Source: an uncultured Methanosarcinaceae archaeon
GTDB taxonomy: Archaea; Halobacteriota; Methanosarcinia; Methanosarcinales; Methanosarcinaceae
Assembly: GCA_963727895.1 (NCBI GenBank)
Contig: CAVSHT010000011.1
Span: 1-64,000 of the forward strand
Length of the DNA stretch: 64,000 bases
Direction: 5' to 3'
Shown here: in pieces, positions 1 to 64,000 of the stretch
How positions within the stretch are numbered: the first letter of the stretch is position 1
Layout: each line of letters opens with the position of its first letter
Translations under genes and position numbers: made by a program
Notes under the pieces: model-generated
The model's database searches: none
Seen by the model: the letters and a program-made list of their open reading frames with translations, nothing else
Told to the model about the DNA's origin: nothing

Positions 1-113
1 CGCAGGGATGAAAGGTATCAGCGCAGATATGATTCCTAAAGAAGAAGCACTTCAGGAACGCGGATGGTAACACAAGACTTGATAAAAATACTTGTTTGTA
101 GTAATTTTCCCAT
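1..113 (-). CDS. Possible 5' end of a membrane-protein gene running off the window (apparent frameshift)
   Basis: ATG at 113 gives MGKLLQTSIFIKSCVTIRVPEVLLL; a neighbouring frame continues hydrophobically as LGIISALIPFIPA to the window edge. Confidence 0.3.
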
Positions 114-518
114 GTAAAATCGAAGAGAATAAGCCCCAGATGGTTGATAAGGGTAAATTAAAAAAATCAATATGGATATTTTTCTCTTAAGAAGACATTT
201 CAATGTCAACACAGGCAATTAGCTATTAATTCGCTAGCATGCAGTATATATGTGTGTTTTTGTCTCTGTTATTTGTCAGGAGATTATTAAATGAATTATT
301 AGATGAAACTATTAAGAAACATTATCATCTGTAAGGTTATTCATTAATAGAGATATTTTTATCCTTTTGATTCCATATAATATATTGAATACATAAAATA
401 AACTAAAATCGAAAAGCTTTAATCTTATTGCTTAATCATGAATAAATATATCATATAAATTTTAGAATTTTTTATATGAAATGGGTATTAAGAGGAAGAG
501 AATGTTCGAGGAAATATC

Positions 519-857
519 ATGAAAACATTGAAGATTGTAGTAATGCTCCTTGTCGTTGCTGCCGTTGTTTTTGCTGCAGGCTGTGCTGGAACTAATAAAG
601 AGAATACAACCAGCGTTAAGGAGGTTTCAAACCAAACGACATCTGCAGGAACACCAGCATCAACACCTGAAGTAGCAACAACACCTGCAGGAACACCATC
701 AACAACACCTGTAGTAATAAGCAACGCCACTGGAAATACCACTGGAAATACCACAGATCAAAATGTTACTCACATGAGTAATGCTCAGCGCAAACTAGTT
801 ATAGCAAGGAGTCACACACAGAATTCTGATACAGTCACAGCAAACAGTAGCCAGTAA
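519..857 (+). CDS. Small Thr/Asn-rich lipoprotein
   Basis: Basic N-terminus, hydrophobic stretch, lipobox FAAGC; repeated TPAGTP and GNTT segments; GAGG RBS. Confidence 0.8.
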   Translation: MKTLKIVVMLLVVAAVVFAAGCAGTNKENTTSVKEVSNQTTSAGTPASTPEVATTPAGTPSTTPVVISNATGNTTGNTTDQNVTHMSNAQRKLVIARSHTQNSDTVTANSSQ

Positions 858-897
858 AAACGATTTTGATCTCTCAATATATCTAGGAAAATATACA

Positions 898-929
898 GTA
901 GCCTTTTAACAGGCTACAAATCTTTTTTT
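898..929 (+). terminator. Hairpin plus T-tract terminator
   Basis: GTAGCC-8nt-GGCTAC followed by a T-run, just after the lipoprotein gene. Confidence 0.5.
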
Positions 930-1368
930 AAATAATGGCTGTTTTTATAGAAAATAGTGGTAATTTTTCATTAACAATTCAATAAATTTGATTCAAAAAA
1001 CCATTTTTTTAAAAAATAAAAAACTTTTGTATAACACCAAATTCTATTTCTGGTTAACTTATTTTACTTTGCTTGTTTATTTTCCAATATATAAAAGATA
1101 TTTTTTGTAGTTTAAGCATTTAGATATGTAGATTTTTCAGGAATGCAGAATATTCATGCATAGTTATCATGCTGATTAATTTTAACTCACTTATAAGTAT
1201 TAGAACGTTGTATTTCCAACTGTGTAGTTTTTATTTAACTGTGTGAGCGCTAGCTTACCTCACTCAAAAATAAAGGGTTTTTGCACCCGAATTTGAGAAA
1301 ATAAAGCTTTTTTAAATTCCGTATAAAAAAAATTGCTTTTATTGTTTTTATTAGAGAGGTCTAATACA

Positions 1369-4320
1369 ATGAAGTTTCAAAATCTTAAAGCATGTGTAAA
1401 ACATGGATTATTTATCATACTCATTCTAAGTCTGATAGGGACTGCGCATGCAGGTACAGGCCAACTCGTATATTATAACTGGTCTGAAAATGCTGGAAAT
1501 ACTATAGTTGATAATTCGGGACACGGAAACAATGGAATAAATGATGGCAGTAAAACCTTTATCCTCCCAACCGGAGAAACGGCAAGGCATTTTAACGGGC
1601 AAAACCGGATAATAATGCCTAATAATGAGCAAATTGCGTTTACTGATCCCCATATCACGTTTGGAGTCTTTTTCCGTTATAACTCCAGCAATCCAGCTCG
1701 TAATACATATTTAGTTTCCAGGGGAGATACGGCATTCAGAATAAGCATTGACCATACAAATTCCATGCTGATGTATGATGTTTATGCAGATGGCCATGCA
1801 ATCCATGCTTCCAGTAGAACAGAAATACAACCTAATAAAGATTATGAAGCTATTGTAACATATGACGGCTCTCATGCTCAATTATACATCAATGGACTTG
1901 CTGATGAAGGAGGCGTAAATTACACAGCAGCAAATTTAGGTCCAGAGTATATAACAGATAACTGGACTATAGGCTCTTTCTCTGATGGCACTTGTGGACT
2001 AAACGGCACCGTATACGCTTTTTATTTGTATAATAAAACATTAGAATCATCCGATATATTAAATTTATATGCAAAAGACCTCCGCAGTATTAAGAATTTA
2101 AGTAAACCAGGTGGCATTGCTTTATCCTGGGATGATTCGGGACATATACAATCTTGTTATCAGTATTTGCCAATTTTCCAGAAGTATAACGCCACCTGCA
2201 CTATTAATGTAAATAATGTAAGTAATAGGAGACAGGCTGCACTTGAATTAAAAGAACTGGATGCACTGCATTCGGCTGGATGGGAAATAGCTCTGCATGG
2301 GTATAATCACGTAGATTCAGTTGGATTTCTGAATAGTAATACTCCTGATGTTTGGTTAAATCAGGAAATATTTCCTAATATTATAGAAATTACCCGTTAT
2401 GGTTATCCGGTTTACACTTTTGCGTATCCTTATTCAAGTAGAAATTCAGTTTCAGATGAAGCAATAGCTCCATATTTCCGGACTCTTAGAACGAGAACTC
2501 CCACGATAGTAAACGGGAATATAAATGAAACAGTCCTTGCGTACTATAATTGGGATGATACGCAACTTCTTTATGGTGTGGAAATCGATGACCAATCAAT
2601 CGGTGCAAACCTGCAATCTATAGAAAACGGAATCGATTACGCAATAAAAACAGGAAAAGTACTGGTATTATTTGGACATGCAATTACTCCTGATGTTACA
2701 GGGCCATACCAGACTTCAACGTCGAGACTAGATTCAATTCTAAGTTATACCAGTAAAAACGGTGGAGCATTTTATCGTATGGGAGATCTGGGAAACTCTT
2801 CCTGGAAACAGGTTCCCAGATTTTCTAACGTGATTGCAAATTATACAGTTTCTAGAAATAGTTTGCTGGCTGGGGAAAACGTAACTTTTGAGGATTGTAG
2901 TGTCAACCAGGCCACTGAACTGCTTAATTTTGGGGACGGTTCGCCTACTATCAATACTGCAAATGCAGTTCACACTTATAAAGAACCAGGAACTTATGAG
3001 GCTAATCTAACAGTAACAAATGAAGTTTCGAGCGATTCCATGCTCAAAACAATTAAAGTTATAAAGGCAGCACCGCTTGTAGCTGATTTTGCCAGTAATC
3101 GTACAGCTGGATCCAGGCCTCTAAGTGTGGCGTTTACAGATACATCAACTGGACTTCCAGCATCATGGGCTTGGAATTTTGGAGACGGAAAGACTTCAGC
3201 AGTCCAGAATCCAGTTCATGAGTATACAAGTGATGGAGTTTATTATGTCAGGTTGACAGTAACGAATAGTAAAGGATCAAATTCTACTCAAAAAATGAAT
3301 TATATAACAGTAGCAACGCAACATCTTTCATCTAATTTCCTCTCCAATGTAACAAGTGGAAATATTCCCTTAACGGTTCAGTTTACTGACAGCAGTACCG
3401 GGGTTCCAGTTTTATGGAACTGGAACTTTGGAGATGGATCCACTTCAACTGAGCAAAATCCAAAGCATACATATTTTTCAGCAGGGATTTATAACGTCGA
3501 TCTAGTGGTGAGCAATGCCGCTGGAAATTCTTCAAAAACGTCTACAATAACCGTGCTTGAGAATCGCGACTCAAGTAGCGGAAGCAGTGGTTCAGGTGGG
3601 GGTAGCAGTCACAGCAGCAGCGGAAGTAGCAGTTCAAGTGGGGGAGCAGGCGGTTCCCCAGAACCTCAAAGTAATGTTCAAGTAAAGGAACTTTCGCAGG
3701 CTTATATTTCAAGCGGGAATTCTGTGAAGTTTGATTTTCCAAATAATGCCACTAATATTGTTTATTTAAGTTTTGATTCAAAAAAGACTGCTGGCAAGAC
3801 AACAGCAACTGTTGAAATGCTGAAAAATAAATCTTCACTTTCGCCGGAAATGCCCGAAGGTAAAGTCTATAATTATCTGAATATCTGGGTTGGAAACAGT
3901 GGGTATGGAAGTACTGAAGGTAATCTTGAAAACGCAGTAATATGTTTCAAAGTTGAAAAATCCTGGATTCGGGATAAATGTATTGATAAGTCTTCAATTG
4001 CTCTTAACAGGTATAATGAGAATAAGTGGAATAAACTTCCAGCTGTTTTTCTCAGAGAAGATGATCAGTATCTGTATTTTACAGCAAAAACTCCAGGATT
4101 CTCGTCTTTTGCAATAACATGCAGGCTTACAGCAAAAGAAAATGTAATTGAAATAACACCTGCAGCTGAAGCTAATAATTCCGAAAATAATACTGGAAAC
4201 ATAGCAACAGAGGTTGAACATATTCCTGAACAAAAAGAAAAAACAAAAGGTATGCCGGGGTTTGAAATAATTTACTGCATAATAGGGTTGTCTGGAGTAC
4301 TCTTATTTAAGAAAAGGTAA
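1369..4320 (+). CDS. Cell-surface protein: LamG-like domain, polysaccharide deacetylase (CE4/NodB-like), 3 PKD, PGF-pre-PGF, PGF-CTERM anchor
   Basis: Signal peptide; LamG-like VTYDGS..LYING; deacetylase motifs LSWDD, WEIALHGYNH, FAYPY; PKD W.W.FGDG repeats; Ser/Gly linker then GGSPEPQSNV; C-terminal MPGF-TM-KKR. Confidence 0.85.
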   Translation: MKFQNLKACVKHGLFIILILSLIGTAHAGTGQLVYYNWSENAGNTIVDNSGHGNNGINDGSKTFILPTGETARHFNGQNRIIMPNNEQIAFTDPHITFGVFFRYNSSNPARNTYLVSRGDTAFRISIDHTNSMLMYDVYADGHAIHASSRTEIQPNKDYEAIVTYDGSHAQLYINGLADEGGVNYTAANLGPEYITDNWTIGSFSDGTCGLNGTVYAFYLYNKTLESSDILNLYAKDLRSIKNLSKPGGIALSWDDSGHIQSCYQYLPIFQKYNATCTINVNNVSNRRQAALELKELDALHSAGWEIALHGYNHVDSVGFLNSNTPDVWLNQEIFPNIIEITRYGYPVYTFAYPYSSRNSVSDEAIAPYFRTLRTRTPTIVNGNINETVLAYYNWDDTQLLYGVEIDDQSIGANLQSIENGIDYAIKTGKVLVLFGHAITPDVTGPYQTSTSRLDSILSYTSKNGGAFYRMGDLGNSSWKQVPRFSNVIANYTVSRNSLLAGENVTFEDCSVNQATELLNFGDGSPTINTANAVHTYKEPGTYEANLTVTNEVSSDSMLKTIKVIKAAPLVADFASNRTAGSRPLSVAFTDTSTGLPASWAWNFGDGKTSAVQNPVHEYTSDGVYYVRLTVTNSKGSNSTQKMNYITVATQHLSSNFLSNVTSGNIPLTVQFTDSSTGVPVLWNWNFGDGSTSTEQNPKHTYFSAGIYNVDLVVSNAAGNSSKTSTITVLENRDSSSGSSGSGGGSSHSSSGSSSSSGGAGGSPEPQSNVQVKELSQAYISSGNSVKFDFPNNATNIVYLSFDSKKTAGKTTATVEMLKNKSSLSPEMPEGKVYNYLNIWVGNSGYGSTEGNLENAVICFKVEKSWIRDKCIDKSSIALNRYNENKWNKLPAVFLREDDQYLYFTAKTPGFSSFAITCRLTAKENVIEITPAAEANNSENNTGNIATEVEHIPEQKEKTKGMPGFEIIYCIIGLSGVLLFKKR

Positions 4321-4971
4321 AATTGTAGTTAGGTAGTAGACTCTTAACAGCCATTTCTGAAAGGGGTTAAGTATGGAGAAACTTAGTTTTAAGTAAGTTT
4401 TAAATTAATGGGACTAATTTCCAGTTTATTTTTGATATATAATAATTTCAGTTTATTCTTTGATAATAATGAATCAAAGAATCTCTTTTTACTTTTTAAT
4501 TTCAGTTTCTTGAAATTGATAACTGGGTTTTCTCCAAATATCTTATTTACTCTACTGACTCGTAAAATTATATTTATAAATAATATTAAATAGCTTGAAT
4601 ACAATTAATGTTTAGTAAATATTTTATTCTCCACTTTGTTGAAGTTTAGCAAAGTGGTTATTTGGGTGGGGATTATAATTCATTCTATTTAGTAATCACT
4701 TTCATTGTTAATTATTTACCTGTTTTCTACAAATAACTATATTTTATAGATTTTAAACAAAGATTTTTCCACCATATGTTCGGAAGACAAGGTAAACATA
4801 TATTGGTTTAATCCAAAGTCAGGATAAACTTTGTTGATAGGTTCTCATGGATTAAGACATAGAGAATATGACCGTATGGAGAATTATAATATGTGACTAT
4901 ACTGTGACTGAAAATATCCGAGTACTAAAAATAGAGAATGTACTGAGTTACTTTGGGTTTGGGGGTATTAG

Positions 4972-7372
4972 TTGAGTAAGCAACTGAAAGTGTTATTTAT
5001 AGGAACATATGTTCCAAAAGAATGTGGAATTGCCACATTCACATCCGATCTTTTAAATTCAGTTTCCAGGGAATATGACAACGTTCATTGTGAAGTAATT
5101 GCTTTGAACGATCCCTCTGAGACCTACAATTATCCTGAGGAAGTCGTTTTTCAAATTCAGAGGGACAGAATAGAGGATTATTATCGCGCTGCAGATTATA
5201 TAAACCAATCTGATATTGATATTGTATGTCTTCAGCACGAATTTGGGCTTTTCTGGGGAAATGCTGGAGACTATATTTTTGCTCTACTTATCAGGAATTA
5301 ACAAACCTGTAATAAGCACGATGCATACTGTAATTCGAGAACCTGAACCTGAGTATTGGGTATCTACGGAGAAACTTATCAGGTATTCTGAAAAACTGAT
5401 TGTAATGAGCCAGACTGCAGTCGATATGCTAAAAGACGTTTATATGGCTCCTGAGGACAAGATAGAATTAATCTTTCATGGAGTGCCAGACTATCCGTTT
5501 AACAATTGCAGTAAGTATAAAAAAATGCTGAATTTGAAAGGGGCTCCACTTGTTCTTACTTTTGGCCTGCTTGAGCCAGAATAAAGGTATCGAAAGTATG
5601 CTTGAGGCTCTTCCTGAAGTCGTAAGCCAGGTATCCAGATCTTGTTTACCTTATACTGGGTGCCACGCATCCTATAATTAAAAAAAGATTTGGAGAAGCA
5701 TACAGGCAATATCTCAAGAATAAGGTCTCAGAACTCGGGCTTGAGAAACATGTAGTATTCCATGACAAATTTGTCGAAAAAGAAGAACTCTGCAATTATA
5801 TCCTTGCCAGTGATATTTACGTATCTCCTTATCTTTCCAGAGAACAGATAGTAAGCGGTGCTTTGACCTATGCAATTGGTATGGGAAAAGCAATAATTTC
5901 TACTCCTTACTGGTACGCTCAGGAAATGCTTTCCGACAATCGTGGATTGCTTGTTGATTTCGGAGACACTGATGGCTTTAAAAAATCTCTTTTGCACTTG
6001 ATTGAAAATCCAGAAGAGTGTGATGATATGCGCAAAAAGGCATACGATTTTGGTAGAAAAATGACATGGAAAAATGTAGGTAAACAATATAATGCTGTTT
6101 TTACAAGGGCTTTAAAGAGACTACAGTGCTCACTCCAGTACCTCGAACAAATTTAATTTCCTTCCAAACCAGCTTCCTGAAGTAAAACTTGATTATCTTA
6201 AACTATTGACCGACGACGTGGGCATTATGCAGCATACCAATCTTGGTGTGCCGGCTCGCCATTATGGGTACAGTACTGATGACGTAGGCCGAGCTCTTGT
6301 TGCACTGACACAGTTAATAGATAGCCAGAAGAAAGCAGACGAGTTCTGGAAGTTAATTACCACATATATGAGTTTTCTTGAACATGCCCAGACCGACACG
6401 GGTCATTTCCATAACTTCATGAGTTATAAAAGGGAATTTTTGGATGAAAAGGGCAGTGAAGATACTCTCGGACGTGCCATCTACGGGCTCGGACATGTGG
6501 TAAGCTGCCCTTACCTGTCGAAAAATATGCGTACACTTGCCCATACCCTTATGAGCAGAGCCATGCCTGAAATGGAGAAGCTTAACTATCCGAGGGCAAA
6601 AGCCTATACTATGTGTGGTTTATATGAAATGCTCAGGACAGGTGTGGATGCCGATGAATTCGAATCGGTATTCAATTCGCGCAGAGATGCCGTCAAGTCC
6701 ATAGACTCTCTTGTAAGTAAAGATACCTTTGAATCCATATTTACCAGCCACGCGGATTCTCTAGTCGACTTATATGAGGCTAACCATAAAGAAGACTGGA
6801 ACTGGTTCGAACCTACAGTAACTTATAGCAACGCAAAACTGAGTGAATCCCTTTTACTGGCTTACAATTACACCAAAGATCGAACTTACCGGAAGGTTGG
6901 CCTTGCTACCCTGGACTTTCTTACTGAGATTCAGTGGAAAGGCGACTTTTTTGACATGGTTGGAAACCAGGGCTGGTACTCCTATGGCGAGGAAAAGCCG
7001 ATTTTTGACCAGCAGCCCATCGAAGCAGGTTACCTGACTCAGGCTTATGTTTCAGCTTATGAGATTGTGCGTGATAGGAAATATCTGGAACTTGCAAGAT
7101 ATTCTTTTGAATATTTCCTTGGAAGAAATCGTTTGCAAACTGCTATGTATGATTATTCCACAGGCGCGGTCTGTGACGGGCTCAACCGCGATGGTATGAA
7201 TTGTAACCAGGGTGCAGAATCCGTTATTTGTTTCCTTATGGCTTTGAGCTCTTTAAACAAACACATGAATAAAGCTTTCAGTACAATACTGCAATCCAGA
7301 GTAAGCAATGAAGTAGATGACGGAACTCTTCAGAAAAGAAAGAGCTTTTTGTCAGCAAATCAGGTAGAGTGA
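4972..7372 (+). CDS. GT4 glycosyltransferase fused to a C-terminal alpha-helical glycosidase-like domain (read across several frameshifts)
   Basis: ORF fragments 4972-5301, 5216-5584, 5863-6156 and 6206-7372 join into one protein: GTYVPKECGIATF, QHEFGL, SGALTYAIGMGKAIISTPYWYA, then TDDVGIMQH, YSTDD, FDQQPIEA, NQGAES. Confidence 0.75.
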
Positions 7373-7381
7373 GAGAATAAT

Positions 7382-8416
7382 ATGATCTGGAAAGACCATG
7401 GGGAGCTATTTGTAAGATACAATAGGAATCCTATACTAACTGTTGACGATTGGCCTTATCGGGCCCACTCGGTGTTTAACCCTGCAGCTGTTATAGTTGA
7501 TGGTATAACCCTGTTACTGGTCAGGGTTGAAGATCACAGGGGCTTTTCTCACTTTACAATAGCAAGGAGTAAGAATGGGATTGATGGCTGGGAAATTGAT
7601 CCTGAACCAACCTTTGCTCCAGATCCTGTAAACTACCCTGAAGAAATATATGGTATCGAAGACCCACGCATAACTTATATAGATGAGCTGGGAAAATGGG
7701 CTGTGGCATATACGGCTTTTTCGGATTCTGGTCCCTTAACTGCGCTTGCCTTTACAGAGGACTTTCGTAATTTTGATCGAGTAGGAGCTACCATACCTCC
7801 TGAAAATAAGGATTCTGCTCTTTTTCCTGTAAGGTTTAACGGCAGATGGGCAATGTTACACAGGCCTGTATCTTTAATAAGCGGCGCAAAGGCAAATATC
7901 TGGATTTCCTTTTCCCCGGATATGAAATACTGGGGAGAGCATGAAGTTCTTCTGTATGCCAGGGAAGGCGGATGGTGGGATGCAAACAAGATAGGGTTAT
8001 CTCCACAGCCAATACGTGTATCTGACGGATGGTTAATTATGTATCATGGGGTACGCCAGACAACGGCTAAGGCAAGTTACCGACTTGGACTTGCCCTCCT
8101 TGATCTTGATGATCCCAGAAAAGTGCTTCACAGGTCGGAAGGCTGGGTTTTCGGACCGCGTGAAATGTATGAACGCAGTGGAGATGTCAATGACGTTGTT
8201 TTTCCCTGCGGATGGGTTCTGGTGGACGATGAAATTCGTATTTATTACGGGAGTGCAGATACCTCCGTATCGTTAGCCACTGCAAAAGTGCGCGATGTCC
8301 TGAGGTATATTCATGAGTGCCCGGAGAAACAGTGCCCTGATGATTACTGTAGATGGTTTGAAGAAGATATACAAAGTTCCACTGATCCGAAAAGAGGGTA
8401 TTCAAAATTGAAATAA
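7382..8416 (+). CDS. GH130-family glycosidase/beta-mannoside phosphorylase
   Basis: Motifs NPIL, VFNPAA, GIEDPRIT, ENKD, MLHRP, YHGV, VVFPCG, YYGSAD. Confidence 0.85.
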   Translation: MIWKDHGELFVRYNRNPILTVDDWPYRAHSVFNPAAVIVDGITLLLVRVEDHRGFSHFTIARSKNGIDGWEIDPEPTFAPDPVNYPEEIYGIEDPRITYIDELGKWAVAYTAFSDSGPLTALAFTEDFRNFDRVGATIPPENKDSALFPVRFNGRWAMLHRPVSLISGAKANIWISFSPDMKYWGEHEVLLYAREGGWWDANKIGLSPQPIRVSDGWLIMYHGVRQTTAKASYRLGLALLDLDDPRKVLHRSEGWVFGPREMYERSGDVNDVVFPCGWVLVDDEIRIYYGSADTSVSLATAKVRDVLRYIHECPEKQCPDDYCRWFEEDIQSSTDPKRGYSKLK

Positions 8417-8527
8417 AGTAAATAAAAGTAAAAGATAAAAATTAAAAGATAAAAGTAAAGATCAAACGGTGAAAGGTAAAAAATAAAAATTAAGTTTGGG
8501 GATGTGAGTAATTTTGGGGGTATTAGT

Positions 8528-9881
8528 ATAAGAATTGCAATGTTATCTCCGATTGCCTGGAGCACGCCACCTAAAAAGTATGGTCCCTGGGAATCCATAG
8601 TATCTTTATTAACTGAAGGATTGGTAAAACGGGGCATTGATGTTACATTATTTGCCACAGCGGATTCTCACACTGCAGCGAAACTTCATGCCGTATGTCC
8701 GAGACCTTATGAAGAAGATAAGGATATGATCCGAAAGGTGTATGAAGGCCTGCATATATCAGAAGTTTTCGAGAGAGCAAATGAATTCGATATAATCCAT
8801 AACCATTTTGATTATCTTCCTCTGACCTACAGTGCGCTTGTCGATACTCCTGTTGTAACAACAATCCATGGCATTTCTTCACGGAAAATTTTGCCTGTCT
8901 ATAAAAAGTACAATAATAGAACTTTTTATGTATCGATAAGTGATGCCTACAGGTGCCGTGATCTGGACTATATAGCAACAGTTCGGCATGGAATCGACAT
9001 ACAAGGCTTTCATTTCAACGAGAACCCGCAGGATTATCTTCTTTTTTTATCACGCCTGCATAAAGACAAGGGCGTAAAGGAAGCAATAGAAGTTGCAAAA
9101 AAGACCGGCAGAAAACTTAGAATAGCCGGTTTTATTGCGGATCAGGCTTATTTTGAAAAAGAAGTATCAGCCCTATATAGACAATGAACAGATTATTTAT
9201 GAAGGACATGTTGATCCTGAGTTTAAGAAGGAACTACTGTCAAATGCATATGCTTTGCTGCACATGATCAATTATGATGAGGCTTTCGGGATTGGCGTAG
9301 TTGAAGCTATGGCCAGCGGTACACCGGTAATTGCAATAAACAGGGGTTCAATGCCTGAACTTATCCGGGATGGAGAAACCGGATTTCTGGTTAATAGCGT
9401 TGATGAAGCTGCAGAGGCTGTGCAAAAACTAAATTCCATATCTCGCAAAAGCTGCAGGGAAAGCGTGGAAAAACGCTTTTCGGTTGACAGGATGGTAGAT
9501 GATTACATTAAAGTGTATGAAACTATCCTCGAAAAGTGCAAACGTGAGGAAAAAAGGCCCTGGGGTTTTTATGAGGTGCTTATGCAGAAGCCTGGATATA
9601 AAGTCAAAAGCCTTACTGTTCTTCCTCAGGGTGAAATTTCACTTCAGCGCCATTCTCATAGAAGCGAGCACTGGTACATAATCAGTGGAGAAGGGCTTGT
9701 AACTAAAAACGGGAGTCAGATCAGGGTTCTTCCCGGAGATTCAATTGATCTTCCGGTAAACGAGATACATAGAGTTAAGAATATAGGCGGTCAAAACCTT
9801 GTTTTCATTGAGGTCTCACAGGGAGACTATCTTGGAGAAGATGATATTGAAAGGCTTGAAGATAAATATGGAAGAGCATGA
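8528..9881 (+). CDS. GT4 glycosyltransferase fused to a type II mannose-6-phosphate isomerase cupin (one frameshift near 9170)
   Basis: (M)RIAMLSP..PPKKYG; EAFGIGVVEAMASGTPV; C-terminal RPWGFY..ISLQRHSHRSEHW..YLGEDDIERLEDKYGR. Confidence 0.8.
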
Positions 9882-10160
9882 ATTATGAAAAATTCTATTT
9901 TTCGGTTTTATAATATGAAGCCGTGTACTATTTTAGCGTGACGTAGTTAAAAGATCTGAAAAGCAAATATAGCCAAACATAGATGGTTTTGAACTCAAGT
10001 CTTTATTAAGAGTAACGAAGTACAAAGTCAAAAATTACCGGAAAATTAAAGCTACTTTTTTGACTATTTATAGCTTTAATATTAAAGGCTTGCTTTGAAA
10101 CTGAAGTTTTATTTTTTTGCTTTGTACTTCATTCACACTTCTTTTTACAATTGTATTTTA

Positions 10161-10916
10161 TTATAACTCAAGTTTCATCAGGTCTTCGGCAAGAATCACG
10201 TCCCCTTCAAAATACTTTTTCAATTGGTGTACTGTTTCTCTTTCATGCCCTTGCATTTCAGGATAGAAGTGTGTGAGGCAGATACTTCCTATTTCTGGAT
10301 CATATTCTTCCAGAATGTCTGCAAGTGTGCTGGGAGTTGTGTGGTTTGTAACTTTCATGCTAGGAGGAAAAGAGCACTCATGGATCAGTAGATCAGCTTC
10401 TTCTGCAAGCTCTATTATTTCCCTGGATGGTTCTGTGTCTCCTGAGTAAACAAATTCTCCGTCTTCTCCGGTTATGCGGTAAGCCAGAGCTGGAACACTG
10501 TGTATGGCTTCTATGCAGCTGATTTCACAGTCGAATCCATCTGGTGTGAATTCCTTTCCAGGCAAAAGCTCAATAACGTCTACGTCTACTTCTTCCTGAA
10601 TATATTCGTAAGCGTCAAGTACTTTTGAGAACCATTCTTCAGTTCCTTCAGGTCCATAGACCTTCATGCTTGTGTTTCCGCGGAGCCAGTTGGCCTTGAT
10701 AAGAGGATGAAGATCAGCCACATGGTCAAGGTGAAGATGCGAAAGTAATACCGTGTCTACCTCTACGTGGGAAATTCCGGCCTCTGGAAACCTGTTCAAT
10801 ACGCCACTTCCACAATCAATAAGCAGTGGCTTTTCTTCCAGTCTCACAATCATTCCGGACTGTACCCGATCTTTTTGCGGAATCGCAACTCCAGTTCCAA
10901 GAAATGTAATTTCCAT
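10161..10916 (-). CDS. MBL-fold metallohydrolase (RNase Z-like)
   Basis: FLGTG, IDCG, SHLHLDH, YSGDT, IHECS, LTHFY motifs. Confidence 0.85.
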   Translation of the reverse strand: MEITFLGTGVAIPQKDRVQSGMIVRLEEKPLLIDCGSGVLNRFPEAGISHVEVDTVLLSHLHLDHVADLHPLIKANWLRGNTSMKVYGPEGTEEWFSKVLDAYEYIQEEVDVDVIELLPGKEFTPDGFDCEISCIEAIHSVPALAYRITGEDGEFVYSGDTEPSREIIELAEEADLLIHECSFPPSMKVTNHTTPSTLADILEEYDPEIGSICLTHFYPEMQGHERETVHQLKKYFEGDVILAEDLMKLEL

Positions 10917-11013
10917 GAGATTAAGAATAAGCTTTAAATAATTTAACTTTATTTAAAGCATGGCTGCATGACGAATATTTGCAGTTCAAAATAACCTGTT
11001 TTGTTTCCAAAAT

Positions 11014-11098
11014 GCGAGGGTTGCCCAGCTAGGTCAAAGGCGTCGGACTTAAGATCCGATTTCGAAGGAATTCGTGGGTTCGAATCCCACCCCTCGCA
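11014..11098 (+). tRNA. tRNA-Leu (anticodon TAA)
   Basis: Acceptor stem GCGAGGG/CCCTCGC-A, anticodon arm TCGGA-CTTAAGA-TCCGA, long variable arm, GGTTCGAATCC T-loop. Confidence 0.97.
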
Positions 11099-11137
11099 CT
11101 AACTTTTTTACATTGAATTTTGGATATCGTCTTTTTT

Positions 11138-11269
11138 GGCTCTGTAGAAATCTTCAATATTCAGGCAAAAATCAAAGTTAACAATAATTCAAAAAGTACT
11201 ATCACTTATTGAATAGGTTTGCCGGTTTCAACCTAATGATAGTGGATTTAATAGGTTTTCTACAGAGCC
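11138..11269. mobile_element. MITE-like element, 132 bp
   Basis: 13-bp perfect terminal inverted repeats GGCTCTGTAGAAA / TTTCTACAGAGCC with no internal ORF; no clear target duplication. Confidence 0.65.
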
Positions 11270-11409
11270 ATAATTACTATTAATTCTAAAGTTACCCGAA
11301 ATTCTGGAAACATTTTTTTAATTTTTAAAAAATTAATTTATTAAAAATAGCCTTTAATTAAATAAGGTATTAAGTGCAAATTAAGCAGTATTATAAAGAG
11401 GGGTAGTTT

Positions 11410-12474
11410 ATGAAAAAGAAATTCTTCTTAGGTCTGATTTTACTTATAATGCTTTTTATTTCACTGGCTTATTCAGCGGAAGCTGACGATCAGAATCTTC
11501 TCAAGTATACAAGCTCAGGAAACGCATTTGGAGCTGGAGACGATCTTCAAATTAATCAGGATATTAAAGGAGATCTTATTCTTGCAGGATCTGATCTTGA
11601 AATAAATGGGAATACTGGAGACGACTTCATCGGTGCAGGGAAGGATGTAGTTGTCAATGGAAACGTTTCAGGAAACATTATTGTGGCTGGAGGCTCTATC
11701 AAGATAAATGGAAATGTAGGTGGAGACGTAGCTGCAGTCGGTGGTCAGATTACTCTTTCCCGAAGCAGCGTGGTTGATGGGGATATCTTACTGGGCGGAG
11801 GAACAATAACGCTTGCCGGAATCATTAATGGGAATGGAGAAGTCTCAACAGGTACTCTCCAAACCGGAAATGACTTTGGGATTAAAGGAAATCTTACGCT
11901 GCAAGCAAATAATTATCCTTCCGATCTAAAAAATAAGGTTAGAGGAAACCTGAATATTACCAAGACAAATGCAAAAGAAGATCAGTATGAAAATGTTTCC
12001 AAAGGATTTGATATATTCGGCTTTATTGTTGGGCTTCTTACATCTCTGGCTTTGGGCCTGATTCTTATATATCTTTTCCCAAATTTCGTAAGCGGGGTTG
12101 CAGAACTCATAAAAGATTCACCTTTGAAAACCGGATTGTTGGGTTTTCTGAGTCTTATTTTCCTCCCATTACTCTCAATAATCCTGCTTATTACTATCTT
12201 TGGGTTGACACTTTCTTTCCTGATAATTATGTTCCTGTTACTTGCTTTTCTCATTGCGACAATACCTGTAAAAATGCTCGCAGGAGAGATAATCTATAAT
12301 AAAATATTAAAAAAGGATGCAGGAAAAATGGTGTACTATCTTATTGGGGTAATTGTATTTGCAATCTTATATGAAATACCCCTCATTGGAGGACTTATAC
12401 GTATTATTGCACTCCTTATCGGGTTAGGGGCAATAATATTCTGGCTTGCCACTCGTGCCAGAACAACAAGTTAA
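11410..12474 (+). CDS. Membrane protein with a bactofilin-like beta-helical extracellular region
   Basis: Signal peptide, repeated (I/V)NG.V.GD..AG units, then several C-terminal TM helices. Confidence 0.75.
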   Translation: MKKKFFLGLILLIMLFISLAYSAEADDQNLLKYTSSGNAFGAGDDLQINQDIKGDLILAGSDLEINGNTGDDFIGAGKDVVVNGNVSGNIIVAGGSIKINGNVGGDVAAVGGQITLSRSSVVDGDILLGGGTITLAGIINGNGEVSTGTLQTGNDFGIKGNLTLQANNYPSDLKNKVRGNLNITKTNAKEDQYENVSKGFDIFGFIVGLLTSLALGLILIYLFPNFVSGVAELIKDSPLKTGLLGFLSLIFLPLLSIILLITIFGLTLSFLIIMFLLLAFLIATIPVKMLAGEIIYNKILKKDAGKMVYYLIGVIVFAILYEIPLIGGLIRIIALLIGLGAIIFWLATRARTTS

Positions 12475-12645
12475 GCATATAAACCTTCCAGACTGACAAA
12501 ATTTCAATTTTTTACCAGGGCGACTTTCAAACAGATTCGCAATGTTCTGATAGGTCCGAAAGTTTTTAGATGACTAGAAAACTTGAAAAAATTTGAAGAT
12601 TTAAAGTAAAATTAAATGAGAAAATAATATTAAATGAGGGAAGTT

Positions 12646-13500
12646 TCAGAGGACTTCCGTTCTGTATTTTTCGATTCCAAGCCTCTCAATAAGCTCTCCT
12701 AGCCTCTCTCCATCAAGACCTTCTCTCCTGTAACACTCAAAGGTTTTTTCAAGGGTTGAGAACAGCTGCTCTTCATCTGCAAGCTCAATTAGTTTTATTC
12801 CTTGCATTGGCTGGCGTCCAGCTTTGCCTCCAACGAAGATAGTGCATCCTGTTTTTTCTGCTCTCAGAGCATCTTTCCTGCAGGTTGCAATACATGCTCC
12901 GCAAAGAATGCATTTTTCAGTATCTATATGGGCTTTATCTTCCATGACTTTTATTGCCCCCACCTTACACGCCTTCTCACAGCGTTTGCAGCCGGCACAA
13001 TTTTCCTCAAGGATTTCAGGTTTTACTGTGCCCATAACTCCAAAATCATTTTCCTGAGGTCTTACACAAGCTGAAGGGCAGCCGGTTACTGCAATTTTGA
13101 GCTTTTTAGGGACAGCTTCCCCAAAGTATTTTTCATCAATCTTGCTTGCAATGCTCTCACAATTAATCAACCCGTTTTTACAGACCCGATCTCCCTGACA
13201 GGCTACCACGGCTCTTACTCTTTTTCCGGCGGAACCTCCCGAAATTCCCTGTTTTTCAAGTTCAATGTTTGCAGTTTCGGCAGATTCAAGTTTAACAAAA
13301 GGAACTTCGATCTGCTGTCTTGATGTAATATGAATATATCCAGAACCATATTTATCGGCTGCATCTGCAATTGCCCTAAGTTTTTCAGCGCTAAGATTTC
13401 CACTCACAACCTTCAACCGCATTGAAAACATGTTTTCTTGCCTTTGAGGCAGAAATCCTTTACTCTTGAGTAAAGCCTCATCAACCTTTTTTTCATTCAT
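12646..13500 (-). CDS. Sulfite/nitrite reductase-like protein (Dsr-LP type) with ferredoxin insertion
   Basis: HITSRQ, siroheme-site cysteines CQGDRVC and TGCPSAC, two CxxCxxCxxxC motifs. Confidence 0.85.
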   Translation of the reverse strand: MNEKKVDEALLKSKGFLPQRQENMFSMRLKVVSGNLSAEKLRAIADAADKYGSGYIHITSRQQIEVPFVKLESAETANIELEKQGISGGSAGKRVRAVVACQGDRVCKNGLINCESIASKIDEKYFGEAVPKKLKIAVTGCPSACVRPQENDFGVMGTVKPEILEENCAGCKRCEKACKVGAIKVMEDKAHIDTEKCILCGACIATCRKDALRAEKTGCTIFVGGKAGRQPMQGIKLIELADEEQLFSTLEKTFECYRREGLDGERLGELIERLGIEKYRTEVL

Positions 13501-14052
13501 CTAGGATCACTTCCTGAAAAAGCATTATTATTGGTATATATAATATTTTTCATTCTCAAGTTTAACAGATTACAGTTTTTATACAAATTTGAAAATCTGA
13601 AATATTTAGAAATACACGTTTCTCAAGAAAAACAAGAAATTTTGATTTAGGGAATACAAAATTTCTTGATTAGAAATAAAAGAGAAAATCATTTTCAACA
13701 AATGGATGAAAACATTAAATTTACAAAATAAAAAGTATAATTTGCTGAGTCAGGAACTATAGATATACAATCGATTTTTATATATATAATTAAATTATTT
13801 ATATAATTAGCATAATCTTTCAATAATTGTTCTCATATCTAGGTACATATATAAGAAAGCTATTTATTGTTTTACGAATTGAAATCGATTCAGTTCCCAA
13901 ATTTGGTGATGAATGTAGTTTTAAAATCACTAAACTTTGAAACTGAATTTTCTTCAAGCAAAGAGATATAAAACAGGAAAAACTATGAATTATATCTCTC
14001 TGAGCAAAATCATTATAACTTTCACATCTTATATTAGGAGTTATTAAATTCT

Positions 14053-15480
14053 ATGGATAAACTTGCAACAAAATCAGCCGAAAACACTAATTCTGTTGAA
14101 AAATCTAATCTTTCTAATACTTCAATTGGCATCCCAGAGGAAAATAGGGTTTCTGTCCCGATACTCTCAACAAAAACTGACGAAAATGAAGACAGGCTTT
14201 ATATAAACTCTAATTTTATTTCAGAACCCTTTCCTGATTCTGTTTCGGTAATTTCAATACCCTCAACTTCCCAATCTCCAGATGGAAATCAGGGTGAATC
14301 GAAAATTGTGCTCATAGGTACGGCTCATGTTTCGGAAAAAAGTGTTTCAGAGGTTAAAGTCGTCATTAAAAATTTAAAACCAGATGTTGTAGCTGTTGAG
14401 CTATGCGAAGGACGTTTTAATTCCCTCGAAGGAAATACACAGGAAGAACAGGTACCTATCAAGGATCTTCTTTCTGGAGGGAAAATTTATTACTACACTA
14501 TCCATTGGCTTCTTGCTCATTTGCAGAAAAAAATCGGAGACAAAATGGAAGTAAGACCTGGTGCTGAAATGCTTTCTGCAATGGAAGAAGCCAGAAATAC
14601 AGGTGCCAGTATTGCTTTAATTGACAGGGATATCCAGGTAACTCTCCAGCGTTTTTGGGGAAAAATGAAATTTATAGAGAAAATAAAGATGCTTGGCTCG
14701 TTACTGGGAGGTCTGATTGATTTTGGAAACGGAGACGATCAAGATTTCGATATCAATCATATTACGGAATCTGATTTTGTATCTGAACTCGTAAGTGAAC
14801 TTCGAAGTTTTGCTCCAACCGCAGCCAGAGTTCTGATTGATGAAAGAGATGCATATCTTGCAGGAAATATCATTAAAGCTACTGAAGGAAACAAAACTGT
14901 TGTTGTGGTCATAGGAGCTGGGCATAAGTCTGGAGTAATTAACTATCTGAAAAACCCGAAAACTATTCCTCCTTTGAAAACTCTCATAGAGATTCCAAAG
15001 AAAAAATATGGTATTGCAAAAATTATTAGCTTTATTTTTGTTGGTATCATTGTTGCGTTTTTTTTGTTACTGCTTCTTTCAGGCGTTTCACTCAAAATAT
15101 TTTTGATAGCTTTTGTATGCTGGTTCCTTATTACCGGAGCTCTAGCTGCATTGGGTACTTTGCTTGCGGGCGGTCATCGCAACTCTATTTTGACCTCTTT
15201 TTTTATTGCCTGGATAACTACTCCACATCCAGGTTGGTTTGCTGGCCTTGTAGAAGCAAAGAACCAGAATCCTAGAACTTCAGATATAAAAGCACTCTTT
15301 GCGGTAGAAAACTTCAGTGAGATATTTAAAAACAGGATAATGAGAGTTCTTCTTGTTGCAAGTTTTGCAAACATTGGAAGCATAGCTGGTGCTTTCCTTG
15401 GCGGTTATATAATAATGCAGGTTACTGGCTTTGATCCCAGGGATATTATTTTTGCCGGTTTAAAAACTATCGGGTTCTAA
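14053..15480 (+). CDS. TraB/PrgY (GumN) family protein
   Basis: IGTAHVS, VAVELC, PGAEM, LIDRDIQVTL, LIDERD, GAGH; C-terminal TM region. Confidence 0.9.
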   Translation: MDKLATKSAENTNSVEKSNLSNTSIGIPEENRVSVPILSTKTDENEDRLYINSNFISEPFPDSVSVISIPSTSQSPDGNQGESKIVLIGTAHVSEKSVSEVKVVIKNLKPDVVAVELCEGRFNSLEGNTQEEQVPIKDLLSGGKIYYYTIHWLLAHLQKKIGDKMEVRPGAEMLSAMEEARNTGASIALIDRDIQVTLQRFWGKMKFIEKIKMLGSLLGGLIDFGNGDDQDFDINHITESDFVSELVSELRSFAPTAARVLIDERDAYLAGNIIKATEGNKTVVVVIGAGHKSGVINYLKNPKTIPPLKTLIEIPKKKYGIAKIISFIFVGIIVAFFLLLLLSGVSLKIFLIAFVCWFLITGALAALGTLLAGGHRNSILTSFFIAWITTPHPGWFAGLVEAKNQNPRTSDIKALFAVENFSEIFKNRIMRVLLVASFANIGSIAGAFLGGYIIMQVTGFDPRDIIFAGLKTIGF

Positions 15481-15656
15481 TAATAAAAGCTATTTAGCAA
15501 GGCTATTTAGCTAATAGCTTTGCTTAAAAAATAAAGTAATTAAAAATAAAGTAATTACACCCGTATGCGTCTGTGAAAAGTGAAATAAGAAAACTTTATT
15601 TTGTTATTTATTTGAGAGATGCAACTTTACAATATAAATTATCCACCTATATAAGA

Positions 15657-16595
15657 TTATATACAGCCATTACAACTGGAACAGTCCTCGCAGGATTTTG
15701 CTTTCATATAGTTACCACGCATGATTAAGAATTTGCATTCAGCTATCCTGTAGACGGTCTCTTTGGTACCATCATTAATTCTTACAGTATCATTATCAAA
15801 GACAAGCTTTATCGGTACTGCTTCAAACTCAGTTGTCAAGCCAGGCCTTAGCTTTGGATAAATTATTTCTTTTTCTCCGCTTTTTTTCCGAACTGTGATG
15901 GTGTCGAAAGTCGTGACAGAAGTTAATCTGCCTCTTTCGTCAAATCGCACGGAGTTTTTATCCGCATCAATGCCCAGTGCATCTGCATCATATGCATTTA
16001 TTGGGCCAATAGGGGTTTTAATAATGTATGGTTCTGCGGGTTCTACAGACTCTAGACTTCCATCTTCAAAAAGCTTGAACCCTATCCGAACGGGCATTTT
16101 TCCTACAGGCGTGTCAATCATAATTTGTTCATTAGACCACAAAATCAGGCTTTTAATTTTTCCGTTATGATAAAATCTTAAACCTATTATTTTTGAACAA
16201 AAATCTCCAAATGGAAATGAAAAATTAAATTTTTGTGCTAATTCTCCTTCTTCTTCTTCCGACCAAAAACCACTGATTTGGCCATTTAAAGGAAACATAC
16301 TATTAATCGAGCCATCTTCAAAAAAAGTGACCAATTCAACTGGAAATGTTCCTATTGGTGTTCTTATTTCTGTTTGCTGCTCTAATGAAACGTTTTTAAT
16401 TTTTCCATTTTTATAAAAAGACAAAGCTGCTAACTGCTTTTTTCGGAATCCTGGATTACCGTACTGCGGCACAAGATCTCCGTATTTTGTGTTAATTAAA
16501 TTATACTCTTCAAATTTACAGTCCTTCAGTTCGCCACTATCATATGTAGTAAAGCTTGTTATTCCTTTGAGCCCACTTTTTTCAACAGTTAACAT
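15657..16595 (-). CDS. Hypothetical protein with repeated F(Y/F)xxGx(I/L) beta units and a C-terminal Cys cluster
   Basis: Long ORF with AGGATGG RBS; repeated units FYKNGKIK, FFEDGSI, FYHNGKIK, TPIG; ends CEDCSSCNGCI. Confidence 0.7.
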   Translation of the reverse strand: MLTVEKSGLKGITSFTTYDSGELKDCKFEEYNLINTKYGDLVPQYGNPGFRKKQLAALSFYKNGKIKNVSLEQQTEIRTPIGTFPVELVTFFEDGSINSMFPLNGQISGFWSEEEEGELAQKFNFSFPFGDFCSKIIGLRFYHNGKIKSLILWSNEQIMIDTPVGKMPVRIGFKLFEDGSLESVEPAEPYIIKTPIGPINAYDADALGIDADKNSVRFDERGRLTSVTTFDTITVRKKSGEKEIIYPKLRPGLTTEFEAVPIKLVFDNDTVRINDGTKETVYRIAECKFLIMRGNYMKAKSCEDCSSCNGCI

Positions 16596-16831
16596 TATGA
16601 CCATCCTATTGAATTGGATCCAATTATTTACTTTATATCTCGAGACAATTGTGTACAATATTCTAGTGCTGCACCAATCATATACTATTGGATAAAACCA
16701 TAAACACAACATTTTACTATTGATACTGCACTAGTTCTCGCAAGAAACTGTAGGATCCTTTACTATACTTTTTACTTCATTTCTCAAGCCTAAATATTTC
16801 ATATTAGTTTTGTGTTTGTTATGTTATTTAT

Positions 16832-17977
16832 TCAGAAGTAAGAGCTATGTAAATAAGGACCCTTATTCCCCATAAATATTTTAAGAATATATTCCAGAAA
16901 ATACTCATTTGTAGACTTACTATTGTGATCAATTTTCACTTTATCCGGATAAAGCATTTTCGCAGTCCACAAAAGTCCCATCAGCGATTGTGTCCTATCA
17001 AGCATCTCGTATTTTGTAGATGCATAAACGCGCTTCTTTACAGCAGCAATGTCTTTCCATGCATTACTCGAGAGAATTTCATCTCGACCTTTCGAAGTTT
17101 TAGTAATAATAACATCTGGATTCCATCGATAGATTTGTTCCAGAGGAACCTGAATTTCCTCACTTGTATTGACTGATTCCAGTTGCGGATTTGCTTCCAT
17201 GAAGCTTATTCCTCTTGCCAAACTGATAATCGAAGCCATTATGGTTCTGGATCCAACCGTTTGGGTGACACCTGATTGCGCATAATATACTTTTAACTTA
17301 TCACTTTCATTAATTTGAGATGTTTGATCTGTAACTTTTTTGATGGTTTCGTCCCAATAATCTCCAAGCCCATTTCCTTCTTCTTCATTTCCAACAATTT
17401 TACCAATTAATCTCCATGAATCTGCAATATCTTTAAGCGTATCTTTCGATGCAGCAACGAACGGAATGCCAACTTTTTTTTGTTCAGATTCGATTTTTGT
17501 ATCCTTTGTTAATGTTATTACTACCTGAGGATTGACAGCTAAAAGATCTTCCCAGTTCATATCACCGTGGAATTCTCCATTAACTGGGAGAGTCAACAGC
17601 TTCTTTTGTTCATCTTCGGACATAAATTCAAGCCTTTCGGTAAACTGTTTGTCAACGCTCACAAGTTTGTTTGGTGCCAATCTCCATACTATTTGACACG
17701 GTATCGGATGTAGTACTGAAATATTATTAATCTCAACAGGCAATGTGACTTTTCTACCTGATAAATCGGTGACTACCCGAGTATCTGACAGTTTAGTATT
17801 AGAGATTATTGTTTCTTGCTTGTTATTTGCGGAAGTATTTATATCAGCCTTGGAATTTGAATTTATTTCCGCAACGTTGCCTGTCTTCTGTAAGCATCCA
17901 CTTATAAGCATCATAGATAGCGTTATAATCAGACACATTGTGATTAACAGATATACCGACTTTTTTGCTGTTCTCAT
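16832..17977 (-). CDS. ABC substrate-binding lipoprotein, Fe-chelate/cobalamin (helical backbone) class
   Basis: Lipobox ISGC, VTDLSGRKVTLP, EQIYRWNPDVII, AAVKKRVY, GLLWTAKMLYPD; the C-terminal tail looks atypical. Confidence 0.85.
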   Translation of the reverse strand: MRTAKKSVYLLITMCLIITLSMMLISGCLQKTGNVAEINSNSKADINTSANNKQETIISNTKLSDTRVVTDLSGRKVTLPVEINNISVLHPIPCQIVWRLAPNKLVSVDKQFTERLEFMSEDEQKKLLTLPVNGEFHGDMNWEDLLAVNPQVVITLTKDTKIESEQKKVGIPFVAASKDTLKDIADSWRLIGKIVGNEEEGNGLGDYWDETIKKVTDQTSQINESDKLKVYYAQSGVTQTVGSRTIMASIISLARGISFMEANPQLESVNTSEEIQVPLEQIYRWNPDVIITKTSKGRDEILSSNAWKDIAAVKKRVYASTKYEMLDRTQSLMGLLWTAKMLYPDKVKIDHNSKSTNEYFLEYILKIFMGNKGPYLHSSYF

Positions 17978-18071
17978 TTTAATATCCCTTTAATAGTTTT
18001 TGAGTCATCCCAAAACTTACGATTTATCCCTTTGATGACCTAGTTTGAATTTAGTTCTAATTTTCGTAGGT

Positions 18072-18093
18072 GATATGTAATTTTAAGCATAAT
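18072..18093. promoter_or_regulatory. ModE-like operator box
   Basis: GATATG-N10-CATAAT, next to a TATA-like element (18100-18107) facing the binding-protein gene. Confidence 0.5.
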
Positions 18094-18390
18094 AAATAGT
18101 TATATATGATTAACACAGCAATTAATTACCGATTAAGTATTATATATACATTATTACATGTTCATCTTATACGTTTTCAGGTAATATATGGAATTAAAGA
18201 GAAAGCTGCCTAATTAATCATATCAAAACGATAATTGCAGGATCACATAAGAACATATTTCACCAGTATAGATGCCTGATCAATTCTTTTTTATTCGCTT
18301 GAAATCTCATCTAAAAAAGAGGCGTTTATGGAAAGTTTTTTATATAAAAACATAAGAATTCAAGTACTGGCATTTATAAATATATAGGTT

Positions 18391-18412
18391 GTTATGTATG
18401 GGATAACATAAC
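18391..18412. promoter_or_regulatory. ModE-like operator box (perfect palindrome)
   Basis: GTTATG-N10-CATAAC directly downstream of TTTATAAATATA (18373-18384), ahead of the permease gene. Confidence 0.65.
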
Positions 18413-18593
18413 CAGTATAAAAACCTGCAAAAATTTAAATTTAAAAATACAACACATTAAATTTACACAGTAATACCAAAAATCAGTGAAAGAGGCTTTG
18501 AACTACCTATCATTTGAATTCAATAAATAATCTGAAAAAAATACTTCTAAATAATCCATGGATAATTCGTAAACATCTGGTGTGGAAAAAATA

Positions 18594-19625
18594 ATGAACA
18601 AACACATAAACAGGAAAATCATTAAAAATATTTCTTTAACAACCGCGCTAATTTTACTGCCAGTTCTTCTCTTTTTTGTATCCTTTATGATTGGCAGGTA
18701 TCCAGTATCCCCTATAGATGTCATACTGGCTATTGTATCGGTTTTTGTGCCTATAACTACAAACTTAGATTCAACCATTTATACAGTAGTTTGGGATATA
18801 CGTCTTCCCCGTATAGTAGCTGCAATGATAGTTGGTGCAGCTCTTTCAATCTCAGGAGCTTCTTTTCAGGGAACTTTCCAAAATCCACTTGTTTCTCCAG
18901 ATATATTGGGTGTTTCAGCTGGTGCAGGTTTTGGGGCTGCAATAGCTTTGTTATCCAGTTTTTCCATGGTAATGATTCAGGTTACATCCTTTTTATTTGG
19001 TCTTATTGCAGTTATTCTCACATATTCTCTCAGCAAAAGACTCAAAGGTAATACAGTTCTGATGATGGTACTGGGAGGGATAGCTATCTCAGCACTCTTT
19101 TCAGCTTTTATTTCCTGTATCAAGTATCTGGCAGATCCAGACAGCAAACTGCCAGAAATTGTATACTGGCTTATGGGTAGCCTCTCTGAAGTTAATAGTA
19201 GCAGTATATTGATGATTATAGGCCCTGTTCTCATTGGATTTATAGCACTGTTGCTAATTGGATGGAGAATTAATGTTCTTTCAATGGGAGACGATGAAGC
19301 GCGTTCATTGGGCGTAAACACAGAGAAAATGAGGCTGTTTGTTATTCTTTGCTGTACACTTTTAACAGCCTCAGCTGTAAGTATAAGTGGTATCATTGGC
19401 TGGGTGGGTCTTGTAATACCTCATGCAGCCAGAATGATTGTGGGTCCGAATTACAGAAAACTTTTGCCTGCAAGCATTTCATTGGGAGCTACTTTCCTCC
19501 TGTTGGTTGACGATGTTTGCAGAACAGCCACGTCTATTGAAATCCCTCTGGGAATAATAACAGCAATCATAGGAGCGCCTGTTTTTATATACTTACTCCA
19601 AAAAGGCTACGAGGGATGGGCATGA
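18594..19625 (+). CDS. FecCD/BtuC-family ABC permease
   Basis: IRLPR, FQNPLVSPDILGVSAGA, EARSLGV, GWVGLVIPH, PLGIITAIIGAP. Confidence 0.92.
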   Translation: MNKHINRKIIKNISLTTALILLPVLLFFVSFMIGRYPVSPIDVILAIVSVFVPITTNLDSTIYTVVWDIRLPRIVAAMIVGAALSISGASFQGTFQNPLVSPDILGVSAGAGFGAAIALLSSFSMVMIQVTSFLFGLIAVILTYSLSKRLKGNTVLMMVLGGIAISALFSAFISCIKYLADPDSKLPEIVYWLMGSLSEVNSSSILMIIGPVLIGFIALLLIGWRINVLSMGDDEARSLGVNTEKMRLFVILCCTLLTASAVSISGIIGWVGLVIPHAARMIVGPNYRKLLPASISLGATFLLLVDDVCRTATSIEIPLGIITAIIGAPVFIYLLQKGYEGWA

Positions 19626-20413
19626 ACAACATAATGGATATCAAGGATGCAGAATTCTCTTATAATGAGAAAAAAAGTATCTTCAAAAATGTGAGTTTCT
19701 CAATTGAAAAGGGAGATGTTTTTTGTATTTTAGGTCCTAATGGAACCGGAAAATCGACTTTAATCAAATGTATGAACAGCCTGCTTAAACTGAAAAGTGG
19801 CAGGATATCACTGAAAAATAAAAATATATATTCAATGAAAGAAATCGATATTGCAAAAATCATTGCATACATCCCACAATCAAATAATTCTGTTTTTGCT
19901 TTTTCAGTTTTCGACATAGTGCTGATGGGCAGAACTCCTCATTTGAATTTGACATCTGTTCCTGGGAAAAATGACTACAAAATTGCTGAAGAAGCTTTGA
20001 AAAATCTTGGAATCTTGCACCTGAAAAATAAAACCTACACTGAGATCAGTGGTGGTGAAAGACAGCTTGTTTTAATGGCAAGAGCAATAGCTCAACAGCC
20101 CGAAATACTTCTTCTCGACGAACCAACATCCCATCTGGATTTTGGAAACCAGATACGAACGCTCAAAATCATAAAGGAATTGGCTAAAACTGGACTATCA
20201 GTTGTAATGACTTCACATTTTCCAGACCACGCTTTCCTATCCTGTAATAAAGTAGCCATCATGAATCAGGGAACAATTATGGAAATAGGAAAACCAGAAT
20301 TTGTCGTCACAGAAAATAATATGAAACAAGCCTATGGAGTTGATGTCAGAATTATAGATGTAGATGAAAATAGAAGATCATGCATACCTATGCAAATACA
20401 AGAATCATGTTAA
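19622..20413 (+). CDS. ABC ATPase, FecE/BtuD-type
   Basis: Walker A GPNGTGKST, ISGGERQ, LLLDEPTSHLD; overlaps the permease stop (ATGA). Confidence 0.92.
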   Translation: MNNIMDIKDAEFSYNEKKSIFKNVSFSIEKGDVFCILGPNGTGKSTLIKCMNSLLKLKSGRISLKNKNIYSMKEIDIAKIIAYIPQSNNSVFAFSVFDIVLMGRTPHLNLTSVPGKNDYKIAEEALKNLGILHLKNKTYTEISGGERQLVLMARAIAQQPEILLLDEPTSHLDFGNQIRTLKIIKELAKTGLSVVMTSHFPDHAFLSCNKVAIMNQGTIMEIGKPEFVVTENNMKQAYGVDVRIIDVDENRRSCIPMQIQESC

Positions 20414-20511
20414 TATAGAGTTTCTAATTTGTCCACAACTATAATTTTAAATTTATGCATTAGTCAAGTACAAACAATTCAAGTAAAGCCAATATCAGGA
20501 GAGGAATTGAA

Positions 20512-21620
20512 CTGAAACAAAATGTTAAAATTTCAATTGTAGATTATACGATAAATGAGATCTTGCGCCTGGGTTTTAATAGTCCTGCTGATTTTAAGTT
20601 TATTCTATCTGTCTTGAAGAAATATTCACTCGACGTAGCAGACATCTCGCTGAAGAATTTCGAAAAAAATGTGGTTAAATTTGAAACTGATGACTTTTCA
20701 GAAAATTTAAGATGCATAGTAGGATGTACCACGCAAGAGATCTTAAATGCAAAAGAACTTGGTTTTTCTAAAATAGTAATCAATATTTCTCTTGATCCAT
20801 CAGTCTCCATATATGACTTACTTAAATCAGTTGAACCGGTATTGCAAACAGTTTGTATTAATGATTGCGAAATATATCTGAGTATTGATAACGCTCTGGA
20901 AAGCCTATTAGAAGAAATAGATCCTTTATACTCATTTATTGTGGAATACAAAATAAAAAGGTTGATATTGGGCGACATAAATGGAAAAATAGACCCTTTC
21001 ACTACCTATGATAAGCTTAACCTTTTTATGAATATGGTTCAATGCCCTATTGAGTATAGAGGATGTAATGATTATGGAATGGCTACGGCAAATACCCTTT
21101 CAGCATTAAGAGCAGGCATTGAGTATGTAGCAACTTCAGTTAGTGGTATTGGGGTTCCAGGAGTTGCAGCCATGGAAGAGGTCTTAATGGCAGCAAAGCA
21201 TTTGTGGAAAAATGAGCAAATACCTAATGGTTATACTATTTCGACAGATTGTGAAAATATCTTACAAAAAGCCGGTATTATATTGCCTGGAGAAAAAGCC
21301 TTAATAGGGAAAAATGTATTCGCACATGAATCTGGTATCCATGTTGACGGTGTTATCAAAAATCCAAACTTATATGAAGTGATTAAACCTAAAGAGGTTG
21401 GCCTAAGAAGGTTTTTAGTGATTGGAAAACATTCAGGGACGGCATCTTTAATACAAAAGTTTAGACAACTGAATCTATTTTTAAGTCCACAGGAAGCAGG
21501 TACATTGCTTGATAAAGTAAGAAATATTGCGATTTTGCAAAAAAGCCAGTGACAGATTCTCAACTTAAAATCCTTTACAATTTATACATGGGATTGGCAA
21601 AAGAATCGAATATTCATTGA
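20512..21620 (+). CDS. nifV: Homocitrate synthase omega-type subunit (frameshift in an A-run near 21541)
   Basis: Degenerate N-terminus (IVDYTINE in place of DTTLRDGEQ) but intact C-terminal NDYGMATAN, FAHESGIHVDG, IGKHSG; continues KPVTDSQLKILY after the shift; probable CTG start. Confidence 0.7.
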
Positions 21621-21639
21621 GATAAAGGGGAAATTTCCT

Positions 21640-22499
21640 GTGACTCAAAATGAAAGTTTTGAAATCGTTGACACTACATTACGTGATGGTGAGCAATCTG
21701 CAGGTGTTGTGTTTTCGATTGAAGAAAGAATATCATTTCAGCTTTAGACAAAGCAAAAGTGAAATGGATCGAAGCCGGTATTCCCGCGATGGGCAAACAG
21801 GAATGTGAAGACCTGAAACTAATGCTCAAAATGCCAGTAAAATCGAACCTCATCGCATGGAACAGAGCAAATTTAGAAGATTTAAAGGCGTCCATTGAAT
21901 GCGGATTTAAATTTATTCACATATCTCTGCCGATATCTGAGCTGCATATAGAATACAAGCTTAAAAAGAACAGGGGCTGGGTACTGGATCAATTGAAGAA
22001 ATGCTTGAAGTATCTCAAAAACTATGGTTTAATGATTATTGTAGGAGCCGAAGATGCTTCAAGAACAGATCCAAAATTTTTTCTTCAATATGCAGAAATT
22101 GCAGCTTCTTTTGGAGCAATAAGAATCAGATATTCAGATACTGTAGGATGCCTGGATCATTTTACAACGTATCAAAATATCAAAAAAATTGTAGATCATA
22201 GCCCGCTTCCTGTTGAAACTCATGCACATAATGATTTAGGTCTGGCAGTAGCAAATACATTGGCAGCATACAGGGCAGGAGCAGAGTTTGCAAATGTAAC
22301 AGTAACAGGGCTAGGGGAACGTGCTGGAAATGCATCACTAGAAGAGACAGTAGTTTCATTAAAACACCTTTACAACTATGATTGTGGAATTGATCTTGAA
22401 ACTTTGTCGTCTCTAGCTGAAATAGTCTCAAAAGCCAGCGAAAAAACATTGTTTCCATATAAACCAATAGTTGGATCTTTAGCATCTGACAGATTTTAA
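21640..22499 (+). CDS. nifV: Homocitrate synthase alpha-type subunit (frameshift near 21730)
   Basis: GTG start, IVDTTLRDGEQSAG, IEAGIPAMG, GAEDASR, HAHNDLGLAVAN, GLGERAGNA; stops at KPIVG and lacks the HESGIH subdomain. Confidence 0.8.
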
Positions 22500-22648
22500 A
22501 AAATGATTTCATTGGATATATTTTAAAAATATATTTTGGAGTATTTTAATTAATTTTTCGTATTTAGTATACTTTCATTGATTTTTGATATTTGGTGTAT
22601 TTTAATTAATTCATATTTAGTGTACTTTCATCAACTTTTGATGTTTTT

Positions 22649-23164
22649 TTAATTCATATTTGTACAACTTTGATTATTTTGCTCGTTTTTTATTTTTTTT
22701 CTGTGAGCTACAAGCCCGCCATCATTAAGTATCTCAAGCAGAAAATCAGGTAATTTGCTCCCTTTAAATATGTCTCTATCTGAAACTATAACTTCGCCTT
22801 TAGCCAGATCAACTTTAACTTCATCTCCTTCCTGACATTCGATATCAACTTCTATAAGAGGTAGTCCAATATTGATTGCGTTTCTAAAAAAGATTCTGGC
22901 AAAAGACTTTGCTATAATACATGATACTCCTGCGTGTTTCAAAGCAAGAGGAGCCTGTTCTCTTGAAGACCCGCAGCCGAAGTTGGTGCCTGCAACAATA
23001 ATATCTCCAAACCTGAACTTCTTTGTGAATTCCGGATCAATTCCTTCCATTGCATGAGCTGCAAAGATTTGCACATCTTTGCTCCGCAAATACCTACCCG
23101 GAATTATATCATCAGTATTAACATTGTTTCCATATTTCCATATTCTTCCTACTATAAGACTCAT
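22649..23164 (-). CDS. 3-isopropylmalate/homoaconitate dehydratase small subunit (LeuD/HacB family)
   Basis: [40 protein letters not shown]. Confidence 0.9.
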
Positions 23165-23307
23165 AGAAATCACCCTACTTGAAAAATAATTTTTTAATAT
23201 TTAATACACATACTTTAGTAACTGTTCGCTTGTCTGTTTATTATAAGATTGCGAATACAAAGCTAAAAAGACTGAGTTAGTTAATGTATCTCAGCCTGAA
23301 AACACAC

Positions 23308-23334
23308 TTTGATGCCTTTTTGAAAAGCATCAAA
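23308..23334 (-). terminator. Hairpin after the binding-protein gene
   Basis: TTTGATGC...GCATCAAA inverted repeat. Confidence 0.4.
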
Positions 23335-23347
23335 ATTTTCACTAAAA

Positions 23348-24442
23348 TCATGGTGTCTGTGCGTTCAATATTTTTTGAACCTGCTCATCTGTAAGGCTAT
23401 AATTAAAGAAGGTTTTATAGAACCACTTTGTTTCATTATTTATATCAATAGATTTAAACAAGTCTGGATTGATGGTTTTTGCAGCCCATTGAATCTGAAG
23501 TGCTTGTTCGGCTCCAGCTCGACTCCATACGAACGCCCCTTCTGGATTCACAAAGACCTTGTTATTTTGAACTGCCTTAATTTTCTTCCAGCTCTTGCTG
23601 TTCATTATTTGTTCTTTCTCTTTAAATTTGGCGTTTACACTAAGAATTATTATATCAGGATTCCACTTCAATATTTGTTCCATTGAAACTTCCTGCGTAA
23701 TACCGCCTTTTACTTCTTCAGCTGCATTGACACCTCCTGCAGCTTCAATCCAGGCACTTACAGCAGTTCCACCGCCATCAACACATAAAGGCGACAGTGA
23801 AACGAGATGAAGAACCTTTGGTCTTTTATCATAAGGTATTTTGGATGAAACATTTGTTATTGATTTTAATTTGCTGTCCAGATACGCATTATATTCCTGT
23901 GCACGTTCTAAAGCCTCTTTGTCTCCCAATACATTTGCAGTCTCTAGAATACATTTTTTCATAAAATCAAAATTTGTAAAACTTACCTCTACAACAGGAA
24001 CTCCAAGACTGGATACTTTCTCAATATTCTTATCGAATTTTGGCATGAAAACAACATCTGGCTTGGTAGCAAGCAAAGCCTCCACATCATATGTTGGGCT
24101 TAATGTTGTAGCATTATAATAGGCCGGACAAACTTTATACATCCATGGTCTTTTTTGGGGACTGAACATTGTTGCAACAATCCGGTTATCAGCTCCAAGC
24201 ATCGCTAGCATTTCATTATGCCCCATCCAGGTATCTGCAACCCTTTCTACCTTTAAAGGAACTTTAACTTGTTTGCCTGCCGAATCAGTAACAGTTCTAG
24301 TTTCCTCACTGTTATTGTTTGAGGTTGATAAGTTTGTAGTGTTATTATGCGTTGCCGTTGTTTTTTCCCCTACACAACCAGAGAAAAATAATACTGACAG
24401 GATAGCGATAAATAAAATAGCTATTATTTTATTGTTCATCAA
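23348..24442 (-). CDS. ABC substrate-binding lipoprotein, Fe-chelate/cobalamin class (second paralog)
   Basis: Lipobox FSGC, VTDSAGKQVKVP, EQILKWNPDIII, AVQNNKVF, QWAAKTINPD, FYKTFFNY. Confidence 0.88.
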   Translation of the reverse strand: MMNNKIIAILFIAILSVLFFSGCVGEKTTATHNNTTNLSTSNNNSEETRTVTDSAGKQVKVPLKVERVADTWMGHNEMLAMLGADNRIVATMFSPQKRPWMYKVCPAYYNATTLSPTYDVEALLATKPDVVFMPKFDKNIEKVSSLGVPVVEVSFTNFDFMKKCILETANVLGDKEALERAQEYNAYLDSKLKSITNVSSKIPYDKRPKVLHLVSLSPLCVDGGGTAVSAWIEAAGGVNAAEEVKGGITQEVSMEQILKWNPDIIILSVNAKFKEKEQIMNSKSWKKIKAVQNNKVFVNPEGAFVWSRAGAEQALQIQWAAKTINPDLFKSIDINNETKWFYKTFFNYSLTDEQVQKILNAQTP

Positions 24443-24642
24443 AGTACCTCTTTCATGATATCGAATTCAGCATTACTTTTCAAACCAAATTTCATGGCAA
24501 AAGTACACTTTTAACCATAGCATCCGCTGTCATTAGTATCCACCGTCATCAAAAAATACTTTCAATAATTATGGCAGCTTATTTTCCGATTAAAATCTGG
24601 AACAGCTATCGATTTGAAATAATGCTGAGCATATACTAATTT

Positions 24643-25149
24643 TTACTTGCTTTTTTGCTCCCTCAAAGTTTGCAAATATTTTAGTCCTCTTTCAATAGTG
24701 TAACAATATTCAATGCAATCGATTCCTAACTCCTTGAGTTTTTTCTGTGCCTCCAATCCAATTTTCATTGAAAGCACAAAATCACAATCTGAGATAGTTT
24801 CTATTGCATTTATTTTTCCATGACATTCGTCATTGGAATCGTCGCATTTGTCGCAGTATTTTTTTGTCGAACGTGTTTCAAGAAACTTATAATCCTGACC
24901 TATTACCTCAAAAATCATAAAATCCGTTGTTTGCCCAAAATGCTGGTCAACGAGTTTCCCTCTTTTTGAAGTAACTGCCACTTTGAATATCTCAGAGTCA
25001 TAACTTTCATTATTGCTCTTTATATCCTGTCCAAGAATATAGTCTAAAATTCTCCCCAGATGTGTTTCATTCAATAAGTCTATGGAGTTTGCTTGCAGTG
25101 CTGCAGATATTTGTATATTGTTTTTTGAGAGTGTGCATTCGCAGTCCAT
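24643..25149 (-). CDS. NifX/NifB-C-terminal (cofactor-carrier) domain protein
   Basis: KVAVTS..VDQHFG..F.IFEV..DCDFVL..KIG; directly follows vnfN. Confidence 0.8.
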   Translation of the reverse strand: MDCECTLSKNNIQISAALQANSIDLLNETHLGRILDYILGQDIKSNNESYDSEIFKVAVTSKRGKLVDQHFGQTTDFMIFEVIGQDYKFLETRSTKKYCDKCDDSNDECHGKINAIETISDCDFVLSMKIGLEAQKKLKELGIDCIEYCYTIERGLKYLQTLREQKSK

Positions 25150-25173
25150 ATCATCATCACAGTTTATAGTAAA

Positions 25174-26514
25174 TTACAGATATTCTTCCCAGTTGATCTG
25201 TTTTGAACGCAGAGCCATTTCCCAGTCATTTGCAACGTTTTCCAAAAAATTCAGCATACCTTCGTATCCGAAATATGCCCTGTTCAAGTAGTTTTGTCTA
25301 TTTGTCGGGCTAAAAACGTCAAATGCAAACTTTATCCCAAGTTCTTCAGCCAGATAATACTCCCATGAAGAACCGAATACAGCATCTACATTGCTGTCCA
25401 TCAATGACTTTTTTATCTGATACCCATCAGCTGAAAAAACAACCTTTGGAGAGATTCCCATATCGTTAAGCTCATTTTCCAGCAATAACTGAGAGTCAGA
25501 CACAGGCGACCTGAAAAGCAAAAGTTCCGGAATCATTTCCAGCTCTTCAAATAACATTCTTGTCAGGCCGATTCCAATGGTTGCATCCGCAGAAACCGCT
25601 ACTCTGCAGTTACGGTACCTGGGAATCATCATCAATCCCCTGCGTCTCAGCACGTCAATGGCCATAGTTTCTCCGTCTGTTATTATCGCCTCGACTTTTT
25701 CTTCTACGTCAAAATATTTTCCTACTTCACGAAGCCATCTTGCAGTATTTTTAAGTCCTATGGGAAGTGGAATTTCCGACATTATAAGAGGTATGTCATG
25801 TATTTTCTGCATTTTTAATCCAAACTTATACCCCACATCATGACTGAGAAGGATATTTGCCGATGCTAGCCCAGCATTGTTCAATTCTTCCAGAGACGTA
25901 TCGTGAGGAAGCACAGCCTGAACTCGAATACCTACTTTTTCTAGAGTTTCATGTATCCATTTCAAATCAGCCCACCAGGTAGGATTCAGGTTTGCCTGGG
26001 GAGCTATTAAGTTCACAGTTTTTGAAATTTTTTCATTCTGTTTTTTTATAAATGGTAATAGTGCATCCAGTCCTAACTCAATGCCATCATAAAGATTTCC
26101 TCGAAATCCTCCTGCCATCAAGGGAATAAGTTTCGCATTAATCTGTGGCTGGATATTTCGACATAAACCCTCAATATCCTCACCAATTATATCGGCTGCA
26201 CATGTACCAACTACAAATATAGCCCTGGTTTTAAATTTGGAATCGGCTTCTTCAATTAATTTTTTTAGCTTTCCTGAAGCACCCATAACCACATCTGTTT
26301 CAAAAAGCCTGGTGCATGCAACTTTTCTGTTCGTAAAATCGATTTCATGGACATCATAAGCTGCAGCAACTGTTGAAGAACAACCCTGTGGAGAATGTAT
26401 AACAATACTAATGTCCTTAATACCAGCCAGCACTCCGGTGGCACCTTCAAGAGCACATCCGACCATTGGATCCCTGCTATTGTTGCAGTTCTCGAATTTT
26501 AACTCATCATACAT
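25174..26514 (-). CDS. vnfN: V-nitrogenase cofactor scaffold subunit VnfN
   Basis: Nitrogenase component-1 fold (GCALEG, HSPQGC, GTC), YFGYEG; position after vnfE. Confidence 0.8.
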   Translation of the reverse strand: MYDELKFENCNNSRDPMVGCALEGATGVLAGIKDISIVIHSPQGCSSTVAAAYDVHEIDFTNRKVACTRLFETDVVMGASGKLKKLIEEADSKFKTRAIFVVGTCAADIIGEDIEGLCRNIQPQINAKLIPLMAGGFRGNLYDGIELGLDALLPFIKKQNEKISKTVNLIAPQANLNPTWWADLKWIHETLEKVGIRVQAVLPHDTSLEELNNAGLASANILLSHDVGYKFGLKMQKIHDIPLIMSEIPLPIGLKNTARWLREVGKYFDVEEKVEAIITDGETMAIDVLRRRGLMMIPRYRNCRVAVSADATIGIGLTRMLFEELEMIPELLLFRSPVSDSQLLLENELNDMGISPKVVFSADGYQIKKSLMDSNVDAVFGSSWEYYLAEELGIKFAFDVFSPTNRQNYLNRAYFGYEGMLNFLENVANDWEMALRSKQINWEEYL

Positions 26515-28031
26515 TTTCCTCTTCCCCTTCCTGCAGCGTAGATTGTGCAATCCGGCAAATCTTGAGCCAGTTTCGGTGTAAGAGACCGGGCAGAACATAG
26601 ACCTGAGTCTTCAGGAAATACTATCTTTTTCATTACCCAGCTACGTGGTCTGAAAGAATACTCAAGAGCTGTGCAGATACATTTAGCTACCTTTAGGGCT
26701 CCCCTATAGCCAAATCTTGGACGGTTCAATATAGCGTTTAAATCAACTACAGGGATATTTGGGAAGCTCATCGATGATCCAAAATATACGGTTCTTTCTG
26801 GATTTATACCTCCAAGATATTCCATCAGCTCATTTTCAGTCTGAACCATTGACTCGTATTTTCCAAAGGCGAGTGTACCTTTCGTAATCAAGATTTCTGG
26901 ATCAAGACCGGTCTCCAAGAGATAATCAATACTTGTTTCTCTTGCCTGCGTACTCCATGGATGGAAATTGTATATAACCGTCCGCATATCAAAATCGCGT
27001 TCGAGCATATGAGCAATTGACAATGCCTTTATAGCATCATGCCCTTCAACAATTGCCATCTTGCCTGCAAGGTATCTTTTTGCTTCTTCAAATTCAAGGC
27101 GTATGGCTTCATATTCTCGTTTAATCAGTTCTTCCGCCTCAGTTTCCATATGTAGATACTTTGCTGCCTCTCTTAACCACCTTTCAGTTGCACTTATACC
27201 ATACGGAAGAATTGTGGAGTTCAAAGGAGTATCAAACTGATCAAGCATTTCTCTTCCTATCGCATACCCAAGATCAAGACAAAGGGTACAATTTACTGCC
27301 ACACTTGGAGCTTGTTTTATTTCGGCTAGGGAACAATTACCTGCTATTACAGCATTTACACTTGCACCCATGCCTTCTATTAACCGTTTCAACTCTTTAA
27401 CATCGGTTTCAATCTCAGTCCTTTCTGGACCCATTTTGCCCCCTACGATGTTGACAGAGTGTGAAAGTTTTGCTCTACTTTCTGGGTCAGGCTTATCCAT
27501 AAGCTGAACAATTTGTCTGAAAACCAGGTCAAATCCGCTTCTGTATTCTCCTGCAAAGCCTTCACAGTGAATAGCCATTATTTCTGCGTTAATTTTGGGC
27601 TTTATTTTATTCACTACGGCATCTACATAATCTCCAATTATTCCGGTGGCACAGCTTGTTGCGACGAAAATAACATCAGGCTTATACTTGCTGTCTACTT
27701 CAACTATAGCACTTTTCAGTTCTTTTTCGCCACCGTATACAATGGCTTTTTCGTCAATATTTGTAGTAATAATGGACTCATAAGGAGAACCACTATTTCT
27801 GCAATTTGTCAGCTTGTAAGCCTGTTTAACTCCAAATGCGCAGCCACTGGGACCATGAGCAATAACAATACTGTTTTTAATACCGCTTAAAATCTTCATT
27901 GCTGTCCAGAATTTACATGGACGGGTATGGCTGCCCTGAAGTTTCGTTTCAATTTTTCCTTCTTTGGCTAATTGATAAAGTTCGCTTAAATGCCCATAAA
28001 ATACTACACTCTCATTAGCAATGCCGGCCAT
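26499..28031 (-). CDS. vnfE: V-nitrogenase cofactor scaffold subunit VnfE
   Basis: RPCKF, HGPSGC, TSCATGIIGD, HCEGF, FGYRGA; downstream of vnfDGK. Confidence 0.8.
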   Translation of the reverse strand: MAGIANESVVFYGHLSELYQLAKEGKIETKLQGSHTRPCKFWTAMKILSGIKNSIVIAHGPSGCAFGVKQAYKLTNCRNSGSPYESIITTNIDEKAIVYGGEKELKSAIVEVDSKYKPDVIFVATSCATGIIGDYVDAVVNKIKPKINAEIMAIHCEGFAGEYRSGFDLVFRQIVQLMDKPDPESRAKLSHSVNIVGGKMGPERTEIETDVKELKRLIEGMGASVNAVIAGNCSLAEIKQAPSVAVNCTLCLDLGYAIGREMLDQFDTPLNSTILPYGISATERWLREAAKYLHMETEAEELIKREYEAIRLEFEEAKRYLAGKMAIVEGHDAIKALSIAHMLERDFDMRTVIYNFHPWSTQARETSIDYLLETGLDPEILITKGTLAFGKYESMVQTENELMEYLGGINPERTVYFGSSMSFPNIPVVDLNAILNRPRFGYRGALKVAKCICTALEYSFRPRSWVMKKIVFPEDSGLCSARSLTPKLAQDLPDCTIYAAGRGRGKCMMS

Positions 28032-28107
28032 ATTCCCCTCTATTTTCTATTCATGAATTTTTCAACCAAAAAAAATAAAAAATTTGTTGATAGCATTAGC
28101 TACAATT

Positions 28108-28791
28108 TTATGCCATCAAACAGGATATCCAGGCAACTACTGCTCCGAAAGCTGCTATAGAGGATAGTGTGGTTATATTCAGATTGCTCCTTTCACTTAA
28201 TTTTCCATCAGTTCCATTTCCATAATACTCGGAAAGGATAGTGACCAGGAGGCTTCCTACAACATAAAGGATAACGCCAGCACTAAGAGCCATAAGTGGT
28301 TTTGTGATGCTTTCAGGGATGGGCATAATCGCACCTACTGGAATTAACAGTGCGATCAAAGCTGCAACTGCAAATCTGGTTTTATCTTCTAACTCATCTA
28401 GCAATGAAAAAGAAACCATTCCTTCTGGCAGTTTGTGCAGAACTGCTCCAACTGCTAAAATCGGAGAAAGCGGTCCAAACTCAGTGGTTATGATTACACC
28501 TTCTGCAACGTTGTGAATCGCTAATCCTAAAACGGCTGAATACTTTCCAACACTTTTAGTATAGAATCCTACAGCAAACATTACAACGAACCCGATTGCG
28601 ACCAACCAGTATCCTACTGCAAAATCCTCAGTGGCATCCGGAATAATGTCCAGAAGAACCACTGTAATGGCAAAGCCAAGTCCAAGACAGGTCAATAACG
28701 TTCTTTTCGCAGAATCTTCTGTTTTATAATAAATCAAAGCTCCCAACAATTCCGCTATGACAAATGCTGCAACTACTAGATAATTATGCAT
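28108..28791 (-). CDS. ZIP-family divalent metal transporter
   Basis: Multi-TM protein with paired metal-site motifs HNVAEG and HKLPEG. Confidence 0.8.
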   Translation of the reverse strand: MHNYLVVAAFVIAELLGALIYYKTEDSAKRTLLTCLGLGFAITVVLLDIIPDATEDFAVGYWLVAIGFVVMFAVGFYTKSVGKYSAVLGLAIHNVAEGVIITTEFGPLSPILAVGAVLHKLPEGMVSFSLLDELEDKTRFAVAALIALLIPVGAIMPIPESITKPLMALSAGVILYVVGSLLVTILSEYYGNGTDGKLSERSNLNITTLSSIAAFGAVVAWISCLMA

Positions 28792-28805
28792 GTTTTTGTC
28801 TCCCC

Positions 28806-30206
<1,401 letters not shown>

Positions 30207-30210
30207 TTAG

Positions 30211-32006
<1,796 letters not shown>

Positions 32007-32378
32007 TTATTTTAAAGCTAGTTCCCCTTTTTCTCCAGTCCTGACCCTAACAACGTTGTCAAGAGACTCCACAAAAATTTTTCCATCACCAATCTGGGCA
32101 GTCTGATTGACTTCAATGATGGTTTTAATTACCTGATCCATATCTTCATCATTCACAACTACGCTCAGAAGTCTTTTTGGTATGTATTTCATACCTGTAC
32201 TGTACCTTTTTGCGAGCAACCTTGGTTGTATGTAAAAATTGAGCTCTCCTGAAATTCCTCTTTGCTTACCCTTACCTAATACCGGAATTGCCGTCATAGA
32301 GGGAAAGCCAATTTTATCCAGTGCGTCTTTTGTAGCCGACATCTTGTTGGGTCTGATAATCGTGGTAATTTCTTTCAT
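32007..32378 (-). CDS. nifI2: PII-family nitrogenase regulator NifI2-type
   Basis: IIRP, GKGKQ, PKR, GDGKIFV, RVRTGE. Confidence 0.92.
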   Translation of the reverse strand: MKEITTIIRPNKMSATKDALDKIGFPSMTAIPVLGKGKQRGISGELNFYIQPRLLAKRYSTGMKYIPKRLLSVVVNDEDMDQVIKTIIEVNQTAQIGDGKIFVESLDNVVRVRTGEKGELALK

Positions 32379-32424
32379 ATGAAAACATCCCGGTTTTCAA
32401 AATTTTTAGCTTCCAGATTATTGC

Positions 32425-32742
32425 TCATAATCCTCTTTCACCCGAGCTAATTGTGTATGCATCGTCGATAGTATTCACAAATATTTTTCCGTCTCCCATA
32501 TTACCGGTGTATGCTTTTCCGGAAATTATTTTTATTATCTCGTCAACAGATTCGTCTTCTACAGCCATCATGATCATTGTTTTTGCGAGTTCATCGTAAT
32601 GCACATCACCAACAGTGATCCCTTTTTGTTTCCCTCTTCCAAAAACGTTTATTTTTGTGAGGGAATAGTATCCAGCTTCTGCTAGTCCATCGGTTACTTC
32701 TTCGGTCCATTCAGGACGTAGTATTGCACGGATCATTTTCAT
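32425..32742 (-). CDS. nifI1: PII-family nitrogenase regulator NifI1-type
   Basis: MKMIRAILRPE, VFGRGKQKGI, GDGKIFV, AYTISSG. Confidence 0.93.
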   Translation of the reverse strand: MKMIRAILRPEWTEEVTDGLAEAGYYSLTKINVFGRGKQKGITVGDVHYDELAKTMIMMAVEDESVDEIIKIISGKAYTGNMGDGKIFVNTIDDAYTISSGERGL

Positions 32743-32760
32743 TTCTCATCTCTCCTTTAA

Positions 32761-33639
<879 letters not shown>

Positions 33640-33748
33640 TTACTTGAACTTCACATTTTTTAAGACAAATGAAATTTCTAAACAAAACTACAATTTTTCT
33701 CATTTATTGTCTACTCTAGTTTGTGTATTCCACATTATTTTTTTCTGT

Positions 33749-33770
33749 GATATGCTAGTCCAAACATAAC
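33749..33770. promoter_or_regulatory. ModE-like operator box in the vnfH leader
   Basis: GATATG-N10-CATAAC, downstream of the predicted vnfH TATA box. Confidence 0.6.
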
Positions 33771-33785
33771 ACTTATTTAGGTAAG

Positions 33786-33832
33786 CGGAATACAGACACC
33801 TATTTCCGTCTTAATAGTATATAATTATTTCG
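33786..33832 (-). promoter_or_regulatory. Predicted vnfH promoter (BRE/TATA) with an adjacent CGGAA...TTCCG inverted repeat
   Basis: Minus strand reads CGAAA-TAATTATATA, then CGGAA-N13-TTCCG over the expected start site. Confidence 0.5.
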
Positions 33833-33972
33833 CAGATTATGTTTGAATACCAAAAAATTAAAAGAGAAAAACTCTATAAAAATTAAATATAGGTATTGTA
33901 CAAAAAACAACTTATATTGCCTTTTTTTTAATATAAAGGAACAATTACTCCTAAACTTAATATTAATTTATT

Positions 33973-34207
33973 GTTATGTAATTATAAGCACAACATTTTC
34001 CTTGTATGAATGATTTATGGGCCTATAAAGTGAGTTTCACCAATAGAATTTGTCAAACCGTTATGCTTAAATAACCATAACATAAAAACTAAAACATAAA
34101 CATTTGACATCTTTAAGGTAAAAAATAAGAAAACCTTAAACTTCATATCTTGTGATATACCAGTTTTAATTAAATCCATAATATCATTATGTTAAAGTAA
34201 ACATAAC
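33973..34207. promoter_or_regulatory. Three further ModE-like boxes (33973-33994, 34060-34081, 34186-34207)
   Basis: GTTATG-N10-CACAAC; GTTATG-N10-CATAAC; ATTATG-N10-CATAAC. Confidence 0.6.
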
Positions 34208-34433
34208 AAATATTTCCTCTAAAACATGATTTAGATAGTGGTTTTCTTCCAAAATTGTCAAAATTACATATTTATATAAAAATAAATACAGTATTCTCTG
34301 AATGGCATATTAGTTCAAAAATGCCTAATTCGGAAAACTTCAAATTATACATGAAGCTGGAAGGCAAAAAATTCTCTGCCATGTACTTTAGGGCAATTCT
34401 GGCTTTATTGTGATATTGTTTGAGGGAGGTCAA

Positions 34434-36338
34434 ATGCAATGCAATATATGCGAAGTCGGATGTGAAATCAATAGATATGAAAGGGGCAGGTGTGGAACTT
34501 ATGTATGCACTGATGATAATACTATAATCCAGGACCCTGATATAGGATACCTTAGAGCAGATCCGATTTCAATAGAAGAAGTTCCTTTACTCCATTTTTA
34601 TCCTTCAGGAAAGTTCCTGCAAGTGTTCAGTACAGGATGTAACTTACAGTGCCCTGGTTGTGTGTCACGGATGCAAGCGTCAAGTAGACATTCGACTCAT
34701 CAAGCTTCACTTAGTCCATCTGATGTAGTAAAAAAAGCCTTACAGCAAGAGTGTCTGGGTATAGTTTCAACACTGAATGATCCTGTTGCTAATTATCACC
34801 TTTTTAGGGAGCTTGCAGTACAGGCACAAGAAAATAATTTGCTCGTAGGTTGTTCAACCAACTGCTATTTCACAAGTAAAATTTTAGAAGAATTTGGGCA
34901 GCTTGTAGACTTCGTGAACGTGGGAATTAAAGGTTATTCTGACAGGAGCTATAGAAATTGTGGAGCTCTTTCATCAGCCCCTGTTTTTCGAAATATTTCC
35001 AGACTTTATGATATCGGAGTGCATATTGAAGCTTCAGTTGTTTATTCTAAAGGGAATGAAAATGATGTAATAAATGTCGCAGAGGCAGTGTCCAATATTT
35101 CTTCTAGTATCCCATTGCACGTCATGAGATTCATTCCCTTAGGCTACGCTCCGATAGAACTAGAACCATCAATCGGAGAAGCAGAACAAATGTGTCCTTC
35201 TCTACACAAATATTTAGACTTTGTCTATCTCTTTAATTCGCCAGGTACTGACTTCCTGAATACCTACTGTCCTGAATGCGGCAGTCTCCTAATAGAACGG
35301 GAATTTAACAGACCTATTGGATCTCAGCTTGTAAAACCCTGGATGAATCATAAATGTAGTTGCGGTTACACCCTTCCAGTTAAGGAAAAAACCAACATTG
35401 AGAGTTTCATAAAAGCAGATTTCATAGACGATTACACTACAGGTCAAGCTTTCAGTATGGTTCATGCAGTGCTTACGTGTCTGGGAGTACTGGATGACTA
35501 CAAGTTGATGGATATATGGGGCGAAGATATACTAATGGATGTCTGGAATCAGGTCTCAGACCCCGAAACACTTACTCAAATTGATAATATGATAAGGCAG
35601 CCCTATTCTTATTTGGAGTTTATCAAATTTATTGCTGAAAAAGCGAATATGCCAGAAAAAGGGGAAGAACTTGTTTCTTTTATTCATGAGCGTTTGAAAA
35701 TTGTCCAGAATCTATCAGCAGGAAGAAGTAGTTATAATGTTTATTATTGCATGGGATCTCCTCTTTTTGCCCTGAATGCTGGAAGAATGGAAAATAACCT
35801 TGTTACATTTTCTGGAGGAGTGAGCATAAATAAGCAGCTTCAAAAGGAGGGGAAACTGGGTATAAATATTTCTCCTTCCTATATCAATGAGCACAATCCT
35901 GGGGTAATTTTTGTCTCAGGATTCCTTTCTCGTCCTCTCAATGAGTTTTATAGTTTATGCAAGGAATATGATATACATGCAGATGCTGTGACACAGCGAC
36001 GAATCTATGAAGTTTCACCTTCATGGGATTTCGGAAGCCCTCGCTGGATATTAGGACTAATGTACATAGCAGACAAGTTGCATCCAGGAAAACTTGGAGT
36101 TGACTTAATACAGGAAGCGGAAAATTTCTATTTGCAGTTTTATGGCATGCGATTTAAGGAAGCAAGGCCTAACAGGTCTTTACATAGGCCTTCATCTGGA
36201 ATTTGGTCACACACCCAGACACTCTATCACCCCTTCGAAATGGAGATGCCAAGGAATAATTATACTAAAAATATTAACAATGATATACTTCAACCTTTTA
36301 GCATCTTGCCAAATTATAATGTCAAGTTAAAAGGATGA
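34434..36338 (+). CDS. Radical SAM protein (PflA/AmmeMemoRadiSam-like) fused to a partial Fe-chelate binding-protein domain
   Basis: N-terminal CNICEVGC..C, CxxxCxxC (CNLQCPGC), TYCPECG; C-terminal VYY..NPGVIFV..AVTQRRIY..ILGLMYIADKLHP..FYLQFYG resembling the neighbouring binding proteins; GGAGG RBS. Confidence 0.8.
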   Translation: MQCNICEVGCEINRYERGRCGTYVCTDDNTIIQDPDIGYLRADPISIEEVPLLHFYPSGKFLQVFSTGCNLQCPGCVSRMQASSRHSTHQASLSPSDVVKKALQQECLGIVSTLNDPVANYHLFRELAVQAQENNLLVGCSTNCYFTSKILEEFGQLVDFVNVGIKGYSDRSYRNCGALSSAPVFRNISRLYDIGVHIEASVVYSKGNENDVINVAEAVSNISSSIPLHVMRFIPLGYAPIELEPSIGEAEQMCPSLHKYLDFVYLFNSPGTDFLNTYCPECGSLLIEREFNRPIGSQLVKPWMNHKCSCGYTLPVKEKTNIESFIKADFIDDYTTGQAFSMVHAVLTCLGVLDDYKLMDIWGEDILMDVWNQVSDPETLTQIDNMIRQPYSYLEFIKFIAEKANMPEKGEELVSFIHERLKIVQNLSAGRSSYNVYYCMGSPLFALNAGRMENNLVTFSGGVSINKQLQKEGKLGINISPSYINEHNPGVIFVSGFLSRPLNEFYSLCKEYDIHADAVTQRRIYEVSPSWDFGSPRWILGLMYIADKLHPGKLGVDLIQEAENFYLQFYGMRFKEARPNRSLHRPSSGIWSHTQTLYHPFEMEMPRNNYTKNINNDILQPFSILPNYNVKLKG

Positions 36339-36505
36339 TTGGAAAAGTAAAGAGCTGCAAGAATCCCATATATCTGGCTGATTATAGCAAAAAAATAATT
36401 AATAAATCAATAATAATAAAACAGTAAATAGTTTAAATTGAGTACAAGCCATCCGCAGCTTTACATATTTTTGTAATAAAATATTTTTTTAATTAAAATA
36501 TTTTT

Positions 36506-36637
36506 GACATTGTTAATTAAATATATCTAGTTCTTTATTTCTGTATTTCATCAATAAAAGAACCGAGTACTTTAGCATTTCAGTACTTTAGCATTTCTAG
36601 ATTCTTTGTGTAACACTTTGTTTTTCTTTTCAATCTT
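36506..36637 (-). mobile_element. IS1-family remnant (3' end only)
   Basis: Closely matches the downstream terminus of the IS copies at 41030 and 45903 (..ATATATCTAGTTCTTTATTTCTGTATTTCATCAAT..GAGTACTTTAGCATTTC). Confidence 0.8.
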
Positions 36638-36910
36638 TACGTAGGTTGTAACTCCAAAGTAATAGCTTTCATTTTTTGTATCCAGAGAAACTTTCCTGTA
36701 CCTCAAAACTTTCATTTTTTAATACGGTGACGTGTAAAAATATAAAGTTTAAAATGTATTGATGTGAGATGTACAGAGAGCAAAAAGACACCCAATATAA
36801 AGGAGATAGAAATAAAACAATAAAAAGATCCAGAAAGATAAAAATAGGCAATTAAAGAAAAAATTGCCGAATAAAAATGAAATAAATTAAAAGAAGAGGT
36901 AGGCAGAAGC

Positions 36911-37411
36911 ATGGAAGCAAAACTTGAACAGCGCTTAACTGAGCTCATAGCAGAGTACGAATCAGGACAAAAAATCCTCAAAGACATTGAGTTAAAGCTT
37001 GTTGAACTTGAAGACCGGAAAAAAAACCTGAAAGAAACCATCCTTCGCATTAGCGGAGCAATTGACCTGTTAGAAGAAATGCTGGAAGGAAAAAAGGATG
37101 CAAAGGAGCCAGAACTCGGAACAAGGAACAGAATTACTATAGAAATAATAGATGTGCCTAATGTTATAAAACAGCCCCTTAAAAAAGCTATTAAAATTCT
37201 AGAAGAAGCAGGGTTTACAGCAGGAGAGATCGTTGAGCAAAAAACGGTTTTACCTATAGGAGTTATGGCCGGAGATATTATCAGGCAGGACCCAAAACCA
37301 GGCACTAGTTCCCAAGTTGGATCAGCCGTAAAGCTCGTAGTTGCGGTAAAAGGCAAGTTTTTGCCAACTGATAAAAACTCGTTGTGTGACTCATTTTCAG
37401 ACAACATCTGA
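36911..37411 (+). CDS. Coiled-coil plus PASTA-like domain protein
   Basis: Heptad-rich N-terminus; C-terminal VPNVI..A.KILEEAGF..G.IIRQDPKPGT....GSAVKLVVA matches the PASTA pattern; no signal peptide. Confidence 0.75.
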   Translation: MEAKLEQRLTELIAEYESGQKILKDIELKLVELEDRKKNLKETILRISGAIDLLEEMLEGKKDAKEPELGTRNRITIEIIDVPNVIKQPLKKAIKILEEAGFTAGEIVEQKTVLPIGVMAGDIIRQDPKPGTSSQVGSAVKLVVAVKGKFLPTDKNSLCDSFSDNI

Positions 37412-38588
37412 ACAATATAAAGAAGGGATTAAAACGGAGTATCATTCTTCCATAATAAAAAGTTCTCTGAATGAACTTCAGGAACACTGTAGGGCAGCAA
37501 TTTCAGCCTTTACCGCACTTGAGCATTCTGAGAATCAGATATCTCAAAAACTTTGTCTGAGAAAATTTCTCAATGAGTGTCAGGAAACTTCAGTGGTCTT
37601 ATGGCACAATAATGATAGAAAACTAGGAAAACATCTCAGATCCATACTCTCAATTTCTGGAAATTCTCCTCTATCCCCAGCAGCTTTTTCAGAACTGAAA
37701 TCAGCAATAGGTAAACCAGAAGAAAGTGCTGATCCAGTAGAATTGGAAGCTTTCTCATATAATATAAAAACAAAATCACTTACTATTCGTGGGAAAAATT
37801 ATGAAATTCTGCCTATTTTCCTGGCCGTAAGAGACCTTTACGCTTCGCTGCCGTTCTTCGAAGAATTTCAGGCATGCACCGAACGGCTTGAAAAGGGTCA
37901 TCAGGATTCCACAGCACTCTTTCAGAAAGCTGTGCTTATGTATAAGTCCAGAAGATTTGAAACTGCTCTGCAAATTACTGCACAAGTTCTGAAAATTATT
38001 CCTGATGACTACAGAGTCTGGTACAACAGAGGTGTTATTCTATCTGAATTAGGCCGACTTGAAGAAGCAATTGAAGCTTATAACAGAACAATTGAACTTG
38101 AACCAGCTTTTGAAGTCGTATGGGACAATAAAGGAGTTGTTCTTGCCAAACTTGGCAGATTTGAAGAAGCTTTTGATACTTATAATAAAATCCTTTTAAG
38201 ATATCCAGAATATGCTGAAGCGTGGGCTGGAAAAGGCTCCATACTTTCGATCCTTGACAGAAAAGAAGAAGCTCTTGAAGCATATAATTCCGCCCTCCGA
38301 ATCAGACCCGATTATTATGAAGCCCTTAAAGCGACCGGAAACCTGCTTTCAGGACTTAGCAGATTCAAAGAATCCCTGAAGGTTTACGATAAAACGCTTC
38401 AGCTAGCTCCAACAGATCCTCTCCTCTGGACAGCACAGAGTTTTGTCCTTTCGGAAATTGGTAAACAGGAGGAAGCACTGCAAAATTGTAATCGAGCTCT
38501 TGAATTGAAACCTGGATTTGTTCCTGCACTTGAAACCAAGATGAAAATCCTTTCAGAAATCCGCAGACAGAAAACTAGAAACTCCTAA
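37386..38588 (+). CDS. TPR-repeat protein with an uncharacterised N-terminal domain
   Basis: Repeated W.N(R/K)G..L..LGR.EEA...Y...L...P units; overlaps the upstream gene. Confidence 0.85.
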   Translation: MTHFQTTSEQYKEGIKTEYHSSIIKSSLNELQEHCRAAISAFTALEHSENQISQKLCLRKFLNECQETSVVLWHNNDRKLGKHLRSILSISGNSPLSPAAFSELKSAIGKPEESADPVELEAFSYNIKTKSLTIRGKNYEILPIFLAVRDLYASLPFFEEFQACTERLEKGHQDSTALFQKAVLMYKSRRFETALQITAQVLKIIPDDYRVWYNRGVILSELGRLEEAIEAYNRTIELEPAFEVVWDNKGVVLAKLGRFEEAFDTYNKILLRYPEYAEAWAGKGSILSILDRKEEALEAYNSALRIRPDYYEALKATGNLLSGLSRFKESLKVYDKTLQLAPTDPLLWTAQSFVLSEIGKQEEALQNCNRALELKPGFVPALETKMKILSEIRRQKTRNS

Positions 38589-38634
38589 TAATTTTTTAAT
38601 TATTTTTGTGTATAACATTTTCTATATAACATTT

Positions 38635-38680
38635 TTGAGCTTAGGTATTTTCCTATCTTGAGCTTAGGTATTTTCCTATC
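38635..38680. repeat. Perfect 23-bp tandem duplication
   Basis: TTGAGCTTAGGTATTTTCCTATC x2. Confidence 0.9.
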
Positions 38681-38897
38681 CGTATTTGGATTAAAAAATA
38701 GAACTATATTTTAATTACAAAGCAGTTTTTATATTCGATAAAATTCGAATTGAAAAAATATATCTCATTGAAAACAAAAAGTGTAAAATACCAGTTTTAG
38801 CTCTGGTTCCATGCTTTATATTTAAAAATGGCCAAGTGTGGCAAAAACCCTGAAGGGGTCCAGAATGAGCTTTCACTGGAAAAGCGAGGATTCCGAT

Positions 38898-39473
38898 ATG
38901 ACAGAAGAAAATACGAGTGAGAAAATAAGTAAGGTGAAGCAAAAGAAGTCAGAAACAGTAGAAAGGTCCATAGAACCAGAGGATGCCAGGAAGCTCCTTA
39001 AGAAGGCTGGAGAGACTGATAACTACGAAGAAAAGCAAAAACTGTATGATAAAGCCTTAACTTTGGACCCTTTACATCTTGATGCATGGATCCAGAAAGG
39101 TTTCGCCCTAGGCAGGATGGGAAAATCGAGAGAAGCTCTTGACTGTTATGAAAAAGCTCTTGAAATAGATCCCGAAAACCTGGGGGTCAAATGCCTAAAA
39201 GGTTTTGCTTTCAATAACTTGAAGGAGTTTGAAAAGTCGATAGAATCTTATGATGAAGTTCTAAAAGTAAAACCAGATGATGTATTTTCATTATATCAGA
39301 AAGGCTCAGTTCTGGAAAGTCTAGGTAGATATGGAGAAGCTATGAAGTGTTACGAGAAAGCACTTGAAATTGATCCGACTGACGCTCTTATTAGAGAGAA
39401 GCAATTAAGACTTCTTGGAGTTATTTATAAAAAAGGAACTTTAACAGACTCTCCAGACAGTAGTTTCAATTGA
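38898..39473 (+). CDS. TPR-repeat protein
   Basis: AWIQKG..EALDCYEKALEIDP-type repeats; GAGGA RBS before MTEEN. Confidence 0.85.
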   Translation: MTEENTSEKISKVKQKKSETVERSIEPEDARKLLKKAGETDNYEEKQKLYDKALTLDPLHLDAWIQKGFALGRMGKSREALDCYEKALEIDPENLGVKCLKGFAFNNLKEFEKSIESYDEVLKVKPDDVFSLYQKGSVLESLGRYGEAMKCYEKALEIDPTDALIREKQLRLLGVIYKKGTLTDSPDSSFN

Positions 39474-39656
39474 ATCAGAAATTTTAGAGATATTAACAAA
39501 ATTCTAATTAGATAAAATTTGTAACAAAGATAACGAAACAATTAAAGAAACAATAAGAGTTATCAAAAATGTAAATTGTAGTAAAACATCAAAAATGAAA
39601 TGTTCTCGAAAAATAAGAATAGTCTGATAAGAAAGTGTAAAGCCGGAAACCGGCCT

Positions 39657-40445
39657 TTACTTTTTGTTCTTGTTAGCTTCCTCTTCTATTCTGATCTCTT
39701 CAACGATTTCCATCAATTTTTCCTTAATTTTTACAATGGAATCCACAGCTTCGCCGCCTACTTCAATCGGAGCTTTTTTCTCCAGGTCAGCCTGCATTAG
39801 TTTAGTGTCAAATGGAATTTCTCCAAGAACCTGGATACCAAGCTCTTCAAGCCTATCATTGACTTTTCCAGAGCCTCCTTTATTAATTACGGCAGCAAGA
39901 TGTTTTATCCCTATTTCAGAAGACAGCTTTTTTATTCTCTCAGCCGTTTCGAGCGATCTCGCCCCTGGCTCAACTACCACTATCATGAGGTCCATTCCTC
40001 GTGTGGTACCCCTTCCGAGATGTTCAATTCCTGCTTCCATATCAAGGATCACTGCACTTTTGTCCTTAAGCATAAGGTGCCTGATAAGCGCTCGCAGAAA
40101 AGCTGAAGCAGGACACATGCACCCACTTCCACCACGGTCTACGGTACCCATGACAAGCATTCTTACTCCGTCAGGCCCTATAACTCCGTATTTACTCGCA
40201 ATATCATCGACTTTAGGGTTGTAAATGAAAGCTCCACCTTCGGCACCTGCTCTTTCCTGTATCAGATCTTTAAAATCTGTCAGGGGCTTTGGGGGATTTT
40301 CTACTCCAAGTGAAGATGCCAGATTCATATCTGGATCTGCATCTATTGCCAGTACTTCGTATCCGTCCCTTGCAAGTAATCTGGCCAGAGTGCCTGAGAG
40401 AGTTGTTTTTCCAACGCCGCCTTTTCCGGTAATTGCTATTTTTAT
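39657..40445 (-). CDS. cooC: CooC/AcsF-type nickel-insertion ATPase
   Basis: Frame extends upstream of the listed ORF to (I)KIAITGKGGVGKTT..DADPDMNL; GGSGCMCP, DMEAGIEHLGRGT; apparent ATA start after an AGGGGG RBS. Confidence 0.88.
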   Translation of the reverse strand: MKIAITGKGGVGKTTLSGTLARLLARDGYEVLAIDADPDMNLASSLGVENPPKPLTDFKDLIQERAGAEGGAFIYNPKVDDIASKYGVIGPDGVRMLVMGTVDRGGSGCMCPASAFLRALIRHLMLKDKSAVILDMEAGIEHLGRGTTRGMDLMIVVVEPGARSLETAERIKKLSSEIGIKHLAAVINKGGSGKVNDRLEELGIQVLGEIPFDTKLMQADLEKKAPIEVGGEAVDSIVKIKEKLMEIVEEIRIEEEANKNKK

Positions 40446-41004
40446 GAGGATTCCCCCTGAACATTGATTCAGATTAATTATACTGATTTATAAGCAGGGA
40501 TATAACCATCAAGCTGTTTATAGTTATTCATTTATCTCTGCCTTCATCTAATTATTTCTTGGATAATATTTTTTAAAATATTTTGTTTTATGAAAATTGT
40601 ATTTATTCACTCATATGTTATCTCTGCCAATTTCTTTATCTAATAAAATAATAAATAGAAAGCACTCTTTTTAAAATTGTACACGTTCTTTTTCATATAT
40701 TTGAATCTCAGTTGGGACATTAAATCCTATGTATTATTCTTTCTGTGTAAACAGTCAAACAATGCAGGTTTAAAAAGAAATTTCAAACCCAACATAATAT
40801 AAGAATAGAATAATTTTTTTAGTTTTCACATAAATTTTATAAAGAATCAATAATAAGTAGATTAAGAAGTTCAATCTTACTCTCCAGATAGCCTAAACTC
40901 TACAACATATGCCTTAAGAGACATGGTCGTGTTAACTTTGCGCATATTTGAGTATTGGCTTACATGACCCTGCATCCTAGGAAAAATAGCTAGGAGTAAT
41001 ATAA

Positions 41005-42969
41005 ATGATGTTAAAGAGAATAAAAATTGGGCATTGTTACTTAAATATATCTCATTGTTACTTAAATATATCTAGTTCTTTATTTCTGTATTTCATCAAT
41101 AGAATAACCGAGTACTTTAGCATTTCAAGACTCTTCGTATAACACTTTGTTTTTCTTCTCAACCTTGCCAGAAAGTGCCTCAATATGCTGTTATATCTCC
41201 TTCAACAGTATACGTTTCTGCTTTTGATTGAGTATGACTCTTTTCTGGAAGAAACTCTGCATATGCTCTCCAGTGATCTGTCATCACTTCTCCAATCTCT
41301 TTTTTCTTCAATTTTTCCCAGAGTAGTTTTCCAGTTTCCGTTCCTCTGCTGCCAAAAGAGCAGTTGATGAACTTTTTCCCAACTCTATCAACAGCAATCC
41401 AGATCCAGCAATATTTTTTTTGTTACCGATGTAAGTGTGCATCTCATCCATTTCAACAATAGATATCTCATTTTCACTTTTTAGGTTCTCTAACTCTTGA
41501 CCAAATTTCTTGATCCATCTTTGGACAGAAACATGACTCACCCCTAAAACTCTTCCTATTTAGCGAAAGCCCAATCCTTCAAGGTAAAGTTGTAAAGCCT
41601 GTTTTTTAACAGAGGCGGAAAAAGCAGTTGATTTTAGCTCTACTGTATAGTTATAGCCACAATCATGGCATTTGTAGCGTTGACGCCCGCCAACTATACC
41701 ATTCTTTTTGTGACTGGAGCTATTGCATCTGGGGCAGTTCATGAAGAAATATACTTTCTAATAATATATAACTATGTTTAAGTATCAAAGCCCAAAATTG
41801 AAATAGAAATACTTGTTTTGATGATACTGTTTATTGGAGTAATATGTGTAGCCTCAGCATCTGCTGACAGTAATCAAGATACACAGTCAAAGGGTACGAT
41901 TTCTGAATTCAACGATTCAAATTCACAGAGTGACCTGTTACCCGATTTTAGTCCTCTGACTTTTCAGAATTTGAAAAATGATCCTAATGTTTTAGCTACA
42001 AAAGGGCAAATTCCACAGTATGCTACTCAAGCAGAAAGACAAAATTGGCTTGATAAACTTGATATAACATATAAATTAACAGGGGATGAGATGAGCCCAT
42101 ACGCGTACCCAAAAGGACCATTATTAGCGCACGGGTTTAACTTCGATGGATATATTGAAGTTGTGTTCTATAAAGGAATGAATGTCTCAGATTCTCAAAT
42201 TAATGAAATATATAACGTAATAAATAAAAAAGTAAATGAGGCATCTGTACAGGATGTTCTTGTTGTTTTCAAAAAAAGCGATTTTTTCCAAGATGCTATC
42301 GCAACTGAAGACGTAGGAACAGCTAATGAAACATCAAATTTGTCAGTATCTGAAGAAAAAAACGTTAAAATATTCAATAATTCAAGCACTAATAATTCTG
42401 ATAGTGCAGACAACATTCCACAACGTTTACCACTTACCTTTGGTCCGGAGACTCTTGATAAACTGAAAAGTGATCCAAATTTTATTGCTGCTTATGGAAG
42501 TATACCCTCTTTTTCAGCGTTGGAAGAAAGAAAACAGTGGCTTGATAAACTGAATAATGTATATCAAGGAGCTATATCGGAAATATCAAAATATGAGTAT
42601 CCAAATGGCCCTGTTACATCTTTTGGTTATACCATTGATGGTGTTATTCAGGTAGGGATTAATAGGAGTAGGACAGTTGATAAGCCTTTTATGGATGAAA
42701 TCTATCAGATTCTTGACTCAAACGCAAATAGGATGGAGATTAAGGAAATCCCTGTGGTTTTCGTGCATGAAGATAATCCTGTGCCAACAGTTAAAATTGA
42801 TCCAATCATTAAAACCGCGAATTCATCGGTATATGGAGAAAAAAACTCTGTAGAATTAAATAATAACTCAAGTGGAAATAAATCGAGCAAAAATAACTCT
42901 ATTCCAGATATTGGGGTATTGGGAAGCTTGATATGCCTGTGTAGTGGATGGAGACTCAGAAAAATGTAA
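41005..42969 (+). pseudogene. Secreted/anchored protein with an internally duplicated domain, interrupted by an IS in its signal peptide
   Basis: Removing the IS and one target copy joins ATG 41005 (AGGAG RBS) in frame to ORF 41818-42969: MMLKRIKIEIEILVLMILFIGVICVASASA; two homologous halves (L.NDPN..G.IP...ER..WLDKL..YP.GP..G...DG); PGF-CTERM-like tail. Confidence 0.8.
41030..41792 (-). mobile_element. IS1-family element, defective
   Basis: Imperfect TIRs GGCATTGTTACTTAAA / GGCTTTGATACTTAAA; TSD AAAAATTG/CAAAATTG; InsA-like CPRC..KNG..QRYKC..C; InsB-like EMDEMHTYIG; A8 frameshift site; internal TAA. Confidence 0.92.
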
Positions 42970-43129
42970 GAACAAGAGAGGAAAATTGTGTAGCCTTTAT
43001 AAAGCTAATTCAATAGTTACTAAAAGTTAAAAGAACACTTGATAAATGTTTAAGTGAATATTAAAAGAATTAAAAAATACATTTACCAAGTAAGAAATTA
43101 ATTATCTTTCTATTGAGTATAAAGTTCTT

Positions 43130-44596
43130 TTACCTAGCTACAAAATCAAACCCATTTTCTGCAGCGACCTGTTTAAAGTACTTTTCAATATGATTTCCTT
43201 CCTTTTTTGAAAAACCTGCGTCACGAGCTAGTTTATCAAGTACCTTTTGAACTCCTGTCCCATACTGAATTGCTTTCTTTTCTTTCCAGAGAAGTTCCGA
43301 TGAAAGCAAGTCTTCTGCAGCTTTTCTCAGAATGTATTTTCTTATATAGAGGTCATTTCTTTTAAGGACCTTAAGTTCAGGTCTGATTGCAAGCGCTGTT
43401 TTTATTACATTTTTATCCAGAAAAGGAACCCTGAGCTCTACGGAGTTAGCCATGGTAACCATGTCATCCCTTTCAAGATTTACCGTTGAGATCTTTTTAA
43501 GGTCTGAGTAGATCTCTCTATCAAGTACCTCTGGACCCTGCTCAAAAAAGCCTTCATGCCTGCTGTAACCGCCAAATAGTTCGTCTGCACCCTGCCCTGT
43601 AAGAAGGACTCTTTTCCCGTCTTCTTTTGCAGTTTTTGCAACAAAGTATAAAGGAAGCCCGATTGCAATTTTCGTTGGGTCCGTTGATTCAGTAGCATAA
43701 ATCACGCTCTGAACTGCAGCTTCAATCTCTTCAGGTGAAAGGAGATGAATCTTGAGAGAATCGCTCATTCCAGCAGTTTCAGCCGCATATTGTGCCTGGA
43801 TAAGATCATGAGAATCTGGAAGTCCAACTGAATAAAGGGAAATCGAATCGTCAATATTTTTTGCAAGGGCAGCTAAAAATGTACTGTCAATGCCTCCTGA
43901 AAATGCAATTCCTGAATTTTTTGTAAGCCTTATTTTTACAGCTTTTTCAAGAGCCGCCTTCAGGCAGGAAGCTGCTTCGTATTCTTCCGAGATCATTTTT
44001 TCAGGAAACTCAATTTTAAGGGATTTTTCTTCAAGCTTCCCGTTTTGAGTTTTGAAATTTATTATGCTACCAGGTGGGAAAGGCTTGATATCAGTATCCA
44101 GACTGGAAAAAGCTTTTTTTTCCGAAGCAAAATTAATTTTTGGTTTTCCAGCATCCATTTTGAGAGAATAAAAAAGAGGTTTAACTCCTACAGAGTCTCT
44201 GGCTAATACAAGTTCATCATCTAATATATAGGCTAAAGCGTAATCTCCGTTTACTCTGGAAAGAGTAGAAAAGACCGCATTTAGAAGGTTTTCTCCTTCC
44301 TTTATTTTCGTTTCTATGAGGTTAAAAAGTACTTCAGTATCGGAATCGGTCTTTATTTCCTGTTCGGTAGCAAGTTCCCTGAAATTGAAGATTTCTCCAT
44401 TGAATACAAAAGCCCCTTCTCCAATTAGAGGCTGAGACATGTTGCCTGTGATTTTAAGTAAAGTGTTTCCTATACTAAGTCCTTCAGCCTGATAGGTTCC
44501 GCAAGCATCAGGTCCTCTGTGCTCGAGAGTTTCCAGCATTCTTTGTACTTTTTCGTTTGTATCAGGAGTTCCTGCTGCTCCTGCTATTCCGCACAT
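43130..44596 (-). CDS. asnB: Asparagine synthetase B-like amidotransferase
   Basis: MCGIAG, HRGPD, FNGEIFN, RDSVGVKPLFY, FSGGIDS, GQGADELFGGY, RVPFLD. Confidence 0.9.
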   Translation of the reverse strand: MCGIAGAAGTPDTNEKVQRMLETLEHRGPDACGTYQAEGLSIGNTLLKITGNMSQPLIGEGAFVFNGEIFNFRELATEQEIKTDSDTEVLFNLIETKIKEGENLLNAVFSTLSRVNGDYALAYILDDELVLARDSVGVKPLFYSLKMDAGKPKINFASEKKAFSSLDTDIKPFPPGSIINFKTQNGKLEEKSLKIEFPEKMISEEYEAASCLKAALEKAVKIRLTKNSGIAFSGGIDSTFLAALAKNIDDSISLYSVGLPDSHDLIQAQYAAETAGMSDSLKIHLLSPEEIEAAVQSVIYATESTDPTKIAIGLPLYFVAKTAKEDGKRVLLTGQGADELFGGYSRHEGFFEQGPEVLDREIYSDLKKISTVNLERDDMVTMANSVELRVPFLDKNVIKTALAIRPELKVLKRNDLYIRKYILRKAAEDLLSSELLWKEKKAIQYGTGVQKVLDKLARDAGFSKKEGNHIEKYFKQVAAENGFDFVAR

Positions 44597-45160
44597 GTTT
44601 GCTCCTTTTTCTTTATTCGGTGTATACACGCACTCTATCTCTATATATTATTTTTCCAATTAAAAAGAAAATACTAAATCTGGAACAGTAAAGACTGTAA
44701 ATTTATGAATATTAAAAAGTATAAACTTAAGAATATACTTGGGATTACTGATTCGAAAGTTGTGAAAATTAATTATTTAAAACTCGCCAGAATTACGAAT
44801 TCTAAAAGAAAAAACCATTTTTGTCAAATTTGGGTTCTGGCTTTTGTCATTCCTTCATCTGGAGATTTTTCCATTACTATTTCTATTGCATATAATGGAT
44901 CTCCTTTCAGGGCAGCAGATTTATTGCACTTTTTTCGTCTCCTATCCAGACTGAGTTTGCGCAGTAAATACAACAGCAACGAGTTAGATATAGTTTATTT
45001 TTAGGTTTATAGTCGCTGCAACAGTTACTTCCTCGGAGAACTCCGTGTCTGCAGAGAACAAGTTGCCTTGTAAGATGCAACTCATATTCAAGGCTTTTCT
45101 GGCTATAGCTCTGGCTGTTCGGCTCATTAAAATCCAGAATTTCACCCCATAATATAATTG

Positions 45161-45903
45161 GGCATTGGTAATTAAAAATAGATATATATGCTTATAACAT
45201 ATATTTCTTCATGAACTGCCCCCAGATGCAATAGTTCTAATTACAAAAAGAATGGTATAGTTGGCGGGCGTCAACGGTACAAATGCTCTGATTGTGGCTA
45301 TAACTATATAGTAGAGCTAAAATCAACTGCTTTTTCCGTCTCTGTTAAAAAACAGGCTTTACAACTTTACCTTGAAGGATTGGGCTTTCGCTAAATAGGA
45401 AGAGTTTTAGGGGTGAGTCATGTTTCTGTCCAAAAATGGATACAGAAATTTGGTCAGGAGTTAGAGGACCTAAAAAGCGAAAATGAGATATCTATTGTTG
45501 AAATGGATGAGATGCACACTTACATCGGTAACAAAAAAAATATTGCTGGATCTGGATTGCTGTTGATAGAGTTGGGAAAAAGTTTATCAACTGCTCTTTT
45601 GATAGCAGAGGAACGGAAACTGGAAAACTACTCTGGGAAAAATTGAAGAAAAAAGAGATTGGAGAAGTGATGACAGATCACTGGAGAGCATATGCAGAGT
45701 TTCTTCCAGAAAAGAGTCATACTCAATCAAAAGCAGAAACGTATACTGTTGAAGGAGATATAACAGCATATTGAGGCACTTTCTGGCAAGGTTGAGAAGA
45801 AAAACAAAGTGTTATACGAAGAGTCTTGAAATGCTAAAGTACTCGGTTATTCTATTGATGAAATAAAGAAATAAAGAACTAGATATATTTAAGTAACAAT
45901 GCC
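45161..45903 (+). mobile_element. IS1-family element, defective (second copy)
   Basis: GGCATTG...CAATGCC termini; perfect 8-bp TSD TATAATTG; near-identical body to the 41030 copy; extra frameshift near the start and additional stop. Confidence 0.93.
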
Positions 45904-46161
45904 TATAATTGCATTATATACTATTAAAATTTTCTAAATTTACATTTTAATAACAAAAACATATTTCTGAATATAACAATTCAGGACCAGAATAAACGAG
46001 GAGAAAAAGATCCAGAGATGACTTAAAAAAGACTAGATAATAATATCTGGATTGCTACAGGAGAATGTAAACTAAAGACTACAGAATAATGTAAACTAAA
46101 TAACCTGAGAAAACCGAAAAAAGAGAAATAGGAAAGTCTGAAAATTTATCTATTCTTGTTT

Positions 46162-46317
46162 TTACTCCGGTTTTTCATCTGTCATATAGCACCCGAAATA
46201 AGTATTTTGTTCTACTTTTTTCAGAATATTATTAATGTTTTCAAGCGAGATTTCTATGTTTTCCATTCTCTTTTCTATATTCTCAATTTTAGCAAGAATT
46301 TCTTGTTCAGTTGTCAA
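46162..46317 (-). CDS. Small (51 aa) coiled-coil protein, below the ORF-track cutoff
   Basis: GGAGATG RBS, TTG start, MTTEQEILAKIENIEKRMENIEISLENINNILKKVEQNTYFGCYMTDEKPE. Confidence 0.65.
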   Translation of the reverse strand: MTTEQEILAKIENIEKRMENIEISLENINNILKKVEQNTYFGCYMTDEKPE

Positions 46318-46531
46318 ACTTTCATCTCCATATAGAGATAATAGTGGTTAATAAACAGTTCATAAAGCAGTGAAAATGTATTGCTTTATATATTATTCAC
46401 AATTCATATAGACATCGGAAGACACATAAAGCTTAAACAGAAAGCAGCCAGGACTCAAATATAATATCGGAAGTGGAAATGAATAAATAATGATATTAAT
46501 AAAAAATAAAATAAAGTTATAAAACAAGTAA

Positions 46532-46810
46532 TTACTTATTTTCCCAAAATTCTTTGGCTTCTTCTTCCATTTCTTCCAGCCTGTCATAATAATCCGGGAA
46601 CTCGTTCAGATGAGCCAGGGTAATTTTTCCTGTCATAATAGGATCGTCATTAGTAACGTTTGTCAAAGGGTCCTGAGTCCCATGTTCTAACTCTACATCC
46701 ATACCTCTGCGAAACTGGTCAACATCGAATTTACCCCATTTTATCCCAAGCTGTTCTCCAACTGCTTTTGCCTCTTCAGCTGTAAATTGCTTTTTTTCCA
46801 AAATACTCAC
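46532..46810 (-). CDS. Small acidic conserved protein (DUF5661-like)
   Basis: QFRRGMDVELEHG..AHLNEFPDYYDRL motif. Confidence 0.75.
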   Translation of the reverse strand: MSILEKKQFTAEEAKAVGEQLGIKWGKFDVDQFRRGMDVELEHGTQDPLTNVTNDDPIMTGKITLAHLNEFPDYYDRLEEMEEEAKEFWENK

Positions 46811-46974
46811 TCCAACTAATTATTTAATCTATAACAATTATATTGTTAATATATATGTACTTAAGATTTTCCTTTAAAACCAGGCTATATATTATTGGCT
46901 ATGCACAGAGGGGCATCAGATTCAGAGCAAAATGTTTTGATTAATAGAGATCTATGCATAAAAAAGAGTCAGAT

Positions 46975-47448
46975 ATGTCAAATAAAGATCAGTTATTTAT
47001 GAGAAGAGCAATCGAGCTTTCCTTTGAGAATGTAAAAAACGGTGGAGGCCCTTTTGGGGCATTAATAGTCAGAAATAGGAAAATCCTTGCAGAGAGCTAT
47101 AATCTGGTAACTGTACTTAATGATCCTACAGCCCATGCCGAGATAAACGTAATAAGAGAAGCATCAAGGAAACTCAAAACCTTTGACCTCAGTGGATGTG
47201 TTATCTATTCTTCCTGTGAGCCCTGTCCAATGTGTCTTGGAGCTATCTATTGGGCCAGGATTGACAAAGTCTTTTTTGCCAACACGAAGTTCGATGCTCA
47301 AAAGATAGGCTTTGCAGATTGTCGAATTTATAAAGAGATTTCACTTCCACCTCAGGAAAGAAATATAGAATTCAAACAACTACTAAGAGAAGAAGCGCTA
47401 AAGGCTTTTAAAGAATGGGAAAAGTCAGAAAATAAGATTGAATACTGA
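46975..47448 (+). CDS. Zn-dependent nucleoside/guanine deaminase
   Basis: GGPFGA, DPTAHAE, SCEPCPMCLGAIYWA. Confidence 0.9.
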   Translation: MSNKDQLFMRRAIELSFENVKNGGGPFGALIVRNRKILAESYNLVTVLNDPTAHAEINVIREASRKLKTFDLSGCVIYSSCEPCPMCLGAIYWARIDKVFFANTKFDAQKIGFADCRIYKEISLPPQERNIEFKQLLREEALKAFKEWEKSENKIEY

Positions 47449-47581
47449 GAATAATCAAAAAATACGCATAAACGAAGACAGAGCCAGATTTATCGCAATT
47501 AAAAACTTTATATCTAAATTAAGATTTCTTTTTCTCTGAAATACTGGATAACTATTTACCTGCTATGATCCTATTTTTCTC

Positions 47582-48679
47582 ATGATTTTTGACCCTATTA
47601 AAGTCTGCAATTTAGAACTCCAGAACCGCTTTGTAAGGTCCGCAACACACGAATTTCTAGCTAAAGAAGATGGAACGCCCACTTCCAGACTCGGAGACCT
47701 ATATGAAGAACTTGCAAAAAATGAAGTGGGGCTGATCATAACAGGCTATTCCTATGTTCTTCCAGGCGGGCAGAGTGATATCTACCAGCAGGGAATCTAT
47801 GATGATCGTTTTATTGAACCCTATCGGAAGATAACTGAAAGAGTGCACAGGTATAAAAGCAAAATTGTGCTCCAGATTGTGCATGCAGGTCGGCAGGCAA
47901 GTATTTCAGAAGAATATCTTGTTCCTATGGCTCCTTCAGAGGTAAAAGACAGCCATTCGGCAGTTGTGCCCAGAGAAATGACCGAAGAAGAAATCCTGAA
48001 GGTAATTGAAGCTTTTACAAAAGCAGCTGTCAGGGCGAAAAAAGCAGGTTTTGATGGGGTACAGCTCCACTGTGCTCACGGCTTTCTCTTAAGTAATTTT
48101 ATTTCTCCTTATACCAACAGGCGGACTGACCATTGGGGAGGATCAGTAGAAAACCGGACAAGAATAATCACGGAAATTGTCAAGCGCATAAAAGAAGAAA
48201 CAAGAGATTCTTTTCCAGTTCTGGTCAAACTGAATTCAACAGATGGTTTTCAGCCCTGTTGCTCAAAGGCTGAACTTGGACTTGACATTTTCCAGGCAGT
48301 GGAAATTGCAAAGTTTCTGGAGAAAGCTGGAGTCTGTGCAATTGAGGTTAGTGGAGGGATAAGTGAAGCCGGTGGGGTTACTATAAGGACTGCAATTAAC
48401 TCTCCTGCCAAAGAAGCTTATTTTAAAGACTGCTCTAAAGCGATAAAAAATGCAGTGAATATTCCAGTTATTCTTGTAGGTGGCATCAGATCACTTTCGG
48501 TTATTAATGACCTGCTTAAAAACGAAGTTGCAGATTTGGTTTCAATGAGCAGGACATTTATCAGTGAACCTGATATTGTCTTGAAATTCAAATCAGGGGA
48601 GGTTAAAAAGACAAGATGCGTATCCTGTAATCTCTGTTTTGATCCTGAAGGAATCAGGTGTAATTTCCAGTTTGATTAA
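47582..48679 (+). CDS. NADH:flavin oxidoreductase (OYE family)
   Basis: NRFVRSAT, QIVHAG, AGFDGVQLHCAHGFL, NRRTD.WGGS.ENR, CVSCNLC. Confidence 0.92.
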   Translation: MIFDPIKVCNLELQNRFVRSATHEFLAKEDGTPTSRLGDLYEELAKNEVGLIITGYSYVLPGGQSDIYQQGIYDDRFIEPYRKITERVHRYKSKIVLQIVHAGRQASISEEYLVPMAPSEVKDSHSAVVPREMTEEEILKVIEAFTKAAVRAKKAGFDGVQLHCAHGFLLSNFISPYTNRRTDHWGGSVENRTRIITEIVKRIKEETRDSFPVLVKLNSTDGFQPCCSKAELGLDIFQAVEIAKFLEKAGVCAIEVSGGISEAGGVTIRTAINSPAKEAYFKDCSKAIKNAVNIPVILVGGIRSLSVINDLLKNEVADLVSMSRTFISEPDIVLKFKSGEVKKTRCVSCNLCFDPEGIRCNFQFD

Positions 48680-48994
48680 GGATTTTATTAAACTTCCATT
48701 TTAAATAAAGATTGAACTTTACTTTTTTTGGTTAAAAACTGGAGTTTCTACTTTTTTCCTACCAATTTAGCCTCCGGAGATAATTAAGTAGATTTTCGAT
48801 AAAACCTGCAATAGCAGTAGTCATAATAAGATCTATACTAAGTAATGGGGGGCCATACTGAGTTCCGTTAATAAGCCAACTTTTTTATAATAGATAGATG
48901 CAAAAGAGATAAGCTTTCAAGGCTATCAATAGGATTCGGGTTTATGTTTTTTTGCCGGATCTGCTACCCTTATAATTTGAGAGGAAATCAAAAA

Positions 48995-49573
48995 ATGCCA
49001 GAAGAGAACCGTATCGGTAGTAAGATACGCCAGCTTAGAGAAGCCAGAGAAATGACCGTTGAAGAACTGGCTGAAGCTAGTCAAAGCAGCGAGGAATTAA
49101 TTCAGCAGTTGGAAAACGGAGCTCTTGTTCCATCTTTAACGCCTCTTTTGAAGATTGCGCGGGCTTTAGGTGTCCGTCTCGGTACTTTTTTGGATGATAT
49201 GCCTCAGAGCGGACCTGTAATTGTCAAATCAGGACAATCAGAGGATGTAGTCCGTTTTTCAGGAAAAACTGAAAGACCTAAAAAGAGTGCTCTTGAATTT
49301 TATTCTCTTGCCCCAGATAAAGCAGATCGCCATATGGAACCTTTTGTTATTGATATCCATCCTTCTCCTAAAGAAAGCCACAAGCTCTCTTCTCACGAAG
49401 GAGAGGAGTTTATCTATGTCCTTTCAGGAGATATTGAGATTTTCTACGGGAAGGATGTTATTAAATTGAATTCAGGAGACAGCATATATTATGATTCCAT
49501 TGTTCCTCATGATGTTCATACGGAAGGGGAAAGTGATGCAAGAATCCTGGCTGTAATCTATGCTCCTGTGTAA
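48995..49573 (+). CDS. XRE-family HTH plus cupin transcriptional regulator
   Basis: [46 protein letters not shown]. Confidence 0.9.
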
Positions 49574-49674
49574 AACCGCAATGCGTAGATAAAAGAGTGA
49601 GAACTTTAGCTTAAAACGGAAAGTTCTGGATTTAAAAATTAGATACAAGTATTTCAGAGTTAAGGTAATCCAAA

Positions 49675-50118
49675 ATGTTTAGTACAATTGTTAGTCCACG
49701 CTTTGGGGACATAGACGGGCTTGGACATGTGAATAACACTGTTCTCCCTGTCTGGTTCGAAACTGGAAGAAACTCCGTATTCAGGCTTTTTTCACCAGAC
49801 CTTGATCTCAGCCCTGATGTATGGCACCTTATTCTGGTCAGGACTGAATTTGATTTTCTGCACCAGATGTACTTCAGGTCTGACGTAGAGATCAGGACTT
49901 ATATTGCAAAAATAGGAAATACTTCCTTTACCGTTGGGCATGAAGCATGGCAAGAAGGAGAGCTTAAGGTCAAAGGCCAGGCAGTTCTTGTCTATTACGA
50001 CTTCAAGCTTCAGAAAGCAATTCCACTTCCTGATTCGATCCGGAATATTCTGAAAGCTCACATGCTTCCTGCGATGGATACAAAAGAAACAGATGCAGAT
50101 TCACCCTGTTCAATCTGA
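49675..50118 (+). CDS. Acyl-CoA thioesterase (4HBT/YbgC hotdog family)
   Basis: RFGDIDGLGHVNN, FETGR, IGNTSF. Confidence 0.9.
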   Translation: MFSTIVSPRFGDIDGLGHVNNTVLPVWFETGRNSVFRLFSPDLDLSPDVWHLILVRTEFDFLHQMYFRSDVEIRTYIAKIGNTSFTVGHEAWQEGELKVKGQAVLVYYDFKLQKAIPLPDSIRNILKAHMLPAMDTKETDADSPCSI

Positions 50119-50684
50119 ACATACTTGCCTCCTGCGGGAAAGCAAGAAGTAGAAAAGTGAAGTTTTTGGGAACGGCTAGTGCATTGAATTTATAGATATC
50201 GCTGTTTTCGTGGCTAAAGTGTTATAACAGGTATGATTGTTAGCCGTTCCTAATTGATTTTTTACAATCAGCCATGTATATTTTTGCGTATTTTATTTGA
50301 GATGGGTACATTTACCCTTCCCTTGGAAAAATAGTTCAAATTAATTTTTTTCTATGTCATGATATGGACTTCTGCTTCAAAATTCCGAATTACTGTAGTT
50401 GATTCATTGGGTTTTGAGATATTAAAGAATTTTTCTCCGATTAGAAAAGCCATGCATGAGGATGCATTTTTATATTTGTTGGGATATAGAATGAAAGTTG
50501 AGTCCACCTGACTTTTATAGTCGAACTAGAAAAGAATAATGCGATTAATATATCGAAATATAGTATTAACAACAAATTTGTAGTATTGTGAAATATCTAT
50601 TTTATTCCTAAGATGCGCAGTCCCTAAAACACATATACTAAAGACCTTAAGTTATTTAAGAAAACAAAAAAATGAGGTAATTCA

Positions 50685-50990
50685 ATGCTAGGCGCAGAGG
50701 AACTTATACCGATTTTCATACTAGTTGTGCTCCTTTTTGGGGCAAATAAACTTCCTGAATTAGCTCGATCCATGGGGAGTGCGATGGGAGAATTCAAAAA
50801 AGCTCAGATGGAATCTGAACAAAATCTGAGAGAGTTTGAAAAATCCATAAAAGAACCCACCGTTGTAAAGAGCAAGATACAGGAAACAGCTGAAAAAATT
50901 GGAATTGATATAAGGGGCAAGACCGACGACCAGCTTCTCGATGCAATACAGAAATCAACTGACAAGCAAAATGAAGTTTCACAGCCATGA
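50685..50990 (+). CDS. tatA: Twin-arginine translocase TatA/E subunit
   Basis: N-terminal TM, LLFGANKLPELARSMG..MGEFKKA. Confidence 0.9.
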   Translation: MLGAEELIPIFILVVLLFGANKLPELARSMGSAMGEFKKAQMESEQNLREFEKSIKEPTVVKSKIQETAEKIGIDIRGKTDDQLLDAIQKSTDKQNEVSQP

Positions 50991-51694
50991 AAGGCGCTTG
51001 AGATTAGAAATATGAAAAAATTTAGATGTTTAAAGCATACATAGTTCTATTTAAAAAATAGGTTGTTTTTATCTCCTATTTATCAGTGTGATCTAAAATA
51101 GAGAATTGATTTTATCTTAAGGGTCAGTTGACGGCTTTATCAAAGTGTCAACTGAACGATTGAATTTTGAACAATTTACTGAAAAAGTCTGATTTTTTGA
51201 TGTTTTTTAGGACAAACTTTAGTTTCCAGTATACAATTCTATTAATTTTATGAATTATTTCAATTAATTGTCAACTTATTGTACATACAATATCAGGAAT
51301 TTATCATAATAGGATCCATTAGACATTGTTCCATAATTTATTAAGTAACTAAGCAATAGTGTTCAAAAAGACTCAGCGATCTAAAACGTTGGGATTTTTG
51401 TGCAGAGAAAAAAGGTTCTTTTTTTAGAAGTTCACAACACATAATCTTTGGTCATCAAAACCATGTATTACGTCGTATCTTTTAATCAATTTACCACTGG
51501 AATTATAGAATGATCTGTTTATATAGTATGATATAAGAAAAAGGAAAGATATTTCTGGTTAATATAATATAAATATTTCATATATCATATTTACTATTTA
51601 CTAACCAAATGAGAAACTTCACTGCAAGTGTTTTATGAAATCGTCGTATAATTTCTTAATAGCAAACTGTTATTCATTTTCTGAGGTGTTCATA

Positions 51695-52711
51695 TTGAGA
51701 AAATTAAATGTCGATATCGAATAGTTCAAAAGACTCTATAATAATGGAATGAACGATAAAGAAATCGCTAATATTCTCGACTTTTCTCAATCTACTGCAC
51801 GCAACATACGCTGCAATTTAGGGTTGCCGTCACTAGTGAGTAGTCGCAAACCCACCGTACCAGTAGTTATAGACCATAAAGAACTCAAAAGGCTTTTCGA
51901 AAAAGGTCTTAGTGACAATGAAATTAGTGAATTTTTTGGTGTAAGTGAGAATACAATCTTGAAACATCGCCAAATTCTAGGTTTATTAAGATGGAAAAAG
52001 TGGGAAAGAACAGCTGATAACATCGAAAAATTCAAGCATCTTTATTATGAAGGTTTAAGTGACAGAAAGATCGGAAATATTCTTGGTATATGTATTGACA
52101 CAGCAAGGAAAACTCGTCACGACCTAAGGTTAACTCCACAGCCATTAAGTAGGAAATATGTTAACATTGAGGAATTAAAACATTACATGGCTATAGGACT
52201 TACTGATAAAGAAATTGGCGCTATTTTCGGTGTTAGTGATCGTACTATTTATGAAAGACGCTGTGATATAGGTTTATTCCTACGCAAGAAACAAACTTTG
52301 TTTGAGAACATAAACATAGATGATTTCAAAAAGCTATATACAGAAGGCATGAGTGATGTAAGGATCGCAAAAGCACTTGGTGTACAAGATCAAGTATTAA
52401 TAAGAGAAATACGCAATAATCTCGGACTTGCACCGAATAATGGGAAAAAACACTTGAAAATGCGTGAACTATATGACTTAGAGTTGTCTGATAATAAAAT
52501 TGCCGAAACACTCTAAGTTAGGAAACACGATGTCACTACATGGCGTCAAAGCCACGAATTGCCTGCAAATAATTATGGTGATGAGGTCACAGACGCTCAA
52601 AATGTTAAGTTATCAAACCCCATAAAAGAAAAGTCGATTCGAATTGATTTGGAATCGCTTTTTTATGATACAGAATTTCTTGAGAACTATCTTCAAAAAG
52701 AGATTACGTAA
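51695..52711 (+). pseudogene. Protein of six tandem HTH-like repeats with two in-frame stops
   Basis: GAGGTG RBS, TTG 51695, TAG at 51722 and TAA at 52514 both interrupt repeats that continue in frame; unit ~ID.(F/L)K.L(Y/F)..GLSD.EIA..LGV...T....R..LGL. Confidence 0.75.
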
Positions 52712-52843
52712 TGATTTAGTATTATGATCCATCTAAAGTCTTGAATAAAAACCGGAAAATGGGTTAATCAAAGCATCGGTTTCGAATCTTAAAAACGCTT
52801 AGGCTCAATATTGCGCGTCTTATTCTCTTATTTGAGAGGTTAG

Positions 52844-53377
52844 TCATCGAACTGTTCTTGTGTTGCTGCCCCGATTCTTTTCAGAGGTCTTATTGCGAGC
52901 GCAACGAGAATGACGGGCACTACGATCTCTAAGACATTTCTCCGGTTCGATTCGTATTGCTTTCTTAAATGCTTGCATAGCTTCATTGTACTTCTTAAGG
53001 ATTCCTAAAATAATTCCTTTATTATGCCATGCCTATGCATTCTCCGGTTCGGTTTCTAGCACTTTCTCAAATACTTGCAGAGCCTCATCATACTTTTTAA
53101 TATTTCTCAAAGTAATTCCTTTATCAATCAAAGCGTCAATGTCATCTAACTTACGTTTAGATAGCTTTAGGGCATTGTCTTTAATCAATGTATCAGGATT
53201 CTCTGGTTCCATTTTGATCTCTTTAACGAAGACCCTCAAATCATATCGTGTTTTACCGTTTTTAGGAATGTAATCCCGTCCAATGTAGCAATTACCAGTA
53301 GCGCCTATTACCCTATCTGGAATCTCAATCCAAACATCGGCATTAAGGCAATGAAATCTGTCAGGAGGTTCAGACAT
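52844..53377 (-). pseudogene. TPR-containing protein with an in-frame TAG
   Basis: TPR pattern continues across the TAG at 53033-53035: ..EPENA*AWHNKGIILGILKKYNEAMQAFKKAIRIEPE. Confidence 0.65.
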
Positions 53378-53832
53378 ATTTTTGCATCTCCATATTACCT
53401 ACATATTTTAATTATATTTAAATGCTTGAATCATCTTATATAAATGATTAAAACAAAATATTCATGAAAAGTAGACACTCAAATTAACAGACAAAAAACA
53501 AAGTTAAGAAGACGTATTAATATCTCAACGAGGAATTTCAAAATATTTCATTATATTACTATTAAATATTTCTAAGCCATTTATTTCCAAATTAAGTGAT
53601 TAATATAAGAAGTAATTACATGGATAAATTGATCAGATTTCTGCTATATTTCATAGTACTATGTTTATATTGTTATCATCGGTTTCATACTTTAGGCAGG
53701 TAATGTTTTAAATCATATTTTATAACGAAACTGGACAGAAGATTACAGCATACATACACAAACTCTTGAAACATTAATTTTCATTAGAAAATATCCAATT
53801 ATAAAAGAAATAGGACATAGATAAACTCCCCT

Positions 53833-54885
53833 TTATGTAAAAGCTTCAATGCATTCAATATTACCAGGACCACGCCATTTCATGATATATGCTCCGCTTT
53901 CATCTATGTATAGAAAACGTATTTGTATAACACATTATTCCATTGTATTCTATGTCTTTCCCAATCCAGCACCCAGTATTAAGAAATAATTTCGTTCCTG
54001 CTTTTGTTATTAGCTCATAAGAACTTGCAAAATGGGTATGACCAAAAACAATAACATCTGAATCTATAGTTTCCTTATTTTTCTGGTAATATCTATGTTT
54101 AATGACCTGTTCTGCAGTCTTGTCCATAGGTCTCGTGGAGTTGTAAATAATTCCTTGGGTATTGGCAACAATACCAGGAATAGAACTTAATGCAAAAAAA
54201 CCAATAATCATAGCCCAAGATAGATTATCAAAGAAACTCGGTTGTGGAAAATCTCTCATTAAAAAATATTTTTCACAAATTAACAGGAATAAAAATATAA
54301 CAAAGTTTGCTTTCCAGTATTTTTTAGTAAATTTCACATTGAAAAGATCTTGAAACCAGTTAATAGGATTCCATAATTTATTGATATGCTTTAAAATAGC
54401 TTGATTTTTATCGAACTGATGACCATGTAGAAAAAAATATGACCTGTTTCCAATTTTAATACCATGTGCTTTACCAGATTTCTTGTCTTTTTTAGGATAA
54501 TACCTATTGTAAATAACAAATCTTTTTCCATTATTTAAAATATCAAAATTGTCCTTTCCTTCAAGCTCACCCAAAGAGTCATCATGGTTACCAACTACAT
54601 ATATCTTGTCGCAATTAATGGTAGAAAGTAAATAAAAAGGTCTCGCAAAATCTTTGATAATGTTGTTTCTGTCACCATTCTTTGGATTCCATAAATCCAA
54701 GATATCTCCTAAGAGAATTATTTTGTCAGGTTTTTTAATTGTGACCTCTTCTTTATCCTTGTATTTTATAATCTAGGTTGGTTTTCCAAATCATGCATCC
54801 ACTTAAGGAAATCACAAAAATCTTTATGATTACACTCTTCATTGCCTAAATGGACATCTGAGATAACTATATAAGATTGCTTCAT
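53833..54885 (-). pseudogene. Calcineurin-like metallophosphoesterase (LpxH-like) with two frameshifts
   Basis: SDVHLG in the upstream frame, then LLGDI, GNHD, HGHQFD, FGHTH, NTGCW; internal TM pair. Confidence 0.75.
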
Positions 54886-55134
54886 TTGAGAACCCATTAT
54901 ATTACTGAAAATAAATAATAATTTCCAGAGAACTTCTTGACTCTAAATTATTATTTAGTTAGTATCAAGTCTTGTTTCGGATGGAAAATATAAAATCCTT
55001 GATTGACTTTTTATCTTGAGCGCAAATGCTTGAGCTTTGGAGTCTGTTTAAAGCCGCATTCAATTTTTTTGCAGTGCAGGTTATATCACCGATTTCCCCC
55101 GGCTCAGCCATATGCAGTTGGAGGTATATTAATT

Positions 55135-56787
55135 ATGATATTGAACTCCGTCGGTGAATACTTTGAAAAACAGATGGCTGTAGACCCTGACCATGAATTT
55201 ATAATTTACCCGGATAGGAATCTTCGTTTTACTTATGGGCAATTCAATGAAAGGGTCAATAACCTTGCAAAAGGACTGCTGGCTATCGGAATAGAAAAAG
55301 GGTGACCATGTAGGAATCTGGGCAAAGAATGTTCCTGACTGGCTTACCTTCATGTTTGCCACGGCAAAGATCGGGGCAGTGCTTGTTACTGTAAATACTG
55401 CTTACAAGAGCCATGAAGTAGAATATGTGTTAAAACAGTCTGATATGAGAGCTCTGGCTCTTATTGATAGCTTCAGGGATGTTGATTACCTTGAAATAAT
55501 CAATGAGCTAATCCCTGAACTCAAAACTTCTGAAAGAGGGAGATTGAAAAGTAAAAACTTTCCCTATCTTAAGAGCATAATTTACGTAGGACAGGAAAAG
55601 CACCGGGGTATGTATAACACAAGTGAGCTTTTGCTCCTTGGCAGTCATTATCTTGATGACGAACTCCACGAAATTATGGTCTAGCGTCGACTGTGACGAT
55701 GTTGTCAATATGCAGTATACCTCAGGAACAACGGGATTTCCTAAAGGAGTCATGCTGACCCATAAAAATATATTGAACAATGGACTTTCTATCAGGAGAT
55801 CGCCAGAAGTTCACCATGTAGATAGACTCTGTTTTCCTGTGCCACTTTTTCACTGTTTCGGGATAGTACTCGGAGTCATGGCTATTCTGACTCATAGAGC
55901 AACACTTGTTATGCTCGAAATTTTTGACCCTTTAATGGTACTTGCTGCGGTACATAAAGAGAAATGTACGGCTCTTTACGGCGTGCCAACGATGTTTATT
56001 GCAGAGTATACGCATCCGATGTTTGATTTGTTTGACCTATCGTCTCTCAGAACAGGGATTATGGCAGGTTCGACCTGCCCTGTGGAAGCCATGAAAAAGG
56101 TCGTAAATGATATGCATTGCCATCAGATTACCAGTGTTTACGGACTTACGGAAGCATCTCCTGGTATGACTCAAACTACTGTGGATGATCCTCTAGAACT
56201 TAGAGTCGAAACTGTTGGCAAATGTTTTCCTGAGCGTAGAGGTAAGAGTTGTTGATCCTGATACCAATGAGCCAGTGCCCGTAAATGCTGCAGGAGAGAT
56301 ATGCTGTCGCGGGTATAATGTGATGAAAGGCTACTATAAGATGCCTGAAGAAACTAAAAAAGTTATAGATGAAGACGGCTGGCTTCACAGCGGAGATCTT
56401 GGAACCTGTGACGAAAAGGGTTATTACAGAATCACAGGCAGGATTAAGGACATGATTATCCGGGGAGGAGAAAACATATATCCAAGAGAGATTGAGGAAC
56501 TCCTTCTTACTATGTCCAGAGTTACAGATGTCCAGGTTGTAGGTATCCCTAACAAAAAATACGGGGAAATTGTAGGTGCCTTTGTGATTCTCGAAAAAAG
56601 TGTAGATATTACAGAAGCCGATATAAGGGATTATGCCTTAAGCAAGATCGCTCGCTATAAAGTTCCAAAGTATGTATTTATTGTAGAAGAATTTCCATTG
56701 ACAGCGAGTGGAAAGATTCAAAAATATAGGTTAAGGGAAATGGCTGTGGAACTTTGTAATAAGCAGAATGAAATAGCAGTTGATTAA
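55135..56787 (+). CDS. AMP-binding acyl-CoA synthetase (several frameshifts)
   Basis: Fragments join: [64 protein letters not shown]. Confidence 0.85.
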
Positions 56788-57074
56788 AGGCAGCATCTGT
56801 TAAAATAGCAGTTGATCAAAAATAATTAACCATAAAGGCAAGTATCAGCCATTTAGATTAATTATTTTTTCGCAAAACCTACTTTGACAATTTTGTTGCT
56901 TTAAGTTTTAAAGCCATTAAAAAATTGAATACTAGCAAATATTATCTAGTGATTATATTTTTTAAGCAGATTGTAAATTGTTTTGCCTATTAGAATTTTT
57001 ACGATAATACAAAAATGATAGGTAATTGAATATTTGACGTAATTTATTATATATACAATTTCAGCATTAGTTGA

Positions 57075-57330
57075 TGTAGTTGCAAGAGAAATGCAAGTGC
57101 ATCTTTGTGTATAGCATATAGGGTTTTTGTAGGGGTTTTTCGATTGAGAGTTCAGGAATCATATAAGGAGCTCTCAATCAATAACAAATAAATTAAATAC
57201 TTGCACTGATTCTCTTACAACTATAGGGAGAATATGGGGGAGTATTCTTCAAGGGGGTTTCACCGATTGAGAGCCTAGGGTCATCAAATAAGGCTCTCAA
57301 TCAATCACCAATCTTTAACTTAATACTTTT
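57075..57330 (+). ncRNA. Candidate structured non-coding RNA
   Basis: TATA-like element at 57043-57055; long stem 57075-57098 pairing with 57199-57225; two repeated 12-bp hairpins with compensatory changes (57142-57179, 57265-57302); T-tract near 57327. Confidence 0.55.
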
Positions 57331-58017
57331 TTAACTAACTATCAGAACAATTATAAACTTCACAAGCCTCTAAAGTTTGTTACAGCTTATTAGCCCGGTA
57401 GAATGTATAAAAACCCAAACTGTTCTTGTAATCAAACTCAAATTTTAGAATTGTCCCCATCCATATCTTTAATAAATCTTTCAACGATTTAATTACTGCA
57501 CTATCCTATATAAGTCCTTTGATGAGTCACTTTTGTTAGTGTTTTTACTAACAAATAAAATATATTCATAACAAAACTTCTTCATATTTTATCTCTTGCG
57601 AGAACATATTAATACCGAAAAATTTGAAATTAGTAATTTGTGTCGAGCCTGAGGAGATCAAGGGAGATTCAAGTATTAAAGGCTCAATTTAAAAATAAGG
57701 ATTCTGTTTTGTCTTCAGTTACGAGATAACAATATATCTATTACTTTAAAAAAAGTAAAAGTAGCGATTGAAAATCTAAATATTTGATGGAGACGAGTAT
57801 TAAATAAAAGAAGTTTATTAAAAACTAAAAAAGATATATTTATGTTTATATTTCTGAGTAGATTTTGGCAGGCATTTTATATCAAAACAAAATTTAATAT
57901 TTCTCATTCAAAAAGGGCATTTCACTATTGAATTACAAAAAATTTTGGATCAGGCAGTTAGTAGACATTATACTAAAATTAGTAAAATAAGGACATTGAT
58001 AAGGACATTGAGCAAAG

Positions 58018-60006
58018 ATGAAAACAGAAAAACAAAAATTAATAACTCTACTTTTTTTATTTATATTAATAGGACAGATACTCCCCTTTGTAGAAGCAGC
58101 TCCTGTAGGGACATCTGAATCTACAGTTGTAGCAGCTGCAAAGAGTTGGCTTGGAGTTAAATCTGTTCATGGTGGCAACGACAGATCTGGCATTGATTGT
58201 TCTCACTTAGTATATCAAATATATAAAGAAGCTGGGGCTAAAGATATAATTTTCCAGAAGGTCCCCAGTATGAACAAAAATGCAGATTATGTTAAGACGA
58301 TTTCCCCCACTCCTGGAGATGTAATTTTTTGGCAAAAGGACGTAACCCAAAACGATAAAACATATTGGCTTGCCGCTCATGTGGGAATATACATAGGAAA
58401 CAATCAGTTTATAGACACGTCTTTTGATACAAAAAATGTCGCTATAGAAAGTATTAGTGGAATCTATAAAGATGGAATGCCATACTATGCAAGATGGACC
58501 CCTGCTGGAAGTGCTAATACACCTACACAGACATCCGATGCAATTGACAATAATGATGAAAGTGCTAATTCATCTACACAGATATCTGATGTAACTGACA
58601 ATAATGATGCCAATACACCTGCACAGACACCCGATGTAACTGCTGATAATAACGGTTCAAACCTACCAGTAGCTTCATTCTCTGCAACTCCCAATTCCGG
58701 AAATGCACCATTGAAGGTATCATTTACTGATAGCAGTACCGATGAAACTTCCTGGTTTTGGAAATTTGGAGACGGAAATACCTCAAATGAAAGAAATCCA
58801 ACACATAATTACTCTGAGGCAGGAAACTATACCGTTGTCCTGACAGTAAATAATGGAAATAACGCGAACTCAACAACTCTAAATATAATTGTGCAGCAGG
58901 CTCAGGATCAGGAAACTATTATTCCAGTAACTGATTTTAATGCAAATACAACTAGCGGGTATGCTCCTCTTTCCGTACAATATACAGATATCTCACAAAA
59001 TGAAAATGGATGGAATTGGGACTTTGGAGATGGAAATAACTCAACAGAGCAGAATCCAGTTCATACTTACTCTACAACAGGAACTTATACCGTTACCTTA
59101 ACTGCAACAAATGAAAACGGTACTTCATCAACAAAAAATGCTACAATAATTGTCACACAGCAAGACAGTTCAGACAGTTCAGACAGTGATAGTAGCAGTA
59201 GCAGTAGCAGTAGCAGTAGCAGTAGCAGTAGCAGTAGCAGTAGCAGTAGCAGTAGCAGTAGTGGCAGCAGTAGCAGCAGTGGTGGCGGTGTAGGTGGTTC
59301 CCCTGAGCCTGCAAGTAATGTTCAGGTAAAAGAGATTTCGCAGACTTTTATCCCCAGTGATAAGGAAATAACTTTTAATTTTACACAGAACACAACTTGT
59401 GTTGAATCAATAATATTCAAATTATCAAAAACCGTTGGAAAGACTACTACAATAGTAGAGGAACTGAAAAATAAGTCGACTCTGGTTTCTAAATTACCAG
59501 AAGGTATTGTTTACAAATCATTCAATATATGGGTTGGAAACGGCGGTTATGGTAATTCAAATAATATTGAAAATTCATCGGTCAATTTTAAGGTCAATAC
59601 CTCATGGATACAAGAAAATAATATAAACAAATCATCTATTACACTTAATATATACGATAGTATGAAAAAAGAATGGATAAGGCTTCCAACAAATATAACA
59701 GGTGAAGATAACAAATTTTTGCATTTCACAGCAAATGTTCCTGGATATTCCTTCTTCGCAATAACATGTACAAACAGCGAACATAATGCAATAACTACGA
59801 AACTTCCTCAAACAACCACAAACAATACTGAAAATAGTAATAAAAGCAAAAGAATTAGTACAGATTCTGCTACAGAAAATAATACAAGCACTATTGCAAG
59901 TAAAATAGCTGAAGAAAACAAAAAGACTTCAGGATTTAGTGTAATTAGTGGCATTATCTGTTTACTCTGTACTTTTTGTATAAAACTAAGGAAAGATAAA
60001 AAGTGA
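58018..60006 (+). CDS. Cell-surface protein: NlpC/P60 peptidase, 2 PKD, PGF-pre-PGF, C-terminal anchor
   Basis: Signal peptide; AKSWLG..GG..SGIDCSHLV, PGDVIFW, HVGIYIGNNQFID; three ~17-aa linker repeats; PKD W.FGDG; GGSPEPASNV; TSGF-TM-basic tail. Confidence 0.87.
   Translation: MKTEKQKLITLLFLFILIGQILPFVEAAPVGTSESTVVAAAKSWLGVKSVHGGNDRSGIDCSHLVYQIYKEAGAKDIIFQKVPSMNKNADYVKTISPTPGDVIFWQKDVTQNDKTYWLAAHVGIYIGNNQFIDTSFDTKNVAIESISGIYKDGMPYYARWTPAGSANTPTQTSDAIDNNDESANSSTQISDVTDNNDANTPAQTPDVTADNNGSNLPVASFSATPNSGNAPLKVSFTDSSTDETSWFWKFGDGNTSNERNPTHNYSEAGNYTVVLTVNNGNNANSTTLNIIVQQAQDQETIIPVTDFNANTTSGYAPLSVQYTDISQNENGWNWDFGDGNNSTEQNPVHTYSTTGTYTVTLTATNENGTSSTKNATIIVTQQDSSDSSDSDSSSSSSSSSSSSSSSSSSSSSSSSGSSSSSGGGVGGSPEPASNVQVKEISQTFIPSDKEITFNFTQNTTCVESIIFKLSKTVGKTTTIVEELKNKSTLVSKLPEGIVYKSFNIWVGNGGYGNSNNIENSSVNFKVNTSWIQENNINKSSITLNIYDSMKKEWIRLPTNITGEDNKFLHFTANVPGYSFFAITCTNSEHNAITTKLPQTTTNNTENSNKSKRISTDSATENNTSTIASKIAEENKKTSGFSVISGIICLLCTFCIKLRKDKK
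59191..59256 (+). repeat. (AGTAGC)11 hexamer repeat encoding poly-Ser linker
   Basis: Read directly from the sequence. Confidence 0.95.
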
Positions 60007-60590
60007 AATTTATTTAAGGCATTGAGGGTTATGGATCTTGTCTGGAAATTAAATGGTTTTGGTCCATATTGTCAGATAGGGAACTACCCTCTTGCTTACG
60101 ATTTTATAACTGATATAACAATATTTATAAAAATAATTATTTTAATAGCTAAAATTACTATTTTCCTAAAAGCTTTTGAATTTATTATACTCATTATTCG
60201 CCCTATTTATTCTCGAAAATTCCTGGTAAAAGTTTCATTCTTAATTTGCTGTTTTCTGAAAATAATCAAAACTTACAACAGAGTAAGTTCTCAAGTTTTT
60301 CCAAGCGTATTCTGGAGAATCAACTTATGAATAAGGAAGTAATCATTTACTCGGCTTTGAATTTTTATCTCTGTTGGCTTTATCGACTGCTTCATCAAAT
60401 TTTTAAAGTTAAATACTAGAGTGAGGATACTCTGTATCACAAAACACTAAAGTTGATATAAAAGTCTACTTAAAAATAGAGATATATTTTTTTTTAATTT
60501 AATGGTTTTCTTTATATAGAAAAGCATTGAGTAATGTTACTTTTAGATTATATTTCATAAAATTAAAAAAATAACTTCCTGAGGATTGGA

Positions 60591-62177
60591 ATGATAAATA
60601 TGAAATGCGATGAAACACGAAAAATTTGTGCTCTCACTGGAGTTTTAGGAATAATGATCTTGGTGCTTTTTATGCTGTCAAATATTGCAGGAGCATCTCC
60701 ATTTGCATATATTACAAACCAAGGCGACAACACTGTCTCTGTAATTGATACTGCAACTAACACTGTTACAGCTACTATACCAGTAGGAAGTGGCCCCCTT
60801 GCAATTGCAGTATCTCCAAATGAGACAAAGCTATATGTCGCAAATGCTTACGGCACCGCCACGACATCTGTGATTGATACAGCAAGTAATACTGTTACAG
60901 ATACTATACCTATAGGAGGAACTTGGCCTTATGGAGTTGCAGTTTCTCCAGATGGAACAAAATTGTATATTGCAAAAACCGATAGTAATACTGTCTCTAT
61001 AATCGATATTGCAACAAACACTGTTACAGCTACAGTAAACGTAGATGGTAGTCCTAGAGGAATTGTAGTTTCTCCAGATGGAAAAAAGTTATACGTAACA
61101 AATTATGACAGTAACTGTGTTTCTGTAATCGATACTGCAACAGACACTGTTACAGCCACAGTGAATGTAGGAAATTATCCCTGTGGAATTGCAGTCAGTC
61201 CAGATGGAAAAAAGGTATATGTAACTAATGCCTTCGATGATGACACTGTATATGTCATTGATACAGCGACTAACAGTGTTACAGCTACTGTACCTGTAGG
61301 GTATAGACCCCTTGGAGTTGCAGTCAGTCCAGATGGAAAAGAGGTATACGTAGCTAACAACGGCAACAATACAATCTCAATAATTGACGCAGAAACTAAT
61401 ACTGTTACAGCTACAGTAAACGTAGGATATGCACCTGAAGGAGTTGCAGTTACTCCAGATGATTCAAAAGTATATGTGGCGAATTACGGAAGCAATAATG
61501 TCTCTGTAATCGACACAGTTACAAATAATGTCTCATCCTTGAATGTGGGAAATCGTCCTATTGCCATTGGAAAATTTATAGGGTCACTCTCAGTACAACC
61601 AGTGCTTCCTATTGCAAATTTCAGTACTAATCTAACCAGCGATTATGCTTCCCTAACTGTACAGTTTACAGATACCTCTCAAAATGCAACTTCATGGAAC
61701 TGGGACTTTGGAGATGGAACAAACTCAACTGAACAGAATCCTGTTCATGCTTACTCTACAACAGGAAACTATACGGTTAATCTGACAGTATCCAATGCAA
61801 ACGGTACAAGCTCAACATCAAGTACAATTAATGTTTCAACAAAACCTGTACTTCCTGTTGCTGACTTCAGTGCTAATATAACTAGTGGCTATGCACCTAT
61901 GACAGTTTCATATACTGATACAAGCACGGGAACGCCTAATTCATGGAAATGGAATTTTGGAGATGGATCTCCTCTGGTAACTAAGTATAATCCAACGTAC
62001 ACATATTCAAAAGCTGGCACTTATACAGTAAAAGAAACCGTGAGTAATGCAGCTGGCAAGGATACGGAGATAAATACAAATTATATAACTGTTACTGCTC
62101 CTCTGCAAACTCCAGTTGCTATTATCAGTATCCACAACTCTAGGAAAAGCTCCACTGAAAGTACAGTTCAACTGTAA
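60591..62177 (+). CDS. YVTN beta-propeller plus PKD surface protein, C-terminally truncated
   Basis: Signal peptide; seven ~42-aa YV(T/A)N..VSVIDTAT repeats; two PKD; start of a third PKD (GKAPLKVQF) is out of frame. Confidence 0.88.
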   Translation: MINMKCDETRKICALTGVLGIMILVLFMLSNIAGASPFAYITNQGDNTVSVIDTATNTVTATIPVGSGPLAIAVSPNETKLYVANAYGTATTSVIDTASNTVTDTIPIGGTWPYGVAVSPDGTKLYIAKTDSNTVSIIDIATNTVTATVNVDGSPRGIVVSPDGKKLYVTNYDSNCVSVIDTATDTVTATVNVGNYPCGIAVSPDGKKVYVTNAFDDDTVYVIDTATNSVTATVPVGYRPLGVAVSPDGKEVYVANNGNNTISIIDAETNTVTATVNVGYAPEGVAVTPDDSKVYVANYGSNNVSVIDTVTNNVSSLNVGNRPIAIGKFIGSLSVQPVLPIANFSTNLTSDYASLTVQFTDTSQNATSWNWDFGDGTNSTEQNPVHAYSTTGNYTVNLTVSNANGTSSTSSTINVSTKPVLPVADFSANITSGYAPMTVSYTDTSTGTPNSWKWNFGDGSPLVTKYNPTYTYSKAGTYTVKETVSNAAGKDTEINTNYITVTAPLQTPVAIISIHNSRKSSTESTVQL

Positions 62178-62563
62178 AAATTCAGTATGTAGTAATATTG
62201 GGAATAAATAATTATAGAAGTGAAAAAAATGATTTCAAAAAAATCAATAATTATCTACGAGAAAATAATTCAAAAGATTAAGTTTTAAAGGTTTTAAGAG
62301 GATTGGGGGATTTATTTATAAACCACTCTATGAATCAATTTATATAACTGTTCAATGTACAAAATAGAGCTATTGATAACGGATCAATTTAGCTGATCTG
62401 TGAAAATATCAATGGACAAAAAGGAGAAGTAAATTTCCGCAGTTGATGCCATAATCTCAAACATATCTATTATTTGAATTTCATACAAATGTTTATAATT
62501 TTTTGATTTTAGACTCAAATTTGTTCAAAATATGTTCTGAGTAAAAATCAGGAGAGACATTTC

Positions 62564-64000
62564 ATGAAAAATTCAAAAACTATCATGGTAATATGTATCC
62601 TCATTCTTTTTTTTCTTGTGTTAAGTAGCTCTACCGCTTTGGCGGCGAATATCGTAATTGACAAGCAAGCTGGATCAGATGGATCAAACGTTTTTCACAC
62701 GCCCAATTATGCAAATGATGCAGCTTGCATTCAAGTGGCACTAGATCAATCAAAAAGTGGAGATACGATTACTATACGCAAAGGAGATTATTATATCACA
62801 AAAGGAATTTCTCAAAAAAATAAAAATCTGAATCTAATAGGCGAAGGGAAAGTAACTCTTCACATTAAGACTTCTAGTAAAGAAATTAACGATATTTATT
62901 TTGGCGGTTCACTAATCACAAGCAAAATCCTCTCTACTAATGTTAAAAAAGACTCTTCTAAAGTGATTTTAACTGATGCTTTTAAAGTCCGCAAAAATGA
63001 CTTGATTAAAATTTGGAAAAATATTCAGTGGTGTCCTTTAAATTATCCTGATAATTACCCCAATCAAATGACAGGGGAAATATATGCTGTTAAAAGTGTA
63101 GATGGAAATGTCGTTACCTTAAATCAACCAATTCTTAGGAACTACAACTTATCTGAGACTGTAAAGGTTGAAGTGTATAGGCCTGTTGAAATAAATATAA
63201 AGAATATAAGGCTAGAGGATACAGGCGCGACGATGTTACATCATGGACTGGCTATGCAATATTGTAAAGACAGCTCAGCCACTAACTCCTGGTTCAATAA
63301 TAACGGATTTGGTGCTATTTGTTTATATTCCTGTTTTAATGTAAGTGTTAATAATAATAAAATTTACAATTCGGTTCGTCCCAATTGTGGATACGGTGTC
63401 GACGTAAGTAGCGGTTCAGCTTTTGTAAATATTGAAAATAATCACATAGAAAATTGCAGGCATGCTATAACAGGTAATTCAGCTGAACTTAAATCTCTAA
63501 ATCGAGATGTCTTTATCGCTTATAACACCTTGATCGGCGCTAAGATCACTGGTTCCAATGTTGTTGATGCTCACGTAGATACCATTAATTTTGTTGTAAC
63601 TAAAAATAAGATCTACCCACAAATAGCAGCTGATACCCCCAAGTATTATGCATCTGCAAATTATCGGCGCATACAAGAACTTCCATACTATTTTGCATTT
63701 GCAGATGGGACACAACAATCCACTTTTTCTAACAATTATGTTTATGGAGGATTTGGAGGTATATTTAAACGTGGAACCTTAAATGGTGGAGTACACATTT
63801 ACGAAAATAATACATTTACTGACATATCAAGTAATATGTATGAGGGAGGAAATGGAACAGATAATACACTTATTATAAGAAATAATACTCAAAACAGTGG
63901 AATGCATGGAATTATTTTCCCATTCCATGGAAGTTTCAAGAATATATTAATAAGTGGAAACACTTTTAGCAATCTCTCATATCAAGGAATGTATCAGAAG
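62564..64000 (+). CDS. Secreted right-handed beta-helix (pectin-lyase-like) protein, partial
   Basis: GGAG RBS, signal peptide MKNSKTIMVICILILFFLVLSSSTALA, IQVALD..SGDTITIRKGDY cap, Asn-rich NN.I repeats; no stop seen before the window end. Confidence 0.8.
   Translation, partial: MKNSKTIMVICILILFFLVLSSSTALAANIVIDKQAGSDGSNVFHTPNYANDAACIQVALDQSKSGDTITIRKGDYYITKGISQKNKNLNLIGEGKVTLHIKTSSKEINDIYFGGSLITSKILSTNVKKDSSKVILTDAFKVRKNDLIKIWKNIQWCPLNYPDNYPNQMTGEIYAVKSVDGNVVTLNQPILRNYNLSETVKVEVYRPVEINIKNIRLEDTGATMLHHGLAMQYCKDSSATNSWFNNNGFGAICLYSCFNVSVNNNKIYNSVRPNCGYGVDVSSGSAFVNIENNHIENCRHAITGNSAELKSLNRDVFIAYNTLIGAKITGSNVVDAHVDTINFVVTKNKIYPQIAADTPKYYASANYRRIQELPYYFAFADGTQQSTFSNNYVYGGFGGIFKRGTLNGGVHIYENNTFTDISSNMYEGGNGTDNTLIIRNNTQNSGMHGIIFPFHGSFKNILISGNTFSNLSYQGMYQK

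Follow-up and report, generated by a model that had tools for sequence, protein, structure and literature searches.

The window analysed here, a 64,000-nucleotide stretch of DNA from an uncultured Methanosarcinaceae archaeon, contains a V-nitrogenase island between positions 15657 and 36338. Its core is the gene set vnfH-I1-I2-D-G-K-(ZIP)-E-N-X on the minus strand (24643–33588; Pfam/NCBIfam), a putative operon in which vnfK, vnfG, vnfD, two P-II genes (I2 and I1) and vnfH occupy 28806–33588 (minus strand; NCBIfam). The NCBIfam equivalog cut-offs are exceeded by VnfK (899.9 bits; cut-off 873.95), VnfG (176.5; 141.7), VnfD (998.9; 823.1) and NifH (452.3; 394.35). On the same strand, vnfE (26499–28031) and vnfN (25174–26598) are assigned by profile matches and orthologs, and a NifX/VnfX-like cofactor carrier (24643–25149, minus strand; Pfam Nitro_FeMo-Co) has orthologs alignable from about residue 48 on. 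The anf genes of this genome lie away from vnf, on contig C7.

A putative ABC importer accompanies the nitrogenase genes. It consists of a FecCD-family (type II) permease (18582–19625, plus strand; Pfam 315 bits) and an ATPase (19616–20413, plus strand; Pfam/NCBIfam), which adjoins the permease in all five vnf islands. Two Peripla_BP_2 lipoprotein-type binding proteins are encoded on the minus strand: BP1 (16832–17977; Pfam 86.1 bits), divergent from the permease, and BP2 (23348–24442; profile match), directly 3′ of vnfENX. Both signal peptides end in a lipobox-like SGC. ORF calls and profile searches of the window recovered every gene named by the sequence-only reading at its position. That reading saw no oxyanion-type (ModA/WtpA) binding protein, which holds for the window's ORFs of at least 120 aa; its summary of known uptake systems left out MolBC-A, a FecCD-class molybdate/tungstate importer.

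Downstream of the ATPase, two homocitrate synthase genes had been proposed. Two NifV-like ORFs are present, but they are partial genes rather than whole synthases. NifVa (20563–21552, plus strand), found in 4 of the 41 related genomes, has a degenerate barrel, with RxC in place of the HxH metal motif; its C-terminal HESGIH subdomain is intact. NifVb (21759–22499, plus strand) provides the HMGL-type catalytic barrel, its HAHND motif intact, and stops just short of the C-terminal subdomain. Its N-terminal piece (21607–21747, plus strand), bearing the TTLRDGEQ substrate/metal motif, is out of frame with the remainder of the gene in the present assembly and in a single frame in genomes G014 and G023. 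Judged by these motifs, NifVa and NifVb are complementary halves of one enzyme. The homocitrate synthase of Clostridium pasteurianum is likewise split, into NifV-omega and NifV-alpha, with two adjoining genes covering the catalytic barrel and the C-terminal part of one NifV; unlike there, the gene for the C-terminal part comes first here and carries a degenerate half-barrel overlapping the profile range of the other gene. An extra LeuD/HacB-type small subunit follows (22649–23173, minus strand; NCBIfam LEUD_arch 234 bits, HacB2 215.8 bits against a cut-off of 230). Within the genus, a third LeuD/HacB copy is confined to genomes with an alternative nitrogenase, among them the anf-only genome G018.

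Three further genes belong to the island. The first (15657–16712, minus strand) encodes a 351-aa hypothetical protein that carries MORN-like repeats and, at its C-terminus, a CxxCxxCxxC tail; its true start is probably some 37–40 codons further in, and its orthologs are alignable from residue 27–40 on. It occurs in all five vnf islands and also in the vnf-lacking genomes G001, G006, G007, G013 and G020. The second, between vnfK and vnfE, encodes a 227-aa ZIP-like permease with HNVAEG and HKLPEG motifs (28108–28791, minus strand; Pfam Zip 34.7 bits, cut-off 35.1). This family is rare (62 clusters), and the gene lies inside the vnf operon in two of the five islands, or 2 of 41 genomes. The third encodes a 642-aa fusion of an AmmeMemoRadiSam/PflA-like radical SAM protein with a C-terminal Peripla_BP_2-like domain (34410–36338, plus strand; Pfam/NCBIfam). 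The similarity of this domain to Peripla_BP_2 is weak (4hn9, E 1.2e-5; Pfam, E 0.0098), and a precomputed PF01497 match is present in 24 of the 120 listed homologs. The fusion points to processing of an organic ligand inside the cell. Paralogs with 65–70% identity are found in operons of a binding protein, a methyltransferase, a radical SAM protein and FecCD, with ModE boxes, and the fusion family is common in vnf-lacking methanogens such as Methanococcus maripaludis.

Both divergent promoters of the island carry the same palindrome, as the sequence-only reading had noticed, and this proved to be the ModE operator published for Methanosarcina acetivorans, RTTATGT-N8-RCATAAY (Chanderban & Lessner 2025, PMC12327845). 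Exact matches lie at 18391–18412 and 34186–34207, and the six sites of the window with at most one mismatch (starting at 18072, 18391, 33749, 33973, 34060 and 34186) are all located in the two intergenic regions between divergent genes. The site at 18072–18093 (one mismatch) precedes the BP1 start by 95 bp, and the strict box at 18391 precedes the FecCD start by about 170 bp and is kept at the equivalent promoter in G004, G014 and G023. The four sites between vnfH and the radical SAM gene span 33749–34207; the first three have one mismatch each. The box nearest vnfH begins 161 bp from its start, and the M. acetivorans vnf genes are also preceded by multiple boxes, one of them at 160 bp (PMC12327845). 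Genome-wide, six strict sites are found, against 0–1 (mean 0.08) in 12 simulated Markov-1 random genomes; the other four lie at modB, modA/fmdB and two paralogous importer operons. At C6:34978 the genome has a gene for a ModE-like protein with an HTH and one TOBE domain. Operators and synteny are kept in all five vnf islands. With operators at both divergent promoters, the importer genes would be under putative Mo-responsive ModE repression, and induction on Mo starvation is expected.

The transporter had been tied to vnf by position, and its distribution bears this out. Of 41 related genomes, five have a VnfD match above cut-off; permease orthologs with at least 82% identity (82–89%) occur in all five and in none of the other 36, where the best match reaches 56%. 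BP2 orthologs (at least 77% identity) are found in four of the five and in none of the 36, and BP1 orthologs (75–78%) in G004, G019 and G023. The 20 vnf-lacking genomes of the genus that were searched yielded no permease ortholog, and the anf-only G018 no permease match at E ≤ 1e-60. Genome G001 retains hyp351-NifVb-NifVa-NifX and a radical SAM fragment, but vnf and the genes for the binding proteins, permease and ATPase are gone. This co-distribution could be hitch-hiking of neighbour genes in one kin-inherited island. Beyond these close orthologs, 73 of the 74 loci with BP2 homologs at 35–54% identity are without vnf, including 35 of the 36 loci of at least 15 kb. On the remaining locus, the bacterial contig L028, vnfHDGKEN (VnfD 77% identity) is linked with a module of FecCD and ATPase, with proteins similar to BP1 (54%) and BP2 (47%) and with a regulator of Mo type (HTH plus PBP_like).

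The closest solved relative of the permease is MolB/HI1471 (248.6 bits, against 177 for HmuU), a partly generic match, as two unrelated Methanosarcina FecCD paralogs are also best to MolB (220 and 212.6 bits). For BP2 (predicted model, pLDDT 88.4), the nearest structures are 4ovk, MolA, 4hn9, YiuA and Helicobacter pylori CeuE, MolA being second best by both sequence and structure; for BP1, the nearest solved chains are 4pag, 4ovk and MolA. Both proteins fall in the MolA/YiuA/CeuE subfamily, whose members bind small metal species: molybdate or tungstate for MolA, Fe chelates with a catecholate fragment or NTA for YiuA, and Ni-(His)2 for CeuE. The YiuABC (Yersinia) and H. pylori CeuE/FecDE systems have binding proteins of this structural subfamily (Foldseek E 1e-18 to 1e-21), but with only 21–24% identity, for other metals and in a bacterial periplasm. 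Haemophilus influenzae MolBC-A (HI1470/71/72), a type II molybdate/tungstate importer, matches the island in permease (MolB) and BP2 (MolA), and its operon is also molybdate-repressed, according to the accessible text of PMC4031551. In contrast to MolBC-A, there are two binding proteins per importer here and two or three in relatives, and the ligand residues of MolA (K221, R264, Y114 and Y301) align with T, K, F and R in BP2 and with non-equivalent residues or gaps in BP1. The BP2 family has invariant Asp and Glu residues together with invariant Arg, His and Trp, a set that does not resemble a pure oxyanion site.

We tentatively favor an importer of vanadium, the heterometal needed to assemble the FeV cofactor, taken up in whichever soluble form anoxic water offers. 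On exhaustion of Mo, ModE would leave its operators at the two divergent promoters and two gene sets would be switched on. The first would comprise vnfH-I1-I2-DGK-(ZIP)-ENX and then BP2, with the radical SAM fusion expressed divergently; the second, BP1 in one direction and, in the opposite direction, the permease and ATPase followed by the two-subunit homocitrate synthase. Both lipid-anchored binding proteins would serve the importer, and the split NifV, the extra HacB-like subunit, VnfX and the Cys-tailed protein may act in intracellular cofactor assembly.

Import of an Fe chelate or heme, meeting the higher iron demand of V- and Fe-only nitrogenases, is the published reading for M. acetivorans and, though unlikely, a serious possibility. 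Its ma1234-1224 and ma1200-1197 genes are labelled Fe ABC transporters, and more Fe uptake on Mo depletion is proposed, but in the accessible text the label rests on annotation (PMC12327845). Iron is further suggested by weak NCBIfam similarities (BP2 to IsdE, 48 bits; the ATPase to a heme ABC ATPase, 202.6 bits), by the Fe chelates bound by YiuA, and by a TonB-dependent receptor in 6 of 74 homolog loci (tblastn; Gram-negative), Pfam-annotated as a neighbour in three of nine loci examined. The paralogous operons of binding protein, methyltransferase and radical SAM protein may also resemble ChuW-type anaerobic heme breakdown. Against iron import stands the putative control by a Mo sensor; moreover, G018 is without a permease match at E ≤ 1e-60 despite the same expected extra Fe demand, and orthologs are missing from all 20 vnf-lacking genomes of the genus that were searched, though all need iron.

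A second Mo/W route, derepressed with modABC and serving forms that ModA cannot bind (thiomolybdate or complexed Mo), is rather unlikely. It would fit the ModE boxes common to the island, modB and modA, the rank of MolA as second-best match of BP2 and of the paralogous binding protein in L001, and the Mo-related neighbours in bacterial loci: ModA-like SBP_bac_11 (L025, L044), XdhC (L026), Mo-hydroxylase FAD and 2Fe-2S subunits (L025) and the regulator in L028. Furthermore, thiolated Mo is described as bioavailable to a methanogen in the accessible part of PMC11484787. However, the orthologs occur only where vnf does, whereas nearly all sampled Methanosarcina gave matches of nitrogenase type that score far under the VnfD cut-off and presumably represent Mo-nitrogenase. 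The K221/R264 pair of MolA is not kept in BP1, BP2 or the L001 protein, and a scan of 21 bacterial homolog loci out of the 74 (282,713 bases) detected no Moco riboswitch.

It is improbable that the system takes up an unrelated cofactor, such as a corrinoid or other tetrapyrrole, and is a mere neighbour of vnf. FecCD/Peripla_BP_2 is the class of B12 and heme importers, the best NCBIfam permease model is BtuC (227 bits, cut-off 461), and DUF364/DUF4213 genes occur in some bacterial neighbourhoods; yet BtuF similarity is marginal (E 1.3e-5), the same scan of 21 of 74 loci (282,713 bases) found no cobalamin riboswitch, and ModE control and strict co-occurrence with vnf would be left unexplained.

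Very improbable is the further suggestion of the sequence-only reading that NifV produces homocitrate, or a citrate-like acid, for export as a vanadophore, and that the cell then recovers it in the form of a V chelate: FecCD, ATPase, NifVa and NifVb do lie on one strand behind one putative ModE-controlled promoter, and the invariant Arg, His and Trp of the BP2 family would suit a carboxylate chelate, but two of five islands keep the importer without the NifV pair (G004, G019), G001 keeps the pair without the importer, and Pfam/NCBIfam profiles found no exporter in the island. Homocitrate is a known cofactor ligand, which suffices to explain the presence of NifV without a vanadophore. What stands of that reading is an importer linked to vnf and to ModE sites; the adjacent NifV as source of an imported chelator finds no support.

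Vanadium uptake is favored by the operators, the ModE-like gene and the M. acetivorans precedent, by co-distribution, synteny and the loss pattern in G001, and by the linkage in L028, the structural neighbours of BP2 and the lack of a permease match at E ≤ 1e-60 in G018. Against it stand the MolA ligand residues that are not kept, the partly generic MolB match, the distant loci without vnf, the Asp/Glu invariants, possible hitch-hiking, the organic ligand hinted at by the radical SAM fusion, the occurrence of the fusion family and of the Cys-tailed protein in vnf-lacking genomes, and the published iron interpretation. VupABC of Anabaena variabilis, a vnf-linked, Mo-repressed vanadate transporter, likewise supplies V-nitrogenase with its heterometal by ABC-type uptake, the role proposed here, but uses an oxyanion-type binding protein. 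Work ascribed to Bellenger and colleagues (2008) reportedly has Azotobacter catechol siderophores serving as Mo and V metallophores, a precedent for vanadium uptake as a chelate by siderophore-type routes, though in an aerobic bacterium with known secreted ligands; genes for ligand biosynthesis or export were not found here.

The cluster itself is not new. In M. acetivorans, of the same genus, the published ModE regulon includes vnfHI1I2DGKENX, ma1234-1224 ('Fe ABC transporter' and NifV) and the ma1204 radical SAM gene; ModE bound all three promoters in EMSA, and CRISPRi derepression is given for vnf and anf transcripts only (PMC12327845). The two loci share the operator motif with multiple boxes upstream of vnf, FecCD, ATPase, binding proteins, the NifV pair and a radical SAM gene divergent from the nitrogenase Fe-protein gene, and genome G014 has the M. 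acetivorans-type layout. In contrast to M. acetivorans, anf is not beside vnf here, BP1 is divergent from the permease where M. acetivorans has a third binding-protein type downstream of the ATPase, and a ZIP-like gene lies inside the vnf operon. The accessible text of that paper puts forward uptake of iron and is silent on uptake of vanadium (PMC12327845). New here are the co-distribution of permease and VnfD across 41 genomes, BP2 3′ of vnfENX, one bacterial vnf contig with the same transporter type, the MolA/YiuA/CeuE assignment of the binding proteins, the complementary NifV halves and the rare ZIP-like gene in the vnf operon. The literature searched turned up no other candidates for vanadium uptake in methanogens, and the importer of this island is a testable one.

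The window, which covers the opening 64 kb of contig C11 in a 3.67 Mb genome (19 contigs, G+C ~36.5%, completeness 84%), was searched for ORFs, and these were scanned with Pfam and NCBIfam. Genes for a NifX-like protein, vnfN, vnfE, a ZIP-like permease, vnfK, vnfG, vnfD, two P-II proteins and vnfH occupy positions 24643–33588, all on the minus strand. VnfD (998.9 against an NCBIfam equivalog cut-off of 823.1), VnfK (899.9 against 873.95), VnfG (176.5 against 141.7) and NifH (452.3 against 394.35) are all recognized, and the locus is assigned by sequence as a V-nitrogenase structural cluster, vnfHDGK, with the delta subunit included. At the 3′ end of vnfD, a tandem 44–45-nt duplication (30558–30646) encodes two copies of a 15-residue tail (SPMWSLA.KD....V) at the C-terminus; in two related genomes, G019 and G023, the VnfD ortholog aligns to residue 462 only.

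Around this cluster lie the genes of a putative importer. A 351-aa hypothetical protein ending in CxxCxxCxxC (15657–16712, hereafter the Cys-tailed protein) and a first binding protein, BP1 (16832–17977; Peripla_BP_2, 86.1 bits), are encoded on the minus strand. A FecCD permease (18582–19625; FecCD, 315 bits), an ABC ATPase (19616–20413; ABC_tran, 107.5 bits) and two NifV ORFs, NifVa (20563–21552) and NifVb (21759–22499), are found on the plus strand. They are followed on the minus strand by a LeuD/HacB small subunit (22649–23173) and a second binding protein, BP2 (23348–24442; Peripla_BP_2, 98.5 bits). A 642-aa radical SAM protein (34410–36338, plus strand) lies beyond vnfH. BP1 and BP2 each open with a signal peptide whose last residues are SGC, and an Asn/Ser/Thr-rich linker comes next. 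With a FecCD permease, an ABC ATPase and class III binding proteins all present, the importer is predicted to be of the type II ABC class. No ModA/WtpA-type (SBP_bac_11) binding protein occurs among the window ORFs, and modA and modB of this genome sit on other contigs. The gene inventory of the sequence-only reading, including its statement that an oxyanion-type binding protein is absent from the window, is correct. Between the convergent NifVb and LeuD-like genes, three direct repeats of ~53 nt are observed (22529–22662), and a related 24-nt copy lies within BP1, at 17303.

The palindrome that had been noticed at both divergent promoters is indeed shared: exact copies at 18391–18412 and 34186–34207 fit the published motif RTTATGT-N8-RCATAAY and are predicted to be ModE operators, the sites of the Mo-responsive repressor. 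In Methanosarcina acetivorans, this motif is backed by EMSA and is found upstream of vnf, anf, anfH, ma1204, ma1234-1224, ma1200-1197 and two mod operons (PMC12327845). According to the same source, ma1204 is a radical SAM protein, and ma1234-1224 is labelled "Fe ABC transporter" and also encodes NifV. The window contains seven operator-like sites with at most two mismatches, six of which have at most one mismatch on one strand. These are 18072 (one mismatch) and 18391 (strict) in the BP1/FecCD region, and 33749, 33973, 34060 (one mismatch each) and 34186 (strict) in the vnfH/radical SAM region; the seventh, at 13989, has two mismatches. Counted by strand, 13 matches with at most two mismatches are observed against a shuffle mean of 5.57; 4 of 100 shuffles reached 13.

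Six strict sites are present genome-wide, compared with 0 or 1 (mean 0.08) in twelve first-order Markov genomes. Of the four outside the window, one precedes modB, one sits in the gap between modA and fmdB/fdh, and two belong to paralogous operons led by a binding protein. The corresponding promoters of other Methanosarcina islands also carry strict boxes. A ModE-like gene is found on another contig (C6:34978–35223); its product scores 58.9 bits against TIGR00637, under the cut-off of 98.5, and consists of an HTH and one TOBE domain, the same make-up as described for M. acetivorans ModE. We interpret the module as an accessory of the V-nitrogenase island under predicted ModE control; repression of transcription by Mo is, in the accessible text of the M. 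acetivorans study, described for the counterparts in that species only (PMC12327845). A second palindrome, CGGAA-N13-TTCCG (33786–33810), lies ~200 bp upstream of vnfH, beside the ModE site at 33749, and may be a nitrogen-regulator site.

The distribution of these genes was followed in 41 genomes (25 of the genus, this one included; the other 16 represent further genera of the same order), whose counts are those of non-independent kin in which one deletion can remove neighbouring genes together. VnfD above cut-off is found in five (this genome, G004, G014, G019 and G023). Permease orthologs (82–89% identity) occur in all five and in none of the others, where the best match is 56%. BP2 orthologs (77–83% identity) are present in four of the five, G019 being the exception, with at most 35% identity elsewhere, and a BP2 search of genome contigs returned four loci, all from Methanosarcina. 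In G018, an anf-only genome, nothing matches the permease at E ≤ 1e-60. In contrast to the permease and BP2, the Cys-tailed protein (11 of 41 genomes) extends to G001, G006, G007, G013 and G020, and the radical SAM family (also 11 of 41) to G006, G009, G010, G021 and G022, all of which lack vnf. In the latter, the radical SAM copies are paralogs at 65–70% within operons for a binding protein, a methyltransferase, a radical SAM protein and FecCD. The proposed association with vnf is therefore borne out for the permease and BP2, found in VnfD-positive genomes only, and is weakened for the Cys-tailed protein and the radical SAM family. This distribution favours an importer role specific to vnf.

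By tblastn, all five islands carry the FecCD–ATPase pair, an extra LeuD, the Cys-tailed protein and a radical SAM gene. BP1 is missing from that of G014 alone, a third type of binding protein is encoded in those of G004, G014 and G019, and the NifVa/NifVb pair is found in three (this genome, G014 and G023). Within the genus, a third LeuD/HacB copy is restricted to the five VnfD-positive genomes and G018, where it adjoins anfH. A remnant island is observed in G001 (contig C230, 8573–14382), a genome with no VnfD above cut-off. It retains TraB, NifX, the Cys-tailed protein and both NifVb and NifVa, and of the radical SAM gene only the final 129 codons; the vnf genes, the permease and its ATPase, the binding proteins and LeuD are missing. 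The anf cluster of the window's own genome (C7:40001–58000) consists of anfH, 94.5% identical to vnfH, and anfK-G-D-I2-I1 on the opposite strand; it adjoins a ModA-like gene and an ABC ATPase.

Two NifV ORFs do follow the ATPase, as had been read from the sequence, but neither is a whole homocitrate synthase gene. No full-length NifV reaches the TIGR02660 cut-off of 462.9 bits; NifVa (185.5 bits) covers profile positions 131–353 and NifVb (297.7 bits) positions 40–276, so each is partial and the two are complementary. NifVb has an intact HAHND metal motif and ends just short of the C-terminal subdomain; the preceding N-terminal piece with TTLRDGEQ is out of frame with the rest in this assembly, and the gene is read in a single frame in G014 and G023. 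In NifVa, RxC replaces HxH and the GERAGNA motif is missing, while the HESGIH subdomain is carried. The catalytic motifs (RDGEQ, HxH, HESGIH) are complete only in the two combined, and NifVa and NifVb together are predicted to form one complete homocitrate synthase. NifVa is found in 4 of the 41 genomes (this one, G023, G014 and G001). A single gene split by a simple frameshift was considered and rejected, since the profile ranges overlap and the ORFs are separately conserved in G014, G023 and G001. Other genes of this genome are also split, namely nifD, nifK, fdhA, a glycosyltransferase, an AMP-binding enzyme and two FecCD genes, suggesting that the NifVb frameshift may be an assembly error. 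Frameshifts or stops are located at C3:207203–211267 and, in the window, at 8504–9881, 55623–56787 and 21607–21759; the cause of the many split genes is either error-prone assembly or gene decay.

The ZIP-like permease (227 aa; 28108–28791) lies within the vnf operon between vnfK and vnfE. Its Pfam Zip score of 34.7 bits is just under the gathering score of 35.1, and most of the homologs listed carry a precomputed PF02535 assignment. The gene is found in this genome and G023, and no homolog at E ≤ 1e-5 is present in the other 39 of the 41. The family is small, with 62 clusters among 5.8 billion proteins; named members come from M. barkeri Wiesmoor, Clostridium sp., Lucifera butyrica and an Azospirillaceae MAG.

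The radical SAM protein combines an N-terminal part resembling AmmeMemoRadiSam/PflA (101 bits, cut-off 220) with a C-terminal domain that weakly matches Peripla_BP_2; precomputed PF01497 is present in 24 of the 120 homologs listed. A binding-protein domain on a cytoplasmic enzyme suggests intracellular processing of an imported ligand that is organic or complexed. The family reaches Methanolobus, Methanothrix, Methanococcoides, Methanococcus maripaludis and some anaerobic bacteria. A literature search found no paper on such a fusion, which is widespread in methanogens, apparently unstudied, and accompanies type II importers. Two paralogous operons of the window's own genome, L001 (C3:12411) and L004 (C13:178495), encode in order a binding protein, a SAM methyltransferase, a radical SAM/binding-protein fusion, FecCD and an ATPase, and each has a strict ModE box 55 bp upstream. 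This operon type, also present in vnf-lacking Methanosarcina, looks like an unstudied Mo-regulated import-and-processing system.

Among solved structures, the permease is closest to MolB/HI1471 of the Haemophilus influenzae molybdate/tungstate importer (9.1e-73, 248.6 bits), followed by HmuU (177), FhuB (173) and BtuC (139). Two intact, unrelated FecCD paralogs from G014, used as controls, likewise rank MolB first (220 versus 187 and 212.6 versus 194), showing that the resemblance is only partly specific; a "MolBC-type" label for the importer was dropped for this reason. The best solved relatives of BP2 are 4ovk (1.6e-35), MolA (1.1e-22) and 4hn9, those of BP1 are 4pag, 4ovk and MolA, and the ModE-controlled binding protein of L001 matches 4pag (6e-56) and MolA (1.5e-27). 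An AlphaFold model of BP2 (pLDDT 88.4, pTM 0.82) matches 4ovk, MolA, 4hn9, YiuA (apo and with Fe, Fe-DHB-Arg-Ser or Fe-NTA), 4pag and H. pylori CeuE with Ni-(His)2. Searches for literature on PDB entries 4ovk, 4pag and 9hrj gave nothing relevant.

MolA is reported to hold its ligand through K221 and R264, with Y114 acting via water and Y301 nearby (bioRxiv 10.64898/2026.10.15.759412). With MolA numbered as chain index plus 21, an inferred offset, K221, R264, Y114 and Y301 align to T, K, F and R in BP2; in BP1, K221 falls in a gapped region, R264 and Y114 align to S and T, and Y301 meets a gap. The L001 binding protein keeps only Y114. In a 34-member alignment of the BP2 family, invariant residues include H75, W100, D222, W306, R308 and E312. 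Judged from these matches, BP1 and BP2 are assigned to a subfamily whose members bind small metal species, but their sequences name no ligand.

A protein search yielded 347 BP2 relatives at E ≤ 1e-10, with Methanosarcina at 75–91% identity and Clostridium, Desulfitobacterium, Desulfosporosinus, Sporobacter and others in the tier at or below 60%. A metagenome scan with BP2 gave 77 loci. Three, at 75–77% identity, carry vnf genes; among the 74 at 35–54%, vnf is found only in the bacterial contig L028, which is also the single case among the 36 of at least 15 kb. L028 encodes VnfG, VnfD (77%), a BP1-like protein (54%), FecCD (55%) and an ATPase. Between its transporter operon and vnfN lies an HTH + PBP_like regulator (12370–13317), with a PBP_like part similar to the molybdate-binding-type domain of PRK14498. 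A radical SAM gene of L028 was rejected as counterpart of that in the window, the homology reaching no further than the superfamily level. Neighbours in the 74 loci include FecCD (33), UbiE-like methyltransferases (6) and TonB-dependent receptors (6). Pfam analysis of 67 neighbour proteins from nine bacterial homolog loci identified ModA-like SBP_bac_11 (L025, L044), XdhC (L026), Mo-hydroxylase FAD and 2Fe-2S subunits (L025), DUF364/DUF4213 and NTPase_1. As 73 of the 74 loci lack vnf and Mo-type neighbours recur, the BP2 family appears broad, with little linkage to vnf and a repeated molybdenum signature in its neighbourhoods. ModE-type boxes in the bacterial homolog loci amount to two one-mismatch sites, which is chance level.

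Chemistry, the breadth of the family and the radical SAM fusion together spread our estimates over several substrates. Vanadium is the one we favour, as plausible but short of probable. Import of an iron chelate or heme is a doubtful alternative; the module outline is already published for M. acetivorans, and the iron label used in that account rests on annotation (PMC12327845). Scavenging of Mo or W seems unlikely: molybdenum-related genes recur near the bacterial BP2 homologs, but the oxyanion-coordinating residues of MolA are not kept in the aligned BP1 or BP2. Uptake of an unrelated cofactor is improbable. Against cobalamin import by a BtuFCD system, the binding protein scores 24.5 bits where the BtuF equivalog requires 234, and neither a cobalamin nor a Moco riboswitch turned up in 21 bacterial homolog loci (282,713 bases), where the scan matched only a T-box, a lysine riboswitch and tRNAs, none upstream of transporter genes. 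The earlier suggestion of a vanadophore made by NifV is very hard to sustain.

Literature searches found no published account of vanadium supply to V-nitrogenase in anaerobes, the cyanobacterial VupABC being the only system described. A preprint on M. acetivorans nitrogenase refers to transport a single time, in connection with ModABC; the accessible text of an M. maripaludis alternative-Mo paper names no FecCD-type transporter (PMC11484787); and searches with the MA locus tags returned the ModE paper only (PMC12327845). Returning to vanadium, we tentatively propose that the importer (FecCD, ATPase, BP1 and BP2), with the ZIP-like permease where present, could be a dedicated system for acquiring vanadium, the first in an archaeon or strict anaerobe. 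BP1 and BP2 would then recognize reduced or complexed vanadium and not vanadate, and the ModE-controlled radical SAM/binding-domain fusion would free or process the imported complex in the cytoplasm.

The island provides a short list of candidate genes that track vnf in their distribution. Since M. acetivorans orthologs, CRISPRi tools and conditions for V-nitrogenase expression are available, the vanadium question is directly testable. Were the substrate found to be iron or molybdenum instead, that result would nonetheless show what the ModE regulon takes up when Mo is lacking.

Follow-up and report, generated by a model that had tools for sequence, protein, structure and literature searches.

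The window, that is the whole 64,000-nucleotide stretch of DNA analysed here, carries at positions 58018..60006 (stop codon included) a gene free of internal stops that encodes a 662-residue NlpC/P60 (C40) peptidase with the layout of a surface-anchored protein; this gene and all of its parts described below lie on the forward (+) strand. Residues 1–27 (58018..58098) form a predicted Sec-type signal peptide, read by eye from the sequence as MKTEKQK followed by a hydrophobic core and a VEA/A junction, and the same layout recurs in five orthologues. The catalytic head occupies residues 28–162 (58099..58503) and is matched by PF00877 (NLPC_P60) over residues 49–150, scoring 53.1 bits (cut-off 23; E 3.5e-14). 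It contains the predicted catalytic residues Cys61 (58198-58200) in a GIDCS motif, His121 (58378-58380) in HVGIY and Asp133 (58414-58416) in FID, together with the non-canonical residues Ser49 (58162-58164), His51, His63 and Gln80, recognized from residue counts, and a family-specific hairpin (residues 107–117) that includes Tyr116. A low-complexity T/N/D-rich linker of about three imperfect repeats (residues 163–215, 58504..58662), to which no Pfam or NCBIfam family matched, connects the head to two PKD domains. PKD domain 1 spans residues ~216–293 (58663..58896; PF00801 at 220–292 and PF18911 at 225–287) and PKD domain 2 residues ~299–380 (58912..59157), with PKD_4 matching in two stretches (E 4.9e-35). 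Residues 299–379 align with the PKD domain of PDB 1l0q, a 'Surface layer protein' that we take to be from Methanosarcina mazei, at E 3e-20.

The second PKD domain is followed by a Ser/Asp/Gly-rich linker (residues 381–429, 59158..59304) with an unbroken run of 24 serines (residues 392–415, 59191-59262). The linker differs in length from strain to strain, contigs from RNA libraries having 70 nt at a place that takes up 112 nt in the window. The PGF-pre-PGF domain, at residues 430–583 (59305..59766), is matched by TIGR04213 at 189.5 bits (cut-off 28; E 3.3e-56), with identical coordinates in a genome-wide scan, and is positioned just N-terminal of the tail. A T/N/S-rich membrane-proximal linker (residues 584–637, 59767..59928) leads into the putative C-terminal sorting and anchor signal at residues 638–662 (59929..60003), composed of the tripeptide SGF, a hydrophobic helix and the basic segment KLRKDKK. 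NLPC_P60, PKD and PGF-pre-PGF are the only Pfam and NCBIfam families in the whole protein. Since the head lies at the N-terminal and the hydrophobic tail at the C-terminal end, an earlier note on this DNA was right in placing the peptidase at the distal tip of a PKD/poly-Ser stalk.

The stalk is of a type common in this genome, where at least 12 other proteins are built on the same PKD/PGF-pre-PGF arrangement and TIGR04213 has 16 matches. Other heads displayed in this way include a CE4 deacetylase and NosD/β-helix domains, which look as if they could act on the polysaccharide matrix of the cell itself, and the Ser-/Thr-rich linkers of the stalk are probably glycosylated. The same note had described the anchor as PGF-type. 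The layout of tripeptide, helix and basic residues agrees with this, as does the presence in the genome of archaeosortase A (ArtA; TIGR04125 at C19:10791-11624, scoring 269.5 bits where the cut-off is 75, E 3.9e-80), which is found in 58 of the 59 genomes of the genus; the tripeptide itself, however, is SGF and not PGF, and the short PGF-CTERM model does not match the tail even at E <= 10. Among proteins P0001-P0042 the tripeptide is PGF in 32, SGF in 8 and neither in 2, and the tails of the other stalk proteins in the genome carry PGF, PDF or PSF.

Catalytic head and substrate pocket

The AF2 model of the head (pLDDT 92.1, pTM 0.87) displays a papain-like α+β fold with Cys61 (model residue 37) at the start of a helix. 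With E <= 0.001 as the limit, Foldseek returned 63 PDB matches to this model, of which those listed are NlpC/P60 proteins. The top matches are SagA, Acd24020, MepS, LytE, DPP-VI, CwlO and Trichomonas NlpC, all of them peptidoglycan peptidases, and a phmmer search of the PDB concurs. The bacterial DL-endopeptidases (SagA 6b8c, Acd24020 7cfl, MepS/Spr 2k1g, LytE/CwlO and YkfC/DPP-VI) have the same fold, with TM-scores of 0.6–0.7 to the model, and share with the head the order of Cys, His and third residue, the D-C-S motif and the GD and HVGIY blocks. In contrast, identity to these enzymes is only 22–29%, and the protein described here differs from them in the replacement of Tyr, Trp and Arg residues, in a His for Gly exchange two residues after the catalytic Cys, in an extra 8-residue hairpin, in having Asp as its third residue, in the lack of SH3b or LysM domains and in belonging to a Methanosarcina host without murein.

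Cys61 and His121 are kept in all 132 aligned family domains; in the outgroup, by comparison, degenerate NlpC/P60 domains have lost the Cys, which 100 of the 112 domains retain. Position 133, which aligns with the third catalytic His (His131) of Spr/MepS, is occupied by His (67 of the 132 domains) or Asp (60) in nearly all cases, the exceptions being 4 domains with Gly and 1 with a different residue; the third residue of CdCwlT33800 has been replaced in the mutant H308A, reported to retain 92% of activity (PMC12542765). Asp60 and Ser62 are invariant (128 of 128 family domains), and their YkfC equivalents are described as binding the α-NH and α-carboxyl of γ-D-Glu (PMC2954226). Across 15 pairs drawn from six orthologues, dN/dS is lowest in the head, at 0.07–0.22, compared with 0.12–0.30 in the PKD domains and 0.14–0.32 in PGF-pre-PGF, indicating purifying selection. 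Because Cys61, His121, Asp60 and Ser62 do not vary and dN/dS is this low, the head looks like a working enzyme.

The surroundings of this core are less conventional. The canonical signature of the site (Xu et al. 2010) consists in YkfC of Tyr226, Trp228, Asp237 and Ser239 in addition to the triad, with Arg255 as salt-bridge partner. The Tyr226 position, 12 residues before the catalytic Cys, corresponds to Ser49; Tyr is found in none of the 128 family domains, being replaced by Ser, Asn or Val, whereas all 10 domains of the sister clade and 110 of the 112 other outgroup domains have it. The Trp228 position, 10 residues before the Cys, corresponds to His51, with His in 109 of the 128 family domains and Tyr (59), Trp (26), Phe (15) or Leu (7) in the outgroup. 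Gln80 takes the Arg255 position, in a stretch aligned with less confidence than the surroundings of the Cys; the family displays Gln in 90 domains, Glu in 17, Met in 12 and Leu in 9, and under the same uncertainty 101 of 112 outgroup domains have Arg. The Gly two residues after the Cys is replaced by His (His63) in 127 of 128 family domains, and the additional 8-residue hairpin is inserted ahead of the catalytic His and carries a conserved Tyr116/Trp117 pair. Thus, the head retains the Asp and Ser of the canonical γ-D-Glu DL-endopeptidase class and lacks its Tyr, its Trp or other hydrophobic residue and its Arg, and the remodelling of the S1/S2 site can, judging from these alignments, be placed at the root of the archaeal clade. 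The intact-looking active site of the earlier note therefore holds for the triad and its three motifs but not for the canonical Tyr, Trp and Arg.

The canonical L-Ala-γ-D-Glu site is described as formed with the Tyr and Trp (PMC2954226). In CdCwlT33800 the Tyr-to-Ala mutant is reported to retain 49.6% of lytic activity (PMC12542765), so that loss of the Tyr need not end peptidoglycan cleavage, and mutants of the salt bridge (Arg259) are reported to have lost most activity (PMC12542765). With its catalytic core intact and its pocket rebuilt, the enzyme may be directed at bacterial walls, in attack or in scavenging, or else may have acquired a new target.

Distribution and descent of the family

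Every named homologue is from Methanosarcina, bearing out the host proposed from the sequence in the earlier note. Searches recovered the family in 35 of 58 other Methanosarcina genomes and in none of 225 genomes from 30 other genera of the order. No match was obtained in 22 of the Methanosarcina genomes listed, 17 of which are rated 99% complete, and in five genomes the family copies contain in-frame stops, so the distribution is patchy, with decayed copies. Three architectures occur, namely a free secreted 162-residue form, which is the commonest, the anchored form and a fusion to a YVTN propeller; a free 162-residue paralogue is encoded in the same genome, on contig C5.

The earlier note had suggested a domain acquired from bacteria and grafted onto a native display scaffold, and a profile search and tree of the head, which it had proposed, agree with both. 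In the trees the family, whose head matches PF00877, is nested within bacterial NlpC/P60 domains, inside the radiation of 4530 representative matches, with free short forms basal and anchored forms nested. The closest named relatives among the matches listed are bacterial (Clostridia, Bacillota, Sulfurovum and others, 30–41% identity); these matches also include one 165-residue homologue annotated as 'uncultured Methanosarcinales' at 51% identity. The nearest relatives that bear the Tyr are P0050, P0290 and a sister clade of ten proteins. As a side observation, an Atlas look-up of P0050 led to bacterial NlpC/P60 clusters only, which is a lead and nothing more. The nesting in bacterial NlpC/P60 with the free form basal argues for grafting of the head onto a native stalk, which carries other heads in this genome. 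The GC content of the ORF (0.36) matches that of the genome (0.366), ruling out a recent transfer, and the family is spread, with losses, across most clades of Methanosarcina; on these two grounds the transfer from bacteria is judged to be old.

The neighbourhood of the gene was also considered as a guide to function. In four of five other genomes the anchored gene lies in the order Kup, MatE, MarR, gene, UPF0047 and PurF, and in the fifth (L086) only the UPF0047 and PurF side is found. The neighbourhood in the window differs and has only two upstream genes in common with G273. The Kup/MatE/MarR/UPF0047/PurF context was uninformative as to function and was set aside.

Candidate substrates and roles

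We tentatively favour, as quite possible if somewhat short of probable, a working surface cysteine amidase of the NlpC/P60 (MEROPS C40) family, of bacterial origin, for which peptidoglycan stem peptides would be the likeliest substrate. The activity, substrate, archaeosortase anchoring, stalk reach and any effect on bacteria that we infer for this protein would fit together as follows. The Methanosarcina lineage would have gained the bacterial domain long ago, at first as a free secreted protein of ~160 residues. In the anchored form, the head would be exported through the Sec signal peptide and kept off the membrane by a stalk of ~500 residues (two PKD domains, Ser-/Thr-rich linkers and PGF-pre-PGF), and the PGF-type signal, here SGF, would tether the protein either by archaeosortase A processing and a lipid anchor or as a plain transmembrane helix. 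His121 would activate Cys61, and Asp133 orient it, for attack on the amide beside a γ-glutamyl-type residue, the α-amino and α-carboxyl groups of which would be gripped by Asp60 and Ser62. Bacterial walls in the neighbourhood would be within range of the free paralogue on contig C5, whereas the tethered form would more probably trim wall fragments, muropeptides and necromass arriving at the archaeal envelope or, alternatively, act on touching walls when the cell is free of matrix. The anchored form is located within the cell's own envelope and, given the dimensions of that envelope, the tethered enzyme may not reach past the S-layer and methanochondroitin.

The patchy presence, decayed copies and three architectures were counted as an accessory, weapon-like pattern, and such patchiness is taken by Strock et al. 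as typical of weaponised peptidoglycan hydrolases (PMC12352652). Contact-range attack on bacterial walls, which the earlier note had put forward, is nevertheless weakened by the loss of the canonical Tyr, Trp and Arg and by the lack of a peptidoglycan-binding module (SH3b, LysM or PG_binding) in any of the three architectures. It is weakened further by its missing companions, as searches of the 84%-complete genome gave no LysM, Amidase_2 or GH25. The sole PG_binding_1 match, a 146-residue ORF without signal peptide between hydrogenase clusters, was rejected as support for such a tool kit.

A new target, self or archaeal, has to be taken seriously as an alternative to peptidoglycan. The rebuilt pocket could suit a neofunctionalised enzyme that cuts an amide or isopeptide of its own envelope, such as a γ-glutamyl-lysine-type cross-link or a surface-protein processing site, in cell separation, disaggregation or matrix turnover. 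Such a role would account for the exchange of Tyr (present in 120 of 122 domains of sister clade and outgroup taken together and in 0 of the 128 of the family), of Trp for His, of Arg for Gln and of Gly for His63, and for the new hairpin; it is also in keeping with strong purifying selection on the head, with tethering to the cell's own surface on a stalk common to CE4-deacetylase and β-helix heads, with the lack of a peptidoglycan-binding module and with long inheritance inside the genus. We nonetheless consider it rather unlikely, as the lack of a match to the family in 22 of the 58 other genomes and its decay in five are odd for a core envelope role, and the ancestral form, which remains the most frequent one, is free and secreted. 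We know of no peptide-bearing envelope polymer in Methanosarcina, methanochondroitin consisting purely of polysaccharide. A substrate gene that co-varies with the family did not emerge from the genes tested, which were those for poly-γ-glutamate. PgdS of Bacillus subtilis adjoins the poly-γ-glutamate synthesis operon; in contrast, neither PgsB (TIGR04012) nor CapA (PF09587) gave a match in this 84%-complete genome, the CapA profile having matched the M. acetivorans control genome, and poly-γ-glutamate was rejected as a self substrate.

A foreign γ-glutamyl polymer other than peptidoglycan, either the poly-γ-glutamate capsule or slime of Bacillota or the γ-Glu peptide of Methanobacteriales pseudomurein, would explain why Asp60 and Ser62 are kept and the Tyr and Trp described as contacting L-Ala and D-Glu are changed (PMC2954226). 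PgdS is likewise an NlpC/P60 enzyme and is described as acting on γ-glutamyl amides outside peptidoglycan (PMC5880399); its cleavage of poly-γ-glutamate indicates that the fold is able to switch target. The digester and sludge habitat, rich in both kinds of neighbour, and the patchy accessory distribution also agree with a foreign polymer. This explanation appears improbable, however, given that searches of Pfam and NCBIfam detected no pseudomurein- or capsule-binding module, that the nearest solved structures found by Foldseek are all murein peptidases and that the retained residues are known for recognizing D-Glu, while the Glu of pseudomurein is the L-form. Taken across both settings, the proposal that the rebuilt pocket cuts an archaeal target (a putative peptide or isopeptide cross-link of the own envelope, or the γ-Glu peptide of competitors' pseudomurein) and no longer recognizes the L-Ala-γ-D-Glu of murein is rather unlikely. 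If the own-envelope cross-link were the target, the protein would be a protein-level 'disaggregatase', and if it were the pseudomurein of competing methanogens, an archaeon-versus-archaeon weapon. Least of all do we expect a catalytically weak or dead head serving in binding or adhesion, for instance in gripping bacterial partners in syntrophic aggregates. Loss of the oxyanion-hole Tyr and of the Asp–Arg salt bridge, the adhesin-like PKD display architecture and the existence of non-catalytic NlpC/P60 domains, with RipD among the Foldseek matches, would be consistent with binding, but the invariance of Cys61 and His121, set against the loss of Cys from degenerate outgroup domains, speaks against it, as does the position of the head as the most constrained part of the protein; moreover, in its ancestral and commonest form the domain is secreted free and has no partner part that it could anchor.

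Relation to known systems

A peptidoglycan-directed enzyme, our preferred reading, has a precedent in Trichomonas vaginalis, whose NlpC/P60 proteins (6bim and 8ev4, both among the fold matches) were likewise laterally acquired by a peptidoglycan-free host and expanded into paralogues. These hydrolases are reported to be active on peptidoglycan and used against bacteria (PMC6299479, PMC10461829). In contrast, Trichomonas is a eukaryote in which activity has been demonstrated, and the present family is known from sequence and has a non-canonical pocket. Among archaea, Strock et al. 2025 describe the M23 enzymes Woldo/Danwoldo of Halogranum salarium and SH3_3+NLPC_P60 proteins in other archaea (PMC12352652). 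The protein at this locus resembles those enzymes as a secreted, patchily distributed bacterial wall-hydrolase domain in an archaeon, but their survey as described demanded a peptidoglycan- or cell-wall-binding Pfam domain, of which it has none (PMC12352652). 'Methanosarcina' does not occur in the main text of that paper and, in 12 of its 13 supplement files, occurs in one reviewer comment and never as a hit (PMC12352652). The stalk and anchor, furthermore, are of archaeal type here (PKD, PGF-pre-PGF and PGF-CTERM-like), in contrast to the enzymes of that survey. They are of the same native type as in the YVTN/PKD/PGF-pre-PGF surface proteins of Methanosarcina (1l0q), from which the protein differs in bearing a bacterial-type peptidase as its head and not a propeller, β-helix or lectin-like domain.

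To our knowledge, archaeal peptidoglycan hydrolases were demonstrated only in 2025, and solely for enzymes with wall-binding modules. The family described here is outside the definition by wall-binding module and is, among the genomes searched, confined to the genus. As it also displays three architectures and a rebuilt pocket, it would either widen the antibacterial repertoire of archaea or represent the redirection of a bacterial wall enzyme towards a new substrate. Biochemical work on any member of the family was not found in the literature searched. Methanosarcina, a model methanogen amenable to genetics, grows in dense company with bacteria in soils, sludge and digesters, and a surface wall peptidase would offer a handle on the dealings of an archaeon with its neighbours, be they killing, necromass feeding or holding on. 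Contigs from the RNA libraries of three studies cover positions 58096-59952 and stop short of the 600 nt downstream, which are covered by a DNA run, a weak hint that the ORF is transcribed; stretches without RNA-contig cover were not counted as evidence of absence. Near-identical DNA is present in soil, wetland, sludge and digester metagenomes.

Architecture and active site of the anchored protein

The uninterrupted reading frame at 58018–60006 (+) encodes 662 residues, opening with a putative Sec signal peptide read from the sequence alone (K-rich start, hydrophobic core, VEA/A). The NLPC_P60 domain spans residues 49–150 (Pfam, E 3.5e-14, 53.1 bits against a cut-off of 23) and is accompanied by two PKD domains (Pfam, PKD_4 E 4.9e-35), a run of 24 serines (residues 392–415, window 59191–59262), a PGF-pre-PGF domain (residues 430–583; NCBIfam, E 3.3e-56) and a tail of 25 residues comprising SGF, a hydrophobic helix and KLRKDKK. 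The earlier note described a PGF-type anchor; the sorting tripeptide is in fact SGF rather than PGF. Other stalk proteins of the genome end in PGF, PDF or PSF tails. The 24-Ser run is peculiar to this copy, the runs in 41 longer homologues reaching at most nine, and a stretch of 112 nt in the window corresponds to 70 nt in RNA-library contigs of relatives. Such shorter tracts indicate that the linker is a simple repeat of variable length.

All the catalytic motifs claimed previously are present in the frame: GIDCS with Cys61 (codon at 58198), HVGIY with His121 (58378) and FID with Asp133 (58414), the latter aligned to the His that is the third catalytic residue in Spr/MepS. Cys61 and His121 are unvarying in 132 full-length family domains, while position 133 is occupied by His in 67, Asp in 60, Gly in four and another residue in one; Asp is a derived, recurrent substitute for His. 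The confident AF2 model of residues 25–170 (pLDDT 92.1, pTM 0.87) finds its best PDB matches exclusively among murein peptidases, namely SagA, Acd24020, MepS, LytE, DPP-VI, CwlO and Trichomonas NlpC, with TM-scores of 0.6–0.7 and identities of 22–29%. Profile, fold and triad thus place the head in the NlpC/P60 (C40) family.

Asp60 and Ser62 are invariant across the family, and their YkfC counterparts hold the α-amino and α-carboxyl groups of γ-D-Glu (PMC2954226). Gap-free alignment with Spr, SagA and Acd24020 puts Ser49 where the canonical Tyr, 12 residues ahead of the Cys, would stand; Tyr occupies this position in 0/128 family domains, 10/10 sister-clade proteins and 110/112 other outgroup representatives. 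The canonical Trp/hydrophobic position is His51 (His in 109/128 family domains), and the Gly following Cys-Ser is replaced by His63 in 127/128 family domains, compared with Gly in 100/112 of the outgroup. Gln80 replaces the Asp-pairing Arg (101/112 of the outgroup) in a region where the alignment is less secure than around Cys61. An 8-residue hairpin carrying the conserved Tyr116 and Trp117 is inserted directly before the catalytic His. Differing at three defining residues, the protein is kept out of the canonical γ-D-Glu endopeptidase class. Lost activity or other substrates have been suggested for NlpC/P60 proteins with altered site residues (PMC2954226). However, mutagenesis of CdCwlT33800 tempers any conclusion of inactivity from changed pocket residues: 49.6% of lytic activity is left by Tyr-to-Ala, 9.9% by Tyr-to-Phe and 92% by the third-residue mutant H308A, most activity being gone in salt-bridge mutants (PMC12542765). 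The focal enzyme is probably active, with a pocket unlike the canonical L-Ala-γ-D-Glu pocket.

Six anchored orthologues compared in pairs give dN/dS of 0.07–0.22 for the head, 0.12–0.30 for the PKD pair and 0.14–0.32 for PGF-pre-PGF; constraint is strongest on the head. Near-identical DNA occurs in metagenomes from soil, wetland, freshwater, sludge and digester. Contigs of three RNA libraries from three studies cover 58096–59952 at ~90–99% likeness, a weak hint of transcription; 59968–60600 is matched by no RNA-library contig, yet is covered by a DNA run.

Family distribution and origin of the head

Close relatives of the head are numerous, and all named ones belong to Methanosarcina. Forty-one matches are homologues of 364–1159 residues (66–95% identity over the head), 40 of them with PKD domains and most with a PGF tail. 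The 113 shorter matches are mostly 162-residue 'C40 family peptidase' proteins consisting of signal peptide and head alone, and a third architecture (324–421 residues) places a YVTN β-propeller N-terminal to the head. Public annotation already labels these proteins 'C40 family peptidase' or 'PGF-pre-PGF domain-containing protein', and full-text literature searches combining NlpC/peptidoglycan hydrolase with Methanosarcina, or on PGF-pre-PGF, returned no description of the family. Its absence from the survey of Strock et al. follows from that survey's definition of a 'modular peptidoglycan hydrolase', outside which the focal protein falls (PMC12352652). 'Methanosarcina' does not occur in the main text of that paper and, across 12 of its 13 supplement files, appears once, in a reviewer remark.

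The window's genome holds a second copy, a free 162-residue signal peptide plus head on contig C5 (125246–125560, or 125189–125599 in its wider extent; locus L001 1369–1857) with Asp at the third catalytic position; neighbouring genes resemble those for HD-domain proteins and for Fpo/Nuo subunit N. A head search of 284 genomes of the order gave family matches in 36, all of one genus (35/58 plus the window's genome), and in 0/225 genomes of the 30 other genera; 22 listed genomes of the genus lack a match, 17 of which are rated 99% complete. Two weak NlpC/P60-like matches lie outside the family: a distant one at G261:C42:1728–2051 (30% identity in a 258-residue frame) and, in another genus, one at G039:C226:19715–19960 (20.4 bits, under the Pfam cut-off). 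Short-form copies of five genomes (G005, G018, G242, G260 and G264) contain one to four in-frame stops, which suggests ongoing decay in some species; a lone TAG may be read through in Methanosarcina. Mapped on a single-gene archaeosortase A tree of 57 rows, a rough proxy for the species tree, the family is scattered over most clades, and one clade of 18 includes 16 copy-free genomes. The GC content of the ORF is 0.36 and that of the genome 0.366, and two upstream genes are common to the window locus and that of genome G273. Spread, losses, matching GC and this synteny point to an old acquisition followed by vertical inheritance with repeated loss.

A search of 1.84 billion representative proteins with the head yielded 4530 matches at E ≤ 0.001 and only 7 at E ≤ 1e-30. 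In trees of the head (FastTree, 253 domains; IQ-TREE, 97 domains), the Methanosarcina proteins fall into a single group (SH-aLRT 90), which includes homologue P0045 and locus L004, a 165-residue protein of an 'uncultured Methanosarcinales archaeon'. Its neighbours are P0050/P0290 and a clade of ten proteins, several with lipoprotein-like N-termini, and the whole assemblage is split from canonical bacterial domains with branch support 98. Outside L004, named-genome relatives among the matches listed are bacterial, at 30–41% identity, and the acquisition from bacteria proposed by the earlier note is supported.

The basal grade of the archaeal group is composed of short, free proteins whose residue 133 is His; anchored forms (clades of 14 and 3 in the IQ-TREE of 97) and propeller fusions (a single clade, support 95) are nested. 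The genome encodes archaeosortase A and 16 PGF-pre-PGF matches, 13 of full length, where the stalk also carries a Laminin_G_3 plus CE4 polysaccharide deacetylase head and two NosD/β-helix heads. The stalk is native; together with the nested anchored forms, its use by other heads upholds the proposed grafting onto a native display scaffold.

Substrate of the head

The evidence favours a predicted exported, working cysteine amidase that would still bind a γ-glutamyl-type residue. Peptidoglycan or its fragments are the tentative choice of substrate, one that may quite possibly prove wrong. The stem peptides of bacterial peptidoglycan are the most economical choice: all characterised relatives cut them, and the host makes no murein. 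The same reading is favoured by the accessory distribution, decaying in places as for weapons, by the free secreted form, and by a Trichomonas precedent (PMC6299479) together with archaeal hydrolases (PMC12352652). Against it count the rebuilt pocket, the lack of a wall-binding module in all three architectures, and the failure to find a companion lysozyme, amidase or LysM in the window's genome. Enzymes possibly acting on the cell's own matrix are displayed on the same stalk type, which also counts against peptidoglycan, and a self-directed envelope function is a less probable, minority reading.

Methanosarcina is tractable, and simple assays could tell two readings apart. Another foreign γ-glutamyl polymer, such as poly-γ-glutamate or pseudomurein, is an improbable target, for which the retained Asp60 and Ser62 and the altered pocket are the relevant features; self poly-γ-glutamate was checked as a substrate and lacked support, PgsB and CapA not being found in the genome (84% complete). 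That the head is a binding module is more improbable still, the catalytic Cys and His being unvarying. The tethered head may fall short of clearing the S-layer and methanochondroitin, which also counts against peptidoglycan. If peptidoglycan is the substrate, the anchored form more likely trims fragments or walls in contact than kills at long range.

Neighbouring and other loci

Two genes for secreted, surface-type proteins lie downstream of the peptidase. The product of 60591–62177 (+) combines a seven-bladed YVTN propeller (TIGR02276, E 1.6e-99) and two PKD domains but shows no recognisable anchor, and that of 62564–64000 (+) is a right-handed β-helix protein extending past the window's end; neither neighbour is conserved beside the orthologues in five other genomes. 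In 4/5 other Methanosarcina genomes (L084 6859–7344, L085 7120–7608, L087 10304–10792 and L088 6493–6960) the anchored peptidase gene is immediately preceded by a co-oriented MarR-family regulator gene; none was seen in the window's 1.2-kb AT-rich upstream stretch. Further upstream, an AMP-binding, acyl-CoA synthetase-like gene at 55003–56787 (+) is split across four overlapping frames, reflecting either a pseudogene or assembly frameshift errors. The 995-residue surface protein at 1333–4320 (+) shares the stalk type (three PKD, PGF-pre-PGF and PGF tail) and bears the Laminin_G_3 and CE4 deacetylase (PF01522, E 1.6e-7) head. CE4 deacetylases in bacteria often modify peptidoglycan or chitin; this one might target the GalNAc polymer in the matrix of its own cell. 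On contig C13 of the same genome, 125055–125495 (−) (L157 4055–4495) encodes a 146-residue PG_binding_1 protein (E 1.1e-9) without a signal peptide, flanked by two [NiFe]-hydrogenase gene clusters, and PG_binding_1 is also matched in M. acetivorans.
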